Source: an uncultured Chloroflexia bacterium (GTDB lineage: Bacteria; Chloroflexota; Limnocylindria; Limnocylindrales; CSP1-4). Taken from it: a stretch of DNA of 64,000 bases. Within the stretch, counting starts at the first letter, position 1; each line of letters opens with the position of its first letter. The notes under the pieces are model-generated. The model ran no database searches, was not told the DNA's origin, and saw nothing but the letters and a program-made list of their open reading frames with translations. Shown here piece after piece: positions 1 through 64,000 of the stretch. The translations under genes were made by a program, and so were the position numbers. The stretch is taken from positions 222,739-286,738 of the forward strand of contig CAWIML010000009.1 in NCBI GenBank assembly GCA_963837215.1, given 5' to 3'.

Positions 1-100
1 ACCAGCCGCATCTCCAGTACGCCTTCGGTCACCGCCGCCTCCTCGCGATCCCGTTCGCCAGCTCGCCTACGTGCAGGCTAGCGTCCCGCCATCCTGGAGA

Positions 101-1384
101 TCATGCGGGCTCGACGTCTTGGTGGACGGGGCCGATCCCGGAGCCGAATGCCCCGTCTGCGCGCAGGCGCTCGATGGAGTCATCGTCGTACCCGAGCTCA
201 GCAAGGATCCCCCCTCGATCTCCATCCAGCGGCGGTCCCGGCCGGTAGGTGGGCTCGTAGCCGCTCATCGCCAGGGGAAGCCCGACGCTGCGGACGGATC
301 CGAACTGCGGGTGGTCGTACTCCGCCGACATCCCTCGAGCGCGCAGCTCGCTGAGCTCCAGCGCTTCCTCCAGCGAGCGCACGGGCGCGATCGGGATCCG
401 CCCGCGCAGGGCCGTCAGCCAGTCCGCCGTCGAACGCTCCGCGAACCTTGCGGAAAGGATCGGCAGCAACGAGTCGCGATGCCGCCCCCGCGCCTCGAAG
501 TCGATGAATCGGCGGTCATCGACGAGCTCCGGGAGCCCCATGCCGTCGACCAACGCGCGAAAGAACTTCTCCTTCGGCGTGGCGATCGCGATGTGGCCAT
601 CCGCCGTCGCAAAGAACTGGAAGGGGACGACGGTCGGGTGCCCGGACATCGACTGGCGCTCCGTCCGGAAGCCGCTCGAGAGGAACCACGTTGCCGGGTA
701 GCTGAGCATGGCGAGCGCGGAGTCGTACAGGTTCGTGTCGACATCTCGGCCTATCCCGGTCCGTCGCGCGTCGAAGAGCGCGACCATCAGGCCAAGTGCT
801 GCGGTCAGCCCGGCGACGTAATCGGCGAGGGACAGGCCGCTCTTCGTCGGGGGACCATCAGGTGCGCCGGTGAGGGCTGCCCAGCCTGACTCCGCCTGGA
901 TGAGCGCGTCATAACCCGGCAGGCGTGCCGCGTCGCCGTGTCGACCGTAGCCCGAGATGGTCACGCAGACGATGGCCGGATTGATCGGGCCGAGCGCGGC
1001 GTACGTCAGCCCCAGCCGCTCCGGTTGATCACCGCGCAGGTTGCTGAAGACGGCGTCGGACGAACTCACCAATCGCTCGAGAACGGCGCGACCCGCCGAC
1101 GACTTGAGATCGAGCGCGATGCTGCGCTTGCCGCGGTTAAAGGCTTCGAAGAAGAGGCTATCGGTGCCGACTCGTCCAGGAGGGATGTAGCGCGAGACGT
1201 CGCCGCCGGTCCCTGGATCCTCGATCTTGATGATCTCGGCGCCCAGGTCGGCGAGGTAGAGAGTCCCGAAGGGTCCCGCACCATACTGCTCGATGGCGAC
1301 GACCCGGACGCCGGCGAGCGGGGCGGATCGGGCCGCGTGCGGTGGACGCGATGCCTCCGGGACGACGTCGGAATCGGGTGGCAT
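101..1384 (-). CDS. CoA-transferase family III (CaiB/BaiF-like) protein
   Basis: 427-aa ORF. N-terminal GVRVVAIEQYGAGPFGTLYLADLGAEIIKIEDP and RGKRSIALDLK blocks are typical of class III acyl-CoA transferases. GGAGG lies about 4 nt upstream of the ATG at 1384. Confidence 0.85.
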   Translation of the reverse strand: MPPDSDVVPEASRPPHAARSAPLAGVRVVAIEQYGAGPFGTLYLADLGAEIIKIEDPGTGGDVSRYIPPGRVGTDSLFFEAFNRGKRSIALDLKSSAGRAVLERLVSSSDAVFSNLRGDQPERLGLTYAALGPINPAIVCVTISGYGRHGDAARLPGYDALIQAESGWAALTGAPDGPPTKSGLSLADYVAGLTAALGLMVALFDARRTGIGRDVDTNLYDSALAMLSYPATWFLSSGFRTERQSMSGHPTVVPFQFFATADGHIAIATPKEKFFRALVDGMGLPELVDDRRFIDFEARGRHRDSLLPILSARFAERSTADWLTALRGRIPIAPVRSLEEALELSELRARGMSAEYDHPQFGSVRSVGLPLAMSGYEPTYRPGPPLDGDRGGILAELGYDDDSIERLRADGAFGSGIGPVHQDVEPA

Positions 1385-1419
1385 ACGCCTCCGTGTTGAC
1401 GGTCATGGGGTGCGGACCC

Positions 1420-1449
1420 TTGGCGAGCGGTACCGTTTCCAGTTACGAT
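1420..1449 (+). promoter_or_regulatory. Candidate promoter (TTGGCG-18 nt-TACGAT) with operator-like CGGTACCGTTTCCAGT (1428..1443) in the spacer
   Basis: In the divergent gap between the CoA-transferase (start 1384) and enolase (start 1522) genes. The operator core is identical to 13154..13169. Confidence 0.5.
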
Positions 1450-1521
1450 TGCCGCTCGAATGGTCGCACCCCCGTCGCGCGTCCGTCAACCGGCCATGCC
1501 TCCGCCCAGAGGTCCCATCGG

Positions 1522-2661
1522 ATGCCCTTGAAGATCGAGTCCATCGAGACGATCCCCATCCGCGTCCCGCTGCCGTTCACCTACAAGGGCAGCTATTACA
1601 AGATGCGTAACCGGTGCACGATCATCACCCGCATACGCACTTCCGAGGGGATCGTCGGTGAGGCATACAACGCCGACGAAGACGAGCCGCTCCAGTCGGA
1701 GATCCTGTCGATCCTGCACGAGGAGCTGGCTCCGCTGGTCATCGGACTCGACGCCTTCTCCACCGAGCGGGTCTGGGAGGCGATGCTGCCGGTCACGTTC
1801 GACCAGCTCCGACCGCGCTGGTACGCCATGCAGGCGATGGCGTGCATCGACACGGCCGTCTGGGACGCCGTCGGCAAGGCGCTCGGGCAGCCGCTCTGGC
1901 GACTGTGGGGCGGATACCGCGATCGGCTCCCGATGATCGGGATCGGCGGCTACTACATCCCCGACGACGAGAGCTCCAAGGGCCAGGAGATCGAGCGCGA
2001 GATCGACTTCTTCCAGTCAGAGCATGGCATGGTCGGCATGAAGTTCAAGATCGGCGCCGAACCACCGCCGGTGGACGCGGCCCGGATGGCGCGGGCCCGA
2101 CGTCATGCGGGCGACGACTTCCTGTTCGTCGTCGACGCCAACCAGGGCTATACGGTGAGCGAGGCCCTGGACTTCGTGGCGGCAGTCCGCGCTGAGGGGA
2201 TCGCCATCCGGTGGTTCGAGGAACCTACCCGCTGGCATGCCGACTTCCGTGGCCTGCGCGATGTCCGCATGCGCGGCAACGTGGATGTAGCCGCGGGCCA
2301 GAGCGAGATCAGCCGTGTGGGCATGCGCGAGATGATGGCAGCCGGCGCCATCGATGTCTGCAACTACGATGCGTCATGGGGTGGCGGTCCAACGGAGTGG
2401 CGACGGATCGCCGCCCTTGCCGCCTCGTTCGACGTGCAGCTCGGCCACCACGAGGAGGCCCAGGTGGCCTCCCACCTCCTCGCTTCGCAGCCCCATGGCA
2501 CCTACGTCGAGGCCTTCTCGCCGGCGCGTGATCCCATCTTCTGGACGATGATCGAAAACCGCCCCGCGCTCATCGATGGCCAGTTCCCGTTGTCCGATCG
2601 CCCCGGCCTGGGGTGGATCCTGGACGAGGCATTCATCGGGCGCCATCGCGTCGATCGTTAG
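1522..2661 (+). CDS. Enolase-superfamily (mandelate racemase/muconate lactonizing type) acid-sugar dehydratase-like protein
   Basis: Start taken at internal ATG 1522 (MPLKIESIETIPIRVPL); the track extension back to 1342 covers the divergent promoter/operator. Motifs seen: KFKIG, VVDANQGY, WFEEP, AAGQSE. Close paralog of 9937..11118. Confidence 0.85.
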   Translation: MPLKIESIETIPIRVPLPFTYKGSYYKMRNRCTIITRIRTSEGIVGEAYNADEDEPLQSEILSILHEELAPLVIGLDAFSTERVWEAMLPVTFDQLRPRWYAMQAMACIDTAVWDAVGKALGQPLWRLWGGYRDRLPMIGIGGYYIPDDESSKGQEIEREIDFFQSEHGMVGMKFKIGAEPPPVDAARMARARRHAGDDFLFVVDANQGYTVSEALDFVAAVRAEGIAIRWFEEPTRWHADFRGLRDVRMRGNVDVAAGQSEISRVGMREMMAAGAIDVCNYDASWGGGPTEWRRIAALAASFDVQLGHHEEAQVASHLLASQPHGTYVEAFSPARDPIFWTMIENRPALIDGQFPLSDRPGLGWILDEAFIGRHRVDR

Positions 2662-3740
2662 CCCAGCCTCGCGCGCTCTTGCAACGGGACCCATGGCGGA
2701 GGTCGGTCCCCGAGCCACGGTGCGACCGGCGGCAGGTCACCCGGACGGTGGACTCCGGGCGGTGCTGCGATGGCCCGCGGGAGTCCGTTGACGATCATGG
2801 CGGCCGTGGACAGCAACGCCCGGCAGCCGGGCTCGACGCGGACCTTGAGGCTGTGTCTGCCCTCGAGCTCGATCTCGTCGACCGGTGACAGGCCGGCCGC
2901 GGTCGGGTCGACGTGCAGGGTCATCGAGATGTCGAGCCATGGCCGACCTTCGAACCAGCCGATGGCGCGTTGCTCCGCGCCGGCCGTTCGTCCCGGCATC
3001 ACCACGGCGCCATCGGGCAGCGTCAGCGGTCGGAGGGCGAGGATCGGTTCAGAGACGACCTCGATGCGCTCGAGTTCGCGACCCATCGACGTGGCCAGGA
3101 TGCGTAGGCTCTCCGGAAAGCCGGCATGCCCGACGACAGTCCCGTCTGCGATCCCGACTCGGAACGCGTCGGGCGCGAGATCGATGCCCAGGGACGACCG
3201 GACACGGGGTCCGAATCCGCTGACATCCACCACACGCCTGGCGCGCAGGCCCTGGACGTCCCATGCCAGGCCGGACAGGGTGAGCGGCCAGACATCAAGC
3301 ACGAAACCGGGATTGGCCCCGGTCGCCACGATCGGGATGCTGTGGGTGGACGCCAGCTCGATGATGCGATCGGCCGCCTCGGAGTCGCCGCTCCGGATGA
3401 ATGCCAGATCCTCCGCCGTGCAGACGATCGGCGTCCCAGTCGACGCGACTGTGGCCAGCACCGGCAGGACATCGACGAGGTGGGTGGAGGTCGCGACGAC
3501 GGCCACGTCCGGGTAGGTCGTGCGCATCGTCCCGATCAGGTCCGTGGAGCAGCGCAGCTCTGCCGGTGCGCCGGCGACGCGCTTCGAGGCGGCCTCTCCG
3601 TCGCGCTCGGGTGAGCGCACCACGATCGCCACGACCTCCAGCCAAGGTCGCGTGAGGGCCAGCTCGAGGACGGCCTGATTGGTCTTACCGAAGCCGACCA
3701 GCACGGCCCGGACGAGTCGAGCCATCACCGTCTGAACCAA
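2658..3740 (-). CDS. NAD(P)-binding oxidoreductase, DapB / amine-dehydrogenase-like (function uncertain)
   Basis: 360-aa ORF with an N-terminal Rossmann-like VLVGFGKTNQAVLE segment. It is the last gene of the minus-strand ABC operon, 8 nt after the ATPase stop. Confidence 0.5.
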   Translation of the reverse strand: MVQTVMARLVRAVLVGFGKTNQAVLELALTRPWLEVVAIVVRSPERDGEAASKRVAGAPAELRCSTDLIGTMRTTYPDVAVVATSTHLVDVLPVLATVASTGTPIVCTAEDLAFIRSGDSEAADRIIELASTHSIPIVATGANPGFVLDVWPLTLSGLAWDVQGLRARRVVDVSGFGPRVRSSLGIDLAPDAFRVGIADGTVVGHAGFPESLRILATSMGRELERIEVVSEPILALRPLTLPDGAVVMPGRTAGAEQRAIGWFEGRPWLDISMTLHVDPTAAGLSPVDEIELEGRHSLKVRVEPGCRALLSTAAMIVNGLPRAIAAPPGVHRPGDLPPVAPWLGDRPPPWVPLQERARLG

Positions 3741-3747
3741 GACCAGG

Positions 3748-5289
3748 TCAAGTGGTTGCTGGCACGGCGCCGTGCCGTTCGAGGCGCGTCACGGCCCTCG
3801 CCAGCGCCTCGACGTCCGGATGCTCCATGACGATCAGGGGTTGGGACAGGCGGCCATCCGAGACGACGTAGACGAAGTCCGCGACCTCGAAGGCCTCCGG
3901 GACCTCCGTGCAATAGATGATCACGGCGTGGCCCTGGCTTGCGTACTCGCGCATGAGTCGGTAGATCTCGCGCTTCGAGCCGACGTCCACACCTCGCGTC
4001 GGCTCCTCCAGGACGAGCACCTCGGGACGCTTGACGATGGCGGCCGCGATCGCGACCTTCTGCTGGTTGCCGCCCGACAGTGAGCGGATCGGCAGGTGGA
4101 CCGATGTCGCTACGACCTGGAAACGGTCCTGCAGCGCGAGCGCGATCCTGAGCATGCGGCCGCGCCGCAGGGCGCCGCCGGCGGAGGTGATCTCACGACC
4201 AAGGCGACTGACCATGTTGTCGCCGATGGTGAGGTTGGCGAACAAGCTCGTCTGACGATCAGCGGGCACGAGGCCGGTGCCTGAGGCGCCCGCGGATCGG
4301 CCCGTCCGTCCGGCCACTTCGATGTGCCCCGACCCGCGGTCGAAGCCGGCGACGGAGCGGACGAGTTCGCGCGCTCCCGACCCTTCCACGCCCACGATGG
4401 CCACGATCTCGCCGACTCGGACGTGCAGGTCGATGCCACGGAACTCGTGCTCACCGTAGGTCCAGTCCGTGAGGCGGAGGGCCGTCGCCGCCCCCTCGCC
4501 CAGGTGGACGACGATCTGCTCGTCCGATTGTCGGGCGGCCTGGCCGGTGACCAGTCCGGCCGCGATGCCCTCCTGCGTCAACGCGTCCCCGTCGAGGAGC
4601 GTGGTGCACACGCCGTCCAAGATCAGCGCCACGCGGTCGGCGTGCTGGGCGAGCTCCGCGATCCGGTGTGAGACGAGCAGGACGACCTTGCCGGCGTCGG
4701 CCAGGAGGTGCATCCGCCGGAACAAGTCGACGGATTCCTCCTGGGTCAGTGCCGAGTTCGGCTCGTCGAACAAGAAGACGTGAGCATCGCGGGCCAGCGC
4801 GCGGCCGATCTCGACTCGCTGCTGGATGGAGAGTGGCACGCCCCCGAGCGGACGGTCTGCGTAGCCGAGGATCGCCAGGTCGTCCATCAGGGAGCGTTCC
4901 TGCGCGTCGAGCCTGCGGACCAAGGCGCGCGTCCCCTCGCGCCCGACCATGACGTTCTCGGCGACGGACAGGTTGGGGAACAGCTGCGGCTCCTGATGGA
5001 CGACCGCGACGCGATCGCGGTCGGTCGCCGTATCCCAGGCGCGCCCGCCGAGCTCGATCTCCCCGGAGTCGGCGGTTGCCTCGCCGGCCAGGATCTTGAT
5101 GAGCGTGCTCTTGCCGGCACCGTTCGGTCCAGCCACGCCGAGGATCTCGCCTGGCGCCGCATCCAGGTCCAGTCCATCCAGCGCCCGGGTATCGCCATAC
5201 CACTTGCGGAGGCCACGGATCCGCAGCCACAGATCCATCGTCGCACCGTCGGCGGCCTCGATGGTCACTGCTGATGCCGCTTCACTCAT
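3748..5289 (-). CDS. Sugar ABC transporter ATP-binding protein (two fused ATPase domains)
   Basis: Walker A GPNGAGKST plus a second P-loop GVEGSGAREL. Signature LSGGNQQKV. ATGA overlap with the permease stop. Confidence 0.9.
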   Translation of the reverse strand: MSEAASAVTIEAADGATMDLWLRIRGLRKWYGDTRALDGLDLDAAPGEILGVAGPNGAGKSTLIKILAGEATADSGEIELGGRAWDTATDRDRVAVVHQEPQLFPNLSVAENVMVGREGTRALVRRLDAQERSLMDDLAILGYADRPLGGVPLSIQQRVEIGRALARDAHVFLFDEPNSALTQEESVDLFRRMHLLADAGKVVLLVSHRIAELAQHADRVALILDGVCTTLLDGDALTQEGIAAGLVTGQAARQSDEQIVVHLGEGAATALRLTDWTYGEHEFRGIDLHVRVGEIVAIVGVEGSGARELVRSVAGFDRGSGHIEVAGRTGRSAGASGTGLVPADRQTSLFANLTIGDNMVSRLGREITSAGGALRRGRMLRIALALQDRFQVVATSVHLPIRSLSGGNQQKVAIAAAIVKRPEVLVLEEPTRGVDVGSKREIYRLMREYASQGHAVIIYCTEVPEAFEVADFVYVVSDGRLSQPLIVMEHPDVEALARAVTRLERHGAVPATT

Positions 5290-6353
5290 CGTCGGAACGT
5301 CTTCGTGTAGCGGTCAAGGACGACGGCTGCGATCGTCACAGCGCCCGACACGAAGTTGCTCAGATAGGAACCGGCGGACAGGAGTGCCAGGCCGTTGGCG
5401 ATGATCGCGATCAACAGCGCGCCGCTCAGCGTCCCGATCGCGGTTCCTCGCCCGCCCGACAGGCTCGCCCCGCCGATGATCACGGCCGCAAAGACAGGAA
5501 AGGTCAGGGACACGCCGGCATTCGGCTGGACCGAGCCGATGAACGAGAAATCCAGCATCGCCGCCAGCGCGGCCATCGACGCGCAGATGATGAACGCCGC
5601 GAACTTGTAGCGGGTGACGGGCAGTCGGGCGAGCTCGGCAGCGATCGCATTGCCACCGATGGCCTTGAGCCGGAAGCCGAAGAGCGATCGGCTGAGGATG
5701 AAGCCGATGATGATCGCCACGCCGATCATCCAGAGGGCTTGCATCGGCACACCGAATGGAAGGTCCTGATTGGAGAGTCCGAAAAACCACTCGATCTCGG
5801 GCCCGGGGACGACCTTGCCCGCCGGCGGGTACGCCGGATTCAGCGTGGCGGTGTTCGATACGAGCAGGGTCGTGCCAAAGACCAACTGACCGGTCCCGAG
5901 AGTCACGATGAACGATGGGATCTTGACCACCGTCACCAGGAAGGCATTGATGCAGCCGAGGGTGATGGCAGCACCCAGGGCGACCAGGATCGCCAGGTAG
6001 ATCGGCCAGCCCCATACGATCCAGGCCACGCCGATGAGGATGGAGGCCAGTCCGTACATATAGCCGAACGAGAGATCGATCTCGCCGACGACGATGACCA
6101 GGGTGAGCCCGAGCGCGACGATCGCGATCGTGCTCATCGATCGCGTCACGCCCAGGAAGTTCGTGATGGTCAGGAACGTGTTGGGCTTGCTGAGCAGGGT
6201 GAAGACGATGGCGACGATCACGATCGCGATGAGCAGGCCTCCGATCCGAAGGCCGATGGCAAGTGCTCGTCCCGACCACCGTTCGCCCGCTGACGCTGCG
6301 CCGCCGCCAGCACTCGGAGGTGTGGCTGGCAAACCCATGCCGTTGTCGGTCAT
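5286..6353 (-). CDS. Sugar ABC transporter permease (RbsC/AraH-type)
   Basis: 355-aa, highly hydrophobic multi-span protein with GGASLSGGRGT near the C-terminus, as in ribose/xylose-type permeases. Confidence 0.9.
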   Translation of the reverse strand: MTDNGMGLPATPPSAGGGAASAGERWSGRALAIGLRIGGLLIAIVIVAIVFTLLSKPNTFLTITNFLGVTRSMSTIAIVALGLTLVIVVGEIDLSFGYMYGLASILIGVAWIVWGWPIYLAILVALGAAITLGCINAFLVTVVKIPSFIVTLGTGQLVFGTTLLVSNTATLNPAYPPAGKVVPGPEIEWFFGLSNQDLPFGVPMQALWMIGVAIIIGFILSRSLFGFRLKAIGGNAIAAELARLPVTRYKFAAFIICASMAALAAMLDFSFIGSVQPNAGVSLTFPVFAAVIIGGASLSGGRGTAIGTLSGALLIAIIANGLALLSAGSYLSNFVSGAVTIAAVVLDRYTKTFRR

Positions 6354-6461
6354 CCCGTGCCCTGCTCCTCGATGTGTCGACGGGTGTGAGCGACGCGAAT
6401 GGGCCGGTCGTCGAGGTCGCCCTCGGCCGGCCGGCCCGCTCGGTTCAGCGTGGTCGGACGA

Positions 6462-7604
6462 TCAGCCCCCGGAGATCTTCATGAATTCCTCGCGGGCCGG
6501 GCCGACGTTCTCCTTGGTGACGGGCTTGAGGGTGTTCGTGTTCGGGAGGACGGTCCCGTTCTTGAGGAGCTCGGCGCAGCCGAGGGCTCCGAAACCTGCC
6601 TGGTCGCCCCACTGCTGGTCGAGAGCTACGATCTGCGTGCCCGCCTCCACGGCGTCGAGCTGACCGATGCTCACGTTCCAGCCGAGCGAATACATCTTGC
6701 CAGCATTGCCGGAGTCCGCGATGGCGCGGGCCGCGTGCTCACCGCCGATGTCGACGTTCTCGATGACCTGGACTTCCGGATTACCCTGGATGAACGCCTT
6801 GTAGGCGTCGTAGGTCCCCGCCGGATCGTACGAGGTCACCAACGCAGTCGTCGCATCATTCACGAAGACCGCGTCCGGAATGGCTGCCTTGATGCCGTCG
6901 ATGAAGCCCTGCATGCGGCCCTGCGCCCAGTTCTGGGTCGGGTCGCCGCCGGAGACGGCGAAGTTCTTGAAGTCGAGGTTGTTGGCCTTCATGTAGTCGA
7001 CCACGATGTCCGCGGCCTGGTGGCCTTCCTTGTCGGAGATCTGGGTGAAGTTCGTGAACTCGTTGCCGTTCGATTGGACGCCGACCGTGAACACGGGGAT
7101 GCCTGTGGCCATGATGTCGTTGACGATCTTCGTGAACGCGTCCGTTCCGGTCGACTGGACCGAGAGACAATCGATCTGGTCTGCCTTGAACAGCGCGTCG
7201 ATCTGGGCGATCTGCTCGTTGATGTCCTGGACAGCGGACGCCGGCGCGATGGCCTGTCCGTTCATCGGCAGGATCTTCTGCGCTTCTGGGAGCGTGCGAT
7301 CATAGCCGGCCTTGTACTGCGGCGAGAAGAGCGGGATCGCCGTCGACCCGTACGAGAACACATAGTTGATGGGCTCACCCTTGGCCAGCTTGTCAGCCAC
7401 ACGTGGGTTGAGCGTGAAGGTGGACCCGTCCTTGAGGGTAGCGGTGTACGGCAGCCCCGATGCGGCCGGGGATTCGGCGCTCGAGGCTGCTGGGGTAGCG
7501 GCGGCTCCGCTGGGCGTGGTCGAGGCTCCCGGGCTGGCGCAGGCCGCGATGAAGAGCGACCCCGCCGTCACCACCGCGAGTCCACTTCGTGATCCGAATC
7601 GCAT
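6462..7604 (-). CDS. Sugar ABC transporter substrate-binding lipoprotein
   Basis: Signal peptide with lipobox (LFIAAC) and an Ala/Ser/Pro linker, followed by a periplasmic-binding-protein type I-like sequence. First gene of the operon, behind the operator pair at 7666..7707. Confidence 0.85.
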   Translation of the reverse strand: MRFGSRSGLAVVTAGSLFIAACASPGASTTPSGAAATPAASSAESPAASGLPYTATLKDGSTFTLNPRVADKLAKGEPINYVFSYGSTAIPLFSPQYKAGYDRTLPEAQKILPMNGQAIAPASAVQDINEQIAQIDALFKADQIDCLSVQSTGTDAFTKIVNDIMATGIPVFTVGVQSNGNEFTNFTQISDKEGHQAADIVVDYMKANNLDFKNFAVSGGDPTQNWAQGRMQGFIDGIKAAIPDAVFVNDATTALVTSYDPAGTYDAYKAFIQGNPEVQVIENVDIGGEHAARAIADSGNAGKMYSLGWNVSIGQLDAVEAGTQIVALDQQWGDQAGFGALGCAELLKNGTVLPNTNTLKPVTKENVGPAREEFMKISGG

Positions 7605-7665
7605 CAGTCTGTCCTCCGTTTCGAGTAGTGGGTGAACGTCCCGCCCTCCTGCCAGACGTCCGGTT

Positions 7666-7707
7666 AGTATCGTTTCCAGCCCGGGTCGATGTCAACGTTA
7701 CTGGAAA
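7666..7707. promoter_or_regulatory. Two LacI-type operator-like sites (AGTATCGTTTCCAG and TCAACGTTACTGGAAA)
   Basis: Located in the 158-nt gap upstream of the SBP gene (start 7604). Both match the recurrent TGGWAACGWTWCCA-like motif with a central CG. Confidence 0.55.
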
Positions 7708-7762
7708 GGATTGCCGCTCAGGCACACCTGTCGAGCCTCTACCCGCCTGGGCCCGGCGATCA

Positions 7763-8506
7763 TCACCACATCACCAGGCCTCCACTGTAGTTGATGGCCT
7801 GCCCCGTCATGTAGCCGGCTTCGTCACTCAGCAGGAACCAGACGAGGCCCGCGCATTCGTCAGCCGAAGCCGACCGACCCAGGGGGACCGTCTTGTTCCT
7901 CGCCGTCGACAGTTCCGCCACCGTCATCCCGCGCTTGGCCGCTACGTCGGCCAGGACCCTGTCCTGCATCGGCGTATCGATGATCCCGGGACAGATGGCG
8001 TTGACGCGGACCGTGGCCGAGGCGAACGCGTATGCGAATGATCGGGTGATCGAGAGCACGGCCGTCTTGGACGACGCGTAGACGGCCGCTTCGGTCGTCG
8101 TCGCCAGCTTCGCCGACGACGAGGACAGGTTCACGATGGCGCCGCCGGGCGGCATCGTTCGCCCGATCCGCGACGTCAGGTCCCACGTGGCCTCGACGTT
8201 GATGGCGTAGATCTCACGGATGTCCTGGGTCGTGAATTCGAGGATCGGCTTGAGCCTGATGATCCCGGCGGCATTGACCAGGTAGTCGGCCCCGGCGCCC
8301 AGCGCCACGAGTCGATCGCGGTCAGATTCGGTGGCCAGGTCGCCCACCCATGGGGTCGCGCCGGCGTCGACGACCGGCGCCAGGCCGGCCTCGTTGATAT
8401 CGGCGCCGACGACCGACGCGCCCTCGCGCAGCAGACGGTGTGCGACGGCCTGACCGATCCCGCTCGCCGCACCCGTGACGATCGCCCGCTTGCCCGTGGC
8501 GCCCAT
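7763..8506 (-). CDS. SDR-family oxidoreductase
   Basis: Internal ATG at 8506 is preceded by GGAGG. TGAASGIGQA (TGxxxGxG) and YASSK (YxxxK) motifs are present. Confidence 0.85.
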   Translation of the reverse strand: MGATGKRAIVTGAASGIGQAVAHRLLREGASVVGADINEAGLAPVVDAGATPWVGDLATESDRDRLVALGAGADYLVNAAGIIRLKPILEFTTQDIREIYAINVEATWDLTSRIGRTMPPGGAIVNLSSSSAKLATTTEAAVYASSKTAVLSITRSFAYAFASATVRVNAICPGIIDTPMQDRVLADVAAKRGMTVAELSTARNKTVPLGRSASADECAGLVWFLLSDEAGYMTGQAINYSGGLVMW

Positions 8507-8528
8507 GACGACCTCCTCGTACCCTTCG

Positions 8529-9416
8529 TTACGGCCTGATGGCGATCGTTCCGCGGTAGAGCGGCATGCCCGCGACGCCGACGTCGACCCGCCACAACCG
8601 GCCATCCATCGGCGCCTGATCGGTCACTTCGGTGATGTCTCCGAAATCCGTGATGAGCAGGAAGCCCTGGTCGAAGACGCAGTTGAGTGGCACCCCGCCG
8701 GTCTCGAGGAAGTCCTTGGCGGTTCCGTCCGGGGCGAGGATGTCCACGCCACCCGCCATGAAAGCAGTCACCCACAGGTCGCCATCGGCGCCGATCTTGA
8801 GGCCGTCCGGCACGTGGCCCTCGGGCAGCTGGGCGATCTGTTCGGATGCGGCGCCGAGCCGCTTTCGGAAGACGCCTCGCTCATAGGACTCGACCCACAC
8901 GAGGGAGCCGTCCGGCTCTGCCACGATGCCATTCGGGTAGGCGTCAGGGATCTCCTCGAGGAGCTCGCCTGACCCGTCCGCGTTCAACGCGAAGAGCCGC
9001 CCGGGTCGGCGGTCGTTCGGCAGATAGTCGGCCGGGTCGGTGAAGTACAGGCGCCCATCCCGCCCGAACGTCAGGTCGTTGGGCGCCTGCAGGGGAACGC
9101 CGTCGACGGCGGCGGTCACCTCTTCGACTCGACCGTCCGGCCAGACCCTCTGGATGGAGGGCCGGCCCATGACCTCTGCCCGCCAGGCACCCACCGTGCC
9201 GCCGTTCTGGGTGACATAGAGGGCGCCATCGCTGCCGAGCATGCAAGCATTCGGCCCGCCCCCGCAATCGGCGTAGGTATGGAGCCCGCGCTCCGCCGAC
9301 CAGGCGATGATCTTGCTGGTGTATGTCTCGACCATCACGACGCGCCCATCGGGCAGGATGTCCGGTCCCTCGGGGTGTCCGAGTCCACTCGCGAGCGTCT
9401 CGATCGATCTCCGCAT
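8529..9416 (-). CDS. SMP-30/gluconolactonase/LRE-family lactonase-like protein
   Basis: 295-aa ORF with beta-propeller-like repeats (PEGP...DG, NDLTFGRDGRLYFTD, PNGIV..PDG). GGAGGA RBS. Confidence 0.8.
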   Translation of the reverse strand: MRRSIETLASGLGHPEGPDILPDGRVVMVETYTSKIIAWSAERGLHTYADCGGGPNACMLGSDGALYVTQNGGTVGAWRAEVMGRPSIQRVWPDGRVEEVTAAVDGVPLQAPNDLTFGRDGRLYFTDPADYLPNDRRPGRLFALNADGSGELLEEIPDAYPNGIVAEPDGSLVWVESYERGVFRKRLGAASEQIAQLPEGHVPDGLKIGADGDLWVTAFMAGGVDILAPDGTAKDFLETGGVPLNCVFDQGFLLITDFGDITEVTDQAPMDGRLWRVDVGVAGMPLYRGTIAIRP

Positions 9417-9467
9417 TGGGTCCTCCCACGAGCTGGCCTGGGGATCTGCTGATGGCTCCGCTGGCTG

Positions 9468-9923
9468 TCAGGCGCCCAGTCGCTTCTGGAACAGCTCCAC
9501 CGCGTAGCCGTCCGGGTCGATCATGTAACAGCTGCGCGCACCGAGATTGGGCCCTGCGGTGATCTCCACGATGTGCTCCGATCGGGCGACGAAGCCAAGC
9601 GCCGCCAGTCGGGCATGCATCGCCTGCACGTCGTCGACGTAGAGGCACAGGTGACCGGCGCCGTAGTCGCATGGTCGCGAGATGGCCGGCAGGCGCTCGA
9701 TGCCCACGAACTCGAGCAACTCGACGAAGCCACCACCGGGGATGCGCAGGTAGACCGCCCGGATATGGTCGAACTCGAGGCCCAGCACCGTCTTGAGGTA
9801 GGGCGCGTCCAGGATCCGGTCGAACTCCAGCTCGAGACCGAGCCCATCGCGGTAGAAGACGAGGCTTCGGCCCATCTCGTGAACGGTGATGCCACCGTGA
9901 AAGAAGCCCGTGACCGCGGCCAT
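9468..9923 (-). CDS. VOC (glyoxalase/bleomycin-resistance/dioxygenase) family protein
   Basis: 151 aa from ATG 9923, with GGAGGA 7 nt upstream. HGGITVHEM...GAGHLCLYVDD...IDPDGYAVEL is typical VOC. The longer track ORF (to 10544) is antisense to the enolase gene. Confidence 0.8.
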   Translation of the reverse strand: MAAVTGFFHGGITVHEMGRSLVFYRDGLGLELEFDRILDAPYLKTVLGLEFDHIRAVYLRIPGGGFVELLEFVGIERLPAISRPCDYGAGHLCLYVDDVQAMHARLAALGFVARSEHIVEITAGPNLGARSCYMIDPDGYAVELFQKRLGA

Positions 9924-9936
9924 CGGTCGATCCTCC

Positions 9937-11118
9937 TCAGCCATTCGTCGCGCGATCGGTGGACCGTGTCGCGACGGTATGCGCGCGAACGTAGTCCCAG
10001 TCCAGCTCGATCCCGAAACCGGGCCGTTCGGGCAGCGTGTACCGTCCGCCCGAGATACGGGTCGACATGTCCGACAGACGCCAGAAGAAGGGGTCACGCT
10101 CCTCGTCGAAGCACTCGACGAAGGTATGGTCGGGCACGCTGGCCAAGAGGTGCGCGGCGATCTGTGGCTCCTCATGGTGCCCAAGTTGGACACCGAAGGC
10201 GGCTGCCAGCCCGGCTGCCTTGCGCCAGATGGTCGGTCCGCCGGCCCACGAGGCGTCGAAGTTGGAGACGTCGATGGCGCCGCCCGCGATGAGGTTGCGG
10301 ATGCCAGACAAGGTCGTCTCGCTCTGACCCGCACAGACGGGGATCCCCGTCTGATAGCGGACGTCCCGCATCCAGCGCGCATCGTTCGTCCAGCGACAGG
10401 GCTCCTCGAACCAGCGGAGGTCGAGGTCCCAGGCGAGTCGGGCGAATTCGACCGCCTGCGCGCGATCGAAGCCTTGGTTGGCATCGACCATGAGGGCGAA
10501 GTCAGGACCTGCCGCGGCCCGTGCGACCCGGACGCGAGCGGCATCCTCAGACGGGGACTTTCCGCCGACCTTGAATTTCATGCCCGCGAATCCCGCCGCC
10601 ACGTACTGACGAATCAGCTCGCCGACCTCGTCGAGCGTGAGGTGGTAGTAGCCGCCGATGATGCTGATCGGGATGGCGTCACAGGTGCTGCCCCAGACGC
10701 GGTGCAGCGGGAGGCCGAGCGCCCGTCCGAAGACATCCCAGATCGCGGCGTCCAGGCAAGCGATCGCCTGCAGCGCCAGGCCGCGATCGCGCAGGATGTC
10801 GTTGGTCGACGGTTCCATCGCACGCCACGCTCCCTCCGGGTCGGTGGCGCTCCGGCCGAGGAGTCGCGGTGCCAGTTCGTCGTGGATGATGGCCACGATG
10901 ATCGATTGCTCGACATCCGTGTCGCCGGTGTAGACCTCGGAGACCAGCCCATCGCTGGTGTGCAGCCGGGTCACGATGGTGCACCGATTGTCCATGCTGT
11001 AGGCGCTGCCCGAGAAGCGCCGCCCGAGCGGGGCTCGGAGTGCGATCGTCTCGATCCGCTCGACGATCAGCGCCTGGCGATCGAAGGCCGGCGTCCGGGA
11101 CGGCGCGCCCGCGCCCAC
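9937..11118 (-). CDS. Enolase-superfamily (MR/MLE) dehydratase-like protein
   Basis: Motifs MKFKVGG, MVDANQGF, RWFEEP and QLGHHEEPQ. Paralog of 1522..2661. GTG start 1 nt after the E1-beta stop. Confidence 0.85.
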   Translation of the reverse strand: MGAGAPSRTPAFDRQALIVERIETIALRAPLGRRFSGSAYSMDNRCTIVTRLHTSDGLVSEVYTGDTDVEQSIIVAIIHDELAPRLLGRSATDPEGAWRAMEPSTNDILRDRGLALQAIACLDAAIWDVFGRALGLPLHRVWGSTCDAIPISIIGGYYHLTLDEVGELIRQYVAAGFAGMKFKVGGKSPSEDAARVRVARAAAGPDFALMVDANQGFDRAQAVEFARLAWDLDLRWFEEPCRWTNDARWMRDVRYQTGIPVCAGQSETTLSGIRNLIAGGAIDVSNFDASWAGGPTIWRKAAGLAAAFGVQLGHHEEPQIAAHLLASVPDHTFVECFDEERDPFFWRLSDMSTRISGGRYTLPERPGFGIELDWDYVRAHTVATRSTDRATNG

Positions 11119-11119
11119 G

Positions 11120-12139
11120 TCAGCGACCGACGCTCGCCGTGACGGACGCCACGATCCTATCGACGGAGGGCAGGACCTCGTCTTCCAGGGGAGGCGTGTA
11201 AGGGATGGGTAGGTCGTCTGGCAGGCTGAGCCGTCGAGGAGCGCTGGCCCATTCGATGCCGCCGATGGTCAGTTCACTGACGATCGTCGCACCCCAGCCC
11301 GCTGCGTGGACCTGCTCCTCCACGACGACCAGGCGACCGGTCTTTTCGACCGACGCCCGCACGGTCGGCAGATCCAGTGGACGCAGCCAGCGCACATCGA
11401 TGACCTCGGCATCGATGCCGTCCTGGGCGAGCCGCTCGGCCGCTGCCAGGGCACGCTCGACCATCAACAAGGTGGCGACGATGGTGACGTCGCGGCCCTG
11501 CCGGAGTACCGCCGCCTTGCCGACTTCGGCGACCTCGCCACGGGTCACTGACCCCTTGCGGCCATACAGCCCCTTGTGCTCGTAGAAGATCGTCGGGTTC
11601 GAGGCGGCGATCGCCGTCCGGAGCAGTGCGTACGCGCTGGCGGGCGAGCTGGCCGTCACGACACGGAGTCCCGGCAGGTGCATGAACCAGCTCTCGCCGG
11701 TCGCGCTGTGCTGGGTCCCGAAACGGCCGGTGGCGCCGCAGATGGCACGGACGGTGACCGGCACAGCGGTCTGACCGCCAGACATGTAACGGTACTTGGG
11801 CAGCTGGTTGACGATGGCGTCGCCGGCGGTCGGCAGGAAGTCGGCGAACATGATCTCGACCACGGGACGCATGCCGACCAGGCTCATGCCGAGGGCCACG
11901 CCGAGGAACCCGTTCTCACAGATGGGGGTGTTCCTGATCCGCTCGGGCCCGTACTTCTCGGTCAGACCGACATTCGTCTTGAAGACGCCTCCGTCCGCGC
12001 CGACGTCTTCGCCCATCAGCAGAACGGTGGGATCGGACGCCATGGCATCGTCGAGCGCGGCGTTGATCGCCTCGCGATAGGTCAACTCGGTCGTGCCGCT
12101 ACCTCCGCCGGCCGGCGCGGCCTCAGTCAGCGTAGACAT
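11120..12139 (-). CDS. 2-oxoacid (pyruvate/acetoin-type) dehydrogenase E1 component, beta subunit
   Basis: LLMGEDVGADGGVFKTNVGLTEKYGPERIRNTPICENGFLG is the classic E1-beta N-terminus. ATG at 12139 overlaps the E1-alpha stop by 17 nt. Confidence 0.9.
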   Translation of the reverse strand: MSTLTEAAPAGGGSGTTELTYREAINAALDDAMASDPTVLLMGEDVGADGGVFKTNVGLTEKYGPERIRNTPICENGFLGVALGMSLVGMRPVVEIMFADFLPTAGDAIVNQLPKYRYMSGGQTAVPVTVRAICGATGRFGTQHSATGESWFMHLPGLRVVTASSPASAYALLRTAIAASNPTIFYEHKGLYGRKGSVTRGEVAEVGKAAVLRQGRDVTIVATLLMVERALAAAERLAQDGIDAEVIDVRWLRPLDLPTVRASVEKTGRLVVVEEQVHAAGWGATIVSELTIGGIEWASAPRRLSLPDDLPIPYTPPLEDEVLPSVDRIVASVTASVGR

Positions 12140-13088
12140 ACGGACGAGTCTCCTCGAGGGTCGGGTATGGGGCGGCTGCCGCGCGTTCGGCGGCAGCATC
12201 GATGTCAGCCTGGGTCTCGGTCCGCACCTCGACGTGGTCGTTGGGGCCCATCAGGCCGTCCGCCACGAGCACCTTGGCGAGCAGCTCGATCGGGTCTCGG
12301 GCCATCCACCGATCCAACTCACCTGCCGGGCGGTACTTCGCCGGATCGCTTCGGCTGTGGCCGCGATAGCGGTACGTCTTCATCTCGAGGAGCGTCGGCC
12401 CGCCGCCGCCGCGGGCGCGCTCCACCGCGACCGTCGTCGCCTCGTGGACGGCACCGACGTCCTGGCCGTCGACGATGATGCCCGGGAAGCCATATGGGTC
12501 CGCCCGGCGTGCGAGGTCATCGAGCGGGGTCGTCGCCCGCAGTGCGCTGTACTCGCCGTACAGGTTGTTGGTGATGATGAAGACGACGGGCGCATTCCAG
12601 ATGGCGGCCATGTTCATGGCTTCGTGGAACGTCCCGATGTTGGTGGCGCCGTCGCCGAAGAACGTGAGGGCGACGTTCGGCTTGCGCTGCATCTGGAAGG
12701 CGACCGCCGCCCCGACGGCGATCGGCAGGCCCGCGCCGACGATCGCGTTGGCTCCGATGTTGCCCTTGCTGAAATCGATGAGGTGCATCGAGCCGCCAAC
12801 ACCGCCCGAGCCGCCGGTCCGGCGACCCATCAGCTCCGCAAAGGCGGTCTCGGGCTCCATCCCAAGCGCCAGGGCCTCGCCATGGCCGCGATAGGTGTTG
12901 GTCTGGACGTCGCCTGGCCGCATGGCAGCGATGGCTCCCACGGATACGGCCTCCTGGCCCTGGCAGAGGTGCGTGGTGCCCTGGATCTGCCCGGACATGA
13001 ACAGCTCCTGGACCTTCTCCTCGAAGATCCGGATGCGGACCATGGTGTGGTACCAACCGAGCCGATCGGGCGGTGCGCTGGCGGTCAT
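12123..13088 (-). CDS. 2-oxoacid dehydrogenase E1 component, alpha subunit (TPP-dependent)
   Basis: 321 aa from ATG 13088. TPP motif GDGATNIGTFHEAMNMAAIWNAPVVFIITNN (GDG..NN). The upstream 194 codons of the track ORF look non-coding. Confidence 0.9.
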   Translation of the reverse strand: MTASAPPDRLGWYHTMVRIRIFEEKVQELFMSGQIQGTTHLCQGQEAVSVGAIAAMRPGDVQTNTYRGHGEALALGMEPETAFAELMGRRTGGSGGVGGSMHLIDFSKGNIGANAIVGAGLPIAVGAAVAFQMQRKPNVALTFFGDGATNIGTFHEAMNMAAIWNAPVVFIITNNLYGEYSALRATTPLDDLARRADPYGFPGIIVDGQDVGAVHEATTVAVERARGGGGPTLLEMKTYRYRGHSRSDPAKYRPAGELDRWMARDPIELLAKVLVADGLMGPNDHVEVRTETQADIDAAAERAAAAPYPTLEETRPYVYAD

Positions 13089-13153
13089 GGATCGTCGAGC
13101 CTCCGGAGTCGAGCCGCGTGGGACGAGGTAAAGCGGCCGGTGTCGCAGCCGAG

Positions 13154-13169
13154 CGGTACCGTTTCCAGT
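13154..13169. promoter_or_regulatory. LacI-type operator-like site CGGTACCGTTTCCAGT
   Basis: Lies between divergent E1-alpha (start 13088) and the LacI gene. It sits inside a 27-nt block (13150..13176) that matches 1424..1450 with one mismatch. Confidence 0.55.
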
Positions 13170-13260
13170 TTCGATTACACATCGTTGCATCCGATCCACC
13201 GTATCGTCAACCGTGGGCCCCGATTCCGCCCGCAACGGAACGGCCGCGGATAGACCGTGT

Positions 13261-13290
13261 GCTATCGTTCCTGCAACCGTTACTGGAACG
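13261..13290. promoter_or_regulatory. Operator-like sites directly upstream of the LacI gene (candidate autoregulation)
   Basis: Sequence GCTATCGTTCCTGCAACCGTTACTGGAACG contains the inverted repeat CGTTCC-N13-GGAACG and a copy of the CGTTACTGGAA element also seen at 7696..7706. It lies 24-53 nt upstream of ATG 13314. Confidence 0.45.
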
Positions 13291-13313
13291 ACAGCTGGCA
13301 CACGGAGGTGCGC

Positions 13314-14357
13314 ATGACCGAGCCGAGGCGGCAGGAAGGCCGCCGCAAGCGGGCGAGCATGCGTGAGGTCGCCGATCTTGCGGACGTGGCTATCTCCTCG
13401 GTCTCGCGCGTGCTGTCGGGACATCCAGATGTGAGCGCCGGGATGCGCGATCGGGTCTCGGCTGCCGTCGAGGAGCTCGAGTATGAGCCGGACTTCCTGG
13501 CCCAGAGCCTGCGTCGGGGCGCGACCCTGTCGGTCGGCTATGTCGTCGGCGACATCTCCAACCCGCTGATCGCTACGATCACATCCGGGGCCGAGTCGGT
13601 CCTGCGATCCGCCGGCTACTCGATGCTGCTCATGAACTCGGAGGGAGATCCCGAGTTGGACGCGGCGCACATCCGCTTCTTCCAGGCTCGGCGGGTCGAC
13701 GGCATGATCCTGTCACTGGCGAGCGAGCGGCGGCAGGCCACCCTTGACGGGCTCGCCCAGGTCGATGTCCCGATCATCATGATCGACCGCGACGTTCCAG
13801 CCGACCTCCGCGCCAGCATCGTTCGCAACGATCATCGCGCGGGGATGCGCGAGGGCGTCGGCCACCTGCTCGACCTCGGCCACCGCCGTATCGCCCTGAT
13901 CACGGGTGCTCTCGATCTGTGGCCGGTTCGCGAACGCATCGCCGGCATGGCAGAAGCGGTCACCGCCCGGGGCCTGCCAGACGAGACGATCAGCCTCGTC
14001 GGCTCACTCTCGGCGGAGCACGGCGAGCGCAGCACGGAACAACTCCTCGCCATGCATCCGCGCCCGACGGCGATCGTGGCAGGCGGCAACCAGGTCCTGG
14101 CAGGTTGCGTGCGCGCGATCGTGCGCCATGGCGTGCGCGTGCCGGACGACATGTCTCTCATCACCTGCGACGAGGTCGACCTGTCCGAGCTCTATTCCCC
14201 GCCCATCGCCTCGATCGCGCGCGACACGCTGCTGCTTGGACGGACCGCGGCCGAACTGCTGCTCGAACGCCTCAACGACGGCGAGCCGCGCACGGTGCTG
14301 TTGCCCACGAGCTTCACGGCGCGACCGAGCTGTGGCCCGGTCCCTGCGGAGGGCTAG
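13314..14357 (+). CDS. LacI-family transcriptional regulator
   Basis: N-terminal HTH MREVADLADVAISSVSRVLSG followed by a periplasmic-binding-fold effector domain. GGAGG RBS 5 nt upstream of ATG 13314. It is the only regulator gene in the window. Confidence 0.9.
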   Translation: MTEPRRQEGRRKRASMREVADLADVAISSVSRVLSGHPDVSAGMRDRVSAAVEELEYEPDFLAQSLRRGATLSVGYVVGDISNPLIATITSGAESVLRSAGYSMLLMNSEGDPELDAAHIRFFQARRVDGMILSLASERRQATLDGLAQVDVPIIMIDRDVPADLRASIVRNDHRAGMREGVGHLLDLGHRRIALITGALDLWPVRERIAGMAEAVTARGLPDETISLVGSLSAEHGERSTEQLLAMHPRPTAIVAGGNQVLAGCVRAIVRHGVRVPDDMSLITCDEVDLSELYSPPIASIARDTLLLGRTAAELLLERLNDGEPRTVLLPTSFTARPSCGPVPAEG

Positions 14358-14474
14358 GAGGGCGCACGCGGTCAGTACGGGCTGACCGCCAGTCCGCCGG
14401 TGGCCGGTCAGCGTCCTTGAGGCTGGCCGCGATCCGCGTGAGGTGGTCGGGCAGCGTTCCCGGGCCTGCGCACG

Positions 14475-14501
14475 TGGTAACGTTTGCAGAACCGCTACCA
14501 G
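14475..14501. promoter_or_regulatory. Two overlapping LacI-type operator-like sites (TGGTAACGTTTGCAGA / GCAGAACCGCTACCAG)
   Basis: About 75-100 nt upstream of the corrinoid-activase gene. TGGTAACGTTTGCA is a near-palindrome with a central CG. It is nearly the reverse complement of the site at 36372..36388. Confidence 0.55.
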
Positions 14502-14574
14502 CGAGCGAGGGTCCGCCGGCCGATGCTGCGCGTCCCTTGACGACCGCTCGCGCGGCGCGACACAGGAGTCCCGC

Positions 14575-16185
14575 GTGCCAGACGTCATCCACGGGGTCGA
14601 CCGCCGTCCACTGATCGCCGGCCGGACGTTGTTCGACTACGCGGATGAGGTATCGGCCGCGGTGCCAGCCTCGTGTCGACGGACCGGGCGCTGCAGGGAA
14701 TGCGTCGTCGAGGTTCGCCAGGGCGGCGCCGGGCTGTCGCCGCGGACCGAACCCGAGGGGTACCTGCGAGGGCAGTTCCGGCTGGCCTGCCAGGCGCGCA
14801 TCGAGGACGCGGGCAGCGACGTGGAGTTCTCCATCATCCGTCGCCGGCTGCGGATCCTGGGCCCCGTGGACCGGCCCATCGGTCGCGTGGATCCGGTCGT
14901 CACGGCGGACGATCGAACGGTGTACTACGCCGGCCAGCCGATCGGCCTGCGTCGCCCGCGCGTGCTGGGATTGGCTATCGATGTCGGCACCACGACGGTG
15001 GTCTTCCAGGTCATCGACCTGTTGACAGGCGTTGCCATCGCTGGCGGCGCGCTGGAGAACCCGCAGCGCTTCGGCGGCAGCGATGTGATGACCCGGATCT
15101 CGTACGAGAAGGACTTCCCGGGCGCCATGCGACTGGCTCTTCGTCGAGCGCTCAATCACGAGCTTCGCGACCTCTACCAGGCGCAGGGCATCGATCGGCA
15201 CGAGGTCTATGAAGCGATGGTCGTCGCCAACAGCACCATGCGCGACCTGTTCTTCGGGATCGACATCTCGCCCATCGGCGAGTTCCCGTACAAGTCGCTG
15301 ACTGAGGTTGCCATGCTGGCCGGTGGGGCCTCCTCCACCTGGCTGCGACGGCGCGGGCACGAGGTCGGGCTGCTGATGAACCCGCATGGTCGGGTGGTCG
15401 GAGCGCCCTTGATCGCCAGTCACGTCGGCGCGGATACGGCCGCCGATCTGATCGCCGTCGACTTCGCCGCCGGCACGGGCGTGCGGATGCTCGTCGACAT
15501 CGGCACCAACACCGAAGTCGTCGTCACCGATGGAACGCGCTACCTTGCCGCGTCCTGTCCAGCCGGGCCCGCCTTCGAAGGCGGCCTCATCAGGTTCGGC
15601 ATGGCTGGTGCGGACGGGGCCATCGAGTCGGTCCGACTGGACCGCGACCGGTTCTCGTTCGGGACGATCGGCCACGTCGAGCCGGTCGGCATCTGTGGAT
15701 CCGGCCTCGTCGACATCCTCGCCGAGCTCCGCCGGGCGGGCTGGATGAACACCGAAGGGCGCTTCGCTGACGGGGTCGATGAATACCTCGTTGCGCCGGG
15801 CCAGGGGATCAGCTTTTCGCGATCGGATGCCAGCCTGCTCGCCCAGGCCAAGGCCGCGAACGCATGCGGACAGCGCATCCTGCTGCGACGTCTGGGAGTC
15901 ACGGCCGATCAGATCGATCGGGTCTACCTGGCCGGAGGATTCGCGAACGCGGTGAGCGTGGTGAATGCCATCGAGATCGGGCTCCTGGCGCCGGTCCAGG
16001 TGAACCGGGTCGATCGGGTCGGCAACGCCGCACTTCAGGGGGCGGTCGCGTTGCTCCTCTCAGCCAGCCGTCGCGACGAGCTCGAAGCGCTGGTCGGCCG
16101 GATCGAACATGTCGAGCTTGAGACCGAAGAGGACTTCTTCGAGCTGTTCGTCGACGGCTGTCGGTTCATCCCCATCGCCGCCTGA
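14575..16185 (+). CDS. Corrinoid reductive activase (RACo-like): N-terminal [2Fe-2S] ferredoxin domain fused to an ASKHA ATPase domain
   Basis: GTG 14575 with AGGAG 7 nt upstream. Plant-type ferredoxin Cys pattern CRRTGRCREC...LACQ. ASKHA blocks LAIDVGTTT, MLVDIGTNTE, GICGSG and YLAGGF. Confidence 0.8.
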   Translation: MPDVIHGVDRRPLIAGRTLFDYADEVSAAVPASCRRTGRCRECVVEVRQGGAGLSPRTEPEGYLRGQFRLACQARIEDAGSDVEFSIIRRRLRILGPVDRPIGRVDPVVTADDRTVYYAGQPIGLRRPRVLGLAIDVGTTTVVFQVIDLLTGVAIAGGALENPQRFGGSDVMTRISYEKDFPGAMRLALRRALNHELRDLYQAQGIDRHEVYEAMVVANSTMRDLFFGIDISPIGEFPYKSLTEVAMLAGGASSTWLRRRGHEVGLLMNPHGRVVGAPLIASHVGADTAADLIAVDFAAGTGVRMLVDIGTNTEVVVTDGTRYLAASCPAGPAFEGGLIRFGMAGADGAIESVRLDRDRFSFGTIGHVEPVGICGSGLVDILAELRRAGWMNTEGRFADGVDEYLVAPGQGISFSRSDASLLAQAKAANACGQRILLRRLGVTADQIDRVYLAGGFANAVSVVNAIEIGLLAPVQVNRVDRVGNAALQGAVALLLSASRRDELEALVGRIEHVELETEEDFFELFVDGCRFIPIAA

Positions 16186-16217
16186 GCGAGGGCTCCCACG
16201 CACGGAGGGATCAACCG

Positions 16218-17294
16218 TTGTCAGGGTCTGGAGTCGCACCGTCGTTCATCGTCATCGGCGAGAACATCCATACCAGCCGAGTCGTCCGACGCGATGGCCC
16301 ACGCATCGCTGCGTCCGCATCCGGGGCGCCGATGATCCGCGTGCCGATGGGCGCTGGCGACGCCTTGCTGCCTGTTCCGCCGGCCGTCCAGGCGACGCGC
16401 GAGTTCGCCGCCGGGCGAGTGAAGCACGTGATGGTGGCCGTCCTTGAAGGGATGTCCAACGGCCCGGATGCAGACATCGCGGCGACCTACGTCCGCTGGA
16501 TGGCGACCCGCCAGATCGCTGGCGGCGCCGCCTACCTGGATCTCAACGTGGACGAGATATCCCCGGACGTCGACGGGCGCCTGCGTGCCATGGCCTGGTT
16601 GGTCGGCGTCGTGGGCCCGGTCACGACGGTCCCGCTGTCGATCGACTCTTCGGACTCGGCGGTCATGACGCTCGGTCTCGACCTGCTCGACCCTGGCTGG
16701 GCGCTCGGCGCGCCACCGCTGCTGAATTCGGCGGCGGCTGATCGTGTCGACGTGCTCGGCATGGCCGCAGAGCGAGGCTGCCCGGTCGTCCTGTCGTCGA
16801 CTGGAGCGACCATGCCCAGCGGGACGGAAGAGCGCATGGTCCGGGCCATCGAGATGATCGAGATGGGGCTCGGCCACGGCTTGCCTCTTTCAGACATGCA
16901 CGTTGACCCGTTGGTCATCCCGATCGGCGTCGACGCCGAGGCGGGAACGGCGTACCTCGAGGCCGTGCGGCAGCTTCGGCATCGCTTCGGGCCCGAACTG
17001 CACATCACGGGCGGCGTCTCCAACATCTCCTTCGGGATGCCGGCCAGGCGCCTGATCAGCGACGTCTTCCTCGACCTCTGCGTACAGGCCGGCCAGGACA
17101 GCGGCATCGTCGACCCGGTCGCCGCGGATGTCGCCCGCGCGCTCGCGCCCGACCGTGCCTCCGAGACCTACCGCCTGGCAGCGGACCTGCTGACCGGCGT
17201 CGATGCCTTCGGGGTGGAGTACCTCGAGGCCTTCCGGTCCGGTCGCCTGTCGGGACCGGAACCGGGGGCGGCCCGCACGATGGCGTCGTCGTAG
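16218..17294 (+). CDS. Pterin-binding (MtrH/AcsE/MetH-like) methyltetrahydrofolate:corrinoid methyltransferase-like protein
   Basis: TTG start with GGAGGG 7 nt upstream. IVIGENIHTS, YLDLNVDE, PLSIDSS, LLNS and GGVSNISFG blocks match dihydropteroate-synthase-like pterin-binding barrels. Confidence 0.7.
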   Translation: MSGSGVAPSFIVIGENIHTSRVVRRDGPRIAASASGAPMIRVPMGAGDALLPVPPAVQATREFAAGRVKHVMVAVLEGMSNGPDADIAATYVRWMATRQIAGGAAYLDLNVDEISPDVDGRLRAMAWLVGVVGPVTTVPLSIDSSDSAVMTLGLDLLDPGWALGAPPLLNSAAADRVDVLGMAAERGCPVVLSSTGATMPSGTEERMVRAIEMIEMGLGHGLPLSDMHVDPLVIPIGVDAEAGTAYLEAVRQLRHRFGPELHITGGVSNISFGMPARRLISDVFLDLCVQAGQDSGIVDPVAADVARALAPDRASETYRLAADLLTGVDAFGVEYLEAFRSGRLSGPEPGAARTMASS

Positions 17295-18016
17295 CTCATC
17301 TCGAGCCGTTCGCCGGGGCGCAGGATCTGGAAGTCGTCGTCCCACTCGCCGAACAAGAGCTTCCGGACCAGTCTCAGGTCCGCGAGGGTCCGCTCGAACC
17401 GCCAGCCTCGACGTTCAGATTCCTCCCTGGCGCGCTGCTCGGCGGCCTCGGACGGCGCAAGCCCGGTGTCGATGAAGGCACCTCGCTCGTACCTGGCGCT
17501 CCACTCACCGAGGACCTCCATGAGGTACGCCGCGTTGTCCTCGCCGAAGCGTTCCGTGTACTCCGCCCGGGTCGACTGCACGTCCTCCGCACGAGCGGCA
17601 TCGCCCAGGAGCCAACCCTTCAGGTCGTTGCCCCTGTCCATCTGGTCCTGGACGTACCAGTAGGTGCCAGGCGTCGCCTCGTGCTCCTTCCGGTACCGGG
17701 CGCGATCTCCCAGGAAGATGGTCACGCAATCGTGGGCTCGGGCCAGGACGATGGGAGCCGACCGGGCGATCAGGCCAGCCGTGGCTCCGCCGCACAGGCC
17801 ATAGGCGAGGACCACCGCGTCGATCTCCGGACCGGCCTTGTCCACCTCGATCTGGATCCGTTCACGGAGCGTGGCGGGCTCGGCATGCAGCGCGGCGCTG
17901 AGCTGGACCACGTCCACCGCATGTGGCGAGCTGGCGGCGAAGAAGTGGACGGGGCGCAGCAGGATGTCGCAGGAGATCGCCAGCAGATGCAGACCTGACG
18001 CCTGGCTCGGGTCCAT
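17168..18016 (-). CDS. DUF1638-domain protein (commonly next to corrinoid methyltransferase genes)
   Basis: 282-aa ORF immediately downstream of the B12-binding protein gene. Assigned from memory of DUF1638-like sequence (AVVLAYGLCGG...). Its 3' end overlaps the convergent gene by 127 nt. Confidence 0.6.
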   Translation of the reverse strand: MDPSQASGLHLLAISCDILLRPVHFFAASSPHAVDVVQLSAALHAEPATLRERIQIEVDKAGPEIDAVVLAYGLCGGATAGLIARSAPIVLARAHDCVTIFLGDRARYRKEHEATPGTYWYVQDQMDRGNDLKGWLLGDAARAEDVQSTRAEYTERFGEDNAAYLMEVLGEWSARYERGAFIDTGLAPSEAAEQRAREESERRGWRFERTLADLRLVRKLLFGEWDDDFQILRPGERLEMSYDDAIVRAAPGSGPDRRPDRKASRYSTPKASTPVSRSAARR

Positions 18017-18029
18017 GACCAGCCTGCGG

Positions 18030-18710
18030 TCAGCTGGCAGCCGCGGCGCTGGCAGCGCCGGTCTTGCTCGCGGCGCGAGCCTCGGCGACCAGGCGCCGGG
18101 CGAGGATGACGGCGGATGCGGCGTCCGGCGCCCATCCGTCAGCGCCGATCTGCTCGGCGAACTCCTTGGTCACGGCCGCGCCACCGACCATGACCTTGAG
18201 GTCGGGCAGGTCATCTGCGGCGCGGACCGCCTCGATGACGACGCGCATGCCGCCCATCGTCGTCGTCAACAGCGCGCTGATCCCGATGATGTCCGCCTTG
18301 TGCTCGCGTGCAGCGGCCATGAACCGATCCACCGACACGTTCGTGCCAAGGTCGAAGATCTCGAAGTTGGCACCCTTCAGCATCATGCCGACCAGGTTCT
18401 TTCCGATGTCGTGCAGGTCGCCCTTGATCGTGCCCATGACGGCGATGCTGTCAGGTTTGTAGCCAGACCCGATCAGGAGCGGCTCGAGGAGCGCCACGGC
18501 GGCCTTCATGGCACGCGCGCTGATGAGCATCTCCGGGACGTAGATCTCGTTGTCCTGGAAGCGCTGTCCGACGACACCCATGGCATCGGTCATCGCATCC
18601 AGCACCGTCTTCGGGGGGATCTCCTCGTCGATCGCCTGCTGGGTGACCTCGACCGCGGTCTCGCGGTCGCCGACCTCGACGGCCGTCTGGAGTCGTTTGA
18701 GATCCGCCAT
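18030..18710 (-). CDS. Corrinoid (B12-binding) methyl-carrier protein (MtaC/MtbC/MttC-like)
   Basis: N-terminal B12-cap helix bundle, then DxHxxG (GDLHDIGKN), SxL (GISALLTTT) and GG (VMVGGAAV) cobalamin-binding motifs. Confidence 0.9.
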   Translation of the reverse strand: MADLKRLQTAVEVGDRETAVEVTQQAIDEEIPPKTVLDAMTDAMGVVGQRFQDNEIYVPEMLISARAMKAAVALLEPLLIGSGYKPDSIAVMGTIKGDLHDIGKNLVGMMLKGANFEIFDLGTNVSVDRFMAAAREHKADIIGISALLTTTMGGMRVVIEAVRAADDLPDLKVMVGGAAVTKEFAEQIGADGWAPDAASAVILARRLVAEARAASKTGAASAAAAS

Positions 18711-18743
18711 GCTCCGTTGGTCTCCTGTAGCTCGGGGGCGAGT

Positions 18744-19844
18744 TCAGCCGGGAAAGGTGCTCGTGGACGGGTCAGGTCGCACCACGAAGGCACCCTCGCC
18801 ACGGCGCAGCTTCGACCAATCGCGCGCTGCGGCAGCGATGGCCATCAGGGGCTCCTTCTTGGTGACCAGGGGCACGGATCCCTCCGGCGCCAGGCCGTCC
18901 ACACCCTGGTCCAGCAGGTCCCAGCAGGTTCGGTAGACGTCCTCGGCCGTGCCCTGGTACAGCAGGGTGGGGTTGTTGAGGTTGCCCATCAAGGCCATCC
19001 GCTCGCCGGCCGCCGCGCGAGCCTCGCGGGCGTCGACCTGGGACTCGAAGTGGAAGACATCCCAGCCAGCGGCCGCGAAGAGATGGACCCTGTCGATGGT
19101 CTTGCCGCAGCAGTGGAAGATGCCCGGCCCGCCCATCTCCTGGGTGACGCGCTGATGCATCTCGAGCAGGAAGTCCCGGTAGGTCTCGGCGCGACAGAGG
19201 TCCCCGGTCGTGTGATCGGCCCACATGATGGCGTCGGCGCCGGCCTCGAACTGGGCTCGAGCCGACGCGATGCATGGGACCACGAAGGCGTCCAGGTAGC
19301 GCTTGATCTTGTCAGGGTCGAGCATCACGTCCATCAGGAAGCTCTCGATGCCGACCATCTGATACCCGACCGACCATGGGCCATAGACCTTGCCCACGAT
19401 GGCGACGTCCGGATAGCGCTGACGCAACAGTCTGATCGCCCCCGTCACGGCGGCCATCGTCGGGCGCTCGACGAAGTCGTCCGGCATCTTGACCTGCTCC
19501 GGCTCCTCGATCGTGAACCGCGACGGCGACGGCCAGTTGTCCTTCTCGGCCCACTCCGTTTCGCCGCCCAGGGCGTCCGACTCGAGCTGCGAATGGAAGA
19601 CCGGCATGATGGTGTCCATGTCGAACACGTCGTGAGCTGTCGCAGCGAGTCGGGCCATGAGCTCGGCGTCGAGGTGCGCTTCGGGGAATGGCGCCCCGAC
19701 CAGGTCCATCATCTCGACCGTCACGACCGAACTCAGTGTGCAGGCCGGGACCCGGTCGACATGTCCACGATAGATCGCCGACAGGAAGCGCCGGCGAGGG
19801 GTCATCCACTCTCCCTTGAGTGGGTGCGTGACTTCAGCGATCAT
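18744..19844 (-). CDS. Uroporphyrinogen-decarboxylase (UroD/MtaA) family methyltransferase
   Basis: 366 aa from ATG 19844, with AAGGAG 9 nt upstream. UroD-family barrel with an FHCCG motif (the His-x-Cys position of MtaA-type enzymes). The track ORF extension to 20189 is antisense to the dehydrogenase gene. Confidence 0.75.
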   Translation of the reverse strand: MIAEVTHPLKGEWMTPRRRFLSAIYRGHVDRVPACTLSSVVTVEMMDLVGAPFPEAHLDAELMARLAATAHDVFDMDTIMPVFHSQLESDALGGETEWAEKDNWPSPSRFTIEEPEQVKMPDDFVERPTMAAVTGAIRLLRQRYPDVAIVGKVYGPWSVGYQMVGIESFLMDVMLDPDKIKRYLDAFVVPCIASARAQFEAGADAIMWADHTTGDLCRAETYRDFLLEMHQRVTQEMGGPGIFHCCGKTIDRVHLFAAAGWDVFHFESQVDAREARAAAGERMALMGNLNNPTLLYQGTAEDVYRTCWDLLDQGVDGLAPEGSVPLVTKKEPLMAIAAAARDWSKLRRGEGAFVVRPDPSTSTFPG

Positions 19845-19878
19845 CTGCGACGACTCCTTGGCATCGATCGTGTGGTCG

Positions 19879-20949
19879 TCAGGCCGGGGTCTTGACCCGC
19901 TCGGCCGCGCCGCTCGACGCGCTCCGGTAGGCAGCCTCAAGGATCTCGACCGTGCGTGCGCCGAGCTCCGCTGGCGAGTTGTTGTCGAATGGGCGGCCGG
20001 CGCCCGCGGCCACCAACGCGTCGATGGGACCGGTGCAGTCATAGAGTCCCGCGTCCGACTCGAGCGGCACCCGGACATCGTCGTCCGCTGAGCGATAGCG
20101 CCACAGGACGTTGTCGCGCAGGTCCAGGTGGAACATGCCCCTGGAACCGACGACGCGGACCTCGACGGCATGTCGATTGTTCGCGCCACCGAGGTGGCTG
20201 GAGGCGCCGCTCATGGTGCCGATGGCGCCATTCGTATAACGGATGGCGACCGCATCGTGGAGCTCCACCTTGGCGTCCATCGGGGCCGACATGAAGGCGA
20301 AGACATCCTGCCCCCGCAGGTCGGTGAGCCAGAGCGAGACGCCGAGGAGGTGCGTGAGCTGGGCCTGACCATAGCCGCCGCCGGAGGTCTCGGGCCGTGA
20401 CCAGGTGTCCGGCTGCGGGACGTATTCGGGTGCCGCGTCCGGATATGCCCCGGTCTCGGACAGGAGCTCACGCGTCACCGAGTCCATGTGCAGCGCGACA
20501 TGCTCGATCTCGCCGATCCCCCCATCCTCGTGCATCATCGAGTGGGCCTGGATGACCATCGGCCGATAGTTCCAGCCGTACGCCAGGATCAGGTTGTTGC
20601 CGGTTCGACGAGTCGTCGCGTCGAGGTCCCATGCGTGGGCCGGGTCGATCGTGAACGGCTTCTCGCACATCACCTGTGCACCGGCCTCCAGGGCGGCCTT
20701 GCTCTGTTCCCAGTGATAGCCCGGCGGGCTCCCGACGACCACGATGTCCGGCTTCTCGGCGATCACGTCGCGCCAGTCGGTCGAGGCCTTGGCGAATCCG
20801 AAGTCCCGCTGGATCTTCGTCAGCAGCTCCGGATTGCGTCGATTGATGATCGTGAACTCGACGTCGTCCCGGTGTTTGACGAGGTTCGGCAGGTGTGAGC
20901 TGACTGTCCACGAGCCCGCTCCGATGACGCCGAGGCGCAGCTTCGCCAC
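19879..20949 (-). CDS. Gfo/Idh/MocA-family NAD(P)-dependent sugar/cyclitol dehydrogenase
   Basis: LRLGVIGAGSW Rossmann N-terminus, EKPF motif and SGGGYGQAQLTH block. GTG start with AAGGAG. First gene of the operon that continues into the UroD-family MT. Confidence 0.85.
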   Translation of the reverse strand: MAKLRLGVIGAGSWTVSSHLPNLVKHRDDVEFTIINRRNPELLTKIQRDFGFAKASTDWRDVIAEKPDIVVVGSPPGYHWEQSKAALEAGAQVMCEKPFTIDPAHAWDLDATTRRTGNNLILAYGWNYRPMVIQAHSMMHEDGGIGEIEHVALHMDSVTRELLSETGAYPDAAPEYVPQPDTWSRPETSGGGYGQAQLTHLLGVSLWLTDLRGQDVFAFMSAPMDAKVELHDAVAIRYTNGAIGTMSGASSHLGGANNRHAVEVRVVGSRGMFHLDLRDNVLWRYRSADDDVRVPLESDAGLYDCTGPIDALVAAGAGRPFDNNSPAELGARTVEILEAAYRSASSGAAERVKTPA

Positions 20950-20993
20950 TGGATCGGGACTCCTTTCTCCGTGCTCCGTCGGCTGCCATCGTG

Positions 20994-21048
20994 TTGACGC
21001 GGTGGAACGACGACGACTACAGTTGCCACCGGGTGGAAACGACTCTGG
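20994..21048 (+). promoter_or_regulatory. Candidate sigma-70-type promoter (TTGACG-18 nt-TACAGT) followed by operator-like TGGAAACGACTCTGG
   Basis: -35 at 20994..20999, -10 at 21018..21023, operator-like site at 21034..21048. Located in the 259-nt divergent region between 19879..20949 (-) and 21209..22348 (+). Confidence 0.4.
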
Positions 21049-21208
21049 GAATGATATCAGACACGATCCAGGGCTGATTCACAAGACCTCCCGCGGAGGC
21101 TGGACGACGACCGATCGGGCGGTCATCTCCGAACCCGGTGTGCGCCAGCGAGGAGCCCTTCCAGAGACGCCGCGCATCGCCTCGGTCAACCGAAAGGAGC
21201 CACGACTC

Positions 21209-22348
21209 GTGAGCAAGGTCCAGACCGTCGAGGCGATCCCGGTCAGCTACCCGGAGCCCAACGACTACAACGCCCTCCGCCACCTGTGCCTGGTCAAGAT
21301 CACGACCGACGACGGTGTCGTCGGCTGGGGCGAGTCGATCACCCAGTTCCCGGAGGCGAATTTCGCGGTCAAGGCCATCATCCAAGGCATGGCTGAGCGG
21401 GTCATCGGCAAGGACCCGCTCGACAACATCGCCGTCTGGCATGCCCTGCGCGACCAGATGTGGTGGTACGGCTACAACGGCGGCATCGCAAGCTACGCCG
21501 TGGCGGCGATCGACATCGCCCTCTGGGATATCAAGGGCAAGCTATTGGGCGTCCCGGTCGTCCAGTTGCTGGGCGGGGCGGTCCACGAAAAGCTGCCGGC
21601 GGTCGCCTCGAGCCACGCCCACTACGAGGACATCGGCCGGATGGTGGAGGAGGCTCAGGAGTGGGTCGCGCCTGGGATGCACGGCCTCAAGGTCGGCCTC
21701 GGCAAGCGCGGCAACGCCCGGCTCGGCTATGAGCACGACCGCGATGTCGAATACATGCGCCGGATGCGCGAGGGGCTGCCCGGCAAGTGGATCATGCTGG
21801 ACTGCGGCTGGAACGTGAAATGGGACGTCATGACGGCCATCCGGCGGGTCCAGGCATTCGATGAATACGACCTGCACTGGATCGAGGAGCCGTTGGGCGC
21901 CTGGGATCCAGAGGGCTACGCGAACCTGCGCAGCAAGACCACCAGCCTCATGGCCTATGGCGAGAAGGAGTGGAACGTCGACGGGTTCGAGCGCGTGCTG
22001 TCGACCGGTACGGTCGACGTGGTCGGCATCGACCCTGGACGGGCCGAGGGCATCACCGGGTTCAAGCGCGCCGTCGAGCGCATCGAGTTCTACCGACGTC
22101 AGGCCAACGCGCACTGTTGGTCGTCGGCGATCGTGACCGCGGCCAGCCTGGCGATGAGCTTCAGCTCACCGGCCTTCAAGCTCATCGAAGTCAAGCCGCT
22201 CCGGAATCCGATGCAGCACGAGCTGGTACCGGAGCCGATCGAACACATCGACGGTTGGTTCTATCCGCCGACCAAGCCGGGCCTCGGGATCGAGGTCATC
22301 CAGGAGGTCGTCGACCGCTATCGCAGCGAGAAGGTACTGGGCGCCTGA
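21209..22348 (+). CDS. Enolase-superfamily dehydratase-like protein (second subtype)
   Basis: GTG 21209 with AAAGGAG upstream. VGWGES, ALWDIKGK, KVGLG, WIEEP and GEKEW blocks. Paralog of 37649..38776. Confidence 0.85.
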   Translation: MSKVQTVEAIPVSYPEPNDYNALRHLCLVKITTDDGVVGWGESITQFPEANFAVKAIIQGMAERVIGKDPLDNIAVWHALRDQMWWYGYNGGIASYAVAAIDIALWDIKGKLLGVPVVQLLGGAVHEKLPAVASSHAHYEDIGRMVEEAQEWVAPGMHGLKVGLGKRGNARLGYEHDRDVEYMRRMREGLPGKWIMLDCGWNVKWDVMTAIRRVQAFDEYDLHWIEEPLGAWDPEGYANLRSKTTSLMAYGEKEWNVDGFERVLSTGTVDVVGIDPGRAEGITGFKRAVERIEFYRRQANAHCWSSAIVTAASLAMSFSSPAFKLIEVKPLRNPMQHELVPEPIEHIDGWFYPPTKPGLGIEVIQEVVDRYRSEKVLGA

Positions 22349-22374
22349 GCCATCAGCGTCGGAGGAGGCACGAG

Positions 22375-23142
22375 ATGACATGGAGCGTCGGCGCCGGACT
22401 CGAGGGTCGCGGCGTCATCCTGACGGGGGCCACCGGGGGCATCGGCGTTGCCGTCGCACGCGGCTTCGCGGCGACCGGCGCGAGGATCATGGCCGTCGAC
22501 CTTGACCAGGCTCGCCTGGACGAGCTGGTCGGCTCGTTGGAAGGTTCGGGCCATGTCGGCGTCGTCGCCGATCTGCGCGACATGTCGACCCACACGCCAC
22601 TGGTCGCGCGAGCCATCGCGGAGCTCGGCGGCGTCTACGTCCTGGCGAACCTGGCCGCCGTGCTCAGGCGTCGTGGGTCGCTGAACGAGGTTTCGGAGGA
22701 CGACTGGGATTTCCAGCACGACATCAACCTGAAGTCCGCATTCTTTCTGTCGCGAGCAGCGGGCAACGCGATGATCGAGGCCGGCGATGGCGGGCGGATC
22801 GTCCTGTTCAGCTCGCAGGGCTGGTGGACCGGCGGTTTCGGCGGGTCCGTGGCGTATGCCTCGTCCAAGGGCGGCGTGACCACGCTCTGTCGTGGGCTCG
22901 CGCGGACCTTCGGCCCGTACCAGATCACGGTCAACTGCATCTCACCTGGACAGGTCAACACCCCGATGCTCATGACCGGCCTTGCGCCCGAGGTCTACGA
23001 AGCCATGAAGAAGCAGACACCGCTCGGGTATGTGGCCGAGCCCGAGGAGATGGCCGGGCCCGTCGTGTTCCTCGCCTCCGATCATGCGAAGTACATCACC
23101 GGCGCGACGATCAACGTGTCGGGCGGCTTCCTGATGTATTAG
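22375..23142 (+). CDS. SDR-family oxidoreductase
   Basis: ATG 22375 after GGAGGAGG. TGATGGIG and YASSK motifs. Confidence 0.85.
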   Translation: MTWSVGAGLEGRGVILTGATGGIGVAVARGFAATGARIMAVDLDQARLDELVGSLEGSGHVGVVADLRDMSTHTPLVARAIAELGGVYVLANLAAVLRRRGSLNEVSEDDWDFQHDINLKSAFFLSRAAGNAMIEAGDGGRIVLFSSQGWWTGGFGGSVAYASSKGGVTTLCRGLARTFGPYQITVNCISPGQVNTPMLMTGLAPEVYEAMKKQTPLGYVAEPEEMAGPVVFLASDHAKYITGATINVSGGFLMY

Positions 23143-24176
23143 TGACTGCGACGATGCGGGCCGTCGAGTTGCCCGGTGCCGGCCAGCCGCTGCGCCTCGC
23201 CGAGCGCCCGATCCCGCATCCGGGTCCGGGTGAGGTCCGTGTCCGGGTCGAGGCCTGCGGGGTCTGTGGCTCGGACGTCTTTCTCCAGAACGGCGGCTTT
23301 GGCGCGGCGGTCTCGTGGCCCGTCATCCCGGGCCACGAGGCGGCCGGCGTGGTGCACGCCATCGGCGACGGCGTGGCTGGGATCATGCCGGGTGCCCAGG
23401 TCGCGCTCTACTACATCACGACACCGCCGGACGATCCATGGACCGCGCGCGGCCGACCCAACATCAGCCCACAGGTCAAGCGGATGGGGGTGGACGTCGA
23501 TGGCGCATTCGCCGAGTACGTGATCCGGCCGGTGGCAGCCATCATCCAGCCGCCGGCGGTGATACCGCCGCCGGTGCTCGCCGTCCTGACGGACGCGGTC
23601 GCAACGCCGCTCCACGGACTCAAACGCGTGGCCAAGCTCCAGCCAGGCGAGACGCTGGTCGTCCTGGGCGTCGGGGGCCTGGGCTCCAACGCTGTCCAGA
23701 TCGGGAAGGCGATCGGCGCCCGGGTCATCGCCGTCACGCGCTCGCCCGCCAAGCTGCTCCTGGCCCGCCGGCTCGGGGCGGACGAAACGGTCGCGGCGGA
23801 CGATGGCGATCCAGTCGCCGCCGTCAAGGCCCTGACTGGTGGCTACGGGCCGGACGTGGTGATCCAGTGCGTCGGATCGGCTGTCGTCGATGAACAGGCC
23901 ATCGCCATGGGCGGACCGGGCGGTCGGGTCGTGCTGATCGGGTCGAGCCTTGACCAGTTCCGGGCCCGCGCCGTGGACATCTTCTGGCGCGAGCTCTCGG
24001 TCCTCGGGTCACGCGGTTTCGTGCCGGAGGACATCCGTGATGCCATCGACCTCTACCTTGCCGGCACGCTCACGGTCGATCATCTGGTCGAGTCGATCCG
24101 GCCGCTCGAGGAAGCGAACGAGGCGCTCGAGGACCTTCGCGCCGGGCGTGTTCTGCGGAGCGTGCTCGTGCCGTGA
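23142..24176 (+). CDS. Zinc-type alcohol dehydrogenase (MDR family)
   Basis: ACGVCGSD, PGHEAAG and GVGGLG motifs. GTG 23142 overlaps the upstream TAG; the ATG at 23154 is an alternative start. Confidence 0.85.
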   Translation: MTATMRAVELPGAGQPLRLAERPIPHPGPGEVRVRVEACGVCGSDVFLQNGGFGAAVSWPVIPGHEAAGVVHAIGDGVAGIMPGAQVALYYITTPPDDPWTARGRPNISPQVKRMGVDVDGAFAEYVIRPVAAIIQPPAVIPPPVLAVLTDAVATPLHGLKRVAKLQPGETLVVLGVGGLGSNAVQIGKAIGARVIAVTRSPAKLLLARRLGADETVAADDGDPVAAVKALTGGYGPDVVIQCVGSAVVDEQAIAMGGPGGRVVLIGSSLDQFRARAVDIFWRELSVLGSRGFVPEDIRDAIDLYLAGTLTVDHLVESIRPLEEANEALEDLRAGRVLRSVLVP

Positions 24177-24198
24177 GACATTCGCGCGCGGCGCGGAC

Positions 24199-25305
24199 TC
24201 ACGCCGATGAGGACGGCAGCACGCGCGTCAATCGCTCGGCGCTATCGCGGAGGTTCGCCAGGATCGAGGGCACGCGCGAGGGATCTTCGCGACCCCAGCC
24301 GCAGTAGGACGCGATCCCGAAATCGGACAAGTACTGGTTCGCGGCTCGGGCCCGCCGCTCGAAGGCATCGAGTCCGTCATCGAGGACGATCCCGAGATAC
24401 GGCCGAGTGCTTCCGATCGCGAGTGCCTGCATCGGTGCGAAGAAGGCATCATCGGCGTTCGGCATCACCGGCATGTGAACGTAGTCGACGCGACGTCCGG
24501 CTCGGATGACCGCCTCGTTCGCGAGACGAACGCAGACGGTCATGTCGGGCGCGTCCGACTTCGGCCAGCCGCCCCAGGTTCCGAAGCAGAAGTGGTAGCC
24601 GAGGACGACGTCCTCGGGGATGTCGCCTGAGAGCTGGTTCATGTCGCCGAGATGGCGTTGCCACTTCTCCTCGAGCGAGGTCTGTGGTGACCACGGCAGG
24701 AGGGGTTTGTCGCCCGCGAGGATGTCGCGAACCTCGCTCGCGATATCCCACTGGATGACGAGGTCCTCGTGTGGGATCGCGGCGACGATCTGCGACACCT
24801 CAGCCCGGATCGCACGCCGGTACGCGTCGTAGACGACCGGCCAGTCCTCCGGTCGCGCGAAGAAGCCCATGACCGCCGAGCCGGTGGCGGGCAGGCAGAC
24901 CTGGAACCTGGACCCGGCGGGGATGTCCCCGGCAGCGCGAAGGCGCCGAAAGATCTCGAACGATCGGGTCGCCTCTTCAGCGTAGTGAAGGCTGTCGAAG
25001 GTCAGCTGCGTGACGCCCGGCCGAAGCTTGAAGGTCCACCATGATTCATTCCACTCCTTCTGGCTGGCATCACGTGTAGGCTGTCGAACCTGCCCGTCAG
25101 CGGGCGCATTGACGGCTTCGAGATCCGGGTGCACCGAGTACGTTCGGGTGGGGAGGTAGAAGGTCCAATACTTGCGCTGGCCCACCTCGCCGTCCGGATA
25201 GGAGGAGACGAGCGAGCCGAGCCCGCCAGCGCAGACACGAAGCACGTCTTCGACGCTGTCGAGCGGAACACTGCCCACCAGGTGCACGACGCCCATTCGG
25301 CTCAC
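24199..25305 (-). CDS. Uncharacterised protein, possibly a MetE/UroD-like TIM barrel (HxC ... C pattern)
   Basis: 368-aa ORF. GYHFCFG and, 97 residues later, ASYCGWG resemble the Zn-ligand spacing of the cobalamin-independent methionine synthase C-terminal domain. This is a weak, memory-based call. Confidence 0.4.
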   Translation of the reverse strand: MSRMGVVHLVGSVPLDSVEDVLRVCAGGLGSLVSSYPDGEVGQRKYWTFYLPTRTYSVHPDLEAVNAPADGQVRQPTRDASQKEWNESWWTFKLRPGVTQLTFDSLHYAEEATRSFEIFRRLRAAGDIPAGSRFQVCLPATGSAVMGFFARPEDWPVVYDAYRRAIRAEVSQIVAAIPHEDLVIQWDIASEVRDILAGDKPLLPWSPQTSLEEKWQRHLGDMNQLSGDIPEDVVLGYHFCFGTWGGWPKSDAPDMTVCVRLANEAVIRAGRRVDYVHMPVMPNADDAFFAPMQALAIGSTRPYLGIVLDDGLDAFERRARAANQYLSDFGIASYCGWGREDPSRVPSILANLRDSAERLTRVLPSSSA

Positions 25306-25333
25306 TTCCTTTCAAGATCACGAAGGTGTTGCT

Positions 25334-25347
25334 GAGGAAAACGATCC
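25334..25347. promoter_or_regulatory. Weak operator-like site GAGGAAAACGATCC
   Basis: In the divergent gap between 24199..25305 (-) and the permease gene (+). It carries one extra A relative to the GGAAACG core. Confidence 0.3.
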
Positions 25348-25441
25348 GCTGGCACACTGGGCGCAGACGATCTCGAGATCGACCGGGTCTTCCGGTCCCC
25401 GTTCACCATCGTAGCCCGCAGTGCGTCGCTCAGGAGACCCG

Positions 25442-26479
25442 GTGACCGACGGACGATCCACGCGCGAGCCCTCCAGCGACTCTGCGTCGATCGGTAAGGC
25501 CGCGCGCCGCAAGCGACGGCTCCCGGACGAGACTGGCGTCGCCATCGCCCTCCTCATCCTCGTCGTGATCGTCGGTATCCTCCGTCCGAACTTCCTCCAG
25601 CCGCAGGTCCTCTTTCAACAGCTGTCCGGGGCCGCCTTCATCGGGATGCTGGCCCTGGGCATGGTCTTCGTGGTCGTCATCCGCGATATCGACCTGTCCG
25701 TCGGCTGGATGTTCAACTTCAGTGCCGTGATCGCCGCGACAGCGATGGTCGCGGGCATCGACCCGTGGATCGCTGCGGTCATCGGTATCCTGTTCGGCGG
25801 TCTTCTGGGACTCGTGAACGGCGTCCTCGCGGTCGGCCTCCGTATCCCGGTCATCATCGTTACCCTTGGCACCCTCTCGGCCTACCGCGGCTTGTCGCTG
25901 GTCGTCGATGAGTCACGTGCCGTGGTGCCGCCGGACAAGACCAGTTCGTTCTTCGCGCTCTTCGACATCAAGGTCTTCGGTCTCATCCCGAGCGTTGCCA
26001 TCGCGTTCATCGCGCTGGCCGTGGCGATGCACCTGCTGCTGCACCGGACCCGTTTCGGCTATCGGGTCCAGGCGATGGGCAGCAACCCGGAGGCGGCAAG
26101 GCTGGGCGGCATCCCGGTGGATCGCACGCGGATCCAGGTGCTTATCCTCATGGGCCTCATCGCCGGCCTGACGGGCGTGATGTTCCTTGGCTTCCGCGAA
26201 GCGATCGATCCGGTCACCGGCGGCGACTACATCCTGCCCGTCGTGGCGGCGGTGATCATCGGTGGGACCCCCCTTTCCGGCGGCAGAGGCACGATCATCG
26301 GGGCGGTCCTTGGCGCTCTCATCATCCAGGTCATCTTCACCGGGATCCTGTTCCTGGGGGTCGATGTCAAGTGGAGCACGTTCGTGACCGGAGCTGTGAT
26401 CATCCTCGCGGTCGCCGTGGATAAGCTGGTCCGGCACCAGCGTGAGCGGCGGACGAGCGACGCCATCGATCTCGGGTGA
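25442..26479 (+). CDS. Sugar ABC transporter permease
   Basis: Multi-span hydrophobic protein with GGTPLSGGRGT. Preferred start is GTG 25442, with AGGAGA 4 nt upstream; the track start is 25421. Confidence 0.85.
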   Translation: MTDGRSTREPSSDSASIGKAARRKRRLPDETGVAIALLILVVIVGILRPNFLQPQVLFQQLSGAAFIGMLALGMVFVVVIRDIDLSVGWMFNFSAVIAATAMVAGIDPWIAAVIGILFGGLLGLVNGVLAVGLRIPVIIVTLGTLSAYRGLSLVVDESRAVVPPDKTSSFFALFDIKVFGLIPSVAIAFIALAVAMHLLLHRTRFGYRVQAMGSNPEAARLGGIPVDRTRIQVLILMGLIAGLTGVMFLGFREAIDPVTGGDYILPVVAAVIIGGTPLSGGRGTIIGAVLGALIIQVIFTGILFLGVDVKWSTFVTGAVIILAVAVDKLVRHQRERRTSDAIDLG

Positions 26480-26592
26480 CACCCGTGGACGACCCAACGG
26501 GAGAGGAGGAACCGGACGAAACAACCCGCCCCCCTGACCGATGTCAGCCGCGCTCGCGTAACCAAGCACAAGACACCGAGGAGGAATCACCC

Positions 26593-27747
26593 GTGAAGAG
26601 AAACCGATGGCTCGCTTACTCGGCGACCCTGACGATCCTGCTGGCAGCCTGCGGCGGCGCAGGCACGAGCTCGGCGCCCGCCTCCGAGGCACCTGCTTCG
26701 GAAGCGCCGCCGGCCTCTGAGGCACCTGCTTCGGAATCGCCGCCTGCGTCCATCAAGATCGGGTTCGTCACGCACGTCCTTGGCAACCCGTTCATCCAGC
26801 AGATCATCGACGGCGCCAATGCGGCAGCCGAAGACCTGAACGTCGAACTCCAGGTGACCGGCCCCGAAGGTGGCGATGCAGACGCCCAGCTCAAGGCGGT
26901 CCAGGCCCTCGTCGACTCCGGCGTCCAGGGCATCGCGACATCGGTCCCCGGCGAGTCGATGGTGAGCGGCCTGAACGAGGTCGTCGACTCGGGCGTCCCG
27001 GTCGTCCAATTCAACCTTCTCGTGCCTGCCGTCAAGGCCCCGTATGTCGGCGAGAGATCGGTCGAGAGTGGGCGCATCCTGGGCGCCAAGGTCCTTGAGA
27101 AGATGGGCGGCGCCAGCGCGACTGGCAAGGTCATCATCGGCAACTGCTTCCCGGGCTTCCCGGTCCTCGAGAACCGCGCGAAGGGCGTGCAGGAGTCACT
27201 GAAGGCAGCAGCCGGGTTGGAGATCCTTGGTCCCTTCGACGTCAAGGTCGCTGCCAATGAGAACTACGCCGCCTGGGAGGCGCTCCTGGCTGCCAACCCC
27301 GACGCCAAGGCGCTCGTCGGCCTGTGCGCCCCGGACATCGCCAGCCTGGGCAAGCTGCAGGCGGCCAATCCTTCGACCGTGTTCGTCTCCGGCGGCTACG
27401 ACCTGACGGCTGAGAACCTGGCCGAGATCAAGGCGGGCAACGCCTACGTGAGCCTCGGTCAGACCCCGTTCATGCAGGGCTATCTGCCGGTCAAGATGCT
27501 GGCGGACAAGATCCGTGGGAACACGGACGTCGACCTATCCGCGGGCGGGTTCCTGGATGCGGGCACGGAGATCGTGACCGCCGACAGCGTCCAGGAACCG
27601 TTCGACCTGCCGCCGCTGACCTTCGCCCAACTCGAGGAGATGGCCGCATCGCCTGAGGTGGCCCGTGCGTACTATCAGCCTCTTGTCGATGCCCAGATCG
27701 CGAACTGGGCGCAGAACCTCGAGCCTATCGAAAACGAATCCAAGTAG
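26593..27747 (+). CDS. Sugar ABC transporter substrate-binding lipoprotein
   Basis: GTG 26593 after GGAGGA. Lipobox LLAAC. Repetitive SEAPASEAPP linker, then a type I periplasmic-binding fold. Confidence 0.85.
   Translation: MKRNRWLAYSATLTILLAACGGAGTSSAPASEAPASEAPPASEAPASESPPASIKIGFVTHVLGNPFIQQIIDGANAAAEDLNVELQVTGPEGGDADAQLKAVQALVDSGVQGIATSVPGESMVSGLNEVVDSGVPVVQFNLLVPAVKAPYVGERSVESGRILGAKVLEKMGGASATGKVIIGNCFPGFPVLENRAKGVQESLKAAAGLEILGPFDVKVAANENYAAWEALLAANPDAKALVGLCAPDIASLGKLQAANPSTVFVSGGYDLTAENLAEIKAGNAYVSLGQTPFMQGYLPVKMLADKIRGNTDVDLSAGGFLDAGTEIVTADSVQEPFDLPPLTFAQLEEMAASPEVARAYYQPLVDAQIANWAQNLEPIENESK
26680..26745 (+). repeat. 2 x 33-nt tandem repeat encoding ASEAPASEAPP / ASEAPASESPP in the lipoprotein linker
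   Basis: Units 26680..26712 and 26713..26745 differ at 3 positions. Confidence 0.8.
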
Positions 27748-27768
27748 CGCCGACCCCGCACCCACGTC

Positions 27769-29337
27769 ATGACAACAGGATCGGCCACGGCATCGCCACC
27801 AGCGATCGCCGTCGCCGACCTGCGCAAGGCCTATGGTGGGATCCAGGCCCTGATCGGCGTGGATCTCACCATCGACGCGGGCCACATCCATGCCGTCGTC
27901 GGCGAGAACGGCGCCGGCAAGTCCACCCTGATGAAGATCCTCGCTGGAGCCGTCCACCCGGACTCCGGCGAGGTCCGGATCGCCGGGGAGGCCGTTCAAC
28001 TGGCCTCCCCGGCAGATGCTCGCCGCCTCGGTGTCGGCATCGTCTACCAGGAGCTGAGTCTGTTCCCGGAGCGGTCGATCCTGGCCAACCTCTTCCCGGA
28101 CGACCAGCCGACGCGCTTTGGCATGGTCGATACCGACGAGATGCGCCGACGAGCTTCGCCGATCCTCGCGCGGATCGGCCTCGTCGCCGATCCCGACTCG
28201 CCGGTCGCGGACCTCGGTGTCGGCGACCGGCAACTCGTAGAGGTGAGCCGCCTGCTCATCGAGCGGCCCAGCGTCCTGATCCTCGACGAGCCAAATTCGG
28301 CGCTCAACGAGCGCGAGACGCAGCGGCTGTTCACGATCCTGCGTGAGCTGTCTGCCGACGGGGTGACCATCATCTACGTGTCGCATCGCCTCGAGGAGGT
28401 GTTCGACATCGCCGACCGGATCACGGTCATGCGAAACGGCGCCATCGTCACGACGGTCGACCGGCACGCGACGACGATCGGCCGGGTCGTGGAGGCGATG
28501 GTCGGCACGTCGCCGGCAGAGTTGTTCCCAGCGCGCCGGCCCGGATCGGCGTCTGGACCCGCCAGCGTCGTCGTCGATGGCATCTCCGTCGACGCCGAGC
28601 TGCGCGACATCTCGTTCGAGGCGCATCCGGGGCAGATCATCGGCCTGGCAGGCCTCGAGGGCTCCGGCGTAGCCACGCTGCTGGGTGCGCTCTTCGGGAC
28701 GCGGCATGCGACCGGCGGGTCGATCTCATATGCCGATGGCCGCGGCGCCCCGACGTCGCCGACGGCAGCCGCCCGACGGGGCATCAGCCTCGTGCCGGCC
28801 GACCGCAGGAGTCACGGGCTGATGCTGGAGGCGAGCGTCGAGACGAACATCGCCCAGGTCTCCGTCGGAGCGCTGGCCAGTCGTCGGCCGTGGCTTGACC
28901 GCCGCGCGATCAGGATGGCTGCGCAGCGCCACATCGACGGCCTGCGGATCAAGACGAGCGGCCCGGCGGCGATCGTTGGCCGACTGTCAGGCGGCAACCA
29001 GCAGAAGGTCGTCGTGGCGAAGTGGCTCGAGATCGCCCCGAAGGTCTACCTCCTGGACGACCCGACACGCGGCGTCGACGTGGGCGCAAAGCGCGAGATC
29101 TACCGCCTCATCCGGGAACTGGCCGACATGGGCAGGACGATCATCTTCCGTTCCACCGAGCTTCCCGAGGTGGTCGGGCTCGCCGATCGCATCCTCGTCC
29201 TCTATCGCGGCCGCCTCGCCGTCGACGTGGCCGGCGGCGACATCGATGACCACGGGCTGTTGCACGCGATCAACACCGGCCGACTGCCGGGATCCGAGCC
29301 GGCAGACATGCCGATAGAAGAGGAGGTGATCCGATGA
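27769..29337 (+). CDS. Sugar ABC transporter ATP-binding protein (two ATPase domains)
   Basis: GENGAGKST and LSGGNQQKV motifs, plus a second domain GLEGSGV. Confidence 0.9.
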   Translation: MTTGSATASPPAIAVADLRKAYGGIQALIGVDLTIDAGHIHAVVGENGAGKSTLMKILAGAVHPDSGEVRIAGEAVQLASPADARRLGVGIVYQELSLFPERSILANLFPDDQPTRFGMVDTDEMRRRASPILARIGLVADPDSPVADLGVGDRQLVEVSRLLIERPSVLILDEPNSALNERETQRLFTILRELSADGVTIIYVSHRLEEVFDIADRITVMRNGAIVTTVDRHATTIGRVVEAMVGTSPAELFPARRPGSASGPASVVVDGISVDAELRDISFEAHPGQIIGLAGLEGSGVATLLGALFGTRHATGGSISYADGRGAPTSPTAAARRGISLVPADRRSHGLMLEASVETNIAQVSVGALASRRPWLDRRAIRMAAQRHIDGLRIKTSGPAAIVGRLSGGNQQKVVVAKWLEIAPKVYLLDDPTRGVDVGAKREIYRLIRELADMGRTIIFRSTELPEVVGLADRILVLYRGRLAVDVAGGDIDDHGLLHAINTGRLPGSEPADMPIEEEVIR

Positions 29338-29654
29338 TCCGCCGCGCCTTCACGATGCGCCTGAAGCCAGGTGGGCTTGCGGAGTACAAGCGCCATCACG
29401 ATGACATCTGGGCGGATCTCGTGGACGAGATCGAGCGGCAGGGCATCGCCCAGATCTCCATCTTCGAGCGCGATCCTGTCCTGTTCCTGTTTTCGGAGAT
29501 CCGCGACGAGGCGGCATGGGACCGCCTGTGGCATACGGCTGTCCACGACCGGTGGGCCGAGATCATGAACCCGCTCATGGAGTTCAACGACGAGGGCATC
29601 GTCGACTCGAGCGAGCTCCGTGAGGTCTTTCACCTCGAAACGGGTGCCCACTGA
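29334..29654 (+). CDS. rhaM: L-rhamnose mutarotase family protein
   Basis: 106 aa. FTMRLKPG..AEYKRHHDDIW..L...I.....ISIF...L..F.E. and a C-terminal EVFHLE are characteristic of RhaM/YiiL. ATGA overlap with the ATPase gene. Confidence 0.75.
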   Translation: MIRRAFTMRLKPGGLAEYKRHHDDIWADLVDEIERQGIAQISIFERDPVLFLFSEIRDEAAWDRLWHTAVHDRWAEIMNPLMEFNDEGIVDSSELREVFHLETGAH

Positions 29655-29671
29655 CGGGAAGGAGCGATCCG

Positions 29672-30502
29672 ATGCAAGCGGCAGCCAATGACCGTGTCGC
29701 GGTCGTCACCGGAGCCGGCCGAGGGCTCGGTCGCGAGGCCGCCGTCGCTCTCGCGGCTCGCGGCCACCCAGTCGTCGGGGTGGCAAGGAGCGCGACGCAG
29801 CTGGCCGAGACCGCAGAGATCATCGGGTCGGCCGGTGGCCGGATGCTCGCGCGGCGCGCGGACGTCAGCGATCCTGGTGCCGTCGCGGCGATGGCGGCCT
29901 TCGTACGGCAGGAACTTGGCCCGCCCTCGATCCTCATCAATGCCGCCGGGATCTTCGGTCCGATCGCGTTGATCCGGGACAGCGATCCGGCGGCCTGGGT
30001 CGAGACATTGATGATCGACGCCGTGGCCGCGTACCTCACGACCCAGGCCTTCGTGGGCGACATGATCGACGCCGGCTGGGGACGCATCGTGAACATCACC
30101 TCGGCTGCCTCGCTGCATCCGCCCGGCGCCCTCAACAGCGCCTACGCGACCGCGAAAGTCGCGCTCAACCAGCTCACCCGGCACGTCGCCTTCGAGGTAG
30201 CCGGGACGGGCGTCACCGCGAACGTCATCCATCCGGGCGACGTGAAGACGGATATGTGGCAGGGGATCCGCGATCGTGTGGCGACGATGGGGCCGGAGGC
30301 GGAACCCTTCCGCCAGTGGGCGGCCTGGGTCGAAGCGACCGGTGGCGACCCGCCGGAGAAGGCAGTGGCCCTGATCCTGGAGCTCACGTCGGACTCCGGC
30401 GCTGGCCGCAACGGCGAGTTCTGTTGGGTCAAGGATCCGCTGCAAGCGCCGATCGACAGTTGGGAGAAGCCCACCGACGCGCGTCCCTGGATCAGCGACT
30501 GA
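29672..30502 (+). CDS. SDR-family oxidoreductase
   Basis: TGAGRGLG glycine motif and YATAK (YxxxK). Confidence 0.85.
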   Translation: MQAAANDRVAVVTGAGRGLGREAAVALAARGHPVVGVARSATQLAETAEIIGSAGGRMLARRADVSDPGAVAAMAAFVRQELGPPSILINAAGIFGPIALIRDSDPAAWVETLMIDAVAAYLTTQAFVGDMIDAGWGRIVNITSAASLHPPGALNSAYATAKVALNQLTRHVAFEVAGTGVTANVIHPGDVKTDMWQGIRDRVATMGPEAEPFRQWAAWVEATGGDPPEKAVALILELTSDSGAGRNGEFCWVKDPLQAPIDSWEKPTDARPWISD

Positions 30503-30542
30503 TGGCCGCTTCACGCGCGTATCGAGGCAGGATGGGCGGGGC

Positions 30543-31562
30543 ATGAACCCCACGCAGACTCGCACGCTGGGGGCGAGCAACGTGGTGGTCACGGAACTTG
30601 GATTCGGCGGTGCTTCGATCGGTGAGCTCTTCGTGCGAGTGTCGGAGCGGGACGCGCAGGCCACGCTCGTCGCCGCGTGGGACGCCGGCATCCGCTACTT
30701 CGACACGGCCCCCTGGTACGGCCGCGGGCTCTCTGAGCTGCGCACCGGCGCCGGCCTTCGCGACCATGGGCGGGCCGAGTACGCGCTGTCGACCAAGGTG
30801 GGTCGTTGGCTTCGACCCTCGACAGAGGAGGGTTTTGACGGCGCTCCGTGGCTCGGTGGGGCTCCCAACGAAGTCGTCTTCGACTATTCCTACGACGGCA
30901 TCATGCGTTCGGTGGAGCAAAGCCGGCTGCGGCTCGGCATCACCCGTTTCGACATCGCCTTCATCCATGATCTGGATCGCCTCTACTTCGACGAGGCCAC
31001 CTTCGATGGGCACTTCCGCGATCTCGCGTCGTCCGGGTGGCGCGCCCTCGATGAGCTGCGAGCGGCCGGCCAGATCGGGGCGATCGGCGCCGGGATCAAC
31101 GACCTCGGGTTGATGCCGAGGTTCCTGGACATCGCGGACATCGATGCCTTCCTGGTGGCGATGCCCTACACACTCCTTGACCAGGCCGTGCTGGACACGG
31201 AATTCCCTGCCTGCTCTGCGCGGGGGGTCGGGTTCGTCATCGGTTCGCCGTTCGCGTCGGGGATCCTGGCCAAGGGGCCGGTGCCAGGCGCCAGGTACGC
31301 CTACGCCGAGGCATCGCAGGCGATCAAGGACAAGACGGGGCGGATCGCAGCGGTATGCGACCGGCACGGCGTCCCGCTGGCCGCTGCCGCCCTGCAATTC
31401 CCGCTCGGGCACCCGGACGTGGCGTCCGTGATCCCCGGCGCCTCGTCACCGTCCCAGCAGCAGCGGAATGTGGAGATGTTCCGCCATCCGATCCCGGCCG
31501 ACCTGTGGGCGGACCTCAAACACGAGGGTGTGCTTCGCGCCGACGCACCGGTACCAGCGTGA
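30543..31562 (+). CDS. Aldo/keto reductase (D-threo-aldose / L-fucose 1-dehydrogenase-like)
   Basis: LGFGGASIG, FDTAPWYG and IHDLD blocks of the AKR fold. 339 aa. Confidence 0.8.
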   Translation: MNPTQTRTLGASNVVVTELGFGGASIGELFVRVSERDAQATLVAAWDAGIRYFDTAPWYGRGLSELRTGAGLRDHGRAEYALSTKVGRWLRPSTEEGFDGAPWLGGAPNEVVFDYSYDGIMRSVEQSRLRLGITRFDIAFIHDLDRLYFDEATFDGHFRDLASSGWRALDELRAAGQIGAIGAGINDLGLMPRFLDIADIDAFLVAMPYTLLDQAVLDTEFPACSARGVGFVIGSPFASGILAKGPVPGARYAYAEASQAIKDKTGRIAAVCDRHGVPLAAAALQFPLGHPDVASVIPGASSPSQQQRNVEMFRHPIPADLWADLKHEGVLRADAPVPA

Positions 31563-32020
31563 GCGACGGGTTGACGGCCGCTGACCTGGTAGGGACCTGG
31601 CGGCTGCGGGCCTGGACCTCGGAGGGGGCCGGAGGCATCGAGCACCCCATGGGCGAGTCGCCCGAGGGCCTCCTCGTGTACACCGCTGATGGCACGATGA
31701 TCACGACCATCGGCCGAGCCGGACGCCCACCGATCGACGGCGGCGACCTGCTGGCCGGACCGGTCGACCAGCGCCTCGAGGCGATGACGACATTCGTCGC
31801 CTATGCGGGCGCATTCCACGTCGACGGCGCCGACGTCGTCCACGACGTGACGATGAGCCTGTTCCCGAACTGGATCGCGACCTCCCAGCGCCGGCACGTG
31901 CAGCTCAGTCGCGACCGCCGCGAGCTCGAGCTGATCGGAGACGCGATCATGGTCCACGGTCGGCTGCGCACGCAGCGCTTGCGTTGGGAGCGGGTGCCCG
32001 AGGCACCGTCGAGCAGCTGA
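31559..32020 (+). CDS. Lipocalin-like domain protein (function unknown)
   Basis: GTG 31559 overlaps the upstream TGA. LVGTWRL...GLLVYTADGTM pattern typical of bacterial lipocalin-like domains. Confidence 0.5.
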   Translation: MSDGLTAADLVGTWRLRAWTSEGAGGIEHPMGESPEGLLVYTADGTMITTIGRAGRPPIDGGDLLAGPVDQRLEAMTTFVAYAGAFHVDGADVVHDVTMSLFPNWIATSQRRHVQLSRDRRELELIGDAIMVHGRLRTQRLRWERVPEAPSSS

Positions 32021-32028
32021 TCGACCGG

Positions 32029-33321
32029 TCAGGCCCCGCTGGTTTGCACAGAACCGGCCCACGCAGGACCCATCGCGATACGCGCTCCGACATCGGCCCC
32101 GCCCACGGGCTGGTGCACGAGCGCGATCGGGCGCCAGGCGCGGGACACGAACCCGACGAACGCCGGATCCCTGGCGCCCGGCGCCCGGGCCAGGTCAGGG
32201 ATCGCCCGCCACAAGCCACCGAGCGCCTCGGTCGCCTCCATCCGGGCGAGGTGCGCCCCGGCGCAATGTCGCGGCCCGACATTGAAGGCGAGATGCCCCC
32301 ACAGCCTGGGACGGTCTGGGTCGAACGCAGCTGGTCGGTCCCAGCGAGCGGGGTCGCGGTTGGCGGCCGCGTTGACGGCCAGGACCCGCTCGCCAGCCGC
32401 GATCCGAACGCCGCCCAGGTCGACGTCGGTCGTCGCCCGGCGCGCACGCATGTGCACGACGGTGGAATGGCGCAGCACCTCCTCCAGGAACCGGGCGAAC
32501 GCCGCCGGGTCGGCGAGCGTGGCGTCACGTGCTGCGGCCGCCATGTCCAGGAGCCGATGCATGGCCGTGCAGATCAGGAAGGCGGTCGTCTCAGAGCCGC
32601 CCTCGAAGATGAACTTCGCGTTGTCGAGGACGTCCTGCTCGCCCCAATCTGGCGCGGCCTCACGCCCGGCCGCCCAGAGCAGGCTGATGGCGTCGCCCTC
32701 CGGGCGATCGCGGCGGGCGCGGACGGTGTCGAGCAGCAGGGGCTCAAGCAGGCGGGTGGCCTCCTCGGCCGCGACCCTCGCCTCGGGGTCCTCGCCGTAT
32801 GAGTGGCGCCAGGCCAGAACGGCCTCCATCCAGCCCTTGGCCCGGTCCAGGGTCGCCACGTCGGCATCCGGCAGGCCGAGCACGCGGGTGATGACCGCGA
32901 TCGGCAGCAGGCGAGCGAAATCGGCGAACAGCTCGAAGGCACCATCCCGCGCCAGGGCAGCCAGTCGCTCCGCGACGAGCGGGCGGACGGCGGCGAGAGC
33001 CAGGGGCGCGATCGGATCGGGCCGCCAGGCATGCGAGACCGAGCGATGGAGTGCGTCGTGGGGCGCTCCGACGAGTGACCGGAAGTCGCGCCGCCCGACG
33101 ATCTGGGCGGCTCCCGGGAGCGTTCCCGTCGGCTCTTCGAAGAGGTCTTCCCGGCGCTCGACGAGGCTGCAGCCGTCGTGAGACAGCACCAGCCAGGCCG
33201 ACATCCCCTCGTCCCAGACCACCGATCCGACCGCGCGTATGCGCTCGTAGGCTGGGTACGGATCCACGTCGCGCAGGTCGCGCAATGAGATGGGCGACAT
33301 CGGCCGTACCGCGACCGTCAC
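32029..33321 (-). CDS. Cytochrome P450
   Basis: Heme-thiolate loop FNVGPRHCAG, I-helix-like FEGGSETT and an ExxR region. The GTG start overlaps the upstream isomerase stop by 4 nt. Confidence 0.9.
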   Translation of the reverse strand: MTVAVRPMSPISLRDLRDVDPYPAYERIRAVGSVVWDEGMSAWLVLSHDGCSLVERREDLFEEPTGTLPGAAQIVGRRDFRSLVGAPHDALHRSVSHAWRPDPIAPLALAAVRPLVAERLAALARDGAFELFADFARLLPIAVITRVLGLPDADVATLDRAKGWMEAVLAWRHSYGEDPEARVAAEEATRLLEPLLLDTVRARRDRPEGDAISLLWAAGREAAPDWGEQDVLDNAKFIFEGGSETTAFLICTAMHRLLDMAAAARDATLADPAAFARFLEEVLRHSTVVHMRARRATTDVDLGGVRIAAGERVLAVNAAANRDPARWDRPAAFDPDRPRLWGHLAFNVGPRHCAGAHLARMEATEALGGLWRAIPDLARAPGARDPAFVGFVSRAWRPIALVHQPVGGADVGARIAMGPAWAGSVQTSGA

Positions 33322-34756
33322 ACGACCACCGCCTCGACACCGAGATGCTTGGCCACCGCGACGACGTCGCCCGAGAGGTCGCCGGGCGTCGCCGAACTAT
33401 GGTGATTGACCCCGGCGCTGGCCCAGCGACTCCAGGCCGTCTCGACCGAGCCTTCGGCGAACCGGAAGGCGCCGTTGATCGTGCCCGTCTCTGGGAAGGT
33501 CCGGGCGGTCAGCTCGCCCCGTGCGACGACGAAGCGGAACCCGCCATGCGCCGCGGGGTGCGGTGTGAAGCCCACCAGCGTGGCCGGTCCGGGGGGCGGT
33601 TCGAAGACGGCGCACACCCCGCAGTGGACATCCTTGCCGCAGAACCAGCCATTGGGCCGCAGCCGCGGTCGCGCTCCGGGGGCCAGCCAGGCGAGGTCGT
33701 GTTCTCCGGAGTTCGCGATGACGACCTCGCCGGTCGCATAGTCGATGGCCTCGATCTCGTGGTAGACGGCTGCTCCGCCGAGCCGCTTGGTCGTGAGCAT
33801 GGCGACCGCGGTGACCACGTCGCCGGTGCAGGTGAATGGTCGGCCGCCGGACGTCAGGCGGCCCAGCGCCCAACACGGCGCGATGCCGATCGGCTCACCG
33901 AAGCGGAACTGCGGGACGTGGCAGTTGAAGGCGCCCCCATCCAGGTCGTGGGCGGCGACCACGGCCTCCAGCGCCAGCGCCGCGCGCAGCGATCGGTCCA
34001 AGGAATCGGCGGATGGAACGCCCTCGAACGTCCAGTCGCGGCGGACATCCGCCTCGAGCGCCCGGACGTCCGCGTCGGCGACCGCGAGGTATCGCTCGAC
34101 GACCTCGTCCGCGTCGACGCCGACGAGCTCGATCCCGGTCGCCGCCTGCAGGGCTGCGTCATCGACATCCACGTGGGCATACCCTTCCACTGGCCTGCCG
34201 ATCCGACCGAGTCGACTTCGCGATATCCCGCGCGCGATGCCGGCCAGACGCACAGCCATCTGCACGCGGGCGACGGTGTTCGGGTCGGATCGCCGACCCA
34301 GGACGAGGTCGAACGGACGGTCCGCCCTCGACAACAGGTTGGTGATCATCGGGGCCCCGACGGTCGCGCCCTGGGTCGTGATCGATCCGTGGTCGAACCG
34401 TCCGTCCACGAGACCGACCTCGTGCAACGCCCAGACCACGACAGGGATGCCGGGGAGGAGCGTCGATCGCGGCCATCGTCCAGGCGGCGGGCACCGCCAT
34501 CGTCTGGAGGACGAGGACCACGTCGACCGCGGCGTCGGCGAACTCGCGCCCGATGTTGACTCCGTCCTCGGCCGAGGCGATCTCGACGACCGCGACCGTG
34601 TCGACCGCTCCGATCGCGGCGAGCTCGTCGGCGACGGATCGCGCAAGGGCCATCCTGTCCGCCCGGAAGGTCGGGCTCGGCGGTGTGCTCCCAGAGCGTC
34701 CAGTATGGGTGGACGATCCCGACCCGCGGTCGGTGGTCGGCGGTGTTTGCGGGCAT
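33318..34756 (-). pseudogene. L-fucose/L-arabinose-isomerase-family sugar isomerase, interrupted by two +1 frameshifts
   Basis: The N-terminus MPANTADHRPRVGIVHPYW (frame of ORF 34346..34864) continues as MALARSVADEL..VVLVLQTMAV (ORF 34159..34653). It then continues as LLPGIPVVVWALHEVG... to the end (ORF 33318..34646). Shifts are at about 34655-34700 and about 34455-34465. Confidence 0.65.
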
Positions 34757-34757
34757 C

Positions 34758-35406
34758 TCAGTCCTGGTGGAAGACCTCGTCCGCGGTGATGAGGTTGCCG
34801 TCGGGATCGGTGATCGTGGTGATGATCCCCTCGAACGCAGCACCCCAGCGGGCATTGACCTCATACGTCGCCATCTTCCCGAAGACGCTGGTCAGATCCG
34901 GGTAGAACTCCCCGTAGTAGACGACGTGCCCGCCGCGCCGGAAACCGGTGTACTTGCGGAACCCGGACGTCTCGATGGCGGCCATCAAGTCAGGCCACGG
35001 GTTCGCATGGAGCGCCTCGTATTCGTCGGCGCGGTCGGGGTCGATGACCAGGCCGAACAGCGCCCGCTGGAACGGGCCATCCAGCGGCGGGCCATCCGCG
35101 TAGAAGACCTCGTCGTACCAGAGCAGTTCGCCGGCGTCGTCCGTGATCTGCGGCGATGACGTCCCGGAAGTAGTGGTTCCAGCGCTGGTTCGCCGGCTTG
35201 GGCCCGTGGACGCCGAAGGCTGTGGCCGCGTCCGGGTCGGCTTCGAGGAAGTACCAGACATCCGTTCCGCGTCGGAAGCCGGACATGTTGCGCAAGCCCG
35301 ACTCGCGGATCTCGGTCGTGAGCTCCGGCCAGATCTCCGCATGCCTGCGGTCGTACTCGGCCTCTGTCCCGGGGAAGATGCGGAGGTAGAAGCAGGCGCG
35401 TTCCAT
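34758..35406 (-). pseudogene. Tandem (two-domain) L-rhamnose-mutarotase-family protein, one +1 frameshift
   Basis: Domain 1 (MERACFYLRIFPGTEAEYDRRH..., ORF 34990..35406) joins at about 35150-35156 to ...ITDDAGELLWYDEVFYADG plus domain 2 (ALFGLVIDPDRADEYEALH...EVFHQD, ORF 34758..35441). Confidence 0.65.
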
Positions 35407-35426
35407 GAGCGGGCCCTCGAGCTGAC

Positions 35427-35440
35427 TGGCAACGGTTCCA
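35427..35440. promoter_or_regulatory. LacI-type operator-like near-palindrome TGGCAACGGTTCCA
   Basis: 21 nt upstream of the mutarotase/isomerase/P450 operon start (35406). One of the better matches to the recurrent motif. Confidence 0.55.
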
Positions 35441-35492
35441 ACCGAGATGCTACCGCCTCGCGGTGGCGCCCGTATCCGGTCGACGCTGGCTG

Positions 35493-36317
35493 CTAAGCGA
35501 AGAGGATGAGCGCCACGCCAACGGCCACGATCGTCGCAGCCACGACGGCGCGCGCCGCCGGCATCGTTCGGCGCCTGATCGACTCGAAGAGGAGGATCAT
35601 CAATGGCGTCGTCGCGACCATGGTCTGTACCACGACGGGGCTGCCGGTCTGAGCGCCGAGGATGACGAACACGAAGTAGGTGGTCACCACCACGGATCGA
35701 CCCAGCAGGCGCGGGATGTCGGCACGGGCGACATCGCGGGGCGGGAAGACGGCGATACAGATGATGGCCGCCAGTGACGTTCTCACGACGTACGTTTCCA
35801 CCACGCCTACACCCTGGTCACCGAGCAGGGTGCTCGCGACGGTCAGGAGGCCGGTACCGGTCGCCGCCCCGATGATGCGCCACGTGCGGCCCCAGTGACC
35901 CAGCCCGGCAAAGGCATCCGCCAGCGCGACGAGGACCCCGATCACGACCACGAACGCCGCCACCACCTGGATCGGATGGACGGCGCCAGGCAGGACGACC
36001 GCGGCGGCCAATGCGGTCGGGACCGGGCTCATGGCTGTCGCGGTCGTCGTCGCCGACGCCGACCCGTGATCGAACAGGTCCCAGACGCAGATGGCGGTCA
36101 CGACCATCAGGGCGACGGACACCAGGTGAAGTCCGACGATCGTGGGGCTCCAGACCCAAACCGCGAACGGCGCGAACGGCAGGAGAACGAGCGCATTGGC
36201 CAGGTACAGAACGCCGATCAGCTGGCGGGCGGGCGCGCGATAGGTGAGCTCCTTGCTGATCACGGCCTGACCGGCATTCGTCAGCGCGGCCAGGAACCCG
36301 AACACGACCGCGCTCAC
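35493..36317 (-). CDS. EamA/DMT-family membrane transporter-like protein
   Basis: About 274 aa from GTG 36317, about 9-10 hydrophobic segments, Ala/Val/Leu-rich. The upstream part of the track ORF (to 36881) is antisense to the next gene. Confidence 0.6.
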   Translation of the reverse strand: MSAVVFGFLAALTNAGQAVISKELTYRAPARQLIGVLYLANALVLLPFAPFAVWVWSPTIVGLHLVSVALMVVTAICVWDLFDHGSASATTTATAMSPVPTALAAAVVLPGAVHPIQVVAAFVVVIGVLVALADAFAGLGHWGRTWRIIGAATGTGLLTVASTLLGDQGVGVVETYVVRTSLAAIICIAVFPPRDVARADIPRLLGRSVVVTTYFVFVILGAQTGSPVVVQTMVATTPLMILLFESIRRRTMPAARAVVAATIVAVGVALILFA

Positions 36318-36350
36318 GAAACCCTCCGAGACATGCGAGCCGCTCGCGCG

Positions 36351-36399
36351 TGGTATCGTGCTCGCAACCAGTCTGCAAACGCTACCGGTATCGTCAAGC
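36351..36399. promoter_or_regulatory. Cluster of three operator-like sites (TGGTATCGTGCTCGCA, TCTGCAAACGCTACCGG, CGGTATCGTCAAGC)
   Basis: Fills much of the 111-nt divergent gap between the DMT gene and Cys-rich paralog 1. Confidence 0.5.
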
Positions 36400-36428
36400 A
36401 TGCTCGGTCGGGCGAGCGGGAGGCCAGG

Positions 36429-37545
36429 GTGAGCGAGACCGCCATCGCGTTCACGGATCTGCTGGGCAGGCGTGTCCGGATGGGTCCCTGGGAGGACCAG
36501 AAGGTTTCCACCTACCGAAAGATCATCGAAGCCCTCGAGGGCGGCCGGTGGGACGAGGCGGCGACTCTCGGTAGCTACTTCGTGGACGAAGCGAATGTCT
36601 GCTTCACGCTCTATCGGCAGTGGATCGGCGACCTGAACGGGTTCCTGCGCGACAAGGGTGTCGACGAGGACGTCATCCAGGCGCGCAACGACCAGGCGGT
36701 CGCGGTCGCGACCCTGCCGGACGGCACGCCGTGGCTTCCCCGGAAGCATTGGGACCGGTTCCTGTCCGAGGTCCAGGCCTTCACGGCCGCGACCTATCGC
36801 GAGCGGCCCGACGAGGCCCGCCGCCGGCTGGACACCATGAAGGAGACCTGGCGTCAGTGTCACGACCGCGACGTCGACCACACCTATGCGCTGATGTCGT
36901 TGATCAAGGAGCAGCTCGGCGAGGACGCCATCAGGGAGATGTTCGATCGCGTCCTGCTACCGCTGTTCGTGTGGCGTTATGAGAAGTTCGACATCGACAA
37001 GTACCCGTGGGACGAGTCCCTCGAGATCCTGATGCTCGTGGCCTGCGAGGCGATGCGCGGCCATCTCGTGGGGCCCGGAGCGGACCGGCGACATGGAGCT
37101 CGTCGAGCTCGAAGACCGCTTCGTCCTGCGCTTCGATCCGTGTGGCTCAGGCGGCCGGACGCTGCGCGGCGACTCGATCGAGGGCACGCCACCGCGGATG
37201 CAGCCCCCGTATGACTGGACCGTGACAGAGGAGCCCCACACCTGGAACCACAACACGCCAGGTGTCTGCCTCTACTGCACCCACTGCATCATCCTGATGG
37301 AGGAGATGCCCATCGATCGCTTCGGCTACCCCGTCCGGGTGGTCGACCCGCCGGTCTACGACGCAGCGCGAACCGCGGTCGGCGAAGCGCAGAAGTGCCA
37401 GTGGCAGATGTTCAAGGATCCGACCCAGGTCCCCGAGGAGTACTACACGCGAGTCGGGCGAACGAAGCCGACGACCTTCGGGTCCAAGGCGCATGGCGCC
37501 CGTCAGCTGCCGGTCATGAACGCCGGACTTCCTGGCGCCGGCTGA
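36429..37545 (+). pseudogene. Uncharacterised Cys-rich protein family, copy 1 (one +1 frameshift at about 37080-37083)
   Basis: GTG 36429 after GGGAGG. The frame of ORF 35895..37214 runs up to ...EAMRGHLVGPGA. ORF 37093..37545 then supplies ...MELVELEDRFVLRFDPCGSGGR...GVCLYCTHC...KCQW. It is collinear with 41151..42290 and 55659..56750. Confidence 0.7.
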
Positions 37546-37572
37546 TCACGACCTCCGATCCCACACTCCCAC

Positions 37573-37616
37573 GGGGCGCCGCCGAAGCCTCCTCCTCGGC
37601 GGCGCCCCATTTCTTC
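37573..37616. terminator. Intrinsic-terminator-like hairpin between convergent genes
   Basis: Perfect 13-bp GC-rich stem GGGGCGCCGCCGA (37573..37585) / TCGGCGGCGCCCC (37596..37608) with a 10-nt loop, followed by ATTTCTT. Confidence 0.6.
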
Positions 37617-37648
37617 GTCATCCGCCTGCTGCCGTCGGAGATGGCGGG

Positions 37649-38776
37649 TCAGTCGAAGCGGTAGCCGCGCACGACCGCCTCGTCGACGTCGACGCCCAGC
37701 CCGGGGCCGGCCGGCGGGATGACCCAGCCGTCGACCTGTTCGATCGGACGTCGGACGAGCTCGTGCTGCATCGGTGATGGCAGCGGCTTGAGTTCCATGA
37801 GCAGCACGTTGTCCGATGCGGCGGCCAGGTGGAGCGAGGCCGCGGTGTTGAGCGCGCTGCTCCACGAGTGGGCGTTCCACGCCCGCCCGGCCCGACTCGC
37901 TGCGCGGATGACGTTCCAGGTGCCGGTCACGCCCTCGGCCTTGCCCGGATCGACCATCACCACATCCACCCCGCCCGAGTCGATCAGTCGATCATAGTGA
38001 TCGATCGTCCAGCCCTTCTCACCGGTGCAGATGCGGGTGGTGGCTGCGGCATGAAGAGCCTGGTACCCGGCGATGTCGTTCTCCGGCAGCGGGTCCTCGA
38101 GCCAGAACAGACCGACCTCATCGTCGAGCCGATGGGCCATGTGGATGGCATGCTCTGGGGTCCAGCCCGCGAGGGCAACGACGTCGCAGATCATCTCGAT
38201 GTCGTCGCCGATCGCGCGCCGCACCGCGTGCGCGATCGCCATGTCGCGCGCCTCGTCGCGCCCGAAGGCCCTGGCGAGATCATGGCCCCAGCCACCTTTC
38301 ACGATGGTGTAGCCCTGATCCCGGAATGCGGAGAACTCCTCGGTGATGCGCTCCGTGTCGTCGCCGTGGAAGATCGCACTGGCACACGCGCGCAGCCGAT
38401 CGTGTCGCCGGCCGCCCAACATCTCCGACAGGGACCGGCCCTCGATGCGGCCCTTGAGGTCCCACAACGCCATGTCGAGGGCTGAGATCGCGAACGTCAC
38501 GATGCCGCCATTGCCATCCCAGTAGGTCGCGTCGCGCATGCGCGTCCACAGGTCGGTCACATCCAGGGCATCCTGCCCGATGAGGAGCGGTGCCAGGCGC
38601 CGCTCCGCGATCAACCGGACGGCAAGCGACGTCTCCTGCGTGCCGCTGACCGCTTCGCCCCAGCCCACCTGCCCGTCGTCGGCCTCCACCCGCGCCAGCG
38701 TCAGCGAGCGGATCTTGCCGTCGTTGTTCGGTTCCGGGTAGCGGACCGCGAAAGCCTCGACGCGGGCGATGCTCAC
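37649..38776 (-). CDS. Enolase-superfamily dehydratase-like protein (second subtype)
   Basis: VGWGEA, ALWDLKGR, WLEDP and GEKGW blocks. Paralog of 21209..22348. GTGA overlap with the upstream VOC gene. Confidence 0.85.
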   Translation of the reverse strand: MSIARVEAFAVRYPEPNNDGKIRSLTLARVEADDGQVGWGEAVSGTQETSLAVRLIAERRLAPLLIGQDALDVTDLWTRMRDATYWDGNGGIVTFAISALDMALWDLKGRIEGRSLSEMLGGRRHDRLRACASAIFHGDDTERITEEFSAFRDQGYTIVKGGWGHDLARAFGRDEARDMAIAHAVRRAIGDDIEMICDVVALAGWTPEHAIHMAHRLDDEVGLFWLEDPLPENDIAGYQALHAAATTRICTGEKGWTIDHYDRLIDSGGVDVVMVDPGKAEGVTGTWNVIRAASRAGRAWNAHSWSSALNTAASLHLAAASDNVLLMELKPLPSPMQHELVRRPIEQVDGWVIPPAGPGLGVDVDEAVVRGYRFD

Positions 38777-39252
38777 GCCGTCCAGTCCGGACCGCCGGGC
38801 GGCTCCTCGAGCAATTCGATCGAAATGCCGTCAGGGTCCCGGAGGTAGCAAGCGCGACCACCGCGGTATGGCCCCCATGGGATGTCCACCGGAGCGTCCG
38901 AGCGGAACGTGTCGAAGCCGGCAGCCTGCAGTCGGAGGTAGTCAGCCGACATGTCGTCCGTGACGAGGCAGAGGTGGGCATTCCCGGCGTTGTACGACTC
39001 CATGTCGACGACGCCGGCCGGCGGTGACTTGTACTCCAGCAGTTCGAGGATCACACCGTTCGGAAGCTGGAAGAAGGCGCCTTCGAGGACCAGGTCGGCG
39101 TAGCCGACGATCTCGCCCACGTACGGGACATCCCAGGTCTTGCGGGTGATCATCGGGACGCCGAGCAGCGCTTCGTAGAACGCGATCGAGCGATCCAGAT
39201 CGGCGACTGCGTACCCGACATGATCGAGCGCCCGAAACCGCGGACCAGTCAT
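38773..39252 (-). CDS. VOC (glyoxalase/dioxygenase) family protein
   Basis: LDHVGYAVADLDRSIAFY... and DPDGISIELLE. ATG 39252 preferred; the track start is 39288. Confidence 0.75.
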   Translation of the reverse strand: MTGPRFRALDHVGYAVADLDRSIAFYEALLGVPMITRKTWDVPYVGEIVGYADLVLEGAFFQLPNGVILELLEYKSPPAGVVDMESYNAGNAHLCLVTDDMSADYLRLQAAGFDTFRSDAPVDIPWGPYRGGRACYLRDPDGISIELLEEPPGGPDWTA

Positions 39253-39294
39253 CACTCCAACCGTAGTGGACGATGGTTGGTCGCGCAACAGCCG

Positions 39295-40035
39295 TCAGTG
39301 GAGGGCGAGGCCGCCGGTGATGTCGAACTCCGCCCCGGTCGCGTACGTGTTCTGGTCGCTCACGAGCCAGGCGACCATCCGGCCGATCTCGGCCGGATCT
39401 GCGATCCGGCGAAGCGGGATCATCTCCCGCTCCGCCTTGGCCACCAACTCCGGCGAGGTCTCGTTGAGGAGCATGCCCGTCCTCATCCCCCCGGGACAGA
39501 CGGTGTTGACCAGGACGCCGTGTTCGGCTCCATGGCGTGCGAGCATCTTGGTGAAGACGGCCACGGCGCCCTTGGATGCCTCGTAGATGGCCGAGGTCAT
39601 GGTGAAGCCGCCTTCATAGACCCCGGTCGAGGTCACGTTGACGATCCGCCCCCAGCCACGGGAGGCCATGTCCGGAATGGCCGCCCGGGCGAGGATGAAG
39701 GGGGCAAGGGCGTTGACGTGGAAGACGCGGTCGAAGTCCGCGGGGGTGACGTCGTCGAACGCGCGACGGTGCAGGATCGCCGCCGCGTTGACCAGGGCGT
39801 CGACGCGTCCGAACGCGGCGATCGTCCGAGGGACCACCGTTTCCGCCTCGTCCGCGAGGCCGAGGTCGACGACCTGCGTCATCGCGTCCGCCCCCAGTGC
39901 GCTGACCTCGGCACGCGTGCGTTCGACCGCATCGCCCTGGTTGTCGACGAGGCTTAGCCGGTAGTCGCCTGCCTCGGTCAGCAACCGCGCGACCGCCGAC
40001 CCGAGCCCTCCACCGGCTCCGGTGATGATGGCCAC
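39295..40035 (-). CDS. SDR-family oxidoreductase
   Basis: GTG 40035 with AAGGAG 6 nt upstream. TGAGGGLG and YEASK motifs. The rest of the 554-aa track ORF is antisense to 40074..41150. Confidence 0.8.
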   Translation of the reverse strand: MAIITGAGGGLGSAVARLLTEAGDYRLSLVDNQGDAVERTRAEVSALGADAMTQVVDLGLADEAETVVPRTIAAFGRVDALVNAAAILHRRAFDDVTPADFDRVFHVNALAPFILARAAIPDMASRGWGRIVNVTSTGVYEGGFTMTSAIYEASKGAVAVFTKMLARHGAEHGVLVNTVCPGGMRTGMLLNETSPELVAKAEREMIPLRRIADPAEIGRMVAWLVSDQNTYATGAEFDITGGLALH

Positions 40036-40073
40036 GCGCCGCTCCTTATTGCCGGCGGACGGTGAACCGCTCG

Positions 40074-41150
40074 TCACGATCTCGCTCCTTCCAGGCTCGT
40101 TGCCAACCCATCCTGCGCGGCGCTTCGGTACGCGGCGTGGAGGGTCTCGACGGTGAGCTGCCCGATCCAGGCCGGCGAACCATTGATGCCCGATCCGCTG
40201 GCGAGATCGATCAAGTTCCGCGCGGGGCTTGTCATCGGGTATCGATCTTGGGGTGGCAGGACTGGCTCCTCGATCGTGCCGTCCTGGCCGTAGAGCCGCA
40301 GCGACCCGTCCATGACTCCGAAATGCAGGTGCCCGACCGAACCGTGGATGATGTATTCGAGGGTATCGGTGTGCGTCACGGGCGCGACGGCGCCAGTACT
40401 GCCGACGACCCCGAGCGCCCCGCCTCGAAAACGGATGGCAAGGGCGTCCACGACATCGACCGCCGTCCCTTGGCGGTCCATGAACGCCGTCACCCGTTCT
40501 GGTTCCAGCCCGGTCAGGAAGATCAGCAGCGCGATGGAATGGGTGAGCTGCGTCTGGCCCTGGCCGCCGCCTGCCAGGTCGGGTTCCGAGTAGGTCGTCG
40601 CCAACGGCCCGTCGAACGCCTCGCCCGCGCCGTACGCATAGACGTCGAGCTCTGGCGCTCCACGGTACAGGTTGATCGGGCTCGAGCCGAAGAAGGACTG
40701 CACATAGTGGATGGATCCGATCCGCCCATCCTCGATCCAGGCGCGGGCTCGCAGGACCTGCTGGTTGTAGTGCCACGTGTAGCCGACCACGATCTCCACG
40801 CCGGCCGCGGCAGCTGCCGCGATCAGCGCTCGGCCGTCCGCCGGCTCGAGCACGAGCGGCTTCTCCACGAGGACGTGGACGCCGCGGCCGACGGCGTCGA
40901 GGGCGATCTCGTAGTGGTAGCGGTGCGGTGCCGCGACGATGAGGGCGTCGAGTTCGCACTCCGCCAGCATCGCCGCGGGGTCGTCGAAGCAGGCTTCGAC
41001 ACCGTAGCGACGCGCGGACCGCTCGAGGTTCGGGCGATCAGGGTCGGCCAGCGCGACGAGCTCGGCGTGCGGGTGGCTCGCGACGGCGGGAAGGTGCGCC
41101 GTCCTGGCCCAGTGGCCGACGCCGGCGACACCGATCCGCACGCGATGCAT
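40074..41150 (-). CDS. Gfo/Idh/MocA-family dehydrogenase
   Basis: VRIGVAGVGHW, EKPL and GGGQGQTQLTH. Its ATG directly abuts the stop codon of the Cys-rich gene (41151), with a 0-nt spacer. Confidence 0.85.
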   Translation of the reverse strand: MHRVRIGVAGVGHWARTAHLPAVASHPHAELVALADPDRPNLERSARRYGVEACFDDPAAMLAECELDALIVAAPHRYHYEIALDAVGRGVHVLVEKPLVLEPADGRALIAAAAAAGVEIVVGYTWHYNQQVLRARAWIEDGRIGSIHYVQSFFGSSPINLYRGAPELDVYAYGAGEAFDGPLATTYSEPDLAGGGQGQTQLTHSIALLIFLTGLEPERVTAFMDRQGTAVDVVDALAIRFRGGALGVVGSTGAVAPVTHTDTLEYIIHGSVGHLHFGVMDGSLRLYGQDGTIEEPVLPPQDRYPMTSPARNLIDLASGSGINGSPAWIGQLTVETLHAAYRSAAQDGLATSLEGARS

Positions 41151-42290
41151 CTAGGCCTGCTCCTCGCCCGGCTTGCCGACGTCCGTGGGCTTCGTGCGTC
41201 CGACATCGCGGTAGTAGCGCTCTGGCACGTCGGCCGGGTCCTTGTAGACATGCCACACGCACTTCGCCTCGCGCGTGTCGGGGTAGGTCGGCGGCTCCAC
41301 GACGCGAACCGGATACCCGAACGTATCGATCGGCATGAGCTGCATCACGACACAGCAGTTGACGCAGTAGTAGCACACGCCTTTCTTGTTCCAGGCGAAG
41401 TCGTAGGCTTCCTTCGTGACCCCGTAGCCGAACGGCGACTCCATCCTCGGCGGCGAGCCCTCGATGGCATCGCCGCGCATCGAGCGTCCGCCGCTGCCAC
41501 ACGGATCAAAACGCCACGTGAAGCGCTCGGCATCCTCGGTGAACTCCATGGTGCCGTCGCGCTCCGGCCCGACCAGGTGGCCCCGCATCGCCTCGAACGC
41601 GAGGTAGACATTCGTCCAGAGCGAGTCGGACCAAGGGTTCCGGGCAACGTCGAACTTTTCGTACCGGGCGGCGAACAGCGGCCCGATGATGGCATCCCAG
41701 AATTCGCCGACGACCGGTTCGCCCCAGCGCACCACCGCCTCGTTGAGCAGCCCATAGAGATGATCGACGTCACGGTCCTGGATCTGGCGCCAGGTCTCCT
41801 TGGACTGTGCCAGAAGCGTCGATGCGCCGGCGCCGTCCTGGGCTCCGCAGGCGAGGACGGTCGCCCGGATCTCGGCCTGGAACTCGGCCCATCGGGCACG
41901 CGCCACGAACGGCCGACCGTCGGGCAGGGGGATGAGCGCGAGGAGCCGCGTGTTCAGTTCCAGGAGTTCCGGTCGCGTGAACCCGCGCTGCTCCAGGAAC
42001 GAGATCGCATCCGGGATCAGGCCACGGAAGACACCGAAGATGACCGAGGCCTCATCGACGAAGAAGTCGACGTACGCTGCCGCGCGCGACCAGTCGCCAT
42101 CGTCGATCGCATCCAGCGCCTTCCTGAACGTCGAGACGGCGGCGTCCGACCACTCGGCGTCGGACCGGATGCGCCGGCCCAAGACCTCCGAGTAGCGCAG
42201 GACGTCCCCGTCGACCATCGGCGTGCCGACTGACGGCCCGGCCGCTTCCGTCAGCAACTCCTCGATCCAACCCCCGGCGTCACCGGCCAT
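41151..42290 (-). CDS. Uncharacterised Cys-rich protein family, copy 2 (intact)
   Basis: 379 aa, GGAGGG RBS. Conserved blocks EAMRGHLVGP, RFDPCGSGGR, GDAIEG, GVCYYCVNC, GYPVRVVEPP, KCVW and GRTKP are shared with the other two copies. I cannot place it in a named family. Confidence 0.8.
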   Translation of the reverse strand: MAGDAGGWIEELLTEAAGPSVGTPMVDGDVLRYSEVLGRRIRSDAEWSDAAVSTFRKALDAIDDGDWSRAAAYVDFFVDEASVIFGVFRGLIPDAISFLEQRGFTRPELLELNTRLLALIPLPDGRPFVARARWAEFQAEIRATVLACGAQDGAGASTLLAQSKETWRQIQDRDVDHLYGLLNEAVVRWGEPVVGEFWDAIIGPLFAARYEKFDVARNPWSDSLWTNVYLAFEAMRGHLVGPERDGTMEFTEDAERFTWRFDPCGSGGRSMRGDAIEGSPPRMESPFGYGVTKEAYDFAWNKKGVCYYCVNCCVVMQLMPIDTFGYPVRVVEPPTYPDTREAKCVWHVYKDPADVPERYYRDVGRTKPTDVGKPGEEQA

Positions 42291-42318
42291 CCGTCCCTCC
42301 GCGTCCTATCGCCGGGTG

Positions 42319-43092
42319 TCAGCCCGACAGATTCCCGCCGTCGATGTTGATCGATTCGCCGCTGATCCAGCCGGCACTCTCGGAGATCAGGAACATGATC
42401 GTATCGGCCACGTCCGCCACCGTGCCCAGTCGGCGCAACGGGTAGGCGGCGGCACCGTCCTCGAGGACGCGCGCCGCGGGCTTGTCGAAGAGCCGCACCT
42501 TCTGCTCCAGCACCTTCTGGCCCATGCCGGTGTCCGCGACGGTCGATGGACAGACGGCGTTGACGGTGATGCCGAGTGGCCCCAGCTCGGCCGCCAGCGA
42601 CTCGGTCAGCCCGACGACTCCGAATTTCGAAGCGACGTAGGCAGAGATGAGTGCGTAGCCCTTCTTGCCAGCGTCCGACGCGACATTGACGATGCGCCCG
42701 CGGCCACTGTCCCGAAGGTGGGGGAGGGCAGCCTGACAGGTCAGGAACACGCCCTTGAGATTGACGTCCAGGATCCAGTCCCACTCACGCTCCGAGATCT
42801 CGCCGAGGGCCCGGAACTCGAACACGCCTGCGCTATTGACGAGGGTGTCCAGGCCCCCCAGGGCCTCCGCGGCTGCGGCGGTCCCCACCTCGACGGATGT
42901 CCGATCCGCAACGTCGATGACGATCGCTGTGGCACCCGGCAAGCGTGCGGCCGCTCGCTCGACCGCGGCCGCATCGATGTCAGCGATCGCGACCGTCGCC
43001 CCGGCCTGCGTCAGCCGTTCGGCAACGCCGAAACCAAAGCCGGATGCGCCGCCCGTGATGAGCGCTCTGCGGCCCTCCGCGATCTCGAACAT
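42319..43092 (-). CDS. SDR-family oxidoreductase (FabG-like)
   Basis: TGGASGFG and YVASK motifs. First gene of the long minus-strand operon 43092..37649. Confidence 0.85.
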   Translation of the reverse strand: MFEIAEGRRALITGGASGFGFGVAERLTQAGATVAIADIDAAAVERAAARLPGATAIVIDVADRTSVEVGTAAAAEALGGLDTLVNSAGVFEFRALGEISEREWDWILDVNLKGVFLTCQAALPHLRDSGRGRIVNVASDAGKKGYALISAYVASKFGVVGLTESLAAELGPLGITVNAVCPSTVADTGMGQKVLEQKVRLFDKPAARVLEDGAAAYPLRRLGTVADVADTIMFLISESAGWISGESINIDGGNLSG

Positions 43093-43123
43093 GCCTGGAG
43101 CCTAGCAGACCGAATCGGCCGCG

Positions 43124-43139
43124 TGGTATCGTTTCCTGA
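43124..43139. promoter_or_regulatory. LacI-type operator-like site TGGTATCGTTTCCTGA
   Basis: In the 126-nt divergent gap between the SDR (start 43092) and the SBP (start 43219). Confidence 0.55.
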
Positions 43140-43218
43140 CGGTCGCCCGCGCACCGCCCGGCCTCACGGATCCACGACTTCCAGCGCGGCATGTCAGGTC
43201 CAGCAGGAGGATCGATCG

Positions 43219-44265
43219 ATGACTCCCCGCGCGTCCCTCGCCCGCCTGGCGGCCCTCACCGTCGTGGCGGCCCTCGCGGTCGGGGCATGCAGCCCGGCCG
43301 CGAGCCCCAGCGTCTCGGCGGACGCCTCCGCACCTGCCGCGTCGGTCACACCCGAGGCTTCGTCGGCCGCATCGCAGGAGCCCGTCAGGATCGGCTACAT
43401 CTCAGGCGGTGACAGCGATCCCTTCGTCCTTCTGGTCACGCAAGGCATTCGAGAGGAGGCCGCCAAAGCCGGCGTCGAGTTGTCGGAGTGCGACAGCAAC
43501 TTCGATGCCGCGACGGCCCTCGCCTGCGCCCGGACGCTTTCGTCGCAACAGCTGTCGTCGATGATCAACTGGCAGTTCTACCCCGATTCGGCGGAGGAGA
43601 TCTGCAACGCCTACGGCGACCTTCCGACCGTCGCGATCGACACGCCGGAGGAACCCTGCCAGCAAGTGTTCGTCGGAGCGAACAACCGGGAGGCCGGGCT
43701 GATCGCCGGCAAGGGGTTGGCTGACTTTGCGTCCTCCAAGTTCGGATGCGCATACGACGCCTACATCTCCCTGGACTTCCCGGTCATCGCGGAGGTCAAT
43801 GCGGCTCGGGCGGGCGGCAGCAAGGAAGGCTTCGAGAACGTGTGCGGGCCGATCCCGGCCGACAAGTACTTCTCCGTCGACACCTTCGCGGGCGGTCCCG
43901 ATCAGAATGAGAACTCGCGCCGCCAGGTGACAGACATCCTGACCACGCTGCCCGACGCCAAGACCATCCTGGTCATCTCGCCGAACTCGGACGGGGCCGC
44001 CCTCGCGGCCCTCGCGGCAGCCGACGTCGCTGGTCGCAAGGATCAGATGTGGGTCGTTTCGCACGGCGGCGACCCGAGCGTGCGCGACTCGATCCGCAAC
44101 GAGCCGCAATGGGTCGGATCGGTCGCCTACTTCCCCGAGTCGTACGGGAAATTGGTGATCCCGCTGGCCGTGTCGCTTGCCAAGGGAGAGTCGGTGCCGG
44201 AGCAATCGCTCGTCACGCACCTCTTCATCAACAAGGCCAACATCGACCAGTACTACCCGGAGTAG
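43219..44265 (+). CDS. Sugar ABC transporter substrate-binding lipoprotein
   Basis: ATG 43219 after AGGAGG. Lipobox AVGAC. About 40% similar in layout to 59380..60492 (shared ...C.S..D...ALAC...Q..S...NW... and VAYFPE.YGK..IP blocks). Confidence 0.8.
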   Translation: MTPRASLARLAALTVVAALAVGACSPAASPSVSADASAPAASVTPEASSAASQEPVRIGYISGGDSDPFVLLVTQGIREEAAKAGVELSECDSNFDAATALACARTLSSQQLSSMINWQFYPDSAEEICNAYGDLPTVAIDTPEEPCQQVFVGANNREAGLIAGKGLADFASSKFGCAYDAYISLDFPVIAEVNAARAGGSKEGFENVCGPIPADKYFSVDTFAGGPDQNENSRRQVTDILTTLPDAKTILVISPNSDGAALAALAAADVAGRKDQMWVVSHGGDPSVRDSIRNEPQWVGSVAYFPESYGKLVIPLAVSLAKGESVPEQSLVTHLFINKANIDQYYPE

Positions 44266-44319
44266 CGAGTCGGCTGCGAGTGACCGCCGGGTGGCGAACC
44301 GCACGCTCGAGGTCATTCG

Positions 44320-45360
44320 ATGAACGCAACAGGGAATGCCCCCATCGAGGGTGAGCCCGGCAGTCGCTCGCCCTCGATCGGGCGGAAGGGCTCGGCCATC
44401 CGGAATGTGGTCCTGACACCGACGACCGCCCGGATCGCGGCGCTCATCGCAGTCTGCGTCTTCTTCTCGATCGCGAGCCGCTTCTTCCTGACGTCGAGCA
44501 ACCTGCTGAACGTGATGCAGAACACGGTCGTGGTCGGCATCATCGCCGCGCCGTTGACCCTGCTGCTGGTCGCGCGGCAGGTCGACCTTTCGGTCGGGTC
44601 CGCGGTCGCGCTGGCAGCCACGACCCTGGCTGTGGTCAACGAGGCCGGCTACGGGCTCGGCCCGGCGATCCTGGCGGCCATGGCAGCCGCGATGCTGGTT
44701 GCCATCGTCAACGCGTTCGTGATCACGAAGCTTCGGGTCAATTCGATCATCGCGACGCTGGGGACGCTTGTCGCCTTCCGGGGTCTCGCAAAGCTGGAGG
44801 GCTCAGGTCGGAATATCCGGGTCGAGGACTTCGAGCTTCTCGGGAGCACCAGGTTGGACATCCTGGGTCTCGCCGTGCCGCTCGCCGTCCTCATCCTGCT
44901 CGCGGTGCTGGCCTTCTTCTCGGTCCTCATGAGCGAGACGCGGTACGGCAGGCACATGTACGGGATGGGAGCGAACCCGAAGGCGGCTCTGCTCGCGGGG
45001 ATCAGACTCGAACGTGGTGTCGTCGTCGGGTTCCTCTTGACGGGCCTCGTCGTAGGCATCGCCTCGCTGATCGCGGTTTCCGAGATCGGTGCCGTGGCGC
45101 CGACCACGGGCCAGGGTCTCGAACTGCTGGCGATCACGGGCATCATCCTCGGGGGTGCCAGCCTGAGTGGCGGTCGCGGGACGATCCTCGGCACGATCAT
45201 CGCGATCCTCATCCTCGCCGTGCTCGACAACGGCCTGACCCTCTCGCGGGTCACCTCCTTCTGGCAGGAGGTCGTGCGAGGGACGATCCTCATCGCGGCT
45301 GTCGCGCTCGATCAGGCGCGCATCGCCCGCGGGAAGCCAGACGTGCGGTTCGAGCTGTGA
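44320..45360 (+). CDS. Sugar ABC transporter permease
   Basis: Hydrophobic multi-span protein with GGASLSGGRGT. Confidence 0.85.
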   Translation: MNATGNAPIEGEPGSRSPSIGRKGSAIRNVVLTPTTARIAALIAVCVFFSIASRFFLTSSNLLNVMQNTVVVGIIAAPLTLLLVARQVDLSVGSAVALAATTLAVVNEAGYGLGPAILAAMAAAMLVAIVNAFVITKLRVNSIIATLGTLVAFRGLAKLEGSGRNIRVEDFELLGSTRLDILGLAVPLAVLILLAVLAFFSVLMSETRYGRHMYGMGANPKAALLAGIRLERGVVVGFLLTGLVVGIASLIAVSEIGAVAPTTGQGLELLAITGIILGGASLSGGRGTILGTIIAILILAVLDNGLTLSRVTSFWQEVVRGTILIAAVALDQARIARGKPDVRFEL

Positions 45361-46134
45361 TCGACCACCCTCTCCTCTCGGTCGAACACGTCAGCAAGAG
45401 TTACGGCCATGTCGAGGCGCTCAGAGACGTCAGCTTCGACCTGCGTCGGGGCGAGGTCGTCGGGCTGGTCGGCGATAACGGCGCCGGGAAATCGACGCTC
45501 ATCAAATGTATCGCCGGCGTCCTGCGTCCCGATAGCGGCGACATCCACGTGGAGGGCACGAGACATGAGTTCGCCGCACCGGCGGAGGCACGTGCCGCCG
45601 GCATCGAGACGGTCTACCAGGACCTTGCCCTCGTGGAGATGTTCGACCTGACCGCGAACCTGTTCCTGGGTCGGGAGCTGGTGCGGTCCGGCTGGATGGG
45701 GCGGCTCGGTTTCCTGCGCAAGGGCGACATGGAGAGGCAGGCGCGCGCCGCGATCAGCCAGCTTCCGGCCCGATTTCCGGACATGGACGCGCCCATCGAC
45801 ACCATGTCCGGCGGCCAGCGCCAGATCGTGGCCATCAGCAAAGCGGCGTTCTGGGGCCGGCGCCTGTTGCTGCTCGATGAGCCGACGGCGGCCCTCGGAG
45901 TGCAGGAATTCGGCGGCTGTCCTCGAGATGGTGAACCACGCTGCCGCAGGCGGGGACATGGCGATCCTCGTGATCGCCCACAACCTCGAGCATATCTTCT
46001 CGATCTGCACGCGGGTGCTGGTCATGCGCCGGGGATCACTGGTCGCCGACCTGCCGGTCGAGGGGGCGTCGGCTGAAAACGTGGTCGCCTACATCACTGG
46101 CGCGAAGTCGCAGAGCCCTGGCGCAGCGATCTAG
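45357..46134 (+). pseudogene. ABC transporter ATP-binding protein (single domain), one +1 frameshift at about 45909-45910
   Basis: GDNGAGKST, MSGGQRQ and LLLLDEPTAALGVQE run in the frame of ORF 45357..46076. The sequence then continues as SAAVLEMVNH...ILVIAHNLEH in ORF 45877..46134. The extra base lies in the TT of GAATTC. Confidence 0.75.
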
Positions 46135-47057
46135 GCCAGGAAGGCTCGCGGGTTGTCCACCAGCAGTCGCTGGATGCCCGACTCAGGCAGTCCGCGCTCC
46201 CGGAGCCTGGGCACGAAGTCGACCAGCACGTGGGCGTATCCACCACCACCGTTGCGCGCCAGTGCGGGGCGCTTGCAGACATCGGAGGAGAGGAGGATCC
46301 GGTCCAGGTGCCCGCGGGCGACGAGGCTCATGACGCGGTCCGCCCGCTGATCATCGGTCGTCTTGTCGAGCTGTCCGATGGTGTCGAATCCGAGCCACGC
46401 CCCGCGCTCCAGGACGGCAAGGTGGTAGGCGTCGTCGGGGCATGTATCGGCGTGTCCGATCAGGATCTTGCCTGGATCGGCGCCGGCAGCTTCCAGGATC
46501 CCGAGCTGGTCCAGCCCGATCGTCGTGAACAGGGCGTGGGTCGCGATCGGCGCGCCGGTCTGCCGCTGTGCGGCGGCGGCCGCGCGCAGGACGCGGGCCT
46601 CCGTCGCGTCGATCTCGCGATGCCCGGTCGCGATCTCGCCGATGATCCCCGCCCGGATCCGATCCGGACCCACGCCATCCTCCAACTCGGTCACGAATCG
46701 CCTGGTAAGGGCGTCCTCGGTCATCGATTCGACCCAGGCCGGGCGAAACCGTCGCCAGTAGACGCCGGTGCCGGCGACGATCCTGACTCCCGTCGCCAGC
46801 GAGATCCGGCGAAGGCCGTCCCAGTCAGGGTGGAGGCCGACAGTCGTCTGGTCCACGACCGTGACCCCACCAGCCGTTCGGAACAGCGTGAGTTCCTCTG
46901 TCGCCTCCGACTCGTCCAGCAGGACGGTCGCCGAGTTCAACGACACCTCGTACATGTCGATCAGCAGGTGCTCGTGGACGAGCGTCAAGCCCAAGTCCGC
47001 GGCGGAGATCGGGCCGGTCACCGTCTCGACGGATCCCATGCGAAGTCGATCGCTCAT
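46131..47057 (-). CDS. Phosphotriesterase-family (PTE/PLL-like) hydrolase, probable lactonase
   Basis: GLTLVHEHLLID N-terminal metal motif, GEIATG and IGHAD blocks. ATG 47057 lies 1 nt after the upstream stop. Confidence 0.8.
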   Translation of the reverse strand: MSDRLRMGSVETVTGPISAADLGLTLVHEHLLIDMYEVSLNSATVLLDESEATEELTLFRTAGGVTVVDQTTVGLHPDWDGLRRISLATGVRIVAGTGVYWRRFRPAWVESMTEDALTRRFVTELEDGVGPDRIRAGIIGEIATGHREIDATEARVLRAAAAAQRQTGAPIATHALFTTIGLDQLGILEAAGADPGKILIGHADTCPDDAYHLAVLERGAWLGFDTIGQLDKTTDDQRADRVMSLVARGHLDRILLSSDVCKRPALARNGGGGYAHVLVDFVPRLRERGLPESGIQRLLVDNPRAFLA

Positions 47058-47058
47058 C

Positions 47059-47940
47059 TCAGGCATCTTCAGGCGTCGGCAGATGGGCCCGCAACCAGGC
47101 CACGCTGCGCTCGACCATCGCCAGCTCGTCGACATCATCCGGTCCGAGGGATGCCAGCTCCACGCAGACCGGGCCGTCGAACCCCGCTCGGGCGAGGATG
47201 TCGATGAGTCCATCGAGGTCAGCGACGCCCTCGCCGAGCGCCGTGCATACCGGACCGCCTGGTACCGTCGGGTCGCCCGCGAGGTGGTCCTTGAGCTGGA
47301 CGAGCAGGGTGTACGGCGCGAGCGCCCGCGTGCCCTCCGCCATGTCGTCGCCGACCCGCGGCAGATTCACGTTGTCGAGGCAGACGCCCATGGTGTCGGG
47401 GCGGTCCACTCGCTCGAACAACTCGAGGATGTCACGCGCGCGCAGGTCGCCGTGGTTCTCCAGCGCGAGCCTGACCCCGTGCTCAGCAGCGATATCCGCA
47501 GCTCGCCGTGTGGGACCGACCAGACGCTCCACGAGGACCTCGGCCGGCTCGTCGCCTCTCGACGTCGGACTGCCCGCGGTGATCCGAAGCACGCCGTGGC
47601 CCAGACGAGCGGCCGCGTCGATCCAACGAGCCAGCTCCTGCTCGGCGCCGTACGAGCGGCCGCCGTCGAGGCCATGGAATCGGCCGGACGGCCACGGATG
47701 GCCCCAGGAGAAGCCGGCGCGGACGCTCTGGCCAGCGGCCGCGAGCATCGCCTCGTCGATCAGCTCGGGTTCAGGGAGGTAGCAGGTCTCGAGGAAGACG
47801 ACGTCAGCCCCGGCCGCTCGTGCGTGGCGCAGGACCGGTCCGGGCTCGGGGGCCCACGGCTCGTGCACCGAGGCGGCCTCTCCAGGCCGATGCTCGCCGT
47901 ACCGCCGATGGTAGGAATAGCTGTCGATCCCGACCTGCAT
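47059..47940 (-). CDS. Sugar phosphate isomerase/epimerase (xylose-isomerase-like TIM barrel)
   Basis: 293 aa. MQVGIDSYSY..., LALENH and VQLKD blocks. GAGGAG RBS. Confidence 0.75.
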   Translation of the reverse strand: MQVGIDSYSYHRRYGEHRPGEAASVHEPWAPEPGPVLRHARAAGADVVFLETCYLPEPELIDEAMLAAAGQSVRAGFSWGHPWPSGRFHGLDGGRSYGAEQELARWIDAAARLGHGVLRITAGSPTSRGDEPAEVLVERLVGPTRRAADIAAEHGVRLALENHGDLRARDILELFERVDRPDTMGVCLDNVNLPRVGDDMAEGTRALAPYTLLVQLKDHLAGDPTVPGGPVCTALGEGVADLDGLIDILARAGFDGPVCVELASLGPDDVDELAMVERSVAWLRAHLPTPEDA

Positions 47941-47971
47941 CTCGACTCCTCACCGGCTCGCCGTGATGGCC

Positions 47972-48003
47972 TATGCTACTTGCCTCGCTGGAAACGTCAC
48001 CAG
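47972..48003. promoter_or_regulatory. Possible -10 (TATGCT) plus operator-like GCTGGAAACGTCACCAG
   Basis: In the divergent gap 47941..48044. The same TATG[CA]TACTTGC..GCTGGAAACG arrangement recurs at 61036..61062. Confidence 0.5.
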
Positions 48004-48044
48004 CCAAGGCATGCAACCGGCTCGGCCGACGGAGGAGAACGCCG

Positions 48045-48755
48045 ATGATCCAGGTCGAAGGATTGAACGGCCGCGTCGCTGTCGTGACCGGGGCAGGCCG
48101 CGGCATCGGCCAGCGGATCGCCGAGGTGCTGGCGGGCAACGGCGCCAAGGTCGCAGCACTGGACCTCGCGGCACCGGCCCACGAGGGCATCCTGGGCATC
48201 GCCTGCGATGTCAGCGACGAGGTGGCGGTCGAGGCGGCGTTCGACCGTGTCGAGGCTGAACTCGGCCAGGTCTCCGTGCTGGTGCTCAACGCCGGCATCT
48301 TCCCCATCGTCCCGTTCGAGGAAACGACGCGCGAGCTGTGGGATCGGACCATGGCCATCAACCTCACCGGCGCCTTCCTGTGTGCGCGCCGAGCTCTGCC
48401 GACGATGCGCGAGGCGGGCTACGGCAGGATCGTGGGCATCGGCTCGAGCGCCGGAAAGGCCGGCGGCGCGCGGTCGGTCGCCGCGTATGCCGCCAGTAAG
48501 GCAGGGGTCATGACGCTCATGAAGTCCATCGCCAACGAGTACGCGAAATTCGGCATCACCGCCAATGCCCTGGCTCCGGCCCTCATCGATACACCGATGA
48601 TCGACAACACGCGCGATCTCGTGAGCCGCATCCCCGTCGGACGGTTCGGGACCGTGGACGAGGTCGCCTCGCTCGTCGCCTTCCTCGCCTCCGGGCACGC
48701 CGGCTACATCACCGGCGAGGTGACCGACATCAACGGTGGCTTCCTGATCGATTGA
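48045..48755 (+). CDS. SDR-family oxidoreductase (FabG-like)
   Basis: ATG 48045 after GGAGGAG. TGAGRGIG and YAASK motifs. Confidence 0.85.
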   Translation: MIQVEGLNGRVAVVTGAGRGIGQRIAEVLAGNGAKVAALDLAAPAHEGILGIACDVSDEVAVEAAFDRVEAELGQVSVLVLNAGIFPIVPFEETTRELWDRTMAINLTGAFLCARRALPTMREAGYGRIVGIGSSAGKAGGARSVAAYAASKAGVMTLMKSIANEYAKFGITANALAPALIDTPMIDNTRDLVSRIPVGRFGTVDEVASLVAFLASGHAGYITGEVTDINGGFLID

Positions 48756-48802
48756 CAGAGGAGTGCCAGTGGCCGAGCCGGAGCGGGACATCGGTCGATC
48801 CG

Positions 48803-49846
48803 ATGATGGCAGCCGGCGATGGCCGCGTTGTCCGCACGGTCCGTGGCCCGATCGACTCGACCGAGCTCGGGGTCACGCTCACCCACGAGCACCTCTGGAT
48901 GGACGCGACCCCACTGCTGGCGCTCCACGGCTACCCATCGGCGGACGGAGGCCCATGGGATGCTGCGGTCGCCGCCGAGGCGCGCTGGAACCCGGGCACC
49001 CACGCTGACAACTACCGGCTCACCGACGTCGCCGCGACCGTCGAGGAACTCGCCCCCTTCATCCGCGCCGGTGGGCGCTCGATCGTCGAGCTCACGCCGC
49101 GATCGCTTGGCGGGGACGCCATCCGACTCCGCGAGATCGCCGAGCGCGCCGGCATCCACGTCGTGCTCGGCGCCGGGCAGTATCTGGAGCCGATCCACGA
49201 GCCCTGGGTCGCGGCCGCGACCGAGGCCGAGATCACCGACCGGCTCCTGACCGAGGTGGACGAAGGGGTCGACGGCTCAGGCATCCGGCCCGGGATCCTC
49301 GGGGAGATCGGGACATCCGATCCGGTGCGGCCCGGAGAGGCGAAGGTCCTGCGCGCCGTGGCCGCCGCATCGACCGTGTCGGGCCTGCCGATCTCCGTGC
49401 ATCTCCACCCATGGGGGCACGAGGGCATGCCAGTCCTGGACACGCTGGTCTCGGGCGGTGCCGCGCCCGAGCGGGTGATCCTGGGGCACCTCAACACGGC
49501 CATCGACCAGCCGGACCAACTGCGCGCTCTCGCGGACCGCGGGACGACGCTCGGCTTCGACCTGTTCGGCTTCGACCACTCCCTGCTTGGTCCGGGCCGT
49601 TGGCCGCCCTCGGACCGGGACGTCGCGAGCACGATCGCTGCGCTCGTGGACGAAGGCCTTGGCGACCGGATCGTCCTGAGTCAGGACATCGGGGTGCGGA
49701 CGCGCCTTCGTCGATGGGGCGGCTGGGGGTACGCCCACCTCCTGGAGCATGTGGTCCCGCTGATGCGCGATCTCGGGATCGGGGATCCGGCGCTGCGCTC
49801 CATGCTCGTCGACACGCCGGCTCGGTTGCTGACGGTCTCCGCGTGA
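48803..49846 (+). CDS. Phosphotriesterase-family hydrolase, probable lactonase
   Basis: GVTLTHEHLWMD, GEIGTS, VHLHPW and LGHLN blocks. Start ATG 48803 chosen by length comparison with the paralog 46131..47057. Confidence 0.8.
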   Translation: MMAAGDGRVVRTVRGPIDSTELGVTLTHEHLWMDATPLLALHGYPSADGGPWDAAVAAEARWNPGTHADNYRLTDVAATVEELAPFIRAGGRSIVELTPRSLGGDAIRLREIAERAGIHVVLGAGQYLEPIHEPWVAAATEAEITDRLLTEVDEGVDGSGIRPGILGEIGTSDPVRPGEAKVLRAVAAASTVSGLPISVHLHPWGHEGMPVLDTLVSGGAAPERVILGHLNTAIDQPDQLRALADRGTTLGFDLFGFDHSLLGPGRWPPSDRDVASTIAALVDEGLGDRIVLSQDIGVRTRLRRWGGWGYAHLLEHVVPLMRDLGIGDPALRSMLVDTPARLLTVSA

Positions 49847-51725
49847 CGTTCGCGCGCCGCGGCGAAGACGAAACCCCCGCCGACGGGCGCGACCCGCGCC
49901 TGACCCGACTCTCGCCGTCGCTGTGGTGGTTCCGCGACACCTGCAACGTCTTTGTGTGGACCGCCGGCGAGCGGGGACTGCTCATCGACTTCGGGTCGGG
50001 CGGCGATCCTCGATGTGCTCGACCAGATCGGCGTTCGCGAGGTCGTGGCCATCGCCCACACGCATCACCATCGCGATCAGTGCGGCGGGGATGATCGCGC
50101 GGTCGAGCGCGGGATCCCGATCTGGGTGCCGGAGCGCGAACGTGCGTTGTTCGATCAGACGGAGGCGTTCTGGCGGGTCCGCCGCACCTACGACAGCTAC
50201 GACGCGTCCAGCCTGGGCTTCACGCGCGCATCGTCGGTCCCGGTCGCGCGGGCGCTTGCCGACGGCGAGCGAGTCCGATGGGCGGCCGGCAGCATGGAGA
50301 TCGTCCCGACACCCGGCCACACCAAGGGCTCCATCAGCCTGCTCGCGGAGATCGACGGGACGCCGGTCGCGTTCACGGGCGACCTCATCGCGGGCCACGG
50401 CCGGGTCCCGACCCTGCACGATCTCCAGTGGCAGTACGGGATGCCGGATGCGGTCGGGGCGGCGCTGCATTCCGTCACGGCGCTCGCGGGGCGGGGTCCT
50501 ATCGCATGTCCTCCCGTCGCACGGTGCCCCGATGGACAAGGGTCTGACGGCCCTGCGCGCGCTGGCGGGGAACCTGCGCACCCTCGCCCGACTCCTGGCG
50601 GAGATCCGTCGCAATCGACTCTGGACGACCTGGCCGAGCAGCGTCGACCAGCCGCTCGCGCACGTCCTGCCACACCTGTGGGTCAACAGCCACAGCGTCG
50701 CCAACACGTACGCGCTCGTCGACGATGCCGGGGACGCCATGATCCTGGACTACGGCTTTCCTTCCTGGGATCACTTCTTTGCGGACCAGCGCTTCGTGGC
50801 CCACACCATGGATACCTTCAGCGCGGAGGCTGGCGTGCGGCGGGTCGTCGCGGCCATCCCGAGCCACTATCACGACGACCACCTGGCAGGCGTGCCCTGG
50901 CTTCAACGGGAGCACGGCGCGCAGGCATGGATCCACGAGTCATTCGCCGCGATCGTGTCGGATCCGGCGCGTCACGACCTGCCCTGCCTCTGGCCGGAGC
51001 CGATCCGGGTCGACCGGGTGCTTGCCGATGGCGATGTCATCGAGCACGCCGGCGCGCGTTTCGAAACGTTCCACATGCCAGGGCACACGATGTTCGCCAT
51101 GGGTCTGGCCGGCAGTTTGGACGGCATACGGGTGGCGTACACGGGCGACAATCTGCTCGCTGGCGCGCTGAGTCCATTGCGGGCAGCCGCGCCCATCTAC
51201 CGCAATGTCATGCGGCACGACTCCATCCGCGTCGGGGTGGAGCGCCTCATGGCGTACGAACCGGAGCTGCTGCTGACGGGTCACACTGGAGCGCTGGAGG
51301 TGACCCGCGCCGACCTAGACGACTTCGTCGCCTGGGCCCGCGAGCTGGAGCTGGTCGTCGCTCGGTTGGCGCCCATGCCCGGGCTGGAGGACGAGGCGCT
51401 CGATCCGTACGTCGCGCGGTTCGACCCCTACCGCGCGACGGTCGTCGCAGGCACGCGTGCAGAGACGCGCCTCACCGTGCGCAACCACATCGCCGAGGCG
51501 CGAGACGTCCGCGTCCGGGTCCGAGCCCCGATAGGCTGGCTCGTCGAGCCGGTGGAGGCGAACGCGCTCGTGCCAGGCGGCGGCGAGACCGTCACCTTCT
51601 CGTTCAGCCTGGCCGTCCCTCCGGCCGCCGCCCCGGGTCGGGCCGTCGTCACCGCCGAGGTGGATCTCGGCGATCAGCCGCGAGGCGAGCTCGCAGAGAC
51701 CCTTCTGGAGGTCCTAGCCGCATGA
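49843..51725 (+). pseudogene. Double metallo-beta-lactamase-fold protein, two +1 frameshifts
   Basis: The GTG 49843 frame (LWWFRDTCNVFVWTAGERGLLIDFGSG) shifts at about 49995-50005 to AILDV..AHTHHHRDQ..TPGHTKG. It shifts again at about 50489-50498 to VLPSHGAP... and a second MBL domain (SHYHDDHLAG, MPGHT, TGHTG). Confidence 0.65.
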
Positions 51726-52894
51726 CGGACGACGGCCTGCGCATCATGGGCGGCACCGTCATCGACCCGGCGAGCGGGCAGCACGCTGCCGCCGATGTCG
51801 CCGTCGCCGGTGGACGGATCGCTGCGGTCGAAACGCGCCTCGCATCGTCGGACACGGGCGATGTGCTGGATGCCACGGACCTGCTCGTCGTACCCGGCCT
51901 GGTCGACCTCCACGTCCACGTCTACTGGGGCGTCGCCGACCTGTCCGTCGAGGCCGACCCGACCTGCCTCGGCCGCGGCGCCACGACGGTGGTGGACGCG
52001 GGGTCCGCCGGAGCCAACACCTTTCCTGGGTTCCGGCGCTACGTCGTCGACGCCAGCCGCGGTCGGGTGCTCGCGTACCTGAACATCAGCGCCACCGGCC
52101 AGATCGATCCGTTCCTGGGGGAACTGCACGACCTGCGCTTTGCCGATCCGGAGCGCGCGGCGGCGGTCGCGCTGGCGAACCCGGACGTCATCGTCGGCTT
52201 CAAGGTGCGCCTCTCGGAGATGCTCGCCGGGCCCAACGGCCTGGCCGGCCTGGATCTGGCGCTGGAGGCGGGCCGCGCAACGGGCCTGCCGGTCATGGTC
52301 CACATCGGCGGTACGCCGTTCGACATCGAAGCGGTGCTCGGCCGCCTCCGCAAGGGCGACATCGTGACCCATGCCTACACCGAGTGGCGGCCAGGCATCG
52401 TCGCCTCGGACGGGCGCGTCGTGGCCGCAGCCCACGAGGCGCGGGCGCGGGGCGTTCGGTTCGACGTCGGCCATGGGGCCGGCAGCTTCACCTGGGCCGT
52501 CGCAGAAGCGGCCCTTGCCGATGGATTCCGACCCGACACCATCAGCTCCGACCTGCACCGTTTCAACGTCGCCAGCCCGGTCCACGACCTCGCCACGACG
52601 CTCTCGAAGTTCCTCCTTCTGGGCCTACCCCTCGACGACGTCATCGCGATGGCCACGACGGCGCCGGCCGCAGCCCTCTCACGCGAGCGTGATCTGGCGA
52701 CGCTCGCGGTCGGCGCGGAGGCGGACATCGCGCTCCTCCGCCTGGAGGAAGGTCGCTTCGACCTGACCGACTCGGCAGGTACGACCCGTGAGGCGCCTCA
52801 GCGCCTTGTCCCAGTGGCCGTGATCCGCGCCGGACGGCAGGTGCCCATCGAGCCACTCGCCACGGAGCCACCGTCGGGCATCAGTCCTGGCTGA
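51722..52894 (+). CDS. Amidohydrolase-superfamily metallohydrolase (dihydroorotase/deacetylase-like)
   Basis: VPGLVDLHVHVY metal motif, VMVHIG and DVGHG blocks. ATGA overlap with the upstream gene. Confidence 0.75.
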   Translation: MTDDGLRIMGGTVIDPASGQHAAADVAVAGGRIAAVETRLASSDTGDVLDATDLLVVPGLVDLHVHVYWGVADLSVEADPTCLGRGATTVVDAGSAGANTFPGFRRYVVDASRGRVLAYLNISATGQIDPFLGELHDLRFADPERAAAVALANPDVIVGFKVRLSEMLAGPNGLAGLDLALEAGRATGLPVMVHIGGTPFDIEAVLGRLRKGDIVTHAYTEWRPGIVASDGRVVAAAHEARARGVRFDVGHGAGSFTWAVAEAALADGFRPDTISSDLHRFNVASPVHDLATTLSKFLLLGLPLDDVIAMATTAPAAALSRERDLATLAVGAEADIALLRLEEGRFDLTDSAGTTREAPQRLVPVAVIRAGRQVPIEPLATEPPSGISPG

Positions 52895-53984
52895 CCGCCT
52901 CGATCCGGCCGGAGGCCGCGCTCCGATACAGCCCGTCGAGCACCTCCACGACCCGAGCGCCCAGCTCGGCTGGCGATGGATTCTCCGTCGTGCGGCCGAG
53001 GACCAGGTCGACGATCCGGTCGATCACGCGATCGAACGACCATCGGACGTCCTCTTCGTCGAGGGTCACGGTCACCTCATCGGAGCCTGTGGACCGAACC
53101 ACGCGCGGTGCCGCCATGTCCAAGATGACCTGGCCGCGGCGGCCGGTCAGCCGAATCGTGAGCTGATGCTGGTTCCCGAACGTGCCCGGCGGCAACGAGG
53201 ACCCCCCGATCGAGCCGATCGCGCCACCCACGAAGCGAACTGCGAGGGCATCGTGGAGCTCCACGCGCGCGCCCGGGCCGCCCGTGAAGGCGGCCACCTC
53301 CTGGGCACGTAGGCCCGGCAACAGGTGCATCACGAGGCCAAGTGCGTGGGTCAGCTGGCCCTGTCCGTATCCTCCACCGGAAACGGCCGGGTCCGACCAA
53401 GTCTCGTGGCGCGGCAGGGGGACGTCTTCACCGCCCAGGTATGTCGCTCCGTCGGTCAAGAGGTCGCGGACGACGGTCGCCATCTCGACACCGACGTGCT
53501 CCAACTCGCCGATGCCGTCCGGTCCGTGGATGAGACGTCGTGCGTGCCCCACGATGCCCATCTCGTTCCAGGCGTAGCAGAGCACCACGTGGAGATCGCG
53601 CCGTCGGGCGAGGTGATCGATCGCCCAGGCGTCGGCTGGGTCGATCGTGAAAGGCTTCTCGGCCAGGACGTGGATGCCCGCCTCCAGCGCGGTGCGCGCC
53701 TGTACCGCCCGAAGGGCAACGGGGCCCGTGAGAGCCACGATATCCGGCTCGGCGTCGATGACCTCGTGCCAGTCTGTCGTCGCGTGCCTGAAGCCGAACC
53801 GGTCCCGCAGCATGGCGAGCTCCGCGGGGTCGCGCCGATTCACGATCCAGGGCGCGACCTCCGAATGTCGGAGGAAGCCGGGGATGTGCGCGAAGGCCGC
53901 CCATGCGCCCGCACCGATGACCCCCAGACGAAGCTGGTGCCCGCCGTCCAGTCCGGGCGCTACGTCTCGCGGCGGGTCCCTCAC
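52881..53984 (-). CDS. Gfo/Idh/MocA-family dehydrogenase
   Basis: LRLGVIGAGAW, EKPF and SGGGYGQGQLTH. Closest paralog of 19879..20949. GTGA overlap with the upstream SDR. Confidence 0.85.
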   Translation of the reverse strand: MRDPPRDVAPGLDGGHQLRLGVIGAGAWAAFAHIPGFLRHSEVAPWIVNRRDPAELAMLRDRFGFRHATTDWHEVIDAEPDIVALTGPVALRAVQARTALEAGIHVLAEKPFTIDPADAWAIDHLARRRDLHVVLCYAWNEMGIVGHARRLIHGPDGIGELEHVGVEMATVVRDLLTDGATYLGGEDVPLPRHETWSDPAVSGGGYGQGQLTHALGLVMHLLPGLRAQEVAAFTGGPGARVELHDALAVRFVGGAIGSIGGSSLPPGTFGNQHQLTIRLTGRRGQVILDMAAPRVVRSTGSDEVTVTLDEEDVRWSFDRVIDRIVDLVLGRTTENPSPAELGARVVEVLDGLYRSAASGRIEAVSQD

Positions 53985-54697
53985 GTCATGATCCAGCCGC
54001 CATTGACATCGATCGTCGCGCCGTTGATATAGCTTGCCGCATCGGAGGCCAGGAAGCCGACGACCTGGGCGATCTCGATGGGGGCGGCGAAGCGGCCCAG
54101 CGGTACGAGCGCGATGAAGTGCTCGCGCTCCTCCGCGGTGAGATGGTCGGTCATGAAACCTTCCACCGCTCCCGGCGCGACGGCGTTGGCCGTGATGCCA
54201 TGAGGGCCGTAGTTGCGGGCGAAGTTCTTCATCAGGCTGATGACGCCCGCCTTGGCGGCGTTGTAGACGGCGGAGTTGGAGACGCCACCAGTGCGGGCCC
54301 CGACGCTGGAGATGCCGATGATCCGGCCCCAGCGATTGGGACGCATCGCCTCCGCAGCCGCCTGCGAGAGGAAGAAGACAGCGCGCAGGTTCACCGAGGT
54401 CTGCAGGTCGTAGTCGTCGAGCGTGACGTCCCGAAGCGGATGGTCGTGGACGTAGACCGCGGCGTTGTGGACGAGGACGTCAAGGCGTCCTTCCGTGGCC
54501 ATGACGTCCGCCACGATCTGGCCCGGTACAGCTGGATCCAGCAGGTCGGCGGCGACTGTTCGTGCCAGACTCCCACGCGTCTGGTCCAGTCGGTCCAGGC
54601 CTACGACCCGGTGTCCCGACTCCGCCAACACGTCGCACATCGCGCGGCCCATCCCGCGCGCGCTACCGGTGACGAGCGCGACCCGGGACTCGGTCAT
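53981..54697 (-). CDS. SDR-family oxidoreductase
   Basis: TGSARGMG and YNAAK motifs. Confidence 0.85.
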   Translation of the reverse strand: MTESRVALVTGSARGMGRAMCDVLAESGHRVVGLDRLDQTRGSLARTVAADLLDPAVPGQIVADVMATEGRLDVLVHNAAVYVHDHPLRDVTLDDYDLQTSVNLRAVFFLSQAAAEAMRPNRWGRIIGISSVGARTGGVSNSAVYNAAKAGVISLMKNFARNYGPHGITANAVAPGAVEGFMTDHLTAEEREHFIALVPLGRFAAPIEIAQVVGFLASDAASYINGATIDVNGGWIMT

Positions 54698-54752
54698 GCA
54701 CCACCCCTCCTATCGCGAATCCCGGCCAGGCCGGACGCAAGGCCGCCTCGGA

Positions 54753-55646
54753 TCAGATCCGGTAGAGCCGCTCGGCGTTGCGGTAGAGCATCTGTTCCTG
54801 CTCCGCCCGACCGAAACCGGCCTCGGCGATGATCCGCCGATAGGCGTCTGTCTGCTCCAGGTAGGTCGCATACAGGATGTCCACCGGCCAGTTCGTGCCG
54901 AACATGATGCGCTCCGGTCCGAAGGCTTCGATGCAGTGCAGTACCCAGGGCCGTATCGAGTCGATCGTCCAGTGGTTGTCCGCCATGCCGAAGCCGGACA
55001 CCTTGCAGGCCACGTTCTCGGCCTCGGCGAGCGCGGTCATCTCCGACTGCCACTGGGCGAAGTATTCGGCGTCGCGCTGGACCGGGAACCCGGCGTGACC
55101 CAGGATGACCTGGATGTCCGGGTTGGCGACGGCCACCGCGCGTCCGGACAGGAGCTTGCCGGGCGAGGCATTGAGTTCGTAGGACAGGCCGCGCTCGCCC
55201 AGCGCCGCGTACCCGCTCTTGAATGTCGCCGTGTCCGGATCGTCGGGGTGGGCCCGGATCCGGACGCCCCGCACGCGATCCGAGGCCGCCAGATGCTGGT
55301 CCAGCTTGGCTTCCGCTCCAGCCGCCTCGATGTCGCAGAAGACCACCAGCGCGTGCGGGAAGCCGAACTCCCGGCCGACCTCCTCCAGCCAGACGGTCTC
55401 CTCGAGCGCATCCGGCCCGGCGTACGCGGCCTCCACGTGGACACTCTTGGTGACGTTCGCCCCGTAGAACTCCTTGAAGAATCGCCAGGGAGCGCCGATC
55501 GTCGAGCGGATCATCTTGTAGTCGCCGAGCAGGGCGTTGTGGCCCTCCCAGCCGGGCTCCGTCAGCCAGTCGTACTGGAATCGATCGAGCTCCCAGAGGT
55601 GGTGGTGAGTCTCGATGAATGGGATGCTGCGATCGGGCTCGGTCAC
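54753..55646 (-). CDS. Amidohydrolase_2-family hydrolase (L-fuconolactonase / sugar-lactonase-like)
   Basis: IETHHHLWE N-terminal motif, GHAGFP, and FGTNWP near the C-terminus. GTG start after GGAGGAGG. Confidence 0.8.
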   Translation of the reverse strand: MTEPDRSIPFIETHHHLWELDRFQYDWLTEPGWEGHNALLGDYKMIRSTIGAPWRFFKEFYGANVTKSVHVEAAYAGPDALEETVWLEEVGREFGFPHALVVFCDIEAAGAEAKLDQHLAASDRVRGVRIRAHPDDPDTATFKSGYAALGERGLSYELNASPGKLLSGRAVAVANPDIQVILGHAGFPVQRDAEYFAQWQSEMTALAEAENVACKVSGFGMADNHWTIDSIRPWVLHCIEAFGPERIMFGTNWPVDILYATYLEQTDAYRRIIAEAGFGRAEQEQMLYRNAERLYRI

Positions 55647-55658
55647 GTGGCCTCCTCC

Positions 55659-56750
55659 TCAGTCTGGCTGGATGACTGGCAATGCCGGCTTGGATCGGCC
55701 GATTCGCTCGTACTCACGCTCGGGGATGGCCTCGAGCGTCTTCCACACGGTCCACTTGCACTGCTTGCGAGTCAGCGGGTCATCCTCCCCGCGCCACAGC
55801 GGCGGGTCCACGGTGCGGATCGGGTGGCCCCAACGCTCGGCCGGCAACGTCGAGAGCGTCAGGTTGCAGTGCGCGCAGTAGTAGCAGACACCGACCTCAT
55901 TCCAGGCCCACGGATGTCGCTCCTGAGTGACCCCGAAGTCATATGGGGCGAGGACTCGGGATCCCGTGCCCTCGATCTCGTCGCCGCGGACCTGGCGCCC
56001 ACCGGAGCCGCACGGATCGAAGCGCAGCTCCCAGCGATCATCGAACTCCACGAGGTCGATGTCGCCACGTCGGCCGGGCCCGACCAGATGCGCCCGCATC
56101 GCCTCGAGGGAGATGTACAGGTTTCGGACGAGGGTCTCGGCATACGGCCGAAGCCGCGTGTCGAAGACCATGTAACGCTCCTGGATGTACGGCTCCAGGA
56201 CCGATCGGTAGCACGGTTCCAGGGCCGCCTCGCCGAACCGCCTGGCCACGAAGGCCAGGACCCCGGCCATGAGGTCGGCGTAGCGATCGTGCAGGCGTCG
56301 CCAATCTGCGACCAGCGTCTCGAGGGCGCTTTCTCCGTCAGCGACCGATAGTTCGTAGCTGCGGATGCCGTTGCCCAGGGCGCCGGCAGACTCGCCCAGG
56401 GCTGCCCAGCGCACGGCCGGGTCGAGCGGGGTGCCATCCGGCCAAGCCATCAGCGTGCGAAGCCGCGACAGCTCGGCCTCGAGGTCGTCCTCGCTGACGC
56501 CCTGCTCGCGCAGCCAGGCGAGGAAGCCTGCCGTCCAAACGTCGTAGATGACGTAGACGACCTTGGCTTCCTCCATGAAGTAGTCGACCAACTGCGCCGC
56601 GGTCTCGCGACGGCCTGCGCCTGGCCCGAACGTGTCTCCGGCCTCGCGCAATGCCTCCTGGATCTTCGTGACCGTCGATATGGCCTGATCCGCCCAGTCG
56701 CCGGTGCGGACGCGCTTGCCGATCTCCTCGGACCACGTCAGGTGAGTCAT
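55659..56750 (-). CDS. Uncharacterised Cys-rich protein family, copy 3 (intact)
   Basis: 363 aa. EAMRAHLVGP, RFDPCGSGGR, GDEIEG, GVCYYCAHC, GHPIRTVDPP, QCKW and GRSKP. Lies between the ABC permease (21-nt gap) and the lactonase (12-nt gap). Confidence 0.8.
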   Translation of the reverse strand: MTHLTWSEEIGKRVRTGDWADQAISTVTKIQEALREAGDTFGPGAGRRETAAQLVDYFMEEAKVVYVIYDVWTAGFLAWLREQGVSEDDLEAELSRLRTLMAWPDGTPLDPAVRWAALGESAGALGNGIRSYELSVADGESALETLVADWRRLHDRYADLMAGVLAFVARRFGEAALEPCYRSVLEPYIQERYMVFDTRLRPYAETLVRNLYISLEAMRAHLVGPGRRGDIDLVEFDDRWELRFDPCGSGGRQVRGDEIEGTGSRVLAPYDFGVTQERHPWAWNEVGVCYYCAHCNLTLSTLPAERWGHPIRTVDPPLWRGEDDPLTRKQCKWTVWKTLEAIPEREYERIGRSKPALPVIQPD

Positions 56751-56771
56751 CGATCGCCGCTCGAATCGACC

Positions 56772-57845
56772 TCAGCCGGTCGCAAGCGAATAGCGCACGC
56801 GCACCTGGTCAAAGCCAACGGCCACGAGCAGCAGCACGCCACCCGCGACATCGATCCAGAAGGACGGGACGCCCAACTGGATGAGGCCGTTACCCAGCAC
56901 CCCGACGATGAGCACGGCCAGCGTCGTGCCGACGATCGAGCCGCGCCCGCCTGACAGGCTGGCGCCACCCAGGACGACCGCCGTGACGACCGCCAGCTCG
57001 AGGCCGATGCCGGCGTTGGGCGAGGCGCTGCCGACCTGGGACACGAGGATCAACCCCGAGAGTCCGGCCAGAGCTGCCGACAGGATGAAGGCGATGAAGA
57101 TGGCTCGGTCCGTGCGGATGCCGGCCAGTCGAGCCGCGGTGGGGCTGGCGCCGATGGCGTACATCGAGCGCCCATACGTCGTGTATCGAAGCATGATGAA
57201 GAACACGACCACGACGGCGGCAAAGATGTAAACCGGGATCGGCAGGCCCACGATGCGGGTGATCCCAAGGCTCGCGAAGTCATCGAGGCGGACCGTCTGC
57301 CCATCGCTGGCGACCTTCGTGAGACCCCGAAATATCGCCAGGGTGGCCAACGTCGTGATCAGTGCATTGATGCGGAAGACCGTGACGCTGACCGCATTCA
57401 CGATCCCGACGACCAGCGCAGCACCCATGCCGAGCACCAACGCGACCCACAGGTCCAGGCCTGGCGTGATCGGGGCACCCGACGTTGCCGCGGCGATGGC
57501 GGCCACCATGGCCACGAAGGCGGAGATGGAGCCGACCGAGAGGTCGAACTGGCCGCTGATGAGCAGCAGCGTTGCCGGGCAGGCGACGATGCCGATCCGT
57601 GCGGTGTTCTGGAGGATGTTGATGAGGTTCGCGCTGTTCAGGAAGAACGCCGACGTGACCGAGAAGAAGACGATGAGGACCACAAGCACGGCGAAGAGGA
57701 CCGCGGTCTCCGGCAAGGACACGCGCGACCGGGCCTCGGCCGTCCGCATCGTCGCGGCGACCGACACCTCATCGGCGCCCGATCCCGTATCCAGTGGATC
57801 AGGGGCGGCCCGCTGGATGCCGCCGGACAGCTCGTCGTCAGCCAC
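56772..57845 (-). CDS. Sugar ABC transporter permease
   Basis: Hydrophobic multi-span protein with GGASLSGGRGS. Confidence 0.9.
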   Translation of the reverse strand: MADDELSGGIQRAAPDPLDTGSGADEVSVAATMRTAEARSRVSLPETAVLFAVLVVLIVFFSVTSAFFLNSANLINILQNTARIGIVACPATLLLISGQFDLSVGSISAFVAMVAAIAAATSGAPITPGLDLWVALVLGMGAALVVGIVNAVSVTVFRINALITTLATLAIFRGLTKVASDGQTVRLDDFASLGITRIVGLPIPVYIFAAVVVVFFIMLRYTTYGRSMYAIGASPTAARLAGIRTDRAIFIAFILSAALAGLSGLILVSQVGSASPNAGIGLELAVVTAVVLGGASLSGGRGSIVGTTLAVLIVGVLGNGLIQLGVPSFWIDVAGGVLLLVAVGFDQVRVRYSLATG

Positions 57846-57851
57846 GCCGCT

Positions 57852-59342
57852 CTACCCTCCCGCGGCCGCGAGCAGCCGCCCGGTGCTGATCTCGGGGCCC
57901 GTCAGCTCGGCCGCAACGCGGCCCTTGCTCATGACATACGCCCGATCGGCGACCTGGACCGCCTCCTCGTAGTCGGATGTCACGGCGAGCACCGCCACAC
58001 CCTGAGCGGCGAGATCGCGCAGCGAGCGATAGATGTCCGCACGGGCGCCCACGTCGACACCGCGCGTCGGTTCGATGAGCACCAGTGCCCGCGAGTTGCG
58101 CTCCAGCCAACGCGCCAGCAGCACTTTCTGCTGGTTCCCCCCCGACAGCGTGCCCATGGCCTGCTTGGCGTCGTTGCGCGAGCGGATCGACAGGCGTTCA
58201 CGCCACCGATGGAAGGCCGCTGCCTCGACCTTGTCACGGATCATCCCGAACCGGGCGAGGATCGGCCAGCTCGCGACGGCCACGTTCTCCGCGACAGACC
58301 GGACGGCGAACGCTCCGCCCGCCTTGCGGTCGGCCGGCAGGAAGCCGATGCCCGCCCCGATGGCGCCGGCAGGTCGATCGAACGTCGCCACCGTGCCCTG
58401 CACCTCCAGGGTGCCACGATCGAGGTGCCTGACACCGAAGGCTGACTCGCCCACCTCTGCCGCACCCGAGCCCAGCTTCCCGAAGAGGGCTACGACTTCG
58501 CCTGACTTGACCGAGACGTCGACATCGTTGAACGTCTCGCCCAGGCCGGCGCCTGTCCAGCGCAGGACTGGCGCGTCGCCGATGGCGTGGGTCGGTGCCT
58601 CCGGGCGTCCCACCTCTGCCATGCGACGCCCGATCATCGCTTCGATCATGCGCGGGCGATCGGTCGCCTTCACGGCCGTCAGCAGGGAGGTCGCGCCGTC
58701 GCGCAGCACCTGCACCTGGTCGGCGATCTGGGTCACCTCGTCCAGGCGGTGGGTGATGTAGATGATGGCCACGCCCTGGTCACGCAGTCGTCGGATGAAG
58801 CGGAACAGGGTCTCCGCCTCGTGGTGCGAGAGCGCCGCGGTCGGTTCATCGAGGATGAGCAGGCGTGCGGAACCCGAGAGCGAGCGGGCGATCTCGACCA
58901 TCTGGCGCTCGCCGACTCGCAACGTGCCCACCTGACGATCCACGTCAAGCTCCACGCCCAGCTGATCGAGGATGGTGCGGGCGCGCCGGCGCATCGCACG
59001 CCAGGACACGAATCCGTATCGGTTGGGGATGCGTCCGAGGGAGACGTTCTCGGCGACGGTCAGCGTAGACGCGTCCTGGAACTCCTGGAAGATGATCGCG
59101 ACGCCGAGTTCGCGCGCCTGGCGCGGGGTGAGCACACCGTAGCTCGCGCCATCGACCTGGATCTCGCCGGAGTCGGCCTGATAGTCGCCGGCGATGATCT
59201 TGACGAGCGTGGACTTTCCGGCGCCGTTCTCTCCCAGCAGGGCGAGGACAGAGCCGCCAGCGGCATCGAGGTCCACGCCATGGAGGACCTCGACGCCGCC
59301 GAAGGACTTGCGGATCTGGCGAGCGTGCAGTTCGAACGTCAT
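57852..59342 (-). CDS. Sugar ABC transporter ATP-binding protein (two ATPase domains)
   Basis: GENGAGKST, LILDEPTAAL and LSGGNQQKV motifs. Confidence 0.9.
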   Translation of the reverse strand: MTFELHARQIRKSFGGVEVLHGVDLDAAGGSVLALLGENGAGKSTLVKIIAGDYQADSGEIQVDGASYGVLTPRQARELGVAIIFQEFQDASTLTVAENVSLGRIPNRYGFVSWRAMRRRARTILDQLGVELDVDRQVGTLRVGERQMVEIARSLSGSARLLILDEPTAALSHHEAETLFRFIRRLRDQGVAIIYITHRLDEVTQIADQVQVLRDGATSLLTAVKATDRPRMIEAMIGRRMAEVGRPEAPTHAIGDAPVLRWTGAGLGETFNDVDVSVKSGEVVALFGKLGSGAAEVGESAFGVRHLDRGTLEVQGTVATFDRPAGAIGAGIGFLPADRKAGGAFAVRSVAENVAVASWPILARFGMIRDKVEAAAFHRWRERLSIRSRNDAKQAMGTLSGGNQQKVLLARWLERNSRALVLIEPTRGVDVGARADIYRSLRDLAAQGVAVLAVTSDYEEAVQVADRAYVMSKGRVAAELTGPEISTGRLLAAAGG

Positions 59343-59379
59343 GCCGTCGCCGACTCGCTTGGACTACCTATGGGGACGG

Positions 59380-60492
59380 TCAGCAGGCGGGTGTGTTCGG
59401 ATAGATCGTCCGGATGTTGTCCTTGTTCACGACCACGTGCTGGTTCAACAGCCTGTCGGGGACGGTCCCGCCAGCGCCGTCAGGCGTGACGGCCTTGCCG
59501 TCGAGGATGTCGATGATGGCCGGGATGAGCGTCTTACCGTAATTCTCGGGGAAGTACGCGACCGACCCGATGTAGTTGGGGTTACAGGCGATCTCCTTCC
59601 AGGCGAACTCGTCGGCGCCCTGGCCGCTGTAATAGACGTCGCCCGAACGGCCGAGGGTAGCAGCGGCGCCGATGGTGCCGACGATGCCGTCTTCGTTGAT
59701 GCCGACCACGACGATGCGGTCGCCCGGCAGCGCCGTGAGCACGTCAGACATCGTGCCGATGGCCTTGTCGGTGCGGTCGACGTCCGGCTGGATCTTCTCG
59801 TTGATGATCGGGCAGTACTCCTGGAAGCCGTCGCGATAGCCGCCCATGCGGGCGTCGCTGGCTGCCTTGGCGCCGGTCGACTCGAGCGAAACGTAGGCTG
59901 TGTAGTCGCAGTCCCACGTCTCCTTGGCGAACTTGCCGATGGCTGCACCGCCGAGGCGGCCGGCCTCGTGGTTATCGGCGCCCATGAAGGCGACCTGGCA
60001 CGGCGGCTGGATGATGTCGATGGCGATCGTCGGTACGTTGCCGTAGGCCTCGCAGATCTGGGGAGAGGCCTTCTCATCCACGTTGAAGTTCAGGACGCCC
60101 TGGACTTCCTGCACGGCGAATTGCTGAGCGCAGGCCAGAGCGGTCGGGGTATCGAGCTTGGAATCGCAGAACACAAGCTCCAGACCGGCGATCTCGGCCT
60201 GCTCCTTGATGCCGTTCGAGACGAGCACCGCGAAGGGCACCTGCTCGCCCAGCGAGATGTAGCCGATCTTCTTGCCGGCCCCGCTGCCGGGCACGGCGCC
60301 GGTCTCGACGTAGGGGTTGACTGGGGCGGCTGGGGCGGCTGCAGGCGAGCCCGAGGCCGGCGCGGCAGAGCCGGGTGCCTCTGTTGCCGGGGCCTCCGAC
60401 GTGGTCGGCGCCGACGGGCTGGTCGTCGCGCCGGTACACGCCGATGCCGCGAGTGTCGCAGCAACTGCCAATATGGCCAATCGCGCAAGCAT
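59380..60492 (-). CDS. Sugar ABC transporter substrate-binding lipoprotein
   Basis: ATG 60492 with AAGGAG 10 nt upstream. Lipobox LAASAC. Pro/Ala/Ser linker. Confidence 0.85.
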   Translation of the reverse strand: MLARLAILAVAATLAASACTGATTSPSAPTTSEAPATEAPGSAAPASGSPAAAPAAPVNPYVETGAVPGSGAGKKIGYISLGEQVPFAVLVSNGIKEQAEIAGLELVFCDSKLDTPTALACAQQFAVQEVQGVLNFNVDEKASPQICEAYGNVPTIAIDIIQPPCQVAFMGADNHEAGRLGGAAIGKFAKETWDCDYTAYVSLESTGAKAASDARMGGYRDGFQEYCPIINEKIQPDVDRTDKAIGTMSDVLTALPGDRIVVVGINEDGIVGTIGAAATLGRSGDVYYSGQGADEFAWKEIACNPNYIGSVAYFPENYGKTLIPAIIDILDGKAVTPDGAGGTVPDRLLNQHVVVNKDNIRTIYPNTPAC

Positions 60493-60612
60493 CGGTCGCC
60501 TGCTCCTTCGGGGATTGATCTGGTCCACGATTCCTCCTCCGATTCCAATGGTCAGCGACCGTGGCTGATGGATGGTCGACGGTGGCTGAGCTCCGCGGCG
60601 GCGAGAACGGTT

Positions 60613-60629
60613 TCTGGAAACGTCGTCAG
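60613..60629. promoter_or_regulatory. LacI-type operator-like site TCTGGAAACGTCGTCAG
   Basis: About 120 nt upstream of the SBP start (60492). Confidence 0.5.
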
Positions 60630-60682
60630 TGCCGCGCCCGCGGAGACTAGTGCCGGGCATTCCACGGTGTCAAGTCATGCCG

Positions 60683-60982
60683 TCACTGCCCGCCGGGTCG
60701 TTCCGGGTCGGTGGGATGCGCGGCGAGGGGGACGACCTCGACGTCAAGGTACGGAAAGAACGGCAGTGAGCGGATCGCGGCATGGAGGGCCGTGGCGTCC
60801 TCGGCCTCCCAGAGCCCCCAGTTGGCTCGACGACCAGGCACTCGCCACATCCGCCGGATCGTGCCCGCAGCACCGAGTTCGGCGCCACGGTCGCGCTCTG
60901 CCGCCGTCAGGCGGACGAGTTCGTCAGGGTCACCGTCGGCCGGCCACATGACCTCGATGTTGACCAGGAACTCCACCCTCAT
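60683..60982 (-). CDS. Muconolactone delta-isomerase (CatC) family protein
   Basis: MRVEFLVNIEV..., RRMWRVPGRRANWGLWEAEDATALHAAIRSLPFFPYLDVEVVPLAAHP aligns with the WR..G..AN...D.....LH.....LPLFPY.D.EV.PL..HP signature. The start could alternatively be 61015. Confidence 0.75.
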   Translation of the reverse strand: MRVEFLVNIEVMWPADGDPDELVRLTAAERDRGAELGAAGTIRRMWRVPGRRANWGLWEAEDATALHAAIRSLPFFPYLDVEVVPLAAHPTDPERPGGQ

Positions 60983-61035
60983 CGCCTCCACAACGAGCTC
61001 TTGGGCCTTGCCCATGATTCGAACATGAGTCCCGG

Positions 61036-61062
61036 TATGATACTTGCTGGAAACGCTTGCAC
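61036..61062. promoter_or_regulatory. Possible -10 (TATGAT) plus operator-like GCTGGAAACGCTTGCAC
   Basis: In the divergent gap between the CatC-family gene and the lipoyl-domain gene. TGGAAACGCTTGCA is a near-palindrome. Confidence 0.5.
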
Positions 61063-61109
61063 CGTCCGGCGCCAGGGTCGGGATCGGCGGCGTAGGAACG
61101 GAGGCATGG

Positions 61110-61355
61110 ATGGCGCGCATCCCGATCGAGATGCCCAAGCTCGGGTACGACATGGAGACCGGCCGCGTGGCTGGCTGGATGAAGCGGATCGGCGACCCCA
61201 TCGCCCGCGGCGAGGTCATCGCCGAGATCGAGACCGAGAAGTCGACGGTCGAGATGGAGGCCGCTGCCACCGGCACGCTGGTCGAGATCGTGCACGAGGC
61301 TGGTGCGGAGGTCGCGGTCGGCGAGCCGATCGCCTGGCTCGAGGATGGCGCGTAG
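61110..61355 (+). CDS. Stand-alone lipoyl-attachment domain protein (N-terminal part of a 2-oxoacid dehydrogenase E2)
   Basis: 81 aa. MPKLGYDMETG...IAEIETEKSTVEMEA (lipoyl-lysine context). GGAGG 5 nt upstream. Ends at TAG 61353..61355. Confidence 0.8.
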   Translation: MARIPIEMPKLGYDMETGRVAGWMKRIGDPIARGEVIAEIETEKSTVEMEAAATGTLVEIVHEAGAEVAVGEPIAWLEDGA

Positions 61356-62102
61356 GTGACCGGCTCGCGCGCGCTTCCAGCCCCTGACATCGAGGCAGGT
61401 GAGGCCGTCGGCCGTCACCCCGTCAAGCTGAGCCCGATGCGTCGCGCGATCGCGCGACGGATGGTCGACAGCAAGGCGTCCGCTCCCCACTTCTACCTCT
61501 CGACCGAGATCGAGATGGACGCCCTGCTGGCGATCGCGGAGCGTGCGAACGCGGGTCGCCCAAGGGACGACCGCATCACCGTCACGGCGTTCCTGCTGCG
61601 GGCGATCGCGCTGACCCTGGCCGAGCACCCGGCCTTCAATGCCGTCTGGAACGGCGATGTCGTGGAGCGCTGGGACGCCATCAATATCGGCGTCGCCATC
61701 GCGCTCGACGACGGGCTCATCGCGCCGGCCCTACTGGATTGTCGCGACCGTGGCGTCGCCGACCTGGCCAGCGGCCTCGGCGACCTGGTGGCGCGGGCGC
61801 GGGCGGGCAGGCTACGCGCGGCGGAGATCGGCGAGGGCACGTTCACGTTGTCCAACCTCGGGATGTTCGACGTGACGGCCTTCACCGCCATCATCACCCC
61901 GCCCCAAGTCGCCATCCTCGCCACCGCCCGGACCGTCGACCGGCCGGTCGTTCGCGACGGAGCGGTCGCGGTCCGCAAGGTCATGTCGGCCACGCTCTCG
62001 TCTGACCACCGGGTCGTGGACGGGGTCGGCGCGGCGGGGGTCCTGGGCACCCTGAAGCAGCTCATCGAGACGCCTGCGGATTGGGCTGTGATCCTGTCGT
62101 GA
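61356..62102 (+). CDS. 2-oxoacid dehydrogenase E2 acyltransferase catalytic domain
   Basis: GTG immediately after, and in frame with, the TAG. PMRRAIARRM, SNLGMF and the catalytic SSDHRVVDG motif. Confidence 0.8.
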   Translation: MTGSRALPAPDIEAGEAVGRHPVKLSPMRRAIARRMVDSKASAPHFYLSTEIEMDALLAIAERANAGRPRDDRITVTAFLLRAIALTLAEHPAFNAVWNGDVVERWDAINIGVAIALDDGLIAPALLDCRDRGVADLASGLGDLVARARAGRLRAAEIGEGTFTLSNLGMFDVTAFTAIITPPQVAILATARTVDRPVVRDGAVAVRKVMSATLSSDHRVVDGVGAAGVLGTLKQLIETPADWAVILS

Positions 62103-63559
62103 CACTCCTCGCCGGCGCGGCGGAGGCCGACATCACTCCGCCGTTCCCGGTCGACATCCTGGGCTACGTCCGGCGGCCTCTCGCTGCCCGCAGCGCCTAC
62201 GCGCCGCTCCTGGTGACAGCGTGCGTCGTGCGTGACGCTGACGACGGCACGACGGTCGTCATCATCGGTGCCGACGTGGTCGGCCTGACGACGCCGATGG
62301 CGGACCGGATCCGAGTCCGCGTCGCCGATGCTGTCGCCTGCGACCCTGCGTCCGTCCTGCTCAATTCAAGCCACTCGCACGCCGCCCCCTGGCCGGGCGC
62401 CACCATCAAGCTCGGCGGCGAGTTCGACGACTGGACCGAGACCGAGCTGCGCTACTGGGACTCCGTTCCCGACCGCTACGCTTCGGCGGCCCTGGAGGCC
62501 GTCGGTCGGCTGGCGCCGGCTCGGGTCGTCGGCGGCGTGGGTCAGGCACCCGGGCTGGCCGTGAACCGGCGTGAGCGAACGGCCGATGGGCGGACGATCC
62601 TCGGCTGGAACCGCGAGGGCGTCCGGGACAATTCGGTGGTCGCGATCCGGGTGGATGGGCTGGACGGCGCGCCCCTGGCGCCCGACGGCATCGCCACGCT
62701 CGTCTCGTTCGCTTGCCATCCGGTCGTCATCGGCCCGGACGTCCCAGGCGCTGGCCCGGATTTCGTCGGTCCCCTGCGATCGTCCCTGAGCGATCTGCTG
62801 CGGCCTGGCGCGGTGACCGTATTCCTGCAAGGTGCGGCCGGGGATGCCTTGCCCCTCGAAGCGTTCCGTGATGATGAAGCCGCCCTGCTGGCGGCCGAGG
62901 TGTTCGGCGATCGTCTGGCCCTCGAGGCTGCGCACGCCGTCGCTGACACGGCTCCGTGGGACGTGCAGATCGACCGATCCGACTGGGGATCGGTGACGCC
63001 GATATCGCGGTATCGCCGACGACTTGCGGAGGACCAGCCGACTCAGGTCCTGCGGACCGCTCGCCGGATCGTCTCCCTACCCTTGCTGGAGTTGCCGTCC
63101 GTCGACGACCTGGTGCGCGAGCTCGATGAGCGACGGGCCGACCTGGCGTTGCGCGCCGAGCGTGGCGAGACACGGGCCACGATGAATCCGGTCCGGTATC
63201 ACATCTCGTGGCTGGCGACGATGCTCGCCCAGGAGGCCAACGGCGGTCGTGCCACGGCCATCGATGGCGAGATCTGGGCCGCCCGCATCGGTGACTGCGC
63301 GATCGTGGCTGCCCCGGGCGAGATCTTCGGGGCCATCGGCACGGCCGTCCGTCACCAGTCGCCTGCTGCCGTGACCATCTTCGCCGGCTACAGTCAGGGC
63401 AGCCTGGGCTATGTGGCCACGCCCGACGAATACCCACACGGCGGCTACGAGCCATCCGTGTCGCACCGGGGATACGGGCAACCGGCACCGTTTTCGCCGG
63501 AGGTAGCCGGGATCATCGAGCGCGAGGCTGTCGGGCTGCTGCGCGAGGTATTCGCGTGA
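62099..63559 (+). CDS. Neutral/alkaline-ceramidase-like hydrolase family protein (function uncertain)
   Basis: About 486 aa from GTG 62099 (GTGA overlap). AEADITPP..., NSSHSHAAP and GAAGD blocks resemble the bacterial neutral-ceramidase-like family. Memory-based call. Confidence 0.45.
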   Translation: MTLLAGAAEADITPPFPVDILGYVRRPLAARSAYAPLLVTACVVRDADDGTTVVIIGADVVGLTTPMADRIRVRVADAVACDPASVLLNSSHSHAAPWPGATIKLGGEFDDWTETELRYWDSVPDRYASAALEAVGRLAPARVVGGVGQAPGLAVNRRERTADGRTILGWNREGVRDNSVVAIRVDGLDGAPLAPDGIATLVSFACHPVVIGPDVPGAGPDFVGPLRSSLSDLLRPGAVTVFLQGAAGDALPLEAFRDDEAALLAAEVFGDRLALEAAHAVADTAPWDVQIDRSDWGSVTPISRYRRRLAEDQPTQVLRTARRIVSLPLLELPSVDDLVRELDERRADLALRAERGETRATMNPVRYHISWLATMLAQEANGGRATAIDGEIWAARIGDCAIVAAPGEIFGAIGTAVRHQSPAAVTIFAGYSQGSLGYVATPDEYPHGGYEPSVSHRGYGQPAPFSPEVAGIIEREAVGLLREVFA

Positions 63560-64000
63560 CCGCGGAGCGCGCCGTGTCGACCGCGTCCATGCCGGATCTC
63601 GCGGCGATGATCGAATCGGCTGACCGCGACCGGCTGGCCGTGCGAGCCGCGCTCGCCGAGCGCCGGACGGATCTTCCGTTGCGATACTGGCGACAGCAGG
63701 CGCACATGACGACGCCGGCCGCAGACGCAGCCATGGCCCGCAAGGCGGTCGAGGGTGGCACGGCCGCCGTGCCGCGAATGCTCGAGCGACTGGGGCTCAC
63801 GGGCGCAGACCTCGCCGAGAGGCTGGAGCTCGATGTCGACCTCGTCGAGGCGCGACTCGCACATCCGACTCGAGCGCCGCTCGTGATGCTCGATGGCGAA
63901 GATGCCATCGCGCCCGGCGATGCGGCGGCGGCCGAGGCGATGAACGTCGCCGCAGGTCTGCTCGCCGAGGCGGATTGGGGCGACGGGGGCGCGGCCAGCC
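63556..64000 (+). CDS. Partial CDS (5' part), possibly HpcH/HpaI-aldolase / citrate-lyase-beta-like
   Basis: Open frame from GTG 63556 (GTGA overlap) to the window end, translated by hand. VMLDGEDAIAPGD resembles the DxEDA motif of CitE/HpcH-type enzymes. Weak call. Confidence 0.35.
   Translation, partial: MTAERAVSTASMPDLAAMIESADRDRLAVRAALAERRTDLPLRYWRQQAHMTTPAADAAMARKAVEGGTAAVPRMLERLGLTGADLAERLELDVDLVEARLAHPTRAPLVMLDGEDAIAPGDAAAAEAMNVAAGLLAEADWGDGGAAS

Follow-up and report, generated by a model that had tools for sequence, protein, structure and literature searches.

The 64,000 nucleotides of DNA analysed here (the window), a sugar-catabolism island of an uncultured soil Chloroflexota bacterium, carry about 20 copies of a CG-centred palindrome of 16–20 bp, and we think it quite probable that a single LacI-family repressor, most probably the protein encoded at 13314-14357, uses these repeats as its operators. 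The copies form 12 site clusters in 11 intergenic regions, ahead of nearly all operons of the island, and the island's sole LacI-type regulator probably switches about 55 genes through them.

The consensus of the motif is (TA)CTGGAAACGTTTCCAG(TA), with half-sites that are typically TGGAAAC and TGGTAnC; the symmetrised matrix yields TACTGGAAACGTTTCCAGTA, and the central CG is present in all 12 core sites. The initial annotation had described a recurring CG-centred motif found almost only in promoter gaps, and this is borne out by shuffles, weight matrix, 7-mers and footprints alike. It had also counted at least 13 intergenic regions, for which the figure is 11, since the sites at 13154 and 13261 share one region and the 12 clusters therefore occupy 11. 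The comparison of intergenic and coding DNA by position weight matrix that it proposed, run on the window, gives 13 intergenic sites and no coding site at 12 bits or more. When each of the 12 core sites is left out of the matrix in turn, all window positions scoring as high or higher are intergenic. Cluster centres lie 28–104 nt upstream of start codons in all 12 cases. A tabulation of 1,303 LacI-family regulators found even, CG-centred palindromes upstream of starts, normally by 30–140 nt, and rarely within genes (PMC4052901). The form first proposed, that of a LacI-family operator, is thus what we see: an even palindrome with a central CG, placed upstream and essentially absent from coding DNA. 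The clusters and the regulator gene are as follows.

s1, 1425..1456: between divergent genes for a CoA-transferase (minus strand) and enolase-superfamily protein 1 (plus strand); 20.5 bits, with a weak partner 12 bp off.
s2, 7662..7718: in front of the minus-strand operon of ABC system 1 (7604 down to 2658); 20.8 bits at 7662.
s3, 13151..13182: in front of the minus-strand E1 alpha operon (13088 down to 7763); 20.5 bits.
s4, 13257..13288: double operator over the LacI promoter, centres 12 bp apart; 9.7 and 17.3 bits.
LacI-family repressor gene, 13314..14357, plus strand: candidate cognate regulator, 347 aa.
s5, 14472..14503: double operator ahead of the genes for RACo and the pterin methyltransferase; 22.2 and 13.1 bits.
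s6, 21031..21062: double operator between the GFO/URO-D/B12-binding operon (minus strand) and the enolase 3/SDR/ADH operon (plus strand); 15.0 bits at 21034.
s7, 35424..35443: upstream of the RhaM-like/isomerase-like/P450 operon (minus strand); 19.8 bits.
s8, 36351..36399: between EamA (minus strand) and a gene of an unnamed family (plus strand), a central operator (36371-36390) flanked by two half-sites; 19.5 bits.
s9, 43121..43140: between the SDR...enolase 4 operon (minus strand) and the ABC system 3 operon (plus strand); 18.4 bits.
s10, 47986..48005: between the XylIso-TIM/PTE operon (minus strand) and the SDR/PTE/MBL/amidohydrolase operon (plus strand); 21.1 bits.
s11, 60600..60631: double operator in the leader of the minus-strand operon of ABC system 4 (60528 down to 52881); 16.9 bits at 60613.
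s12, 61045..61064: between a muconolactone-isomerase-like gene (minus strand) and the lipoyl/E2-catalytic/ceramidase-like operon (plus strand); 18.7 bits.

Most of the sites listed initially are retained, namely 1428, 7666, 13154, 13261-13290 (two), 14475-14501 (two), 21034, 35427, 36374, 43124, 47987, 60613 and 61046. The elements flanking the central s8 operator score low (36351, 2.1 bits; 36386, −3.1 bits), and their half-sites are conserved in relatives. The supposed site at 25334-25347 is ruled out at −6.6 bits. Several coding matches were treated as background: 55573 (15.1 bits by the first matrix, but under 8 by the 12-site one); 27726, 46741 and 54274 (8–12 bits with the 12-site matrix); and 18685, in the first codons of the B12-binding gene, which is kept in relatives but probably coincidental, because the neighbouring codons are all equally conserved.

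With corrected gene starts, all strong sites are intergenic. A first gene map that placed 36371, 60612 and 61045 inside genes was rejected after reading the DNA; these three sites looked coding because the longest open reading frames overshoot the true starts, which are 36317 for EamA, 60528 for the substrate-binding protein of ABC system 4 and 61110 for the lipoyl domain. Two genes were added, one on the plus strand from 36429 and a small muconolactone-isomerase-like gene at 60683-60982. The island as a whole encodes three CUT2-type (ribose-type) sugar ABC importers, five enolase-superfamily dehydratases, many dehydrogenases and lactonases, a corrinoid methyltransferase set, a P450, and E1/E2 2-oxoacid dehydrogenase parts. 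As initially annotated, the motif links the corrinoid methyltransferase genes, the P450 operon, E1 alpha/beta, the split E2 and three paralogues of a family of about 370 aa. It also links ABC systems 1, 3 and 4; neither the ABC system 2 operon (25442-32020) nor the gene at 24199-25305 has a credible site, so that three ABC systems are joined and not the four first claimed.

Each of the 12 clusters is found again at orthologous promoters among Candidatus Limnocylindria (Chloroflexota) genomes and metagenome contigs, where the neighbouring proteins are 57%–88% identical and the sites stand out as invariant blocks amid poorly conserved DNA; in all, the conservation extends over at least 20 independent loci. 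A look-up of the LacI protein led to a contig that is 97.3% identical. The centre of s1 lies 50 and 88 nt from the two flanking start codons, and its orthologous sites are found at loci L029, L030 and L031. These three loci also keep s2, as do L001-L014 other than L011, which is left out of the count as its sequence begins downstream of the region; s2 has a weaker second element at 7687-7718 (10.5 bits at 7699 and 6.0 bits at 7687). The s3 site, centred 72 nt from the E1 alpha start, falls within an invariant block of an 11-genome alignment (A1), and the same alignment holds TGTGCTACCGTnCCTGAAACCGTTACTGGAAC invariant at s4; at s5 the invariant block is CGGTAACGTTTGCAGAACCGCTACCAGCGTGGGATAGTCCG (alignment A2). 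The second site of s6 (21043) scores 17.3 bits in relatives. The s7 site, whose centre is 28 nt from ATG 35406, has orthologues in L026 (21.1 bits) and L028 (22.0 bits), and L026, L028 and L020 keep the s8 block whole. For s9, centred 38 and 88 nt from the two flanking starts, orthologous sites occur in L018-L021, L023 and L024, and for s10 in L019, L026, L027 and L028. A five-sequence alignment of s10 (A4) shows a conserved −10-like TATGCT followed by the operator, of which CTGGAAACGT and ACCAG are invariant and one position is C or A. L027 and L028 carry s11, and L027 carries s12 (18.3 bits).

A Pfam scan of all 63 window genes finds one DNA-binding protein, the LacI-family gene, in agreement with the initial claim of a single such gene. 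Its true start is ATG 13314, as annotated, with GGAGG 6 nt before. The LacI-type helix-turn-helix (PF00356; residues 34-79 of the long reading frame) scores 49.8 bits, the cut-off being 27, and the effector domain matches PF13377 (Peripla_BP_3) at 112 bits and PF00532 (Peripla_BP_1) at 85 bits. The protein aligns over its full length with the structures of RbsR, LacI, PurR and CcpA. The closest solved homologue is Escherichia coli RbsR (9ny7, 150 bits), with the helix-turn-helix and the hinge LAQSL aligned; the helix-turn-helix also aligns with the LacI headpiece, and the hinge YEPDFLAQSLRRG with YAPSALARSLKLN of RbsR and YIPNRVAQQLAGK of LacI. In established LacI and PurR structures, a leucine of the hinge helix enters the CpG at the middle of the operator. 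Its best NCBIfam match is RbsR, and it falls below every NCBIfam equivalog cut-off (RbsR models NF047341, 183 versus 382 bits, and NF007743, 176 versus 531; PurR, 159 versus 501). Recognition helix (VAISSVSRVLS) and hinge are invariant in nine aligned full-length orthologues, and the motif is likewise unchanged. A LacI homologue from Pelomonas (L016, 31% identity) is preceded by a similar palindrome as well, but its recognition helix differs, and so it says nothing on specificity. We infer that the protein of 13314-14357 binds the predicted sites from its adjacency to them, the autoregulatory sites, the invariant recognition helix in orthologues, and the stop of the sites at the island edge. 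Autoregulation, suggested initially, is a fair reading of the conserved double site s4, whose centres lie 36–48 nt upstream of ATG 13314 and overlap the extended −10-like element TGCTATCGT.

Could genuine LacI-type operators be read instead by one or more LacI-family proteins encoded elsewhere, such as a CcpA-like global regulator or paralogues, leaving the in-window LacI gene as one target only or as one of several readers? We regard this as unlikely. The motif does fit the loose cre pattern TGNAANCGNWNNCA, LacI paralogues often have similar operators, and the DNA scanned outside the island amounts to about 30 kb. The predicted regulon also reaches 'global' size (more than 15 genes in at least seven operons; PMC4052901). 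Against this, the protein lies far under the CcpA equivalog cut-off (TIGR01481, 136.7 versus 442 bits), and the 64 kb hold no second regulator gene. The sites cluster tightly round the regulator gene and end at the island edge in three relatives, in which sites of at least 13 bits number zero in 30 kb outside the left edge and seven in 34 kb inside. The regulator's own promoter bears conserved double sites, and autoregulation is typical of local LacI-family regulators (PMC4052901).

In the 12 regulatory regions the operators overlie the promoters or follow a short way downstream of them, most of these promoters having been assigned by eye. A promoter scan of the 64 kb finds three strict sigma-70-like promoters, two of which fall on operators. 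One is TTGACA-18-GATACT (7695-7666, minus strand), with its −10 within s2 and its −35 within the second element; the other is TTGACG-18-TACAGT (20994-21023), 8 nt past which s6 starts. The latter pair had been proposed initially and was recovered by this neutral scan, whereas the other pair then proposed, at 1420-1449, matches at eight of 12 positions and is not in the scan. Read by eye, s5 overlaps TTGCAG-17-GATAGT and s11 lies downstream of TTGACA-18-TAGTCT; s12 is directly 3′ of a −10-like TATGAT, its centre 56 nt from ATG 61110.

Such closeness to promoters, with some half-sites coinciding with −10-like or −35-like hexamers, might be taken to mean that the motif is itself a shared promoter element (one for an alternative sigma factor, for example) or a small dispersed repeat that spread when promoter cassettes were duplicated. 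In the same direction, s1 and s3 have the same 20-mer and are embedded in nearly identical stretches of about 30 bp, and s10 and s12 both carry TATG(C/A)TACTTGC...CTGGAAACG, likenesses that suggest duplication of promoter–operator cassettes. We give this explanation very little credence, however, as the motif is a dyad centred on CG, it lies at one promoter over the −35, at another over the −10 and elsewhere after the start site, where a fixed element would keep its place, most sites share no sequence beyond the 16–20-bp core, and the footprints are invariant in the core alone. That an A+T-rich word has built up by chance in intergenic DNA richer in A+T than the rest of a 68% G+C genome is already refuted: the core of the motif does have more A+T than the genome, but intergenic DNA is almost equal to the genome in composition (66.9% G+C), the consensus first given has eight intergenic matches with at most two mismatches where intergenic-only dinucleotide shuffles average 0.017 (maximum 1), and the sites are conserved at the orthologous loci counted above.

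Those eight matches lie in 2,976 bp of intergenic DNA, against none in 61,376 bp of coding DNA; with three mismatches allowed there are 13 (0.23 expected) and three coding matches. For TGGWAACGWTWCCA, at most three mismatches give 27 strand matches versus 6.5 ± 3.4 in shuffles, none of 100 of which reaches 27. An unbiased search for intergenic 7-mers points to the same motif, CTGGAAA occurring seven times against 0.22 expected and twice in all coding DNA; TGGAAAC, GGAAACG and ACGATAC are also among the top words, and the motif 7-mers outrank Shine-Dalgarno words. In a literature search, none of the papers listed contained the 14-mer variants of the motif as strings, and matches to the 9-mer CTGGAAACG were irrelevant.

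Paired sites are a regular feature of these promoters. For four of the 12 core sites a partner lies exactly 12 bp away on one side or the other (0.14 expected), other offsets being without partners, and overlapping sites with centres 12 bp apart occur at no fewer than five promoters; the weak partner in s11 is at −12 (60600), and the centre spacings within s8 are 23 and 12 bp. A 26-bp super-palindrome was considered for the double sites and dropped: the two centres have no dyad relation at their midpoint, and the double sites are therefore treated as overlapping operators. In canonical LacI–DNA geometry, dimers bound at centres 12 bp from each other would contend for one major groove, so simple double occupancy does not explain them.

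If the repeats are operators of the repressor of 13314-14357, each helix-turn-helix of its dimer would read one half-site, with the hinge leucine entering the central CpG, and the bound repressor would, when inducer is lacking, keep RNA polymerase from binding or block it early in elongation. As many as 18 transcription units under the 12 clusters, predicted to comprise as many as about 55 of the 63 genes, would then be held off, and the repressor's own gene partly so. The figure of 55 is an upper estimate, because where genes diverge one site may act on one direction only. A sugar or sugar-acid intermediate would act as inducer and free the repressor, so that the whole island would be induced together.

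The modules under the predicted operators look heterogeneous (sugar-acid enzymes, corrinoid methyltransferases, P450, E1/E2) and could serve one composite substrate. More tentatively, and with less than even probability, one autoregulated LacI-type repressor may act as the sole master switch for the entire island, with its several pathways, about 60 kb and 55 genes, coupling its modules. Were this so, three importers and sugar-acid pathways would be coupled to corrinoid-dependent and P450 demethylation and to a 2-oxoacid dehydrogenase, with one inducer and one composite natural substrate, perhaps methylated or branched plant-wall sugars, and control through the overlapping 12-bp double operators would be graded or in alternative registers. 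The Limnocylindria are common in soils and fresh water; in the literature searched we found no report of a cultured representative, and their gene regulation was not addressed there. A well-conserved operator offers a means of delimiting a co-regulated gene set from sequence, and here it ties the three paralogues of about 370 aa, the corrinoid methyltransferase set and the P450 to sugar catabolism. It also provides a cloneable candidate repressor–operator pair, the inducer of which would name the substrate.

Compared with known systems, the island regulator resembles E. coli RbsR and PurR in fold and domain order and in its even, CG-centred palindromic operator, and the island motif has the same inner core AAACGTTT as their operators. 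It differs in the outer bases of the motif (TGG/CCA versus GCG/CGC), in scoring far below the equivalog cut-offs of both, and in a predicted regulon of about 55 genes in one island rather than a ribose operon or scattered purine genes. With CcpA-cre of Firmicutes and the other global LacI-family regulators (FruR, PckR, GapR and GluR; PMC4052901) it shares the placing of many operons under one CG-centred palindrome, a motif compatible with the loose cre consensus, and a regulon above the 'global' size threshold. Unlike CcpA, of which it is no orthologue, it appears to be autoregulated, and its predicted targets are physically clustered by the regulator gene, with no sites in the 30 kb examined outside the island, whereas those of CcpA are scattered genes of central metabolism. 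Overlapping operator pairs about 13 bp apart are known for LacI-family regulators, from E. coli GntR at gntKU and from 110 operons in PMC4052901. The island pairs are similar in that the two operators overlap within the base-contact zone and are conserved in orthologous promoters, and dissimilar in their spacing of exactly 12 bp, to which s8 adds one of 23 bp. As 93% of LacI-family regulons have 20 genes or fewer (PMC4052901), the predicted regulon is in the top few percent by size, yet its regulator behaves like a local, autoregulated one. The system is ordinary in kind, a textbook LacI-type arrangement, and unusually large; what is new is this particular regulon.

The window, with a G+C content of 64–72% along its length (~68% overall), forms a catabolic island densely packed with genes, and a single operator motif recurs across it. 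Genes were mapped by codon statistics, all products were scanned against Pfam and NCBIfam, and several gene starts were then corrected by reading the DNA. A degenerate consensus of the motif has 27 strand matches, compared to 6.5 ± 3.4 in shuffled sequence, and TACTGGAAACGTTTCCAGTA is the consensus reached with a symmetrised matrix of 20 bp. With the corrected gene starts, all 12 core sites are intergenic, their centres lying 28–104 nt upstream of a start codon. The initial annotation had placed the sites almost only in promoter gaps, and this is borne out: with up to two mismatches allowed, its consensus has eight matches in the 2,976 bp of intergenic sequence and none in 61 kb of coding DNA, and intergenic-only shuffles yield 0.017 on average and never more than one. 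The matrix gives the same picture, as every window position scoring at least as high as a left-out site is intergenic (leave-one-out). As intergenic G+C is 66.9%, composition does not explain the enrichment. In a motif-blind count of all intergenic 7-mers the top words are CTGGAAA, TGGAAAC, GGAAACG, and ACGATAC, and motif 7-mers outrank ribosome-binding-site words.

Predicted operator site clusters (s1–s12), the candidate regulator gene, and adjacent promoter-like elements.
1425–1456, s1
7662–7718, s2; contains the -10 of promoter-like TTGACA-18-GATACT (7695–7666; strict scan)
13151–13182, s3
13257–13288, s4; covers the extended -10-like TGCTATCGT of the regulator's own promoter (by eye)
13314–14357, + strand, LacI-family regulator gene
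14472–14503, s5; overlaps TTGCAG-17-GATAGT (by eye)
21031–21062, s6; promoter-like TTGACG-18-TACAGT (20994–21023; strict scan) ends 8 nt before it
35424–35443, s7
36351–36399, s8
43121–43140, s9
47986–48005, s10; conserved TATGCT, then an operator invariant at 17 of 18 positions
60600–60631, s11; located after TTGACA-18-TAGTCT (by eye)
61045–61064, s12; TATGAT, then the operator, laid out as in s10

In the 64 kb, a strict scan for sigma-70-type promoters picks out just three promoter-like sites, not above chance, two of which lie at s2 and s6. As far as sequence can indicate, site placement fits repression by occlusion or an early roadblock.

The site list itself needed revision. The proposed count of at least 13 intergenic regions comes down to 11 regions, with 12 clusters and ~20 individual sites; sites 13154 and 13261 share one region. 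A weak site listed at 25334 is rejected with a score of −6.6 bits, which leaves the ABC system 2/RhaM/SDR/AKR/lipocalin-like operon (25442–32020) and the divergent gene 24199–25305, across the gap 25306–25441, as the only operator-free units in the island; they may be constitutive or under another regulator. Of the three sites counted at 36351–36399, those at 36351 and 36386, which flank the central one, are low-scoring half-sites, yet they are kept in relatives. A further match, 18685–18704, covers codons 2–8 of the B12-binding protein gene. Its score is 15.4 bits under the first matrix and 9.8 under the 12-site matrix; in the orthologous locus L001 it reaches 18.2. Relatives keep it, down to a CGA arginine codon, but they keep the entire N-terminal coding stretch just as well, so the match is inseparable from coding constraint.

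At four of the 12 core sites, a second site of at least 6 bits is centred exactly 12 bp away (0.14 expected given the site itself), and no partner of that strength occurs at any other offset. A more permissive reading adds s1, s3, s2, and s8 as doubles. Both members of the pairs are invariant in relatives. PMC4052901 describes overlapping LacI-family sites ~13 bp apart in front of 110 operons, with E. coli GntR as a functional case; the 12-bp pairing is therefore an already known feature.

The candidate reader of these sites is the only product in the window with a DNA-binding domain in the Pfam/NCBIfam scan. It starts at ATG 13314, as the initial annotation had it, 6 nt after a GGAGG, and has a LacI HTH, a hinge helix (LAQSL), and a sugar-binding domain. 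Its closest solved relative is E. coli RbsR, and it falls far under every NCBIfam equivalog cut-off, including those of RbsR, PurR, CytR, and CcpA; it is a generic family member without a named orthologue. Orthologues 70%–88% identical are found in 14 assemblies labelled Chloroflexia, Chloroflexota, or Candidatus Limnocylindria/Limnocylindrales (L001–L014), and an ENA contig with 97.3% identity exists. The nine full-length orthologues that were aligned show no variation in the recognition helix VAISSVSRVLS or in the hinge, and the motif, too, is unchanged. In the betaproteobacterium Pelomonas sp. Root1237, a similar palindrome, ATGTGGTATCGTCACCACAT (L016, 9972–9991), lies just upstream of the start of a 31%-identical LacI-family gene, whose product has a recognition helix unlike the regulator's.

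Wherever the sequence of L001–L014 covers the place, matrix matches recur at equivalent positions upstream of ABC system 1, E1 alpha, the regulator, RACo, and enolase 3. When the window and ten relatives are aligned over the intergenic regions on either side of the regulator gene, the operators stand out as invariant blocks in DNA otherwise 51%–59% identical. Metagenome contigs found through protein 41151–42290 (71%–79% identical) retain s8, s9, and s10. Loci found through orthologues of an MBL-fold protein retain s7, s8, and s10 (L026, 83% identical), an s8-like site with s10, s11, and s12 (L027, 70%), and s7, s8, s10, and s11 (L028, 57%); those found through CoA-transferase orthologues (L029–L031) retain s1. 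Gene order inside the island differs among relatives, and the operators travel with their operons. Strong extra operators in relatives (L002 4350, equivalent to L029 2838, and L027 9809) belong to promoters absent or differently arranged in the window, one located where two SDR genes diverge, the other ahead of the MBL-fold gene; which genes belong to the regulon thus changes with gene order. The 20-mers of s1 and s3 are identical and their flanks nearly so by eye (1422–1452 versus 13148–13178), and s10 and s12 (47972–48003 versus 61036–61062) have TATG(C/A)TACTTGC...CTGGAAACG in common, which suggests that promoter–operator cassettes were copied as the island grew.

In L029–L031 the conserved island stops at the CoA-transferase gene. 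In L029 (contig_6991, 11309–21296) it directly adjoins an rnpA-yidD-yidC/dnaA-dnaN-recF region, presumably the replication origin, and in the two other relatives other genes follow; the differing neighbours mark the CoA-transferase gene as a variable island boundary. Sites of at least 13 bits number zero in 30 kb outside the island in these loci versus seven in 34 kb inside.

The island encodes four CUT2-type (ribose-type) sugar ABC importers, five enolase-superfamily proteins, many short-chain and GFO/IDH-type dehydrogenases, lactonase-like proteins (SMP30, PTE, amidohydrolase_2), two RhaM-like mutarotases, 2-oxoacid dehydrogenase parts (E1 alpha/beta and a split E2), and one CoA-transferase. 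A complete corrinoid methyltransferase set (14575–20189; RACo activase, pterin-binding protein, B12-binding protein, URO-D-like methyltransferase, and DUF1638) and a P450 (32029–33321) lie behind the common operator within this sugar-acid catabolic setting, which suggests, speculatively, that methyl groups are removed from methylated sugars or similar compounds. An apionate-lactonase-family gene in the L027 island (1804–3774; Pfam Apionate_lact_N/M/C) and an aldehyde:ferredoxin oxidoreductase gene within the ABC system 4 operon of L026 give further hints of substrate range. Three ~370-aa paralogues (36429–37545, 41151–42290, and 55659–56750; 33%–56% identical), each in a separate operon under predicted operator control, have no assigned family in Pfam or NCBIfam. 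The first is split into overlapping frames (36429–37214 and 37093–37545) that, joined, match the other two end to end. The RhaM-like region 34758–35406 is broken here versus a single 214-aa gene in L026, and only 67% of the MBL-fold protein (49923–51725) aligns to its ~617-aa homologues. These three are probably long-read assembly indel errors or pseudogenes.

Regulation is not treated in the papers found on Limnocylindria. In a survey of LacI-family regulators (PMC4052901), 1,173 of 1,303 have motifs that are even palindromes with a central CG, >75% of sites lie 30–140 bp upstream of start codons and <1% in coding DNA, 72% of regulators are autoregulated, and regulons comprise at most 20 genes in 93% of cases and control one or two operons in 69%. 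The island agrees with all the qualitative features and is exceptional only in size, the predicted regulon taking in ~55 of the 63 genes, spread over up to 18 transcription units. The repeated motif is confirmed, and its reading as a putative LacI-type regulon is supported with minor corrections. Its predicted extent is past the size at which the survey calls a regulon "global"; like those of local regulators, its targets form one contiguous block around an apparently autoregulated regulator gene. The predicted regulon is a large new case of a well-known kind.

Follow-up and report, generated by a model that had tools for sequence, protein, structure and literature searches.

What does a cobalamin-dependent methyl-transfer system do in the middle of a sugar-catabolic gene neighbourhood? 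The locus lies at positions 14575–20949 of a 64-kb window, the whole stretch of DNA analysed here, from a soil Chloroflexota. We propose, tentatively, that it encodes a LacI-controlled, cobalamin-dependent three-component methyl transfer with repair factors, operating as part of an oxidative sugar/sugar-acid pathway, a reading that we are almost as ready to accept as to doubt.

The coordinates of all six genes were confirmed, in frames with a high-GC coding signature (GC3 0.83–0.88). On the plus strand, the RACo-type ATP-dependent reductive activase (14575..16185; 2Fe-2S, middle and ASKHA regions; Pfam Fer2, Raco_middle and RACo_C_ter, 216 bits) starts at a GTG preceded by AGGAG. Its 2Fe-2S cysteines C33, C39, C42 and C72 were identified in the translation, and the NCBIfam AcsV and RamA models match it below their cut-offs. 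It is followed by a pterin-binding methyltransferase (16218..17294; Pfam Pterin_bind, 61 bits, residues 96–299), the candidate MTII for passing methyl from methyl-Co(III) to tetrahydrofolate (THF). This enzyme scores 164 bits against NCBIfam PRK07535 (methyl-THF:corrinoid methyltransferase; cut-off 259), and its real start may lie further downstream than annotated. The minus strand carries a Gfo/Idh/MocA NAD(P) dehydrogenase (Gfo, 19879..20949; Pfam GFO_IDH_MocA), an MtaA/CmuA-like UroD-fold methyltransferase as the candidate MTI (18744..19844; Pfam URO-D, 187 bits; ATG at 19844 preceded by AAGGAG), the corrinoid (B12-binding) carrier (18030..18710; Pfam B12-binding_2 and B12-binding) and a DUF1638 protein (17168..18016; 118 bits), an accessory factor. 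The carrier's DLHDIG, SAL and GG motifs follow the DxHxxG/SxL/GG pattern, and the NCBIfam MtgC, pyl_corrinoid and MtbC-type models match it, all below cut-off. Hence the locus holds a full corrinoid methyl-transfer system of MTI, corrinoid protein, MTII and activase, as the first-pass annotation had claimed, and the intactness of every component in Pfam/NCBIfam profiles and motif reading counts in favour of a carbohydrate-derived methyl donor.

Gfo is the first gene of a same-strand unit with MTI, the corrinoid protein and DUF1638, separated by gaps of 34, 33 and 13 nt in which a scan found no minus-strand terminator-like site. This layout lets us infer co-transcription and agrees with the operon first described for MTI and Gfo, save that the gap between them had been given as 35 nt. 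The DUF1638 and pterin methyltransferase genes converge, with a 127-nt overlap. The system is probably embedded in LacI-controlled sugar catabolism transcriptionally as well as physically; chance adjacency is, however, in part at least to be expected, because the whole window is dense in sugar genes.

The combination of MTI, corrinoid protein, pterin MTII and RACo is the exact architecture of O-demethylases (PMC13222342, PMC13391211), and methoxy-aromatics are plentiful in soil, so that an ordinary demethylase for lignin-derived aryl methyl ethers might stand among sugar genes by chance. The relationships of MTI make this improbable. Its nearest PDB entry by sequence is methanogen MtaA (4ay7; E 9e-45, 30% identity), and no aryl O-demethylase or CdmB chain was matched to it in that search. 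The top NCBIfam models are MtaA/MtbA/CmuA, with TIGR01463 (MtaA/CmuA subfamily) at 227 bits against a cut-off of 235. In published trees the SCMT-like branch stands apart from OdmB/VdmB, with ~17% identity between them (PMC10418091). Aryl-methyl-ether demethylases as the closest characterised homologues, which the first-pass annotation had named first among the observations that would count against it, were therefore not what we found. Profile searches of the 64 kb also detected neither MttB-type nor aromatic-ring genes among the window genes scanned, again as first reported, and the association with sugar and sugar-acid genes recurs across phyla (below).

These sequence comparisons put MTI in the MtaA/MtsA/CmuA-like branch, where the enzymes known so far act on thiols, thioethers and halomethanes and not on alkyl ethers; an O-methyl sugar donor is thus something we infer. 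The MTI protein itself gives no substrate information, and aliphatic alkoxides are poor leaving groups, both of which weigh against a carbohydrate donor; we know of no enzyme of the MtaA/CmuA kind for such leaving groups. Membership of this branch also raises the idea of an unfused CmuA/CmuB-like enzyme that dehalogenates CH3Cl or CH3Br. CmuAB is the classic aerobic pair of UroD-type MTI and pterin MTII, the MtaA/CmuA model is among the top matches and the UroD superfamily has repeatedly given rise to haloalkane MTIs (PMC13222342). Yet that model scores below its family cut-off, and LacI control, a co-operonic dehydrogenase and the permease and kinase partners of relatives would be senseless for a gas, so that we regard a halomethane substrate as very improbable. 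Furthermore, cmu clusters carry metF, folD or purU, none of which lies beside the system; the absence from the window of these methyl-THF oxidation genes (MetF, FolD, PurU) counts against a carbohydrate donor too.

The metal site of MTI is a variant one. It reads HCCG and then APEGS where APGCG is expected, the third zinc-binding Cys being replaced by Gly. The motif table places this loss specifically in the window clade, in which the His-x-Cys part is retained; Firmicutes relatives keep the complete MtaA-type His-x-Cys…Cys site and may therefore differ in substrate. These features bear on an S-methyl donor (dimethylsulfide, methanethiol, methylmercaptopropionate or a methylthio-sugar/acid), demethylated in the same direction, from donor to Co to THF, by an MTI resembling methanogen MtsA/MtpA. 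The soluble CoM-methyltransferase-like affiliation of MTI and the retained His-x-Cys portion of a thiol-binding zinc site are compatible with such chemistry, and related type-1 mlp clusters have been proposed for methyl-sulfur or methyl-selenium metabolism (PMC10418091). We nevertheless consider an S-methyl donor unlikely, if worth keeping in view: the lost Cys is the one typical of thiolate-handling zinc sites, the window contains no sulfur-metabolism gene, and both LacI control and the embedding among sugar operons would go unexplained.

The LacI-family protein (13257..14357, plus strand; Pfam LacI HTH and Peripla_BP_1/3) is likely the repressor of the activase/MTII operon, and its gene remains beside RACo in syntenic Limnocylindria loci. 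A predicted LacI-type palindromic operator, TGGTAACGTTTGCA (14475..14488), lies ~87 nt ahead of the GTG at which RACo starts and matches TGNNAACGTTNNCA perfectly; the window holds five such sites at up to one mismatch against 0.43 expected. That a LacI gene and a perfect palindrome precede RACo counts in favour of a carbohydrate donor. In the divergent Gfo/MR-MLE promoter region, whose sole sigma-70-like promoter match is at 20994–21023(+), the predicted operator at 21034..21041(+) matches as a half-site only, TGGAAACG. This half-site occurs 10 times in the window against 1.07 expected (~10-fold enriched), almost always within promoter regions of sugar operons. Of the LacI-type operator first said to be common to both transcription units, the palindrome at 14475 therefore stands, but what the sites have in common is a half-site characteristic of several regulators of the LacI type, and they are not demonstrably one regulon. 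The operator at 13160, in the MR2/E1 region described below, is almost the same as that at 1434 over ~20 nt (TGGAAACGGTACCGCTCG and its flanks).

The surrounding genes would suit an oxidative sugar or sugar-acid pathway. Gfo resembles levoglucosan dehydrogenase, scyllo-inositol dehydrogenase and DgpA only weakly, the similarity being limited to the Rossmann part. Divergent from it, on the plus strand, are an MR/MLE-superfamily acid-sugar dehydratase (MR3, 21209..22348; Pfam MR_MLE_N/C; GTG start preceded by AAAGGAG), with galactonate dehydratase as best NCBIfam match; an SDR dehydrogenase (22354..23142; Pfam adh_short_C2, 178 bits), with matches including glucose 1-dehydrogenase and L-rhamnose 1-dehydrogenase Lra1; and a Zn-dependent alcohol dehydrogenase (Zn-ADH, 23150..24176, start approximate; Pfam ADH_N and ADH_zinc_N). 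On the minus strand, Pfam identifies a second MR/MLE dehydratase (MR2) with 2-oxoacid dehydrogenase E1 beta and E1 alpha (9937..13202), the last two matching NCBIfam PDH E1 models; these NCBIfam scores, like those of MR3 and the SDR, are below cut-off. A divergent pair in region 101..2661, a family III CoA-transferase (101–1384, minus) and MR1 (MR/MLE, ~1500–2661, plus; both by Pfam), has the site at 1434, an operator that it shares with the E1 operon.

Gfo adjoins the methyltransferase in 20 of 34 Chloroflexota loci. Direct adjacency is confined to orthologues of at least 85% identity, Gfo being elsewhere 6–8 kb off or absent, and could reflect shared recent synteny, which counts against a carbohydrate donor. 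In five loci without it (L022, L024, L083, L084 and L010), the methyltransferase lies beside CoA-transferase/MR-MLE/E1ab/LacI/Gfo genes or a CUT2 sugar transporter. The set most persistently tied to it in rearranged Chloroflexota is MR2, E1 beta and E1 alpha (L022, L024, L083, L084); the CoA-transferase and MR1 genes both adjoin it in the same four loci, and Gfo orthologues of 65–70% identity adjoin LacI in L083 and L084. Ten of the 37 loci from sponge Acidimicrobiia have an isomerase-like gene, Zn-ADH, PTE lactonase and SDR directly ahead of a methyltransferase–corrinoid protein–RACo–pterin operon, the Zn-ADH being 50–53% identical to that of the window (tblastn synteny). In three Firmicutes loci, a relative of 46–50% identity is accompanied by a corrinoid protein, a permease (MFS or GntP) and a CdaR-type sugar-diacid regulator, and in two of them also by glycerate kinase. 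The neighbourhood analysis that the first-pass annotation had called for thus reveals a sugar/sugar-acid link recurring across rearranged Chloroflexota, part of the Acidimicrobiia and a related Firmicutes clade, but other loci depart from it. Among the 37 Acidimicrobiia loci, 15 have neighbours unrelated to sugars: M24/creatinase-like, luciferase-like monooxygenase and flavin reductase genes together with acyl-CoA ligase, hydratase and dehydrogenase genes. In six of the 37 the methyltransferase is beside a rhodanese-like gene. Either set, M24-type or rhodanese-like, would suit organosulfur or DMSP-type metabolism and so an S-methyl donor, although the M24 protein matches no NCBIfam model. Some Chloroflexota copies are orphans (L082).

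The first-pass annotation had suggested a methylated sugar or cyclitol as donor. The recurring neighbourhoods lend the sugar partial support; nothing points to the cyclitol, as the window has no iol genes but two RhaM mutarotase genes (29334–29654 and 34758–35150), and a relative's locus (L087) combines a GH106 rhamnosidase with unk24, Zn-ADH, SDR, isomerase-like, LacI, MR-MLE, E1ab and RhaM genes. RhaM and GH106 make methylated 6-deoxyhexoses, or the acids derived from them, the better candidates. The isomerase-like gene adjoins the corrinoid module in Acidimicrobiia and a P450 in the window, where the RhaM/isomerase-like/P450 operon (32029–35150) may be the module's oxidative counterpart. 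P450s are known methoxy-sugar demethylases, and the sole described route that we found is P450 oxidation of 6-O-methyl-galactose (PMC6292453, PMC10033563); in line with the first-pass annotation, we found no paper describing a B12-dependent one. The pairing of the isomerase-like gene with one module or the other suggests two demethylase types, which counts in favour of a carbohydrate donor and fits O-demethylation better than an S-methyl substrate.

In the proposed pathway, MTI would bind a methylated carbohydrate-derived compound, most likely an O-methylated 6-deoxyhexose (rhamnose/fucose type), its aldonate or a dehydrated derivative. A metal site of His244, Cys246 and probably Glu321/Glu267 would polarise the C–O bond, and the methyl group would move to Co(I) of the corrinoid protein, from which MTII would hand it to THF, giving methyl-THF. 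RACo, with DUF1638, would rescue oxidised Co(II) using ATP and an electron, a repair that would be important because the host is probably aerobic. The demethylated sugar would pass to the Gfo, SDR and Zn-ADH dehydrogenases, lactonase and MR/MLE dehydratases, and finally to an E1/E2 complex and CoA-transferase. If true, methylated sugars may here lose their methyl groups by a new route that needs no oxygen.

DUF1638 is genetically linked elsewhere to a RamA-like activase and corrinoid reactivation, and aerobic bacteria are known to have modular corrinoid methyltransferase systems with RamA and DUF1638 (PMC5764234, PMC12478193), a precedent that counts in favour of a carbohydrate donor. In our loci DUF1638 occurs in just 5 of 34 from Chloroflexota and is missing from most close relatives. 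The same aerobes have a split MetH, with separate pterin and B12 modules, RamA-like activase and DUF1638, whose corrinoid protein serves both demethylation and methionine synthesis (PMC5764234, PMC12478193). Flow could accordingly be reversed, from methyl-THF via the pterin enzyme to the corrinoid protein and on to homocysteine, some other thiol or a different acceptor, through MTI, itself related to a methyl-corrinoid:thiol methyltransferase (MtaA), or a second protein of the cluster, or both; the MetE-like fold and invariant His-x-Cys…Cys site of that second protein speak for this reading. We think this improbable as well: LacI-type repression would be odd for a biosynthetic methylase within catabolic sugar operons, a homocysteine-binding (PF02574) module is absent, the UroD enzyme lacks the third Cys ligand, and the permease and glycerate kinase of Firmicutes relatives follow a catabolic logic. 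The second protein (24199..25305, minus strand), without any Pfam or NCBIfam match in profile searches, is predicted to be a MetE-like TIM barrel (cobalamin-independent methionine synthase/UroD superfamily; AF2 pLDDT 92.8), with Foldseek placing MetE structures 1xpg, 3rpd and 1ypx at the top (E 2e-8 to 1e-7), followed by UroD and MtaA. It belongs to the methyl-transfer cluster. H238, C240 and C335 form an invariant His-x-Cys…Cys set, and in L028 its homologue lies directly after the corrinoid protein and before the pterin methyltransferase.

The genes were delimited by their composition: the window is 68% G+C, and real genes were recognised by a GC3 above 0.8 with a GC2 of about 0.5. All components of the corrinoid methyl-transfer system that the first-pass annotation placed at 14575–20949 are present, and each is backed by Pfam. 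The RACo-type activase (14575–16185, plus strand) lies in a long ORF (14443–16185), its likeliest start being a GTG at 14575 behind AGGAG. Its Fer2, Raco_middle and RACo_C_ter domains all exceed the Pfam cut-offs, and the four cysteines of the plant-type 2Fe-2S motif are present. The Pterin_bind methyltransferase (MTII; 16218–17294; PF00809, 61 bits against a cut-off of 25.5) scores 164 bits against NCBIfam PRK07535, under the cut-off of 259, and is a family member with no equivalog assigned. Encoded on the strand opposite to the activase are a GFO_IDH_MocA dehydrogenase (Gfo; 19879–20949), a URO-D family methyltransferase (MTI), the corrinoid protein (18030–18710; B12-binding_2, PF02607, and B12-binding, PF02310) and a DUF1638 protein (17168–18016). 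The raw ORF of MTI is over-extended; the true start is an ATG at 19844 behind AAGGAG, which gives a protein of 366 residues. The translated corrinoid protein shows DLHDIG, SAL and GG in the pattern of the DxHxxG...SxL...GG motif. The gap from the Gfo stop codon to MTI is 34 nt, the following gaps are 33 and 13 nt, and a consensus scan revealed no terminator-like hairpin on the Gfo–MTI–corrinoid protein strand. The DUF1638 and MTII ORFs are convergent and overlap by 127 nt (17168–17294). Most close relatives lack DUF1638 and have the corrinoid protein directly next to the pterin gene, which makes DUF1638 look recently inserted or lost.

MTI, the candidate donor-side enzyme, falls slightly short of several NCBIfam models (TIGR01463, 227.4 against a cut-off of 235.4; PRK06252, 233.9 against 244) and far short of others (MtaA_Meth, 206 against 400; MtbA, 158 against 600). 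By these scores it is a near neighbour of the MtaA/CmuA family, just outside the curated limits. Its best solved relative is Methanosarcina mazei MtaA (4ay7; E 9e-45, 30% identity over 329 residues), the other solved relatives from the sequence search being true uroporphyrinogen decarboxylases only. Alignment to MtaA (LHICG...APGCG) shows that zinc ligands His244 and Cys246 are kept (FHCCG), whereas the third ligand, the cysteine of APGCG, is replaced by glycine (APEGS). All Chloroflexota and Acidimicrobiia orthologues whose gene is intact have this glycine; a frameshifted copy (L028) reads LGPDGR at the site. Firmicutes and other distant relatives retain the third cysteine (APECA) together with HICG. 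Loss of this cysteine across the Chloroflexota/Acidimicrobiia clade indicates that its metal site, as read from the alignment, is remodelled. The methanogen enzymes MtaA, MtbA and MtsA are the closest characterised sequences and have the same fold and the same type of corrinoid protein partner; MTI also shares with them the His-x-Cys portion of the zinc site and the Glu after it. Unlike MtaA, it carries the Cys-to-Gly change, an extra Cys next to the His and a pterin (THF) methyltransferase as partner. Bacteria of this kind are not known to produce CoM.

This placement bears on whether the donor is a methoxy-aromatic compound. The aryl O-demethylases (OdmABCD/VdmB of Acetobacterium dehalogenans, MtvABC of Moorella, MtoABCD of Methermicoccus) share with the window a UroD-fold MTI, a corrinoid protein, an MTII methylating the C1 carrier and an ATP-dependent RACo-type activase, and in them Co(I) attack cleaves the ether, some of the MTIs having zinc. 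PDB and NCBIfam searches with MTI returned only MtaA-type and HemE-type matches, none from the OdmB/VdmB/MtvB/MtoB clade. Because published trees separate the soluble-CoM-methyltransferase-like branch from OdmB/VdmB, at about 17% identity (PMC10418091, PMC13222342), the closest characterised homologues of MTI are not aryl O-demethylases. Moreover, unlike the acetogenic Wood–Ljungdahl setting of the aryl systems, the window consists of LacI-controlled sugar and sugar-acid operons with DUF1638 and no aromatic genes. We therefore regard a methoxy-aromatic donor as improbable. The chloromethane systems CmuA/CmuB, which functions in aerobes, and CdmBCA of Acetobacterium likewise combine a UroD-type MTI, a corrinoid module and a pterin-binding MTII that delivers to THF. 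In CmuA the MTI and the corrinoid protein are fused, and CdmB contains no zinc and clusters with the O-demethylases; the window, in contrast, has no adjacent C1-oxidation genes and a sugar-catabolic setting. A halomethane donor is thus very improbable indeed.

We then compared the neighbourhoods of MTI relatives across 84 loci, to which the proteins of the window were mapped by tblastn and in which all ORFs were clustered. Chloroflexota MAG orthologues of 90–93% identity are the basis for the taxonomic placement of the window. Homologues with 83–93% identity occur in soil Chloroflexota (Limnocylindria-type) MAGs, those with 60–64% in sponge-associated Acidimicrobiia (Spongiisociaceae) and those with 46–51% in Desulfosporosinus, Thermoanaerobacterium and Negativicutes. 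Gfo, MTI and the corrinoid protein are found in this order in 20 of 34 Chloroflexota loci. As all 20 are orthologues of at least 85% identity, inherited synteny alone could account for the shared order. The rearranged Chloroflexota loci do not have MTI adjacent to Gfo. In four of them (L084, L083, L022, L024) MTI instead sits beside CoA-transferase III, MR/MLE, E1 beta, E1 alpha, LacI and Gfo genes, in two (L010, L011) it sits beside a CUT2 sugar ABC system, and other copies, such as that of L082, are orphans. The partner genes of these loci flank the module in the window, at 101–2661 and 9937–13202. LacI and Gfo are direct neighbours in L084, and the window module looks to have been inserted between them. 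In L083 (contig_29605, a long-read MAG) the E1 beta, CoA-transferase and B12-binding genes are split into fragments, probably by assembly frameshift errors rather than as pseudogenes.

The 37 Acidimicrobiia loci contain a compact operon of methyltransferase, corrinoid protein (36 loci), in places a small Cys-rich ORF, RACo (33) and pterin enzyme (30). Ten of the operons are preceded by an isomerase-like gene (weak AraA_C), an unknown gene, a Zn-ADH 50–53% identical to that of the window, a PTE-family lactonase and an SDR. Another 15 loci adjoin an M24/creatinase-like gene with acyl-CoA and flavin-monooxygenase genes, a context to which NCBIfam gave no decisive assignment, for example no DddP-type; six lie beside a rhodanese-like gene and six elsewhere. 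In 14 of the 37 loci (L030–L066) the small Cys-rich ORF (about 96–113 aa, no Pfam match; for example L081, 12008–12298) separates the corrinoid protein gene from RACo, and a 375-residue Pfam-less Cys-rich protein with CGSG and CLYCAHC motifs adjoins the Zn-ADH in nine.

The non-sugar contexts in Acidimicrobiia, along with the family relationships of MTI, favour an S-methyl donor in place of a sugar ether. Type-1 mlp clusters (Kountz and Balskus 2023), with a proposed methyl-S/Se metabolism, resemble the window in pairing an MtaA-like UroD protein with a corrinoid protein as well as an activase of the Ram/RACE type in non-methanogens. They hold two or three Mlps and no THF methyltransferase and come from strict anaerobes only, whereas the window, like its relatives in Chloroflexota and Acidimicrobiia, has one MtaA-like gene plus a pterin methyltransferase. 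The window has no Mlp2 and Mlp3 pair, only a remote MetE-fold gene nearby, and the host island carries a P450. We consider an S-methyl donor unlikely; even with such a donor, the altered metal site of the clade and its aerobic hosts would merit characterisation.

The distant Firmicutes relatives come from anaerobic hosts (L068, 6333–13904; L088, 3835–9417; L089, 2979–8677). In all three loci the MtaA-like protein, 46–50% identical, is encoded in an operon together with a corrinoid protein, a permease (MFS or GntP) and a sugar-diacid regulator of the CdaR type. Only L068 and L089 have glycerate kinase. L068 and L088 each contain a further, very distant UroD protein (about 20% identical), and a pterin methyltransferase is found in L068 as well. 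The gene logic reads as a putative sequence of acid import, demethylation and glycerate phosphorylation, which suggests corrinoid-dependent demethylation yielding glycerate.

Regulation probably ties the module to its sugar-catabolic surroundings. A LacI-family gene (13257–14357, Pfam) lies directly upstream of the activase, and positions 14475–14488 are an exact LacI-type palindrome, TGGTAACGTTTGCA. This pattern has five matches in the window at up to one mismatch, against 0.43 expected. The operator motif proposed as common to both transcription units holds as a half-site, TGGAAACG, which is all that the site at 21034 matches. The window has 10 copies of the half-site where 1.07 are expected, and about eight of the 10 lie in or beside the starts of sugar operons: at 1434 (CoA-transferase / MR-MLE), 7671 (ABC binding protein), 13160 (E1 alpha / LacI), 14475, 21034 (Gfo / MR-MLE), 47989, 60615 and 61048. 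The copy at 4118 is inside an ABC ATPase gene and that at 35793 is in a stretch with ambiguous gene calls. Because a near-identical stretch of about 20 nt is common to them, sites 1434 and 13160 are probably bound by one regulator. The half-site itself fits several paralogous LacI regulators, and the motif does not prove a single regulon.

The window forms an island of genes for sugar catabolism by oxidative, non-phosphorylative routes, with four CUT2 ABC systems, four MR/MLE dehydratases, three Gfo/Idh/MocA dehydrogenases, many SDRs and lactonases of the SMP-30, PTE and amidohydrolase-2 types. An E1 alpha/beta pair of a 2-oxoacid dehydrogenase (11120–13202, minus strand) stands beside an MR/MLE dehydratase, 50 kb from the matching E2 (61044–62102, plus strand). 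The split E1/E2 and the CoA-transferase suggest that 2-keto-3-deoxy sugar acids are oxidatively decarboxylated by an unusual route. The E2 is read as two adjacent ORFs, a lipoyl domain (61044–61355) and a catalytic domain (61356–62102), with a stop codon between; the operator before it, TGGAAACGCTTGCA, is a TGGAAACG site. The CoA-transferase III gene (101–1384) has the same operator as the E1 operon. At 46131–49846, an SDR and a protein of the AP_endonuc_2 type (a xylose-isomerase-like TIM barrel) lie between two PTE-family lactonases, and the operator at 47989 within this sugar-lactone module is TGGAAACGTCACCA.

Which sugar is involved is best judged from the conserved gene set, as NCBIfam gave no equivalog-level match naming a sugar for the transporters, dehydrogenases, E1 subunits, CoA-transferase or lactonase. 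Among the window genes scanned, none is of the iol, MttB, aromatic-ring, MetF, FolD or PurU type, in agreement with the first-pass annotation as regards MttB-type and aromatic-ring genes. Its suggestion of a methyl-inositol or other cyclitol donor fared less well: no iolE/iolD/iolB/iolC-type genes were found beside Gfo among these genes, Gfo scores 57 bits against the NCBIfam IolG model (cut-off 355), and its similarity to IolG, LgdA and DgpA is weak and at the Rossmann level. We have dropped a cyclitol as the leading donor. The conserved catabolic set, from its gene content, looks related to a 6-deoxyhexose (rhamnose or fucose) and not to a cyclitol, because the window has two RhaM mutarotase genes (29334–29654 and a RhaM-like gene at about 34758–35150) and because of a GH106 cluster in the relative L087. 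There, a GH106 alpha-L-rhamnosidase is followed by a 71% homologue of window gene 24199–25305, then Zn-ADH, SDR, isomerase-like, LacI, MR/MLE, E1 alpha/beta and RhaM genes.

The second, RhaM-like gene belongs to an apparent minus-strand operon (32029–35150), in which a Pfam-less isomerase-like gene (33318–34646) stands between it and, with a 4-nt overlap, a cytochrome P450 (32029–33321) whose PDB matches are generic actinobacterial P450s. The isomerase-like protein is 50–53% identical to that encoded ahead of the Acidimicrobiia corrinoid module. Because the same pathway gene is partnered by the corrinoid system in one lineage and by a P450 in another, an O-demethylation step is favoured, circumstantially. 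Sugar methyl ethers such as methyl-rhamnose, methyl-fucose, methyl-galactose and 4-O-methyl-glucuronate obstruct ordinary sugar catabolism. In the literature searched, the only enzymes that remove such methyl groups are O2-dependent P450s, described for one marine sugar (PMC6292453, PMC10033563). The CYP236-type P450 that acts on 6-O-methyl-D-galactose has the role proposed here, unblocking a methoxy sugar for catabolism, but frees formaldehyde and depends on O2, whereas a corrinoid route would keep the methyl as methyl-THF without O2. The window P450, 11 kb from the module, brings oxidative demethylation of methoxy sugars to mind by its place in a sugar operon, and it could be an equivalent of the B12 system that depends on O2. 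As the same island carries it, the host is probably aerobic; the hosts of the new clade at large are probably so too.

For the mechanism, we give slightly less than an even chance to the reading with the most support. Through MTI, the corrinoid protein would receive on its Co(I) the methyl group of a methyl ether derived from a carbohydrate; MTII would hand this group on to THF, and RACo and DUF1638 would repair Co(II). Accessory roles of a RACo-type activase and of DUF1638 are documented in aerobes (PMC5764234, PMC12478193). The Roseobacter MtgB/MtgC/MtgA system with split MetH, RamA and DUF1638 combines an aerobic host with a separate corrinoid protein, a pterin module and a RamA-like activase; its donor-side enzyme is of the MttB family (glycine betaine) and its acceptor a Hcy S-methyltransferase domain, whereas the donor-side candidate in the window is UroD-fold. 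Passage of the methyl from donor through Co(I)/methyl-Co(III) to THF is inferred in this direction from the catabolic context only; a reversed, methionine-synthase-like flow has little probability in our estimation.

For the forward route, a fuller reading is possible though tentative: aliphatic (carbohydrate) methyl ethers would gain, in this system, their first cobalamin-dependent O-demethylase, a remodelled MtaA-like enzyme would act on an O-methylated 6-deoxyhexose or its aldonate, and the methyl would be kept as methyl-THF. The hosts of the system would be aerobic soil Chloroflexota and sponge Acidimicrobiia, and the Firmicutes relative, its MtaA-type zinc site intact, would supply a small demethylated hydroxy-acid to glycerate kinase. 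Demethylation may come only after MR/MLE or Gfo forms a methyl enol ether; in this speculative refinement a dehydratase or dehydrogenase would first make the enol ether from a 2-O-methyl aldonate or sugar, giving a phenolate-like leaving group. The enolate of a methyl enol ether is as good a leaving group as phenolate.

The literature searched held no description of a corrinoid-dependent route that demethylates methyl sugars or cyclitols (pinitol and methyl-uronate included), gave none for the corrinoid systems of sponge Acidimicrobiia/Spongiisocius, and linked corrinoids with methoxyacetate only in incidental mentions. The architecture is already known; what is new is the MtaA-like clade with its remodelled metal site, its probably aerobic hosts, its embedding in sugar and sugar-acid operons across phyla and the implied substrate class. 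If the proposal is true, aliphatic ethers would be an added substrate class for corrinoid methyltransferases, the methyl would have an oxygen-independent, carbon-conserving fate as methyl-THF and not formaldehyde, and a widespread MtaA-like clade of abundant soil Chloroflexota (Limnocylindria) and sponge symbionts would gain a function.

The gene at 24199–25305 (minus strand) has no Pfam or NCBIfam match; it forms part of the cluster, and its family of 'hypothetical proteins' counts over 350 homologues. Its product is a predicted TIM barrel (pLDDT 92.8) for which Foldseek ranks MetE structures best (1xpg, 3rpd and 1ypx; E about 1e-7 to 2e-8, TMq about 0.6), then UroD and MtaA. The family profile had no match among PDB sequences, and PF01717 membership is unseen at the sequence level. 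Homology to c23, a Pfam-less gene beside the Zn-ADH in Acidimicrobiia, was tested and rejected. Distant homologues also occur in unrelated contexts; in L028, a homologue lies directly between corrinoid protein and MTII. The family has an invariant His238-x-Cys240...Cys335, and the modelled protein may be a second alkyl-transfer enzyme acting on the same corrinoid protein.

What the first reader, a model, noticed from the sequence alone, without database searches (positions are those of the whole stretch)
32029..35440. Cytochrome P450 translationally coupled to a sugar isomerase and a tandem mutarotase, with no redox partner nearby
The operon order on the minus strand is operator (35427..35440), two-domain RhaM-family protein, L-fucose/arabinose-isomerase-family gene, then P450. 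Gene junctions are 1 nt and a 4-nt GTGA overlap. P450s are rare in sugar operons. The known precedent is oxidative demethylation of 6-O-methyl-D-galactose by marine bacterial P450s that work with ferredoxin and ferredoxin reductase. No ferredoxin or reductase gene is adjacent here; the only ferredoxin domain in the window is in the RACo protein. Together with the corrinoid system, the island may therefore carry two independent routes for removing or oxidising substituents on sugars.
Basis: partly seen in the sequence, partly recalled or inferred. Interest (0 to 1): 0.62.

Follow-up and report, generated by a model that had tools for sequence, protein, structure and literature searches.

The report
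P450 coupled to sugar-enzyme operon
A soil Chloroflexota bacterium carries an intact, repressor-controlled operon in which a cytochrome P450 is translated right behind two sugar-handling enzymes, so the P450 probably modifies a sugar, but relatives can lose or move it and its substrate is still unknown.

Summary
On the minus strand there is a LacI-type operator (35427-35440), a two-domain RhaM protein, an AraA-fold protein and a P450. The junctions are TGA-G-ATG and GTGA. No ferredoxin or reductase gene lies anywhere in the 64 kb.

Three corrections apply:
- The frameshifts are almost certainly consensus errors. All four are +1 insertions, absent from 7 orthologues and from short-read contigs of near-identical soil strains.
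- The "isomerase" has a full AraA fold (TM 0.82) but passes no Pfam or NCBIfam threshold. It lacks AraA's catalytic Glu306 and has three family-specific cysteines.
- The P450 is a new family. Its closest solved relative is about 30% identical, and the CYP236A2 structure is not recognisable among the 60 best PDB matches.

The RhaM-AraA-like-P450 trio and its operator are conserved in 15 of 17 related Limnocylindria-like genomes. The P450 is nevertheless an add-on. Three genomes keep only a 68-aa remnant. Two place it behind a sugar-lactonase-like gene. More distant AraA-like paralogues pair with an unknown cysteine-rich protein and no P450.

Best reading: an accessory, partner-dependent monooxygenase that acts on a sugar derivative, perhaps by O-demethylation. 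Interest is moderate.

The parts
35427..35440 (.). LacI-type operator upstream of the tandem RhaM gene
   Evidence: TGGAACCGTTGCCA. One GCTGGTACCG[AT]TTGCAG lies at the same place in 14 of 14 orthologous loci. The consensus TGGTACCGTTTGCA has 9 matches (up to 3 mismatches) in the window against 1.4 expected.
34758..35406 (-). Tandem (two-domain) RhaM-family mutarotase-like protein, 215 aa once one extra base near 35151 is removed
   Evidence: PF05336 with 2 stretches, E 3e-32. Both halves keep E. coli RhaM Y18, H22, W26, R75-W76 and E99-V-F. The +1 insertion is absent from 7 orthologues and from a short-read contig of run X2.
33318..34756 (-). AraA-fold protein ('isomL', 478 aa after removing one base near 34677-34679 and one near 34464); uncharacterised clade with a remodelled active site
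   Evidence: No Pfam hit. NCBIfam SftI 68 bits (cut-off 700) and AraA 29 bits. The AF2 model of orthologue P0001 (86% identical) has pLDDT 85.5 and matches full-length L-arabinose isomerases at TM 0.82. AraA E306 aligns with Thr, E333 and H450 are conserved, and C278, C294 and C309 are family-specific. More than 100 intact orthologues of 473-481 aa exist.
32029..33321 (-). Cytochrome P450, 430 aa, intact; GTG start overlaps the stop of the AraA-like gene (GTGA)
   Evidence: PF00067. Heme-thiolate, ExxR and acid-alcohol motifs are read directly. The best solved relative is 4rm4 at 124 bits and about 30% identity. The NTGA stop-start overlap is kept in 11 of 13 orthologous loci. No indels against short-read contigs.
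35493..36404 (-). EamA (DMT superfamily) transporter just upstream on the same strand; the true start may be near 36335
   Evidence: PF00892, 2 stretches. Syntenic in most orthologous loci.
36374..36387 (.). Second operator copy in the divergent EamA / unk371 promoter region
   Evidence: CGGTAGCGTTTGCA, 2 mismatches to the consensus.
36429..37545 (+). unk371: conserved cysteine-rich protein of unknown fold, divergently transcribed; one extra base near 37074 in the window
   Evidence: No Pfam, NCBIfam or PDB match. The AF2 model of the paralogue P0121 has pLDDT 90.9 and no PDB fold match. Cys-X41-Cys-X2-Cys-X2-Cys plus one more Cys are invariant. Homologues lie next to isomL paralogues in L028, L030 and L031.
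13257..14357 (+). Candidate regulator: the only LacI-family repressor gene found in the window, flanked by operator copies at 13154 and 14475
   Evidence: Pfam LacI + Peripla_BP_3. NCBIfam RbsR-like at 183 bits, below its cut-off. Sites. Its assignment to this operon is inferred.

Best explanation
The cluster is a live operon of a soil Chloroflexota (Limnocylindria-like) bacterium. It sits inside a large sugar and sugar-acid catabolic island.

Shown: a LacI-family operator lies upstream. The three genes are packed so that ribosomes can pass from one gene to the next (1-nt spacer, then a GTGA overlap).

Inferred pathway:
- A sugar enters through the adjacent EamA/DMT carrier or one of the island's ABC importers.
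- The tandem RhaM interconverts its anomers.
- The AraA-fold enzyme rearranges it. This is an isomerase-like reaction, but the active site has lost AraA's Glu306 and gained three cysteines.
- The P450 is an ordinary O2-activating class-I monooxygenase. It draws electrons from a ferredoxin and reductase encoded elsewhere in the genome.
- It oxidises a modified form of that sugar or of a pathway intermediate. The most likely reaction is removal of an O-methyl group as formaldehyde; hydroxylation of a deoxy position is the alternative.
- The product can then enter the dehydrogenase-lactonase-dehydratase routes of the island.

The P450 is an accessory add-on, not a core step. The conserved core across lineages is the AraA-like protein plus the unknown cysteine-rich protein unk371. 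The frameshifts in the window are sequence errors, not gene decay.
For: - Junctions and motifs are read directly.
- The trio is syntenic in 15 of 17 related genomes with P450 74-80% identical. L017's apparent 45% is a frameshift artefact.
- The stop-start overlap is conserved in 11 of 13 loci.
- The operator is conserved in 14 of 14 loci and enriched 9 against 1.4 in the window.
- The island encodes 5 ribose-type ABC systems, 4 enolase-superfamily dehydratases, lactonases (PTE, Amidohydro_2, SGL), many SDR and GFO/IDH/MocA enzymes, and a second RhaM.
- Where the P450 has moved (L008, L015) it follows a protein related to D-apionate lactonase (209 bits, below the cut-off), again a sugar context.
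- The P450 has the Glu-Thr pair of O2-activating P450s.
- Frameshifts as errors: four +1 insertions are absent from 7 orthologues. Soil short-read contigs omit one base at 34464, 34677/34679, 35151 and 37074, in at least one contig each; at 34464 and 34679 other contigs in the same runs do not show the omission. A control stretch, 37600-43100, shows no indels.
- Accessory status: a 68-aa in-frame remnant in L033-L035 sits beside intact RhaM and AraA-like genes. isomL paralogues lie next to unk371 without any P450 in L028, L030 and L031.
- Precedent for an accessory sugar-demethylating P450: CYP236A (PMC6292453, PMC10033563).
Against: - No substrate evidence of any kind exists.
- The P450's nearest solved relatives act on fatty-acid, polyketide and steroid-type substrates at about 30% identity.
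- NCBIfam gives only sub-threshold hits to secondary-metabolite P450s.
- The P450 can be lost or relocated, so the coupling is not obligatory.
- No formaldehyde-detoxification gene was recognised beside it.
- No ferredoxin or reductase lies in 64 kb.
- No transcript data could be found.
- The AraA-like protein lacks a catalytic residue of true isomerases, so even the 'sugar isomerase' step is inferred.
Confidence: 0.5

Rival explanations
1. The P450 works on a non-carbohydrate substrate (lipid, terpenoid, aromatic methyl ether, xenobiotic). It merely rides in a well-expressed operon, so its position says nothing about its chemistry.
For: - The closest solved and curated relatives are generic CYP107/109/164-type and natural-product P450s at about 30% identity.
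- The gene is separable from its neighbours: deleted in L033-L035 and moved in L008 and L015.
- isomL and unk371 pair without a P450 in other lineages.
Against: - The stop-start overlap with the AraA-like gene is conserved in 11 of 13 loci, and synteny holds in 15 of 17 genomes at 20-26% protein divergence.
- The alternative location is also a sugar-lactonase context.
- The operon sits in a LacI-type sugar regulon.
Confidence: 0.25
2. The operon is decaying in this organism. The RhaM and AraA-like genes are true pseudogenes, and the P450 is silent or orphaned.
For: The window sequence carries one frameshift in RhaM, two in the AraA-like gene and one in unk371. Four of the roughly five or six frame breaks in the window cluster in 34460-37075.
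Against: - All four are single-base insertions, mostly in or beside short C/G runs.
- Near-identical strains in four soil metagenomes lack exactly these bases. They also lack single bases at three or four sites in the 35440-35488 spacer.
- A neighbouring control stretch has none.
- The affected proteins are as conserved as their intact neighbours: 84-95% against 78-80% to L001.
- Sister long-read MAGs (L003, L015, L016, L017) show the same kind of frame breaks.
Confidence: 0.05
3. The trio is biosynthetic rather than catabolic. It would make or tailor an unusual sugar, for example for a glycolipid, cell envelope polymer or natural product, with the P450 hydroxylating the sugar or its aglycone.
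For: The best NCBIfam hits are to P450s and P450-like proteins of glycosylated natural-product pathways, all far below their cut-offs. The EamA family includes exporters (general knowledge).
Against: - No glycosyltransferase, nucleotidyl-transferase or NDP-sugar enzyme lies in the window.
- The neighbours are importers, dehydrogenases, lactonases and dehydratases under a LacI-type operator.
- RhaM acts on free sugars (family knowledge).
Confidence: 0.1

Closest known systems
CYP236A carbohydrate demethylases (P450ZoGa / CYP236A2 of Zobellia galactanivorans and the Formosa agariphila enzyme)
   Same: A soluble bacterial P450 encoded inside a sugar-utilisation locus as an accessory step. It makes a modified sugar usable by turning 6-O-methyl-D-galactose into D-galactose plus formaldehyde (PMC6292453, PMC10033563).
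   Different: - CYP236A genes sit with their own ferredoxin, ferredoxin reductase and a Zn-ADH in marine Bacteroidota PULs (PMC10033563). Here there is no partner gene in 64 kb.
- The phylum differs (soil Chloroflexota), and so do the neighbours (tandem RhaM and an AraA-fold protein).
- No detectable special sequence relationship: no chain described as a carbohydrate P450 is among the 60 best of 427 PDB hits.
- The B-C loop signature could not be compared.
CYP109/CYP107/CYP164-type class-I bacterial P450s (PDB 4rm4, 9lw0, 3r9b, PikC, EryF)
   Same: Best sequence matches. Same length class, same heme-thiolate, ExxR and acid-alcohol motifs.
   Different: Only about 30% identical, below the 40% convention for a CYP family (convention cited from memory). 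Those enzymes act on fatty acids, macrolides or steroids and are not in sugar operons.
L-arabinose isomerase AraA (and L-fucose isomerase FucI, sulfoquinovose isomerase SftI)
   Same: Full-length fold match to AraA (TM 0.82; FucI 0.74). AraA E333 and H450 are conserved, and D308 is conserved. SftI is the best curated model hit.
   Different: - 17-18% identity.
- Fails every Pfam and NCBIfam cut-off.
- Catalytic Glu306 is replaced by Thr or Ser in 56 of 64 family representatives.
- Three near-invariant cysteines (NCH, C294, CTGD) have no AraA counterpart.
- Habitually next to unk371, Zn-ADH, SDR and lactonase genes rather than a kinase and an epimerase or aldolase.
L-rhamnose mutarotase RhaM/YiiL
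   Same: Both halves match PF05336 and keep Y18, H22, W26, R75-W76 and E99-V-F of E. coli RhaM.
   Different: Two domains are fused in one chain (215 aa) instead of a homodimer of about 104-aa subunits. A normal single-domain RhaM also lies in the neighbouring ABC operon (29334-29654).

Membership tests
Cytochrome P450 superfamily (PF00067) | Profile score above the curated cut-off | tested here: met
   61.8 bits against a cut-off of 22.8. 427 PDB P450 chains match at E<=1e-3.
Cytochrome P450 superfamily (PF00067) | Heme-thiolate loop FxxGxRxCxG, ExxR in the K helix, and the acid-alcohol pair in the I helix | tested here: met
   FNVGPRHCAG, EEVLRH and FEGGSETT are read in the translation and align with the same motifs in 4rm4.
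CYP236A carbohydrate O-demethylases | Family-level sequence identity to CYP236A members (40% or more by CYP convention) | tested here: inconclusive
   No CYP236A sequence could be loaded. Indirect test only: none of the 60 best PDB matches (down to 83 bits) is described as the carbohydrate P450, and the best of all is only about 30% identical.
CYP236A carbohydrate O-demethylases | Ferredoxin and ferredoxin-reductase genes (and a Zn-ADH) beside the P450 | tested here: not met
   No such genes within 64 kb. None within 10 kb of the operon in L033-L035. The feature is taken from PMC10033563.
CYP236A carbohydrate O-demethylases | Invariant B-C-loop and beta1-4 substrate residues (V58, E62, R66, Q70, F73, L267, M270 of P450ZoGa) | not tested
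   Needs the CYP236A2 sequence or structure for alignment. Residues are from PMC6292453.
CYP236A carbohydrate O-demethylases | Demethylation of a methyl sugar with release of formaldehyde | not testable with these tools
   Needs a biochemical assay.
L-arabinose isomerase (AraA) family | Three-domain AraA fold | tested here: met
   Foldseek against the PDB: 33 AraA chains at E 1e-21 to 1e-26, TM 0.79-0.84 over the full length. The model has pLDDT 85.5.
L-arabinose isomerase (AraA) family | Curated profile score (Pfam Arabinose_Isome / NCBIfam PRK02929) | tested here: not met
   No Pfam hit at E<=0.01. NCBIfam AraA gives 29 bits against a cut-off of 622, and SftI 68 against 700.
L-arabinose isomerase (AraA) family | Catalytic and metal residues E306, E333, H350, H450 (E. 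coli numbering, recalled from the literature) | tested here: not met
   E306 aligns with T310 (Thr or Ser in 56 of 64 representatives). E333 and H450 are invariant. H350 aligns with H352 in one alignment but with an invariant Gly in the family-wide one, and position 352 is His in only 29 of 64. Alignments.
RhaM / YiiL mutarotase (PF05336) | Profile score above the cut-off, and conserved Tyr18/His22 (roles recalled from the literature) | tested here: met
   111 bits against a cut-off of 23.4, two stretches. Y18, H22, W26, R75-W76 and E99-V-F are invariant in both halves.
LacI/GalR-type operator | About 14-bp imperfect palindrome with a central CG, upstream of the regulated gene, conserved and over-represented | tested here: met
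   TGGAACCGTTGCCA lies 21 nt upstream of the ATG. It is conserved in 14 of 14 loci. There are 9 sites against 1.4 expected, none of 100 shuffles reaching 9. Repressor binding was not tested.

The most novel reading that the evidence does not exclude
This P450 founds a new, terrestrial family of carbohydrate-active P450s, unrelated to marine CYP236A. It would strip methyl groups from, or hydroxylate, sugars released from plant or microbial polymers in soil. It would work in one LacI regulon alongside a corrinoid-dependent methyltransferase system. The same island would then hold an O2-dependent and an O2-independent way to remove sugar methyl ethers. These would feed a pathway built on two uncharacterised cysteine-rich enzymes: the AraA-fold clade and the unk371 new fold.
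Probability: 0.2. Interest if true: 0.75.

Novelty: new variant of a known kind. Interest (0 to 1): 0.45.

Why it matters
Methyl ethers on sugars block ordinary catabolism. The only described enzymatic answer is the marine CYP236A system.

If this operon does the same job, it would extend carbohydrate-active P450s to an abundant, uncultured soil lineage (Limnocylindria-like Chloroflexota). It would give a concrete gene set to express and assay.

Independently of the P450, the work shows that its two habitual neighbours are uncharacterised families widespread in soil metagenomes. One is an AraA-fold clade with a cysteine-rich active site. The other is a confidently modelled protein with no fold match in the PDB. 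They sit inside sugar-acid clusters and are better candidates for new chemistry than the P450 itself.

Tried and rejected
- Exact look-up of the window's P450 and of P0121 in the contig collection found nothing, so the source record stayed unknown.
- No RNA-seq run holds the operon, so expression could not be tested.
- The sigma-70 promoter and terminator scan of 31500-37000 found nothing. This is uninformative for this phylum.
The stretch 37600-43100 was used instead.
- L017's P450 looked like a 45%-identical replacement, but it is the same gene broken by frameshifts.
- I considered unk371 as a hidden redox partner because of its Cys-X2-Cys-X2-Cys motif. I did not adopt this. It has no ferredoxin-like match. 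It also pairs with the AraA-like gene where no P450 exists.
- I considered a peroxygenase-type, partner-independent P450. I rejected it because the I-helix Glu-Thr pair is present and the CYP152 hit is negligible (19 bits).
Full report
**What is there.** The window is 68% G+C. Its nearest relatives are soil MAGs labelled Chloroflexia, Chloroflexota or Candidatus Limnocylindrales. On the minus strand, ATG 35406 opens a two-domain RhaM protein that ends at TGA 34760-34758. One base later, ATG 34756 opens a 478-aa gene that ends at TGA 33320-33318. GTG 33321 of a 430-aa cytochrome P450 overlaps that stop (GTGA), and the P450 runs to 32029. Pfam confirms RhaM (two stretches) and the P450. The P450 carries FNVGPRHCAG, EEVLRH and FEGGSETT, so it is a normal heme-thiolate, O2-activating enzyme. 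It converges on a plus-strand operon of ABC importer, single RhaM, SDR, aldo-keto reductase and lipocalin-like protein (27769-32020).

**The frameshifts are not gene decay.**
- A codon-position HMM finds four frame breaks without stops, at about 35151, 34667, 34461 and 37070. Only one or two further candidates exist elsewhere in the 64 kb.
- Aligned with seven orthologues, the three breaks in RhaM and the AraA-like gene are each one extra base in the window.
- Assembled contigs of four unrelated soil and rhizosphere metagenomes, 95-99% identical to the window, omit exactly one base at 34464, 34677/34679, 35151 and 37074. They also omit single bases at three or four sites in the 35440-35488 spacer.
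- The neighbouring 5.5 kb (37600-43100) shows no indel at all in the same runs.
- Removing the four bases restores full-length proteins that match the orthologues through the former breaks.
- More than 100 intact 473-481-aa orthologues of the middle gene exist in public data.
- Sister long-read MAGs show the same kind of breaks (L003, L015, L016, L017).
- I read this as a local patch of consensus errors. The pseudogene reading gets about 5%.

**The operator.** TGGAACCGTTGCCA (35427-35440) lies 21 nt before the RhaM start. In 14 of 14 orthologous loci, a single GCTGGTACCG[AT]TTGCAG occupies the same position, and in 13 of them it is the only match to the motif in the 21-kb locus (L017 has a second). 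The consensus TGGTACCGTTTGCA, with up to 3 mismatches, occurs 9 times in the window against 1.4 expected. No shuffle out of 100 reached 9. All nine sites are intergenic or at the edge of an ORF: 1428, 7665, 13154, 14475, 35427, 36374, 43124, 47989 and 61048. Two of them flank the only LacI-family gene found (13257-14357). One (14475) precedes the RACo and corrinoid methyltransferase genes. The operon therefore belongs to an island-wide LacI-type regulon. Which repressor binds it is inferred.

**No redox partner.** Pfam and NCBIfam scans of the large ORFs of the window and a six-frame scan for ferredoxin, Rieske and rubredoxin cysteine motifs find only the 2Fe-2S domain of RACo. From general knowledge of actinobacterial and other genomes, most class-I P450 genes lack adjacent partners, so this is not anomalous.

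**The 'isomerase'.**
- It has no Pfam hit. NCBIfam gives only sub-threshold hits: SftI sulfoquinovose isomerase at 68 bits against a cut-off of 700, and AraA at 29 against 622.
- An AlphaFold model of orthologue P0001 (86% identical; pLDDT 85.5, pTM 0.88) matches L-arabinose isomerases over their full length (TM 0.79-0.84, 16-19% identity). It matches L-fucose and D-arabinose isomerases less well (TM about 0.74).
- Against E. coli AraA, E333 and H450 are conserved and H350 aligns with H352, but catalytic E306 aligns with Thr310.
- Across 64 representatives of the family, down to 25% identity, that position is Thr or Ser in 56. E333, H451 and H452 are invariant or nearly so. Three cysteines with no AraA counterpart (C278 in N-C-H, C294, C309 in C-T-G-D) are present in 61 of 64.
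- The family is modest in size: 159 cluster representatives at E<=1e-30 among 1.84 billion.
- It is an AraA-fold clade with a remodelled active site. 'Isomerase' is a reasonable guess, not a finding.

**The P450.** The closest solved structures are 4rm4 (124 bits, about 30% identity over 350 residues), 9lw0, CYP164A2, YjiB, PikC, TamI and EryF. NCBIfam gives only far-sub-threshold hits to natural-product P450s. In one genome per species of GTDB, relatives above 60% identity occur only in 17 Chloroflexota MAGs, and the next hit is 32%. By the 40% convention this is a new CYP family. The carbohydrate P450 CYP236A2 has a deposited structure (PMC6292453), yet no chain so described is among the 60 best of 427 PDB matches. 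A direct alignment was not possible.

**How tight is the coupling?**
- The RhaM-AraA-like-P450 order holds in 15 of 17 related genomes. An NTGA stop-start overlap between the last two genes holds in 11 of 13.
- In L008 and L015 the P450 is 89% identical between the two and 69-77% identical to the rest. There it follows a 662-aa protein related to D-apionate lactonase (209 bits, below the cut-off) and precedes a protein whose N-terminus looks MlrC-like by eye. There is no RhaM, no AraA-like gene and no operator.
- In three MAGs (L033-L035), whose AraA-like gene is 84% identical to the window's, the P450 is reduced to a 68-aa in-frame remnant equal to residues 382-430. The remnant still overlaps the upstream stop, while RhaM and the AraA-like gene are intact.
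- AraA-like paralogues of 47-51% identity in other lineages sit beside unk371 homologues, Zn-ADH, SDR, PTE or Amidohydro_2 lactonases and a single RhaM, with no P450 (L028, L030, L031). L032 has neither unk371 nor a P450.
- The conserved core is therefore AraA-like plus unk371. The P450, with the tandem RhaM, is an addition specific to the Limnocylindria-like group.

**Mechanism.** The steps shown are the operator, the co-translation geometry, the sugar-catabolic setting and the accessory status of the P450. The rest is inferred. A modified sugar is imported and its anomers are equilibrated by the tandem RhaM, both halves of which keep Y18, H22, W26, R75-W76 and E99-V-F. It is rearranged by the AraA-fold enzyme. 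It, or a variant of it, is oxidised by the P450 with electrons from partners encoded elsewhere. An accessory oxygenase bolted onto a sugar pathway is exactly the logic of CYP236A in porphyran loci (PMC6292453, PMC10033563). O-demethylation is therefore my first guess and hydroxylation of a deoxy carbon the second. I put about 0.5 on 'acts on a sugar or sugar derivative' and about 0.3 on demethylation specifically. The main rival is a non-carbohydrate substrate with the gene hitch-hiking (0.25). A biosynthetic role (0.1) and a dead operon (0.05) follow.

**Verdict.** The finding is a new variant of a known kind, a P450 inside a sugar operon. It is of moderate interest because no substrate evidence exists and the P450 is dispensable in nature. 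The more unusual objects are its neighbours.

Noticed in passing
window 36429-37545 (+), 41151-42233 (-), 55659-56750 (-): Three paralogues (39-46% identical) of a roughly 370-aa protein, 'unk371'. It has no Pfam, NCBIfam or PDB sequence match. Invariant Cys-X41-Cys-X2-Cys-X2-Cys plus one more Cys. More than 1,100 homologues, all labelled 'hypothetical'. The AF2 model of P0121 has pLDDT 90.9 but no fold match in the PDB (best E 1.2). It always lies in sugar-acid clusters. In three other lineages it is next to AraA-like paralogues, and in one case next to GH67-N-like proteins.
   Followed up: partly
window 14443-20189: A complete corrinoid methyl-transfer set embedded in a sugar-catabolic island and preceded by the island's LacI-type operator (14475). 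It comprises RACo with a 2Fe-2S domain, a pterin-binding methyltransferase, DUF1638, a B12-binding protein and an MtaA/CmuA-like URO-D methyltransferase (233 bits against a cut-off of 244). The substrate is unknown. No paper linking corrinoid methyltransferases to methylated sugars was found.
   Followed up: partly
window 34464-37074: A 2.6-kb patch holds eight or nine single-base insertions relative to near-identical strains: four in genes and four or five in the 35440-35488 spacer. The flanking 5.5 kb has none. This looks like a locally unpolished stretch of a long-read assembly.
   Followed up: yes
window 1428, 7665, 13154, 14475, 35427, 36374, 43124, 47989, 61048: An island-wide regulon. 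Nine copies of a TGGTACCGTTTGCA-like site, in or at the edge of intergenic DNA, precede ABC importers, dehydratase, lactonase and dehydrogenase operons, a 2-oxoacid dehydrogenase E2 operon and the corrinoid genes.
   Followed up: partly
L033:11422-11628 (also L034, L035): A natural in-frame deletion of the P450. A 68-aa ORF made of the start codon plus the C-terminal 49 residues remains, still overlapping the AraA-like stop. An inserted ABC transporter and a luciferase-like monooxygenase follow.
   Followed up: yes
L008:7977-11320, L015: An alternative home of the P450: directly after a 662-aa protein distantly related to D-apionate lactonase ApnL (209 bits, cut-off 750, no Pfam hit) and before a convergent gene that looks MlrC-like by eye.
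   Followed up: partly
window 24199-25305 (-): A 368-aa ORF with good coding statistics but no Pfam or NCBIfam match. It lies between a Zn-ADH gene and an ABC permease gene.
   Followed up: no
window about 50485 and about 45918: Two further possible frame changes in the codon-position HMM. One is inside the metallo-beta-lactamase/NPCBM-associated ORF 49923-51725, whose first 190 or so residues look better in another frame. The other is at the end of the ABC ATPase gene 45357-46076. Neither was checked against reads.
   Followed up: no
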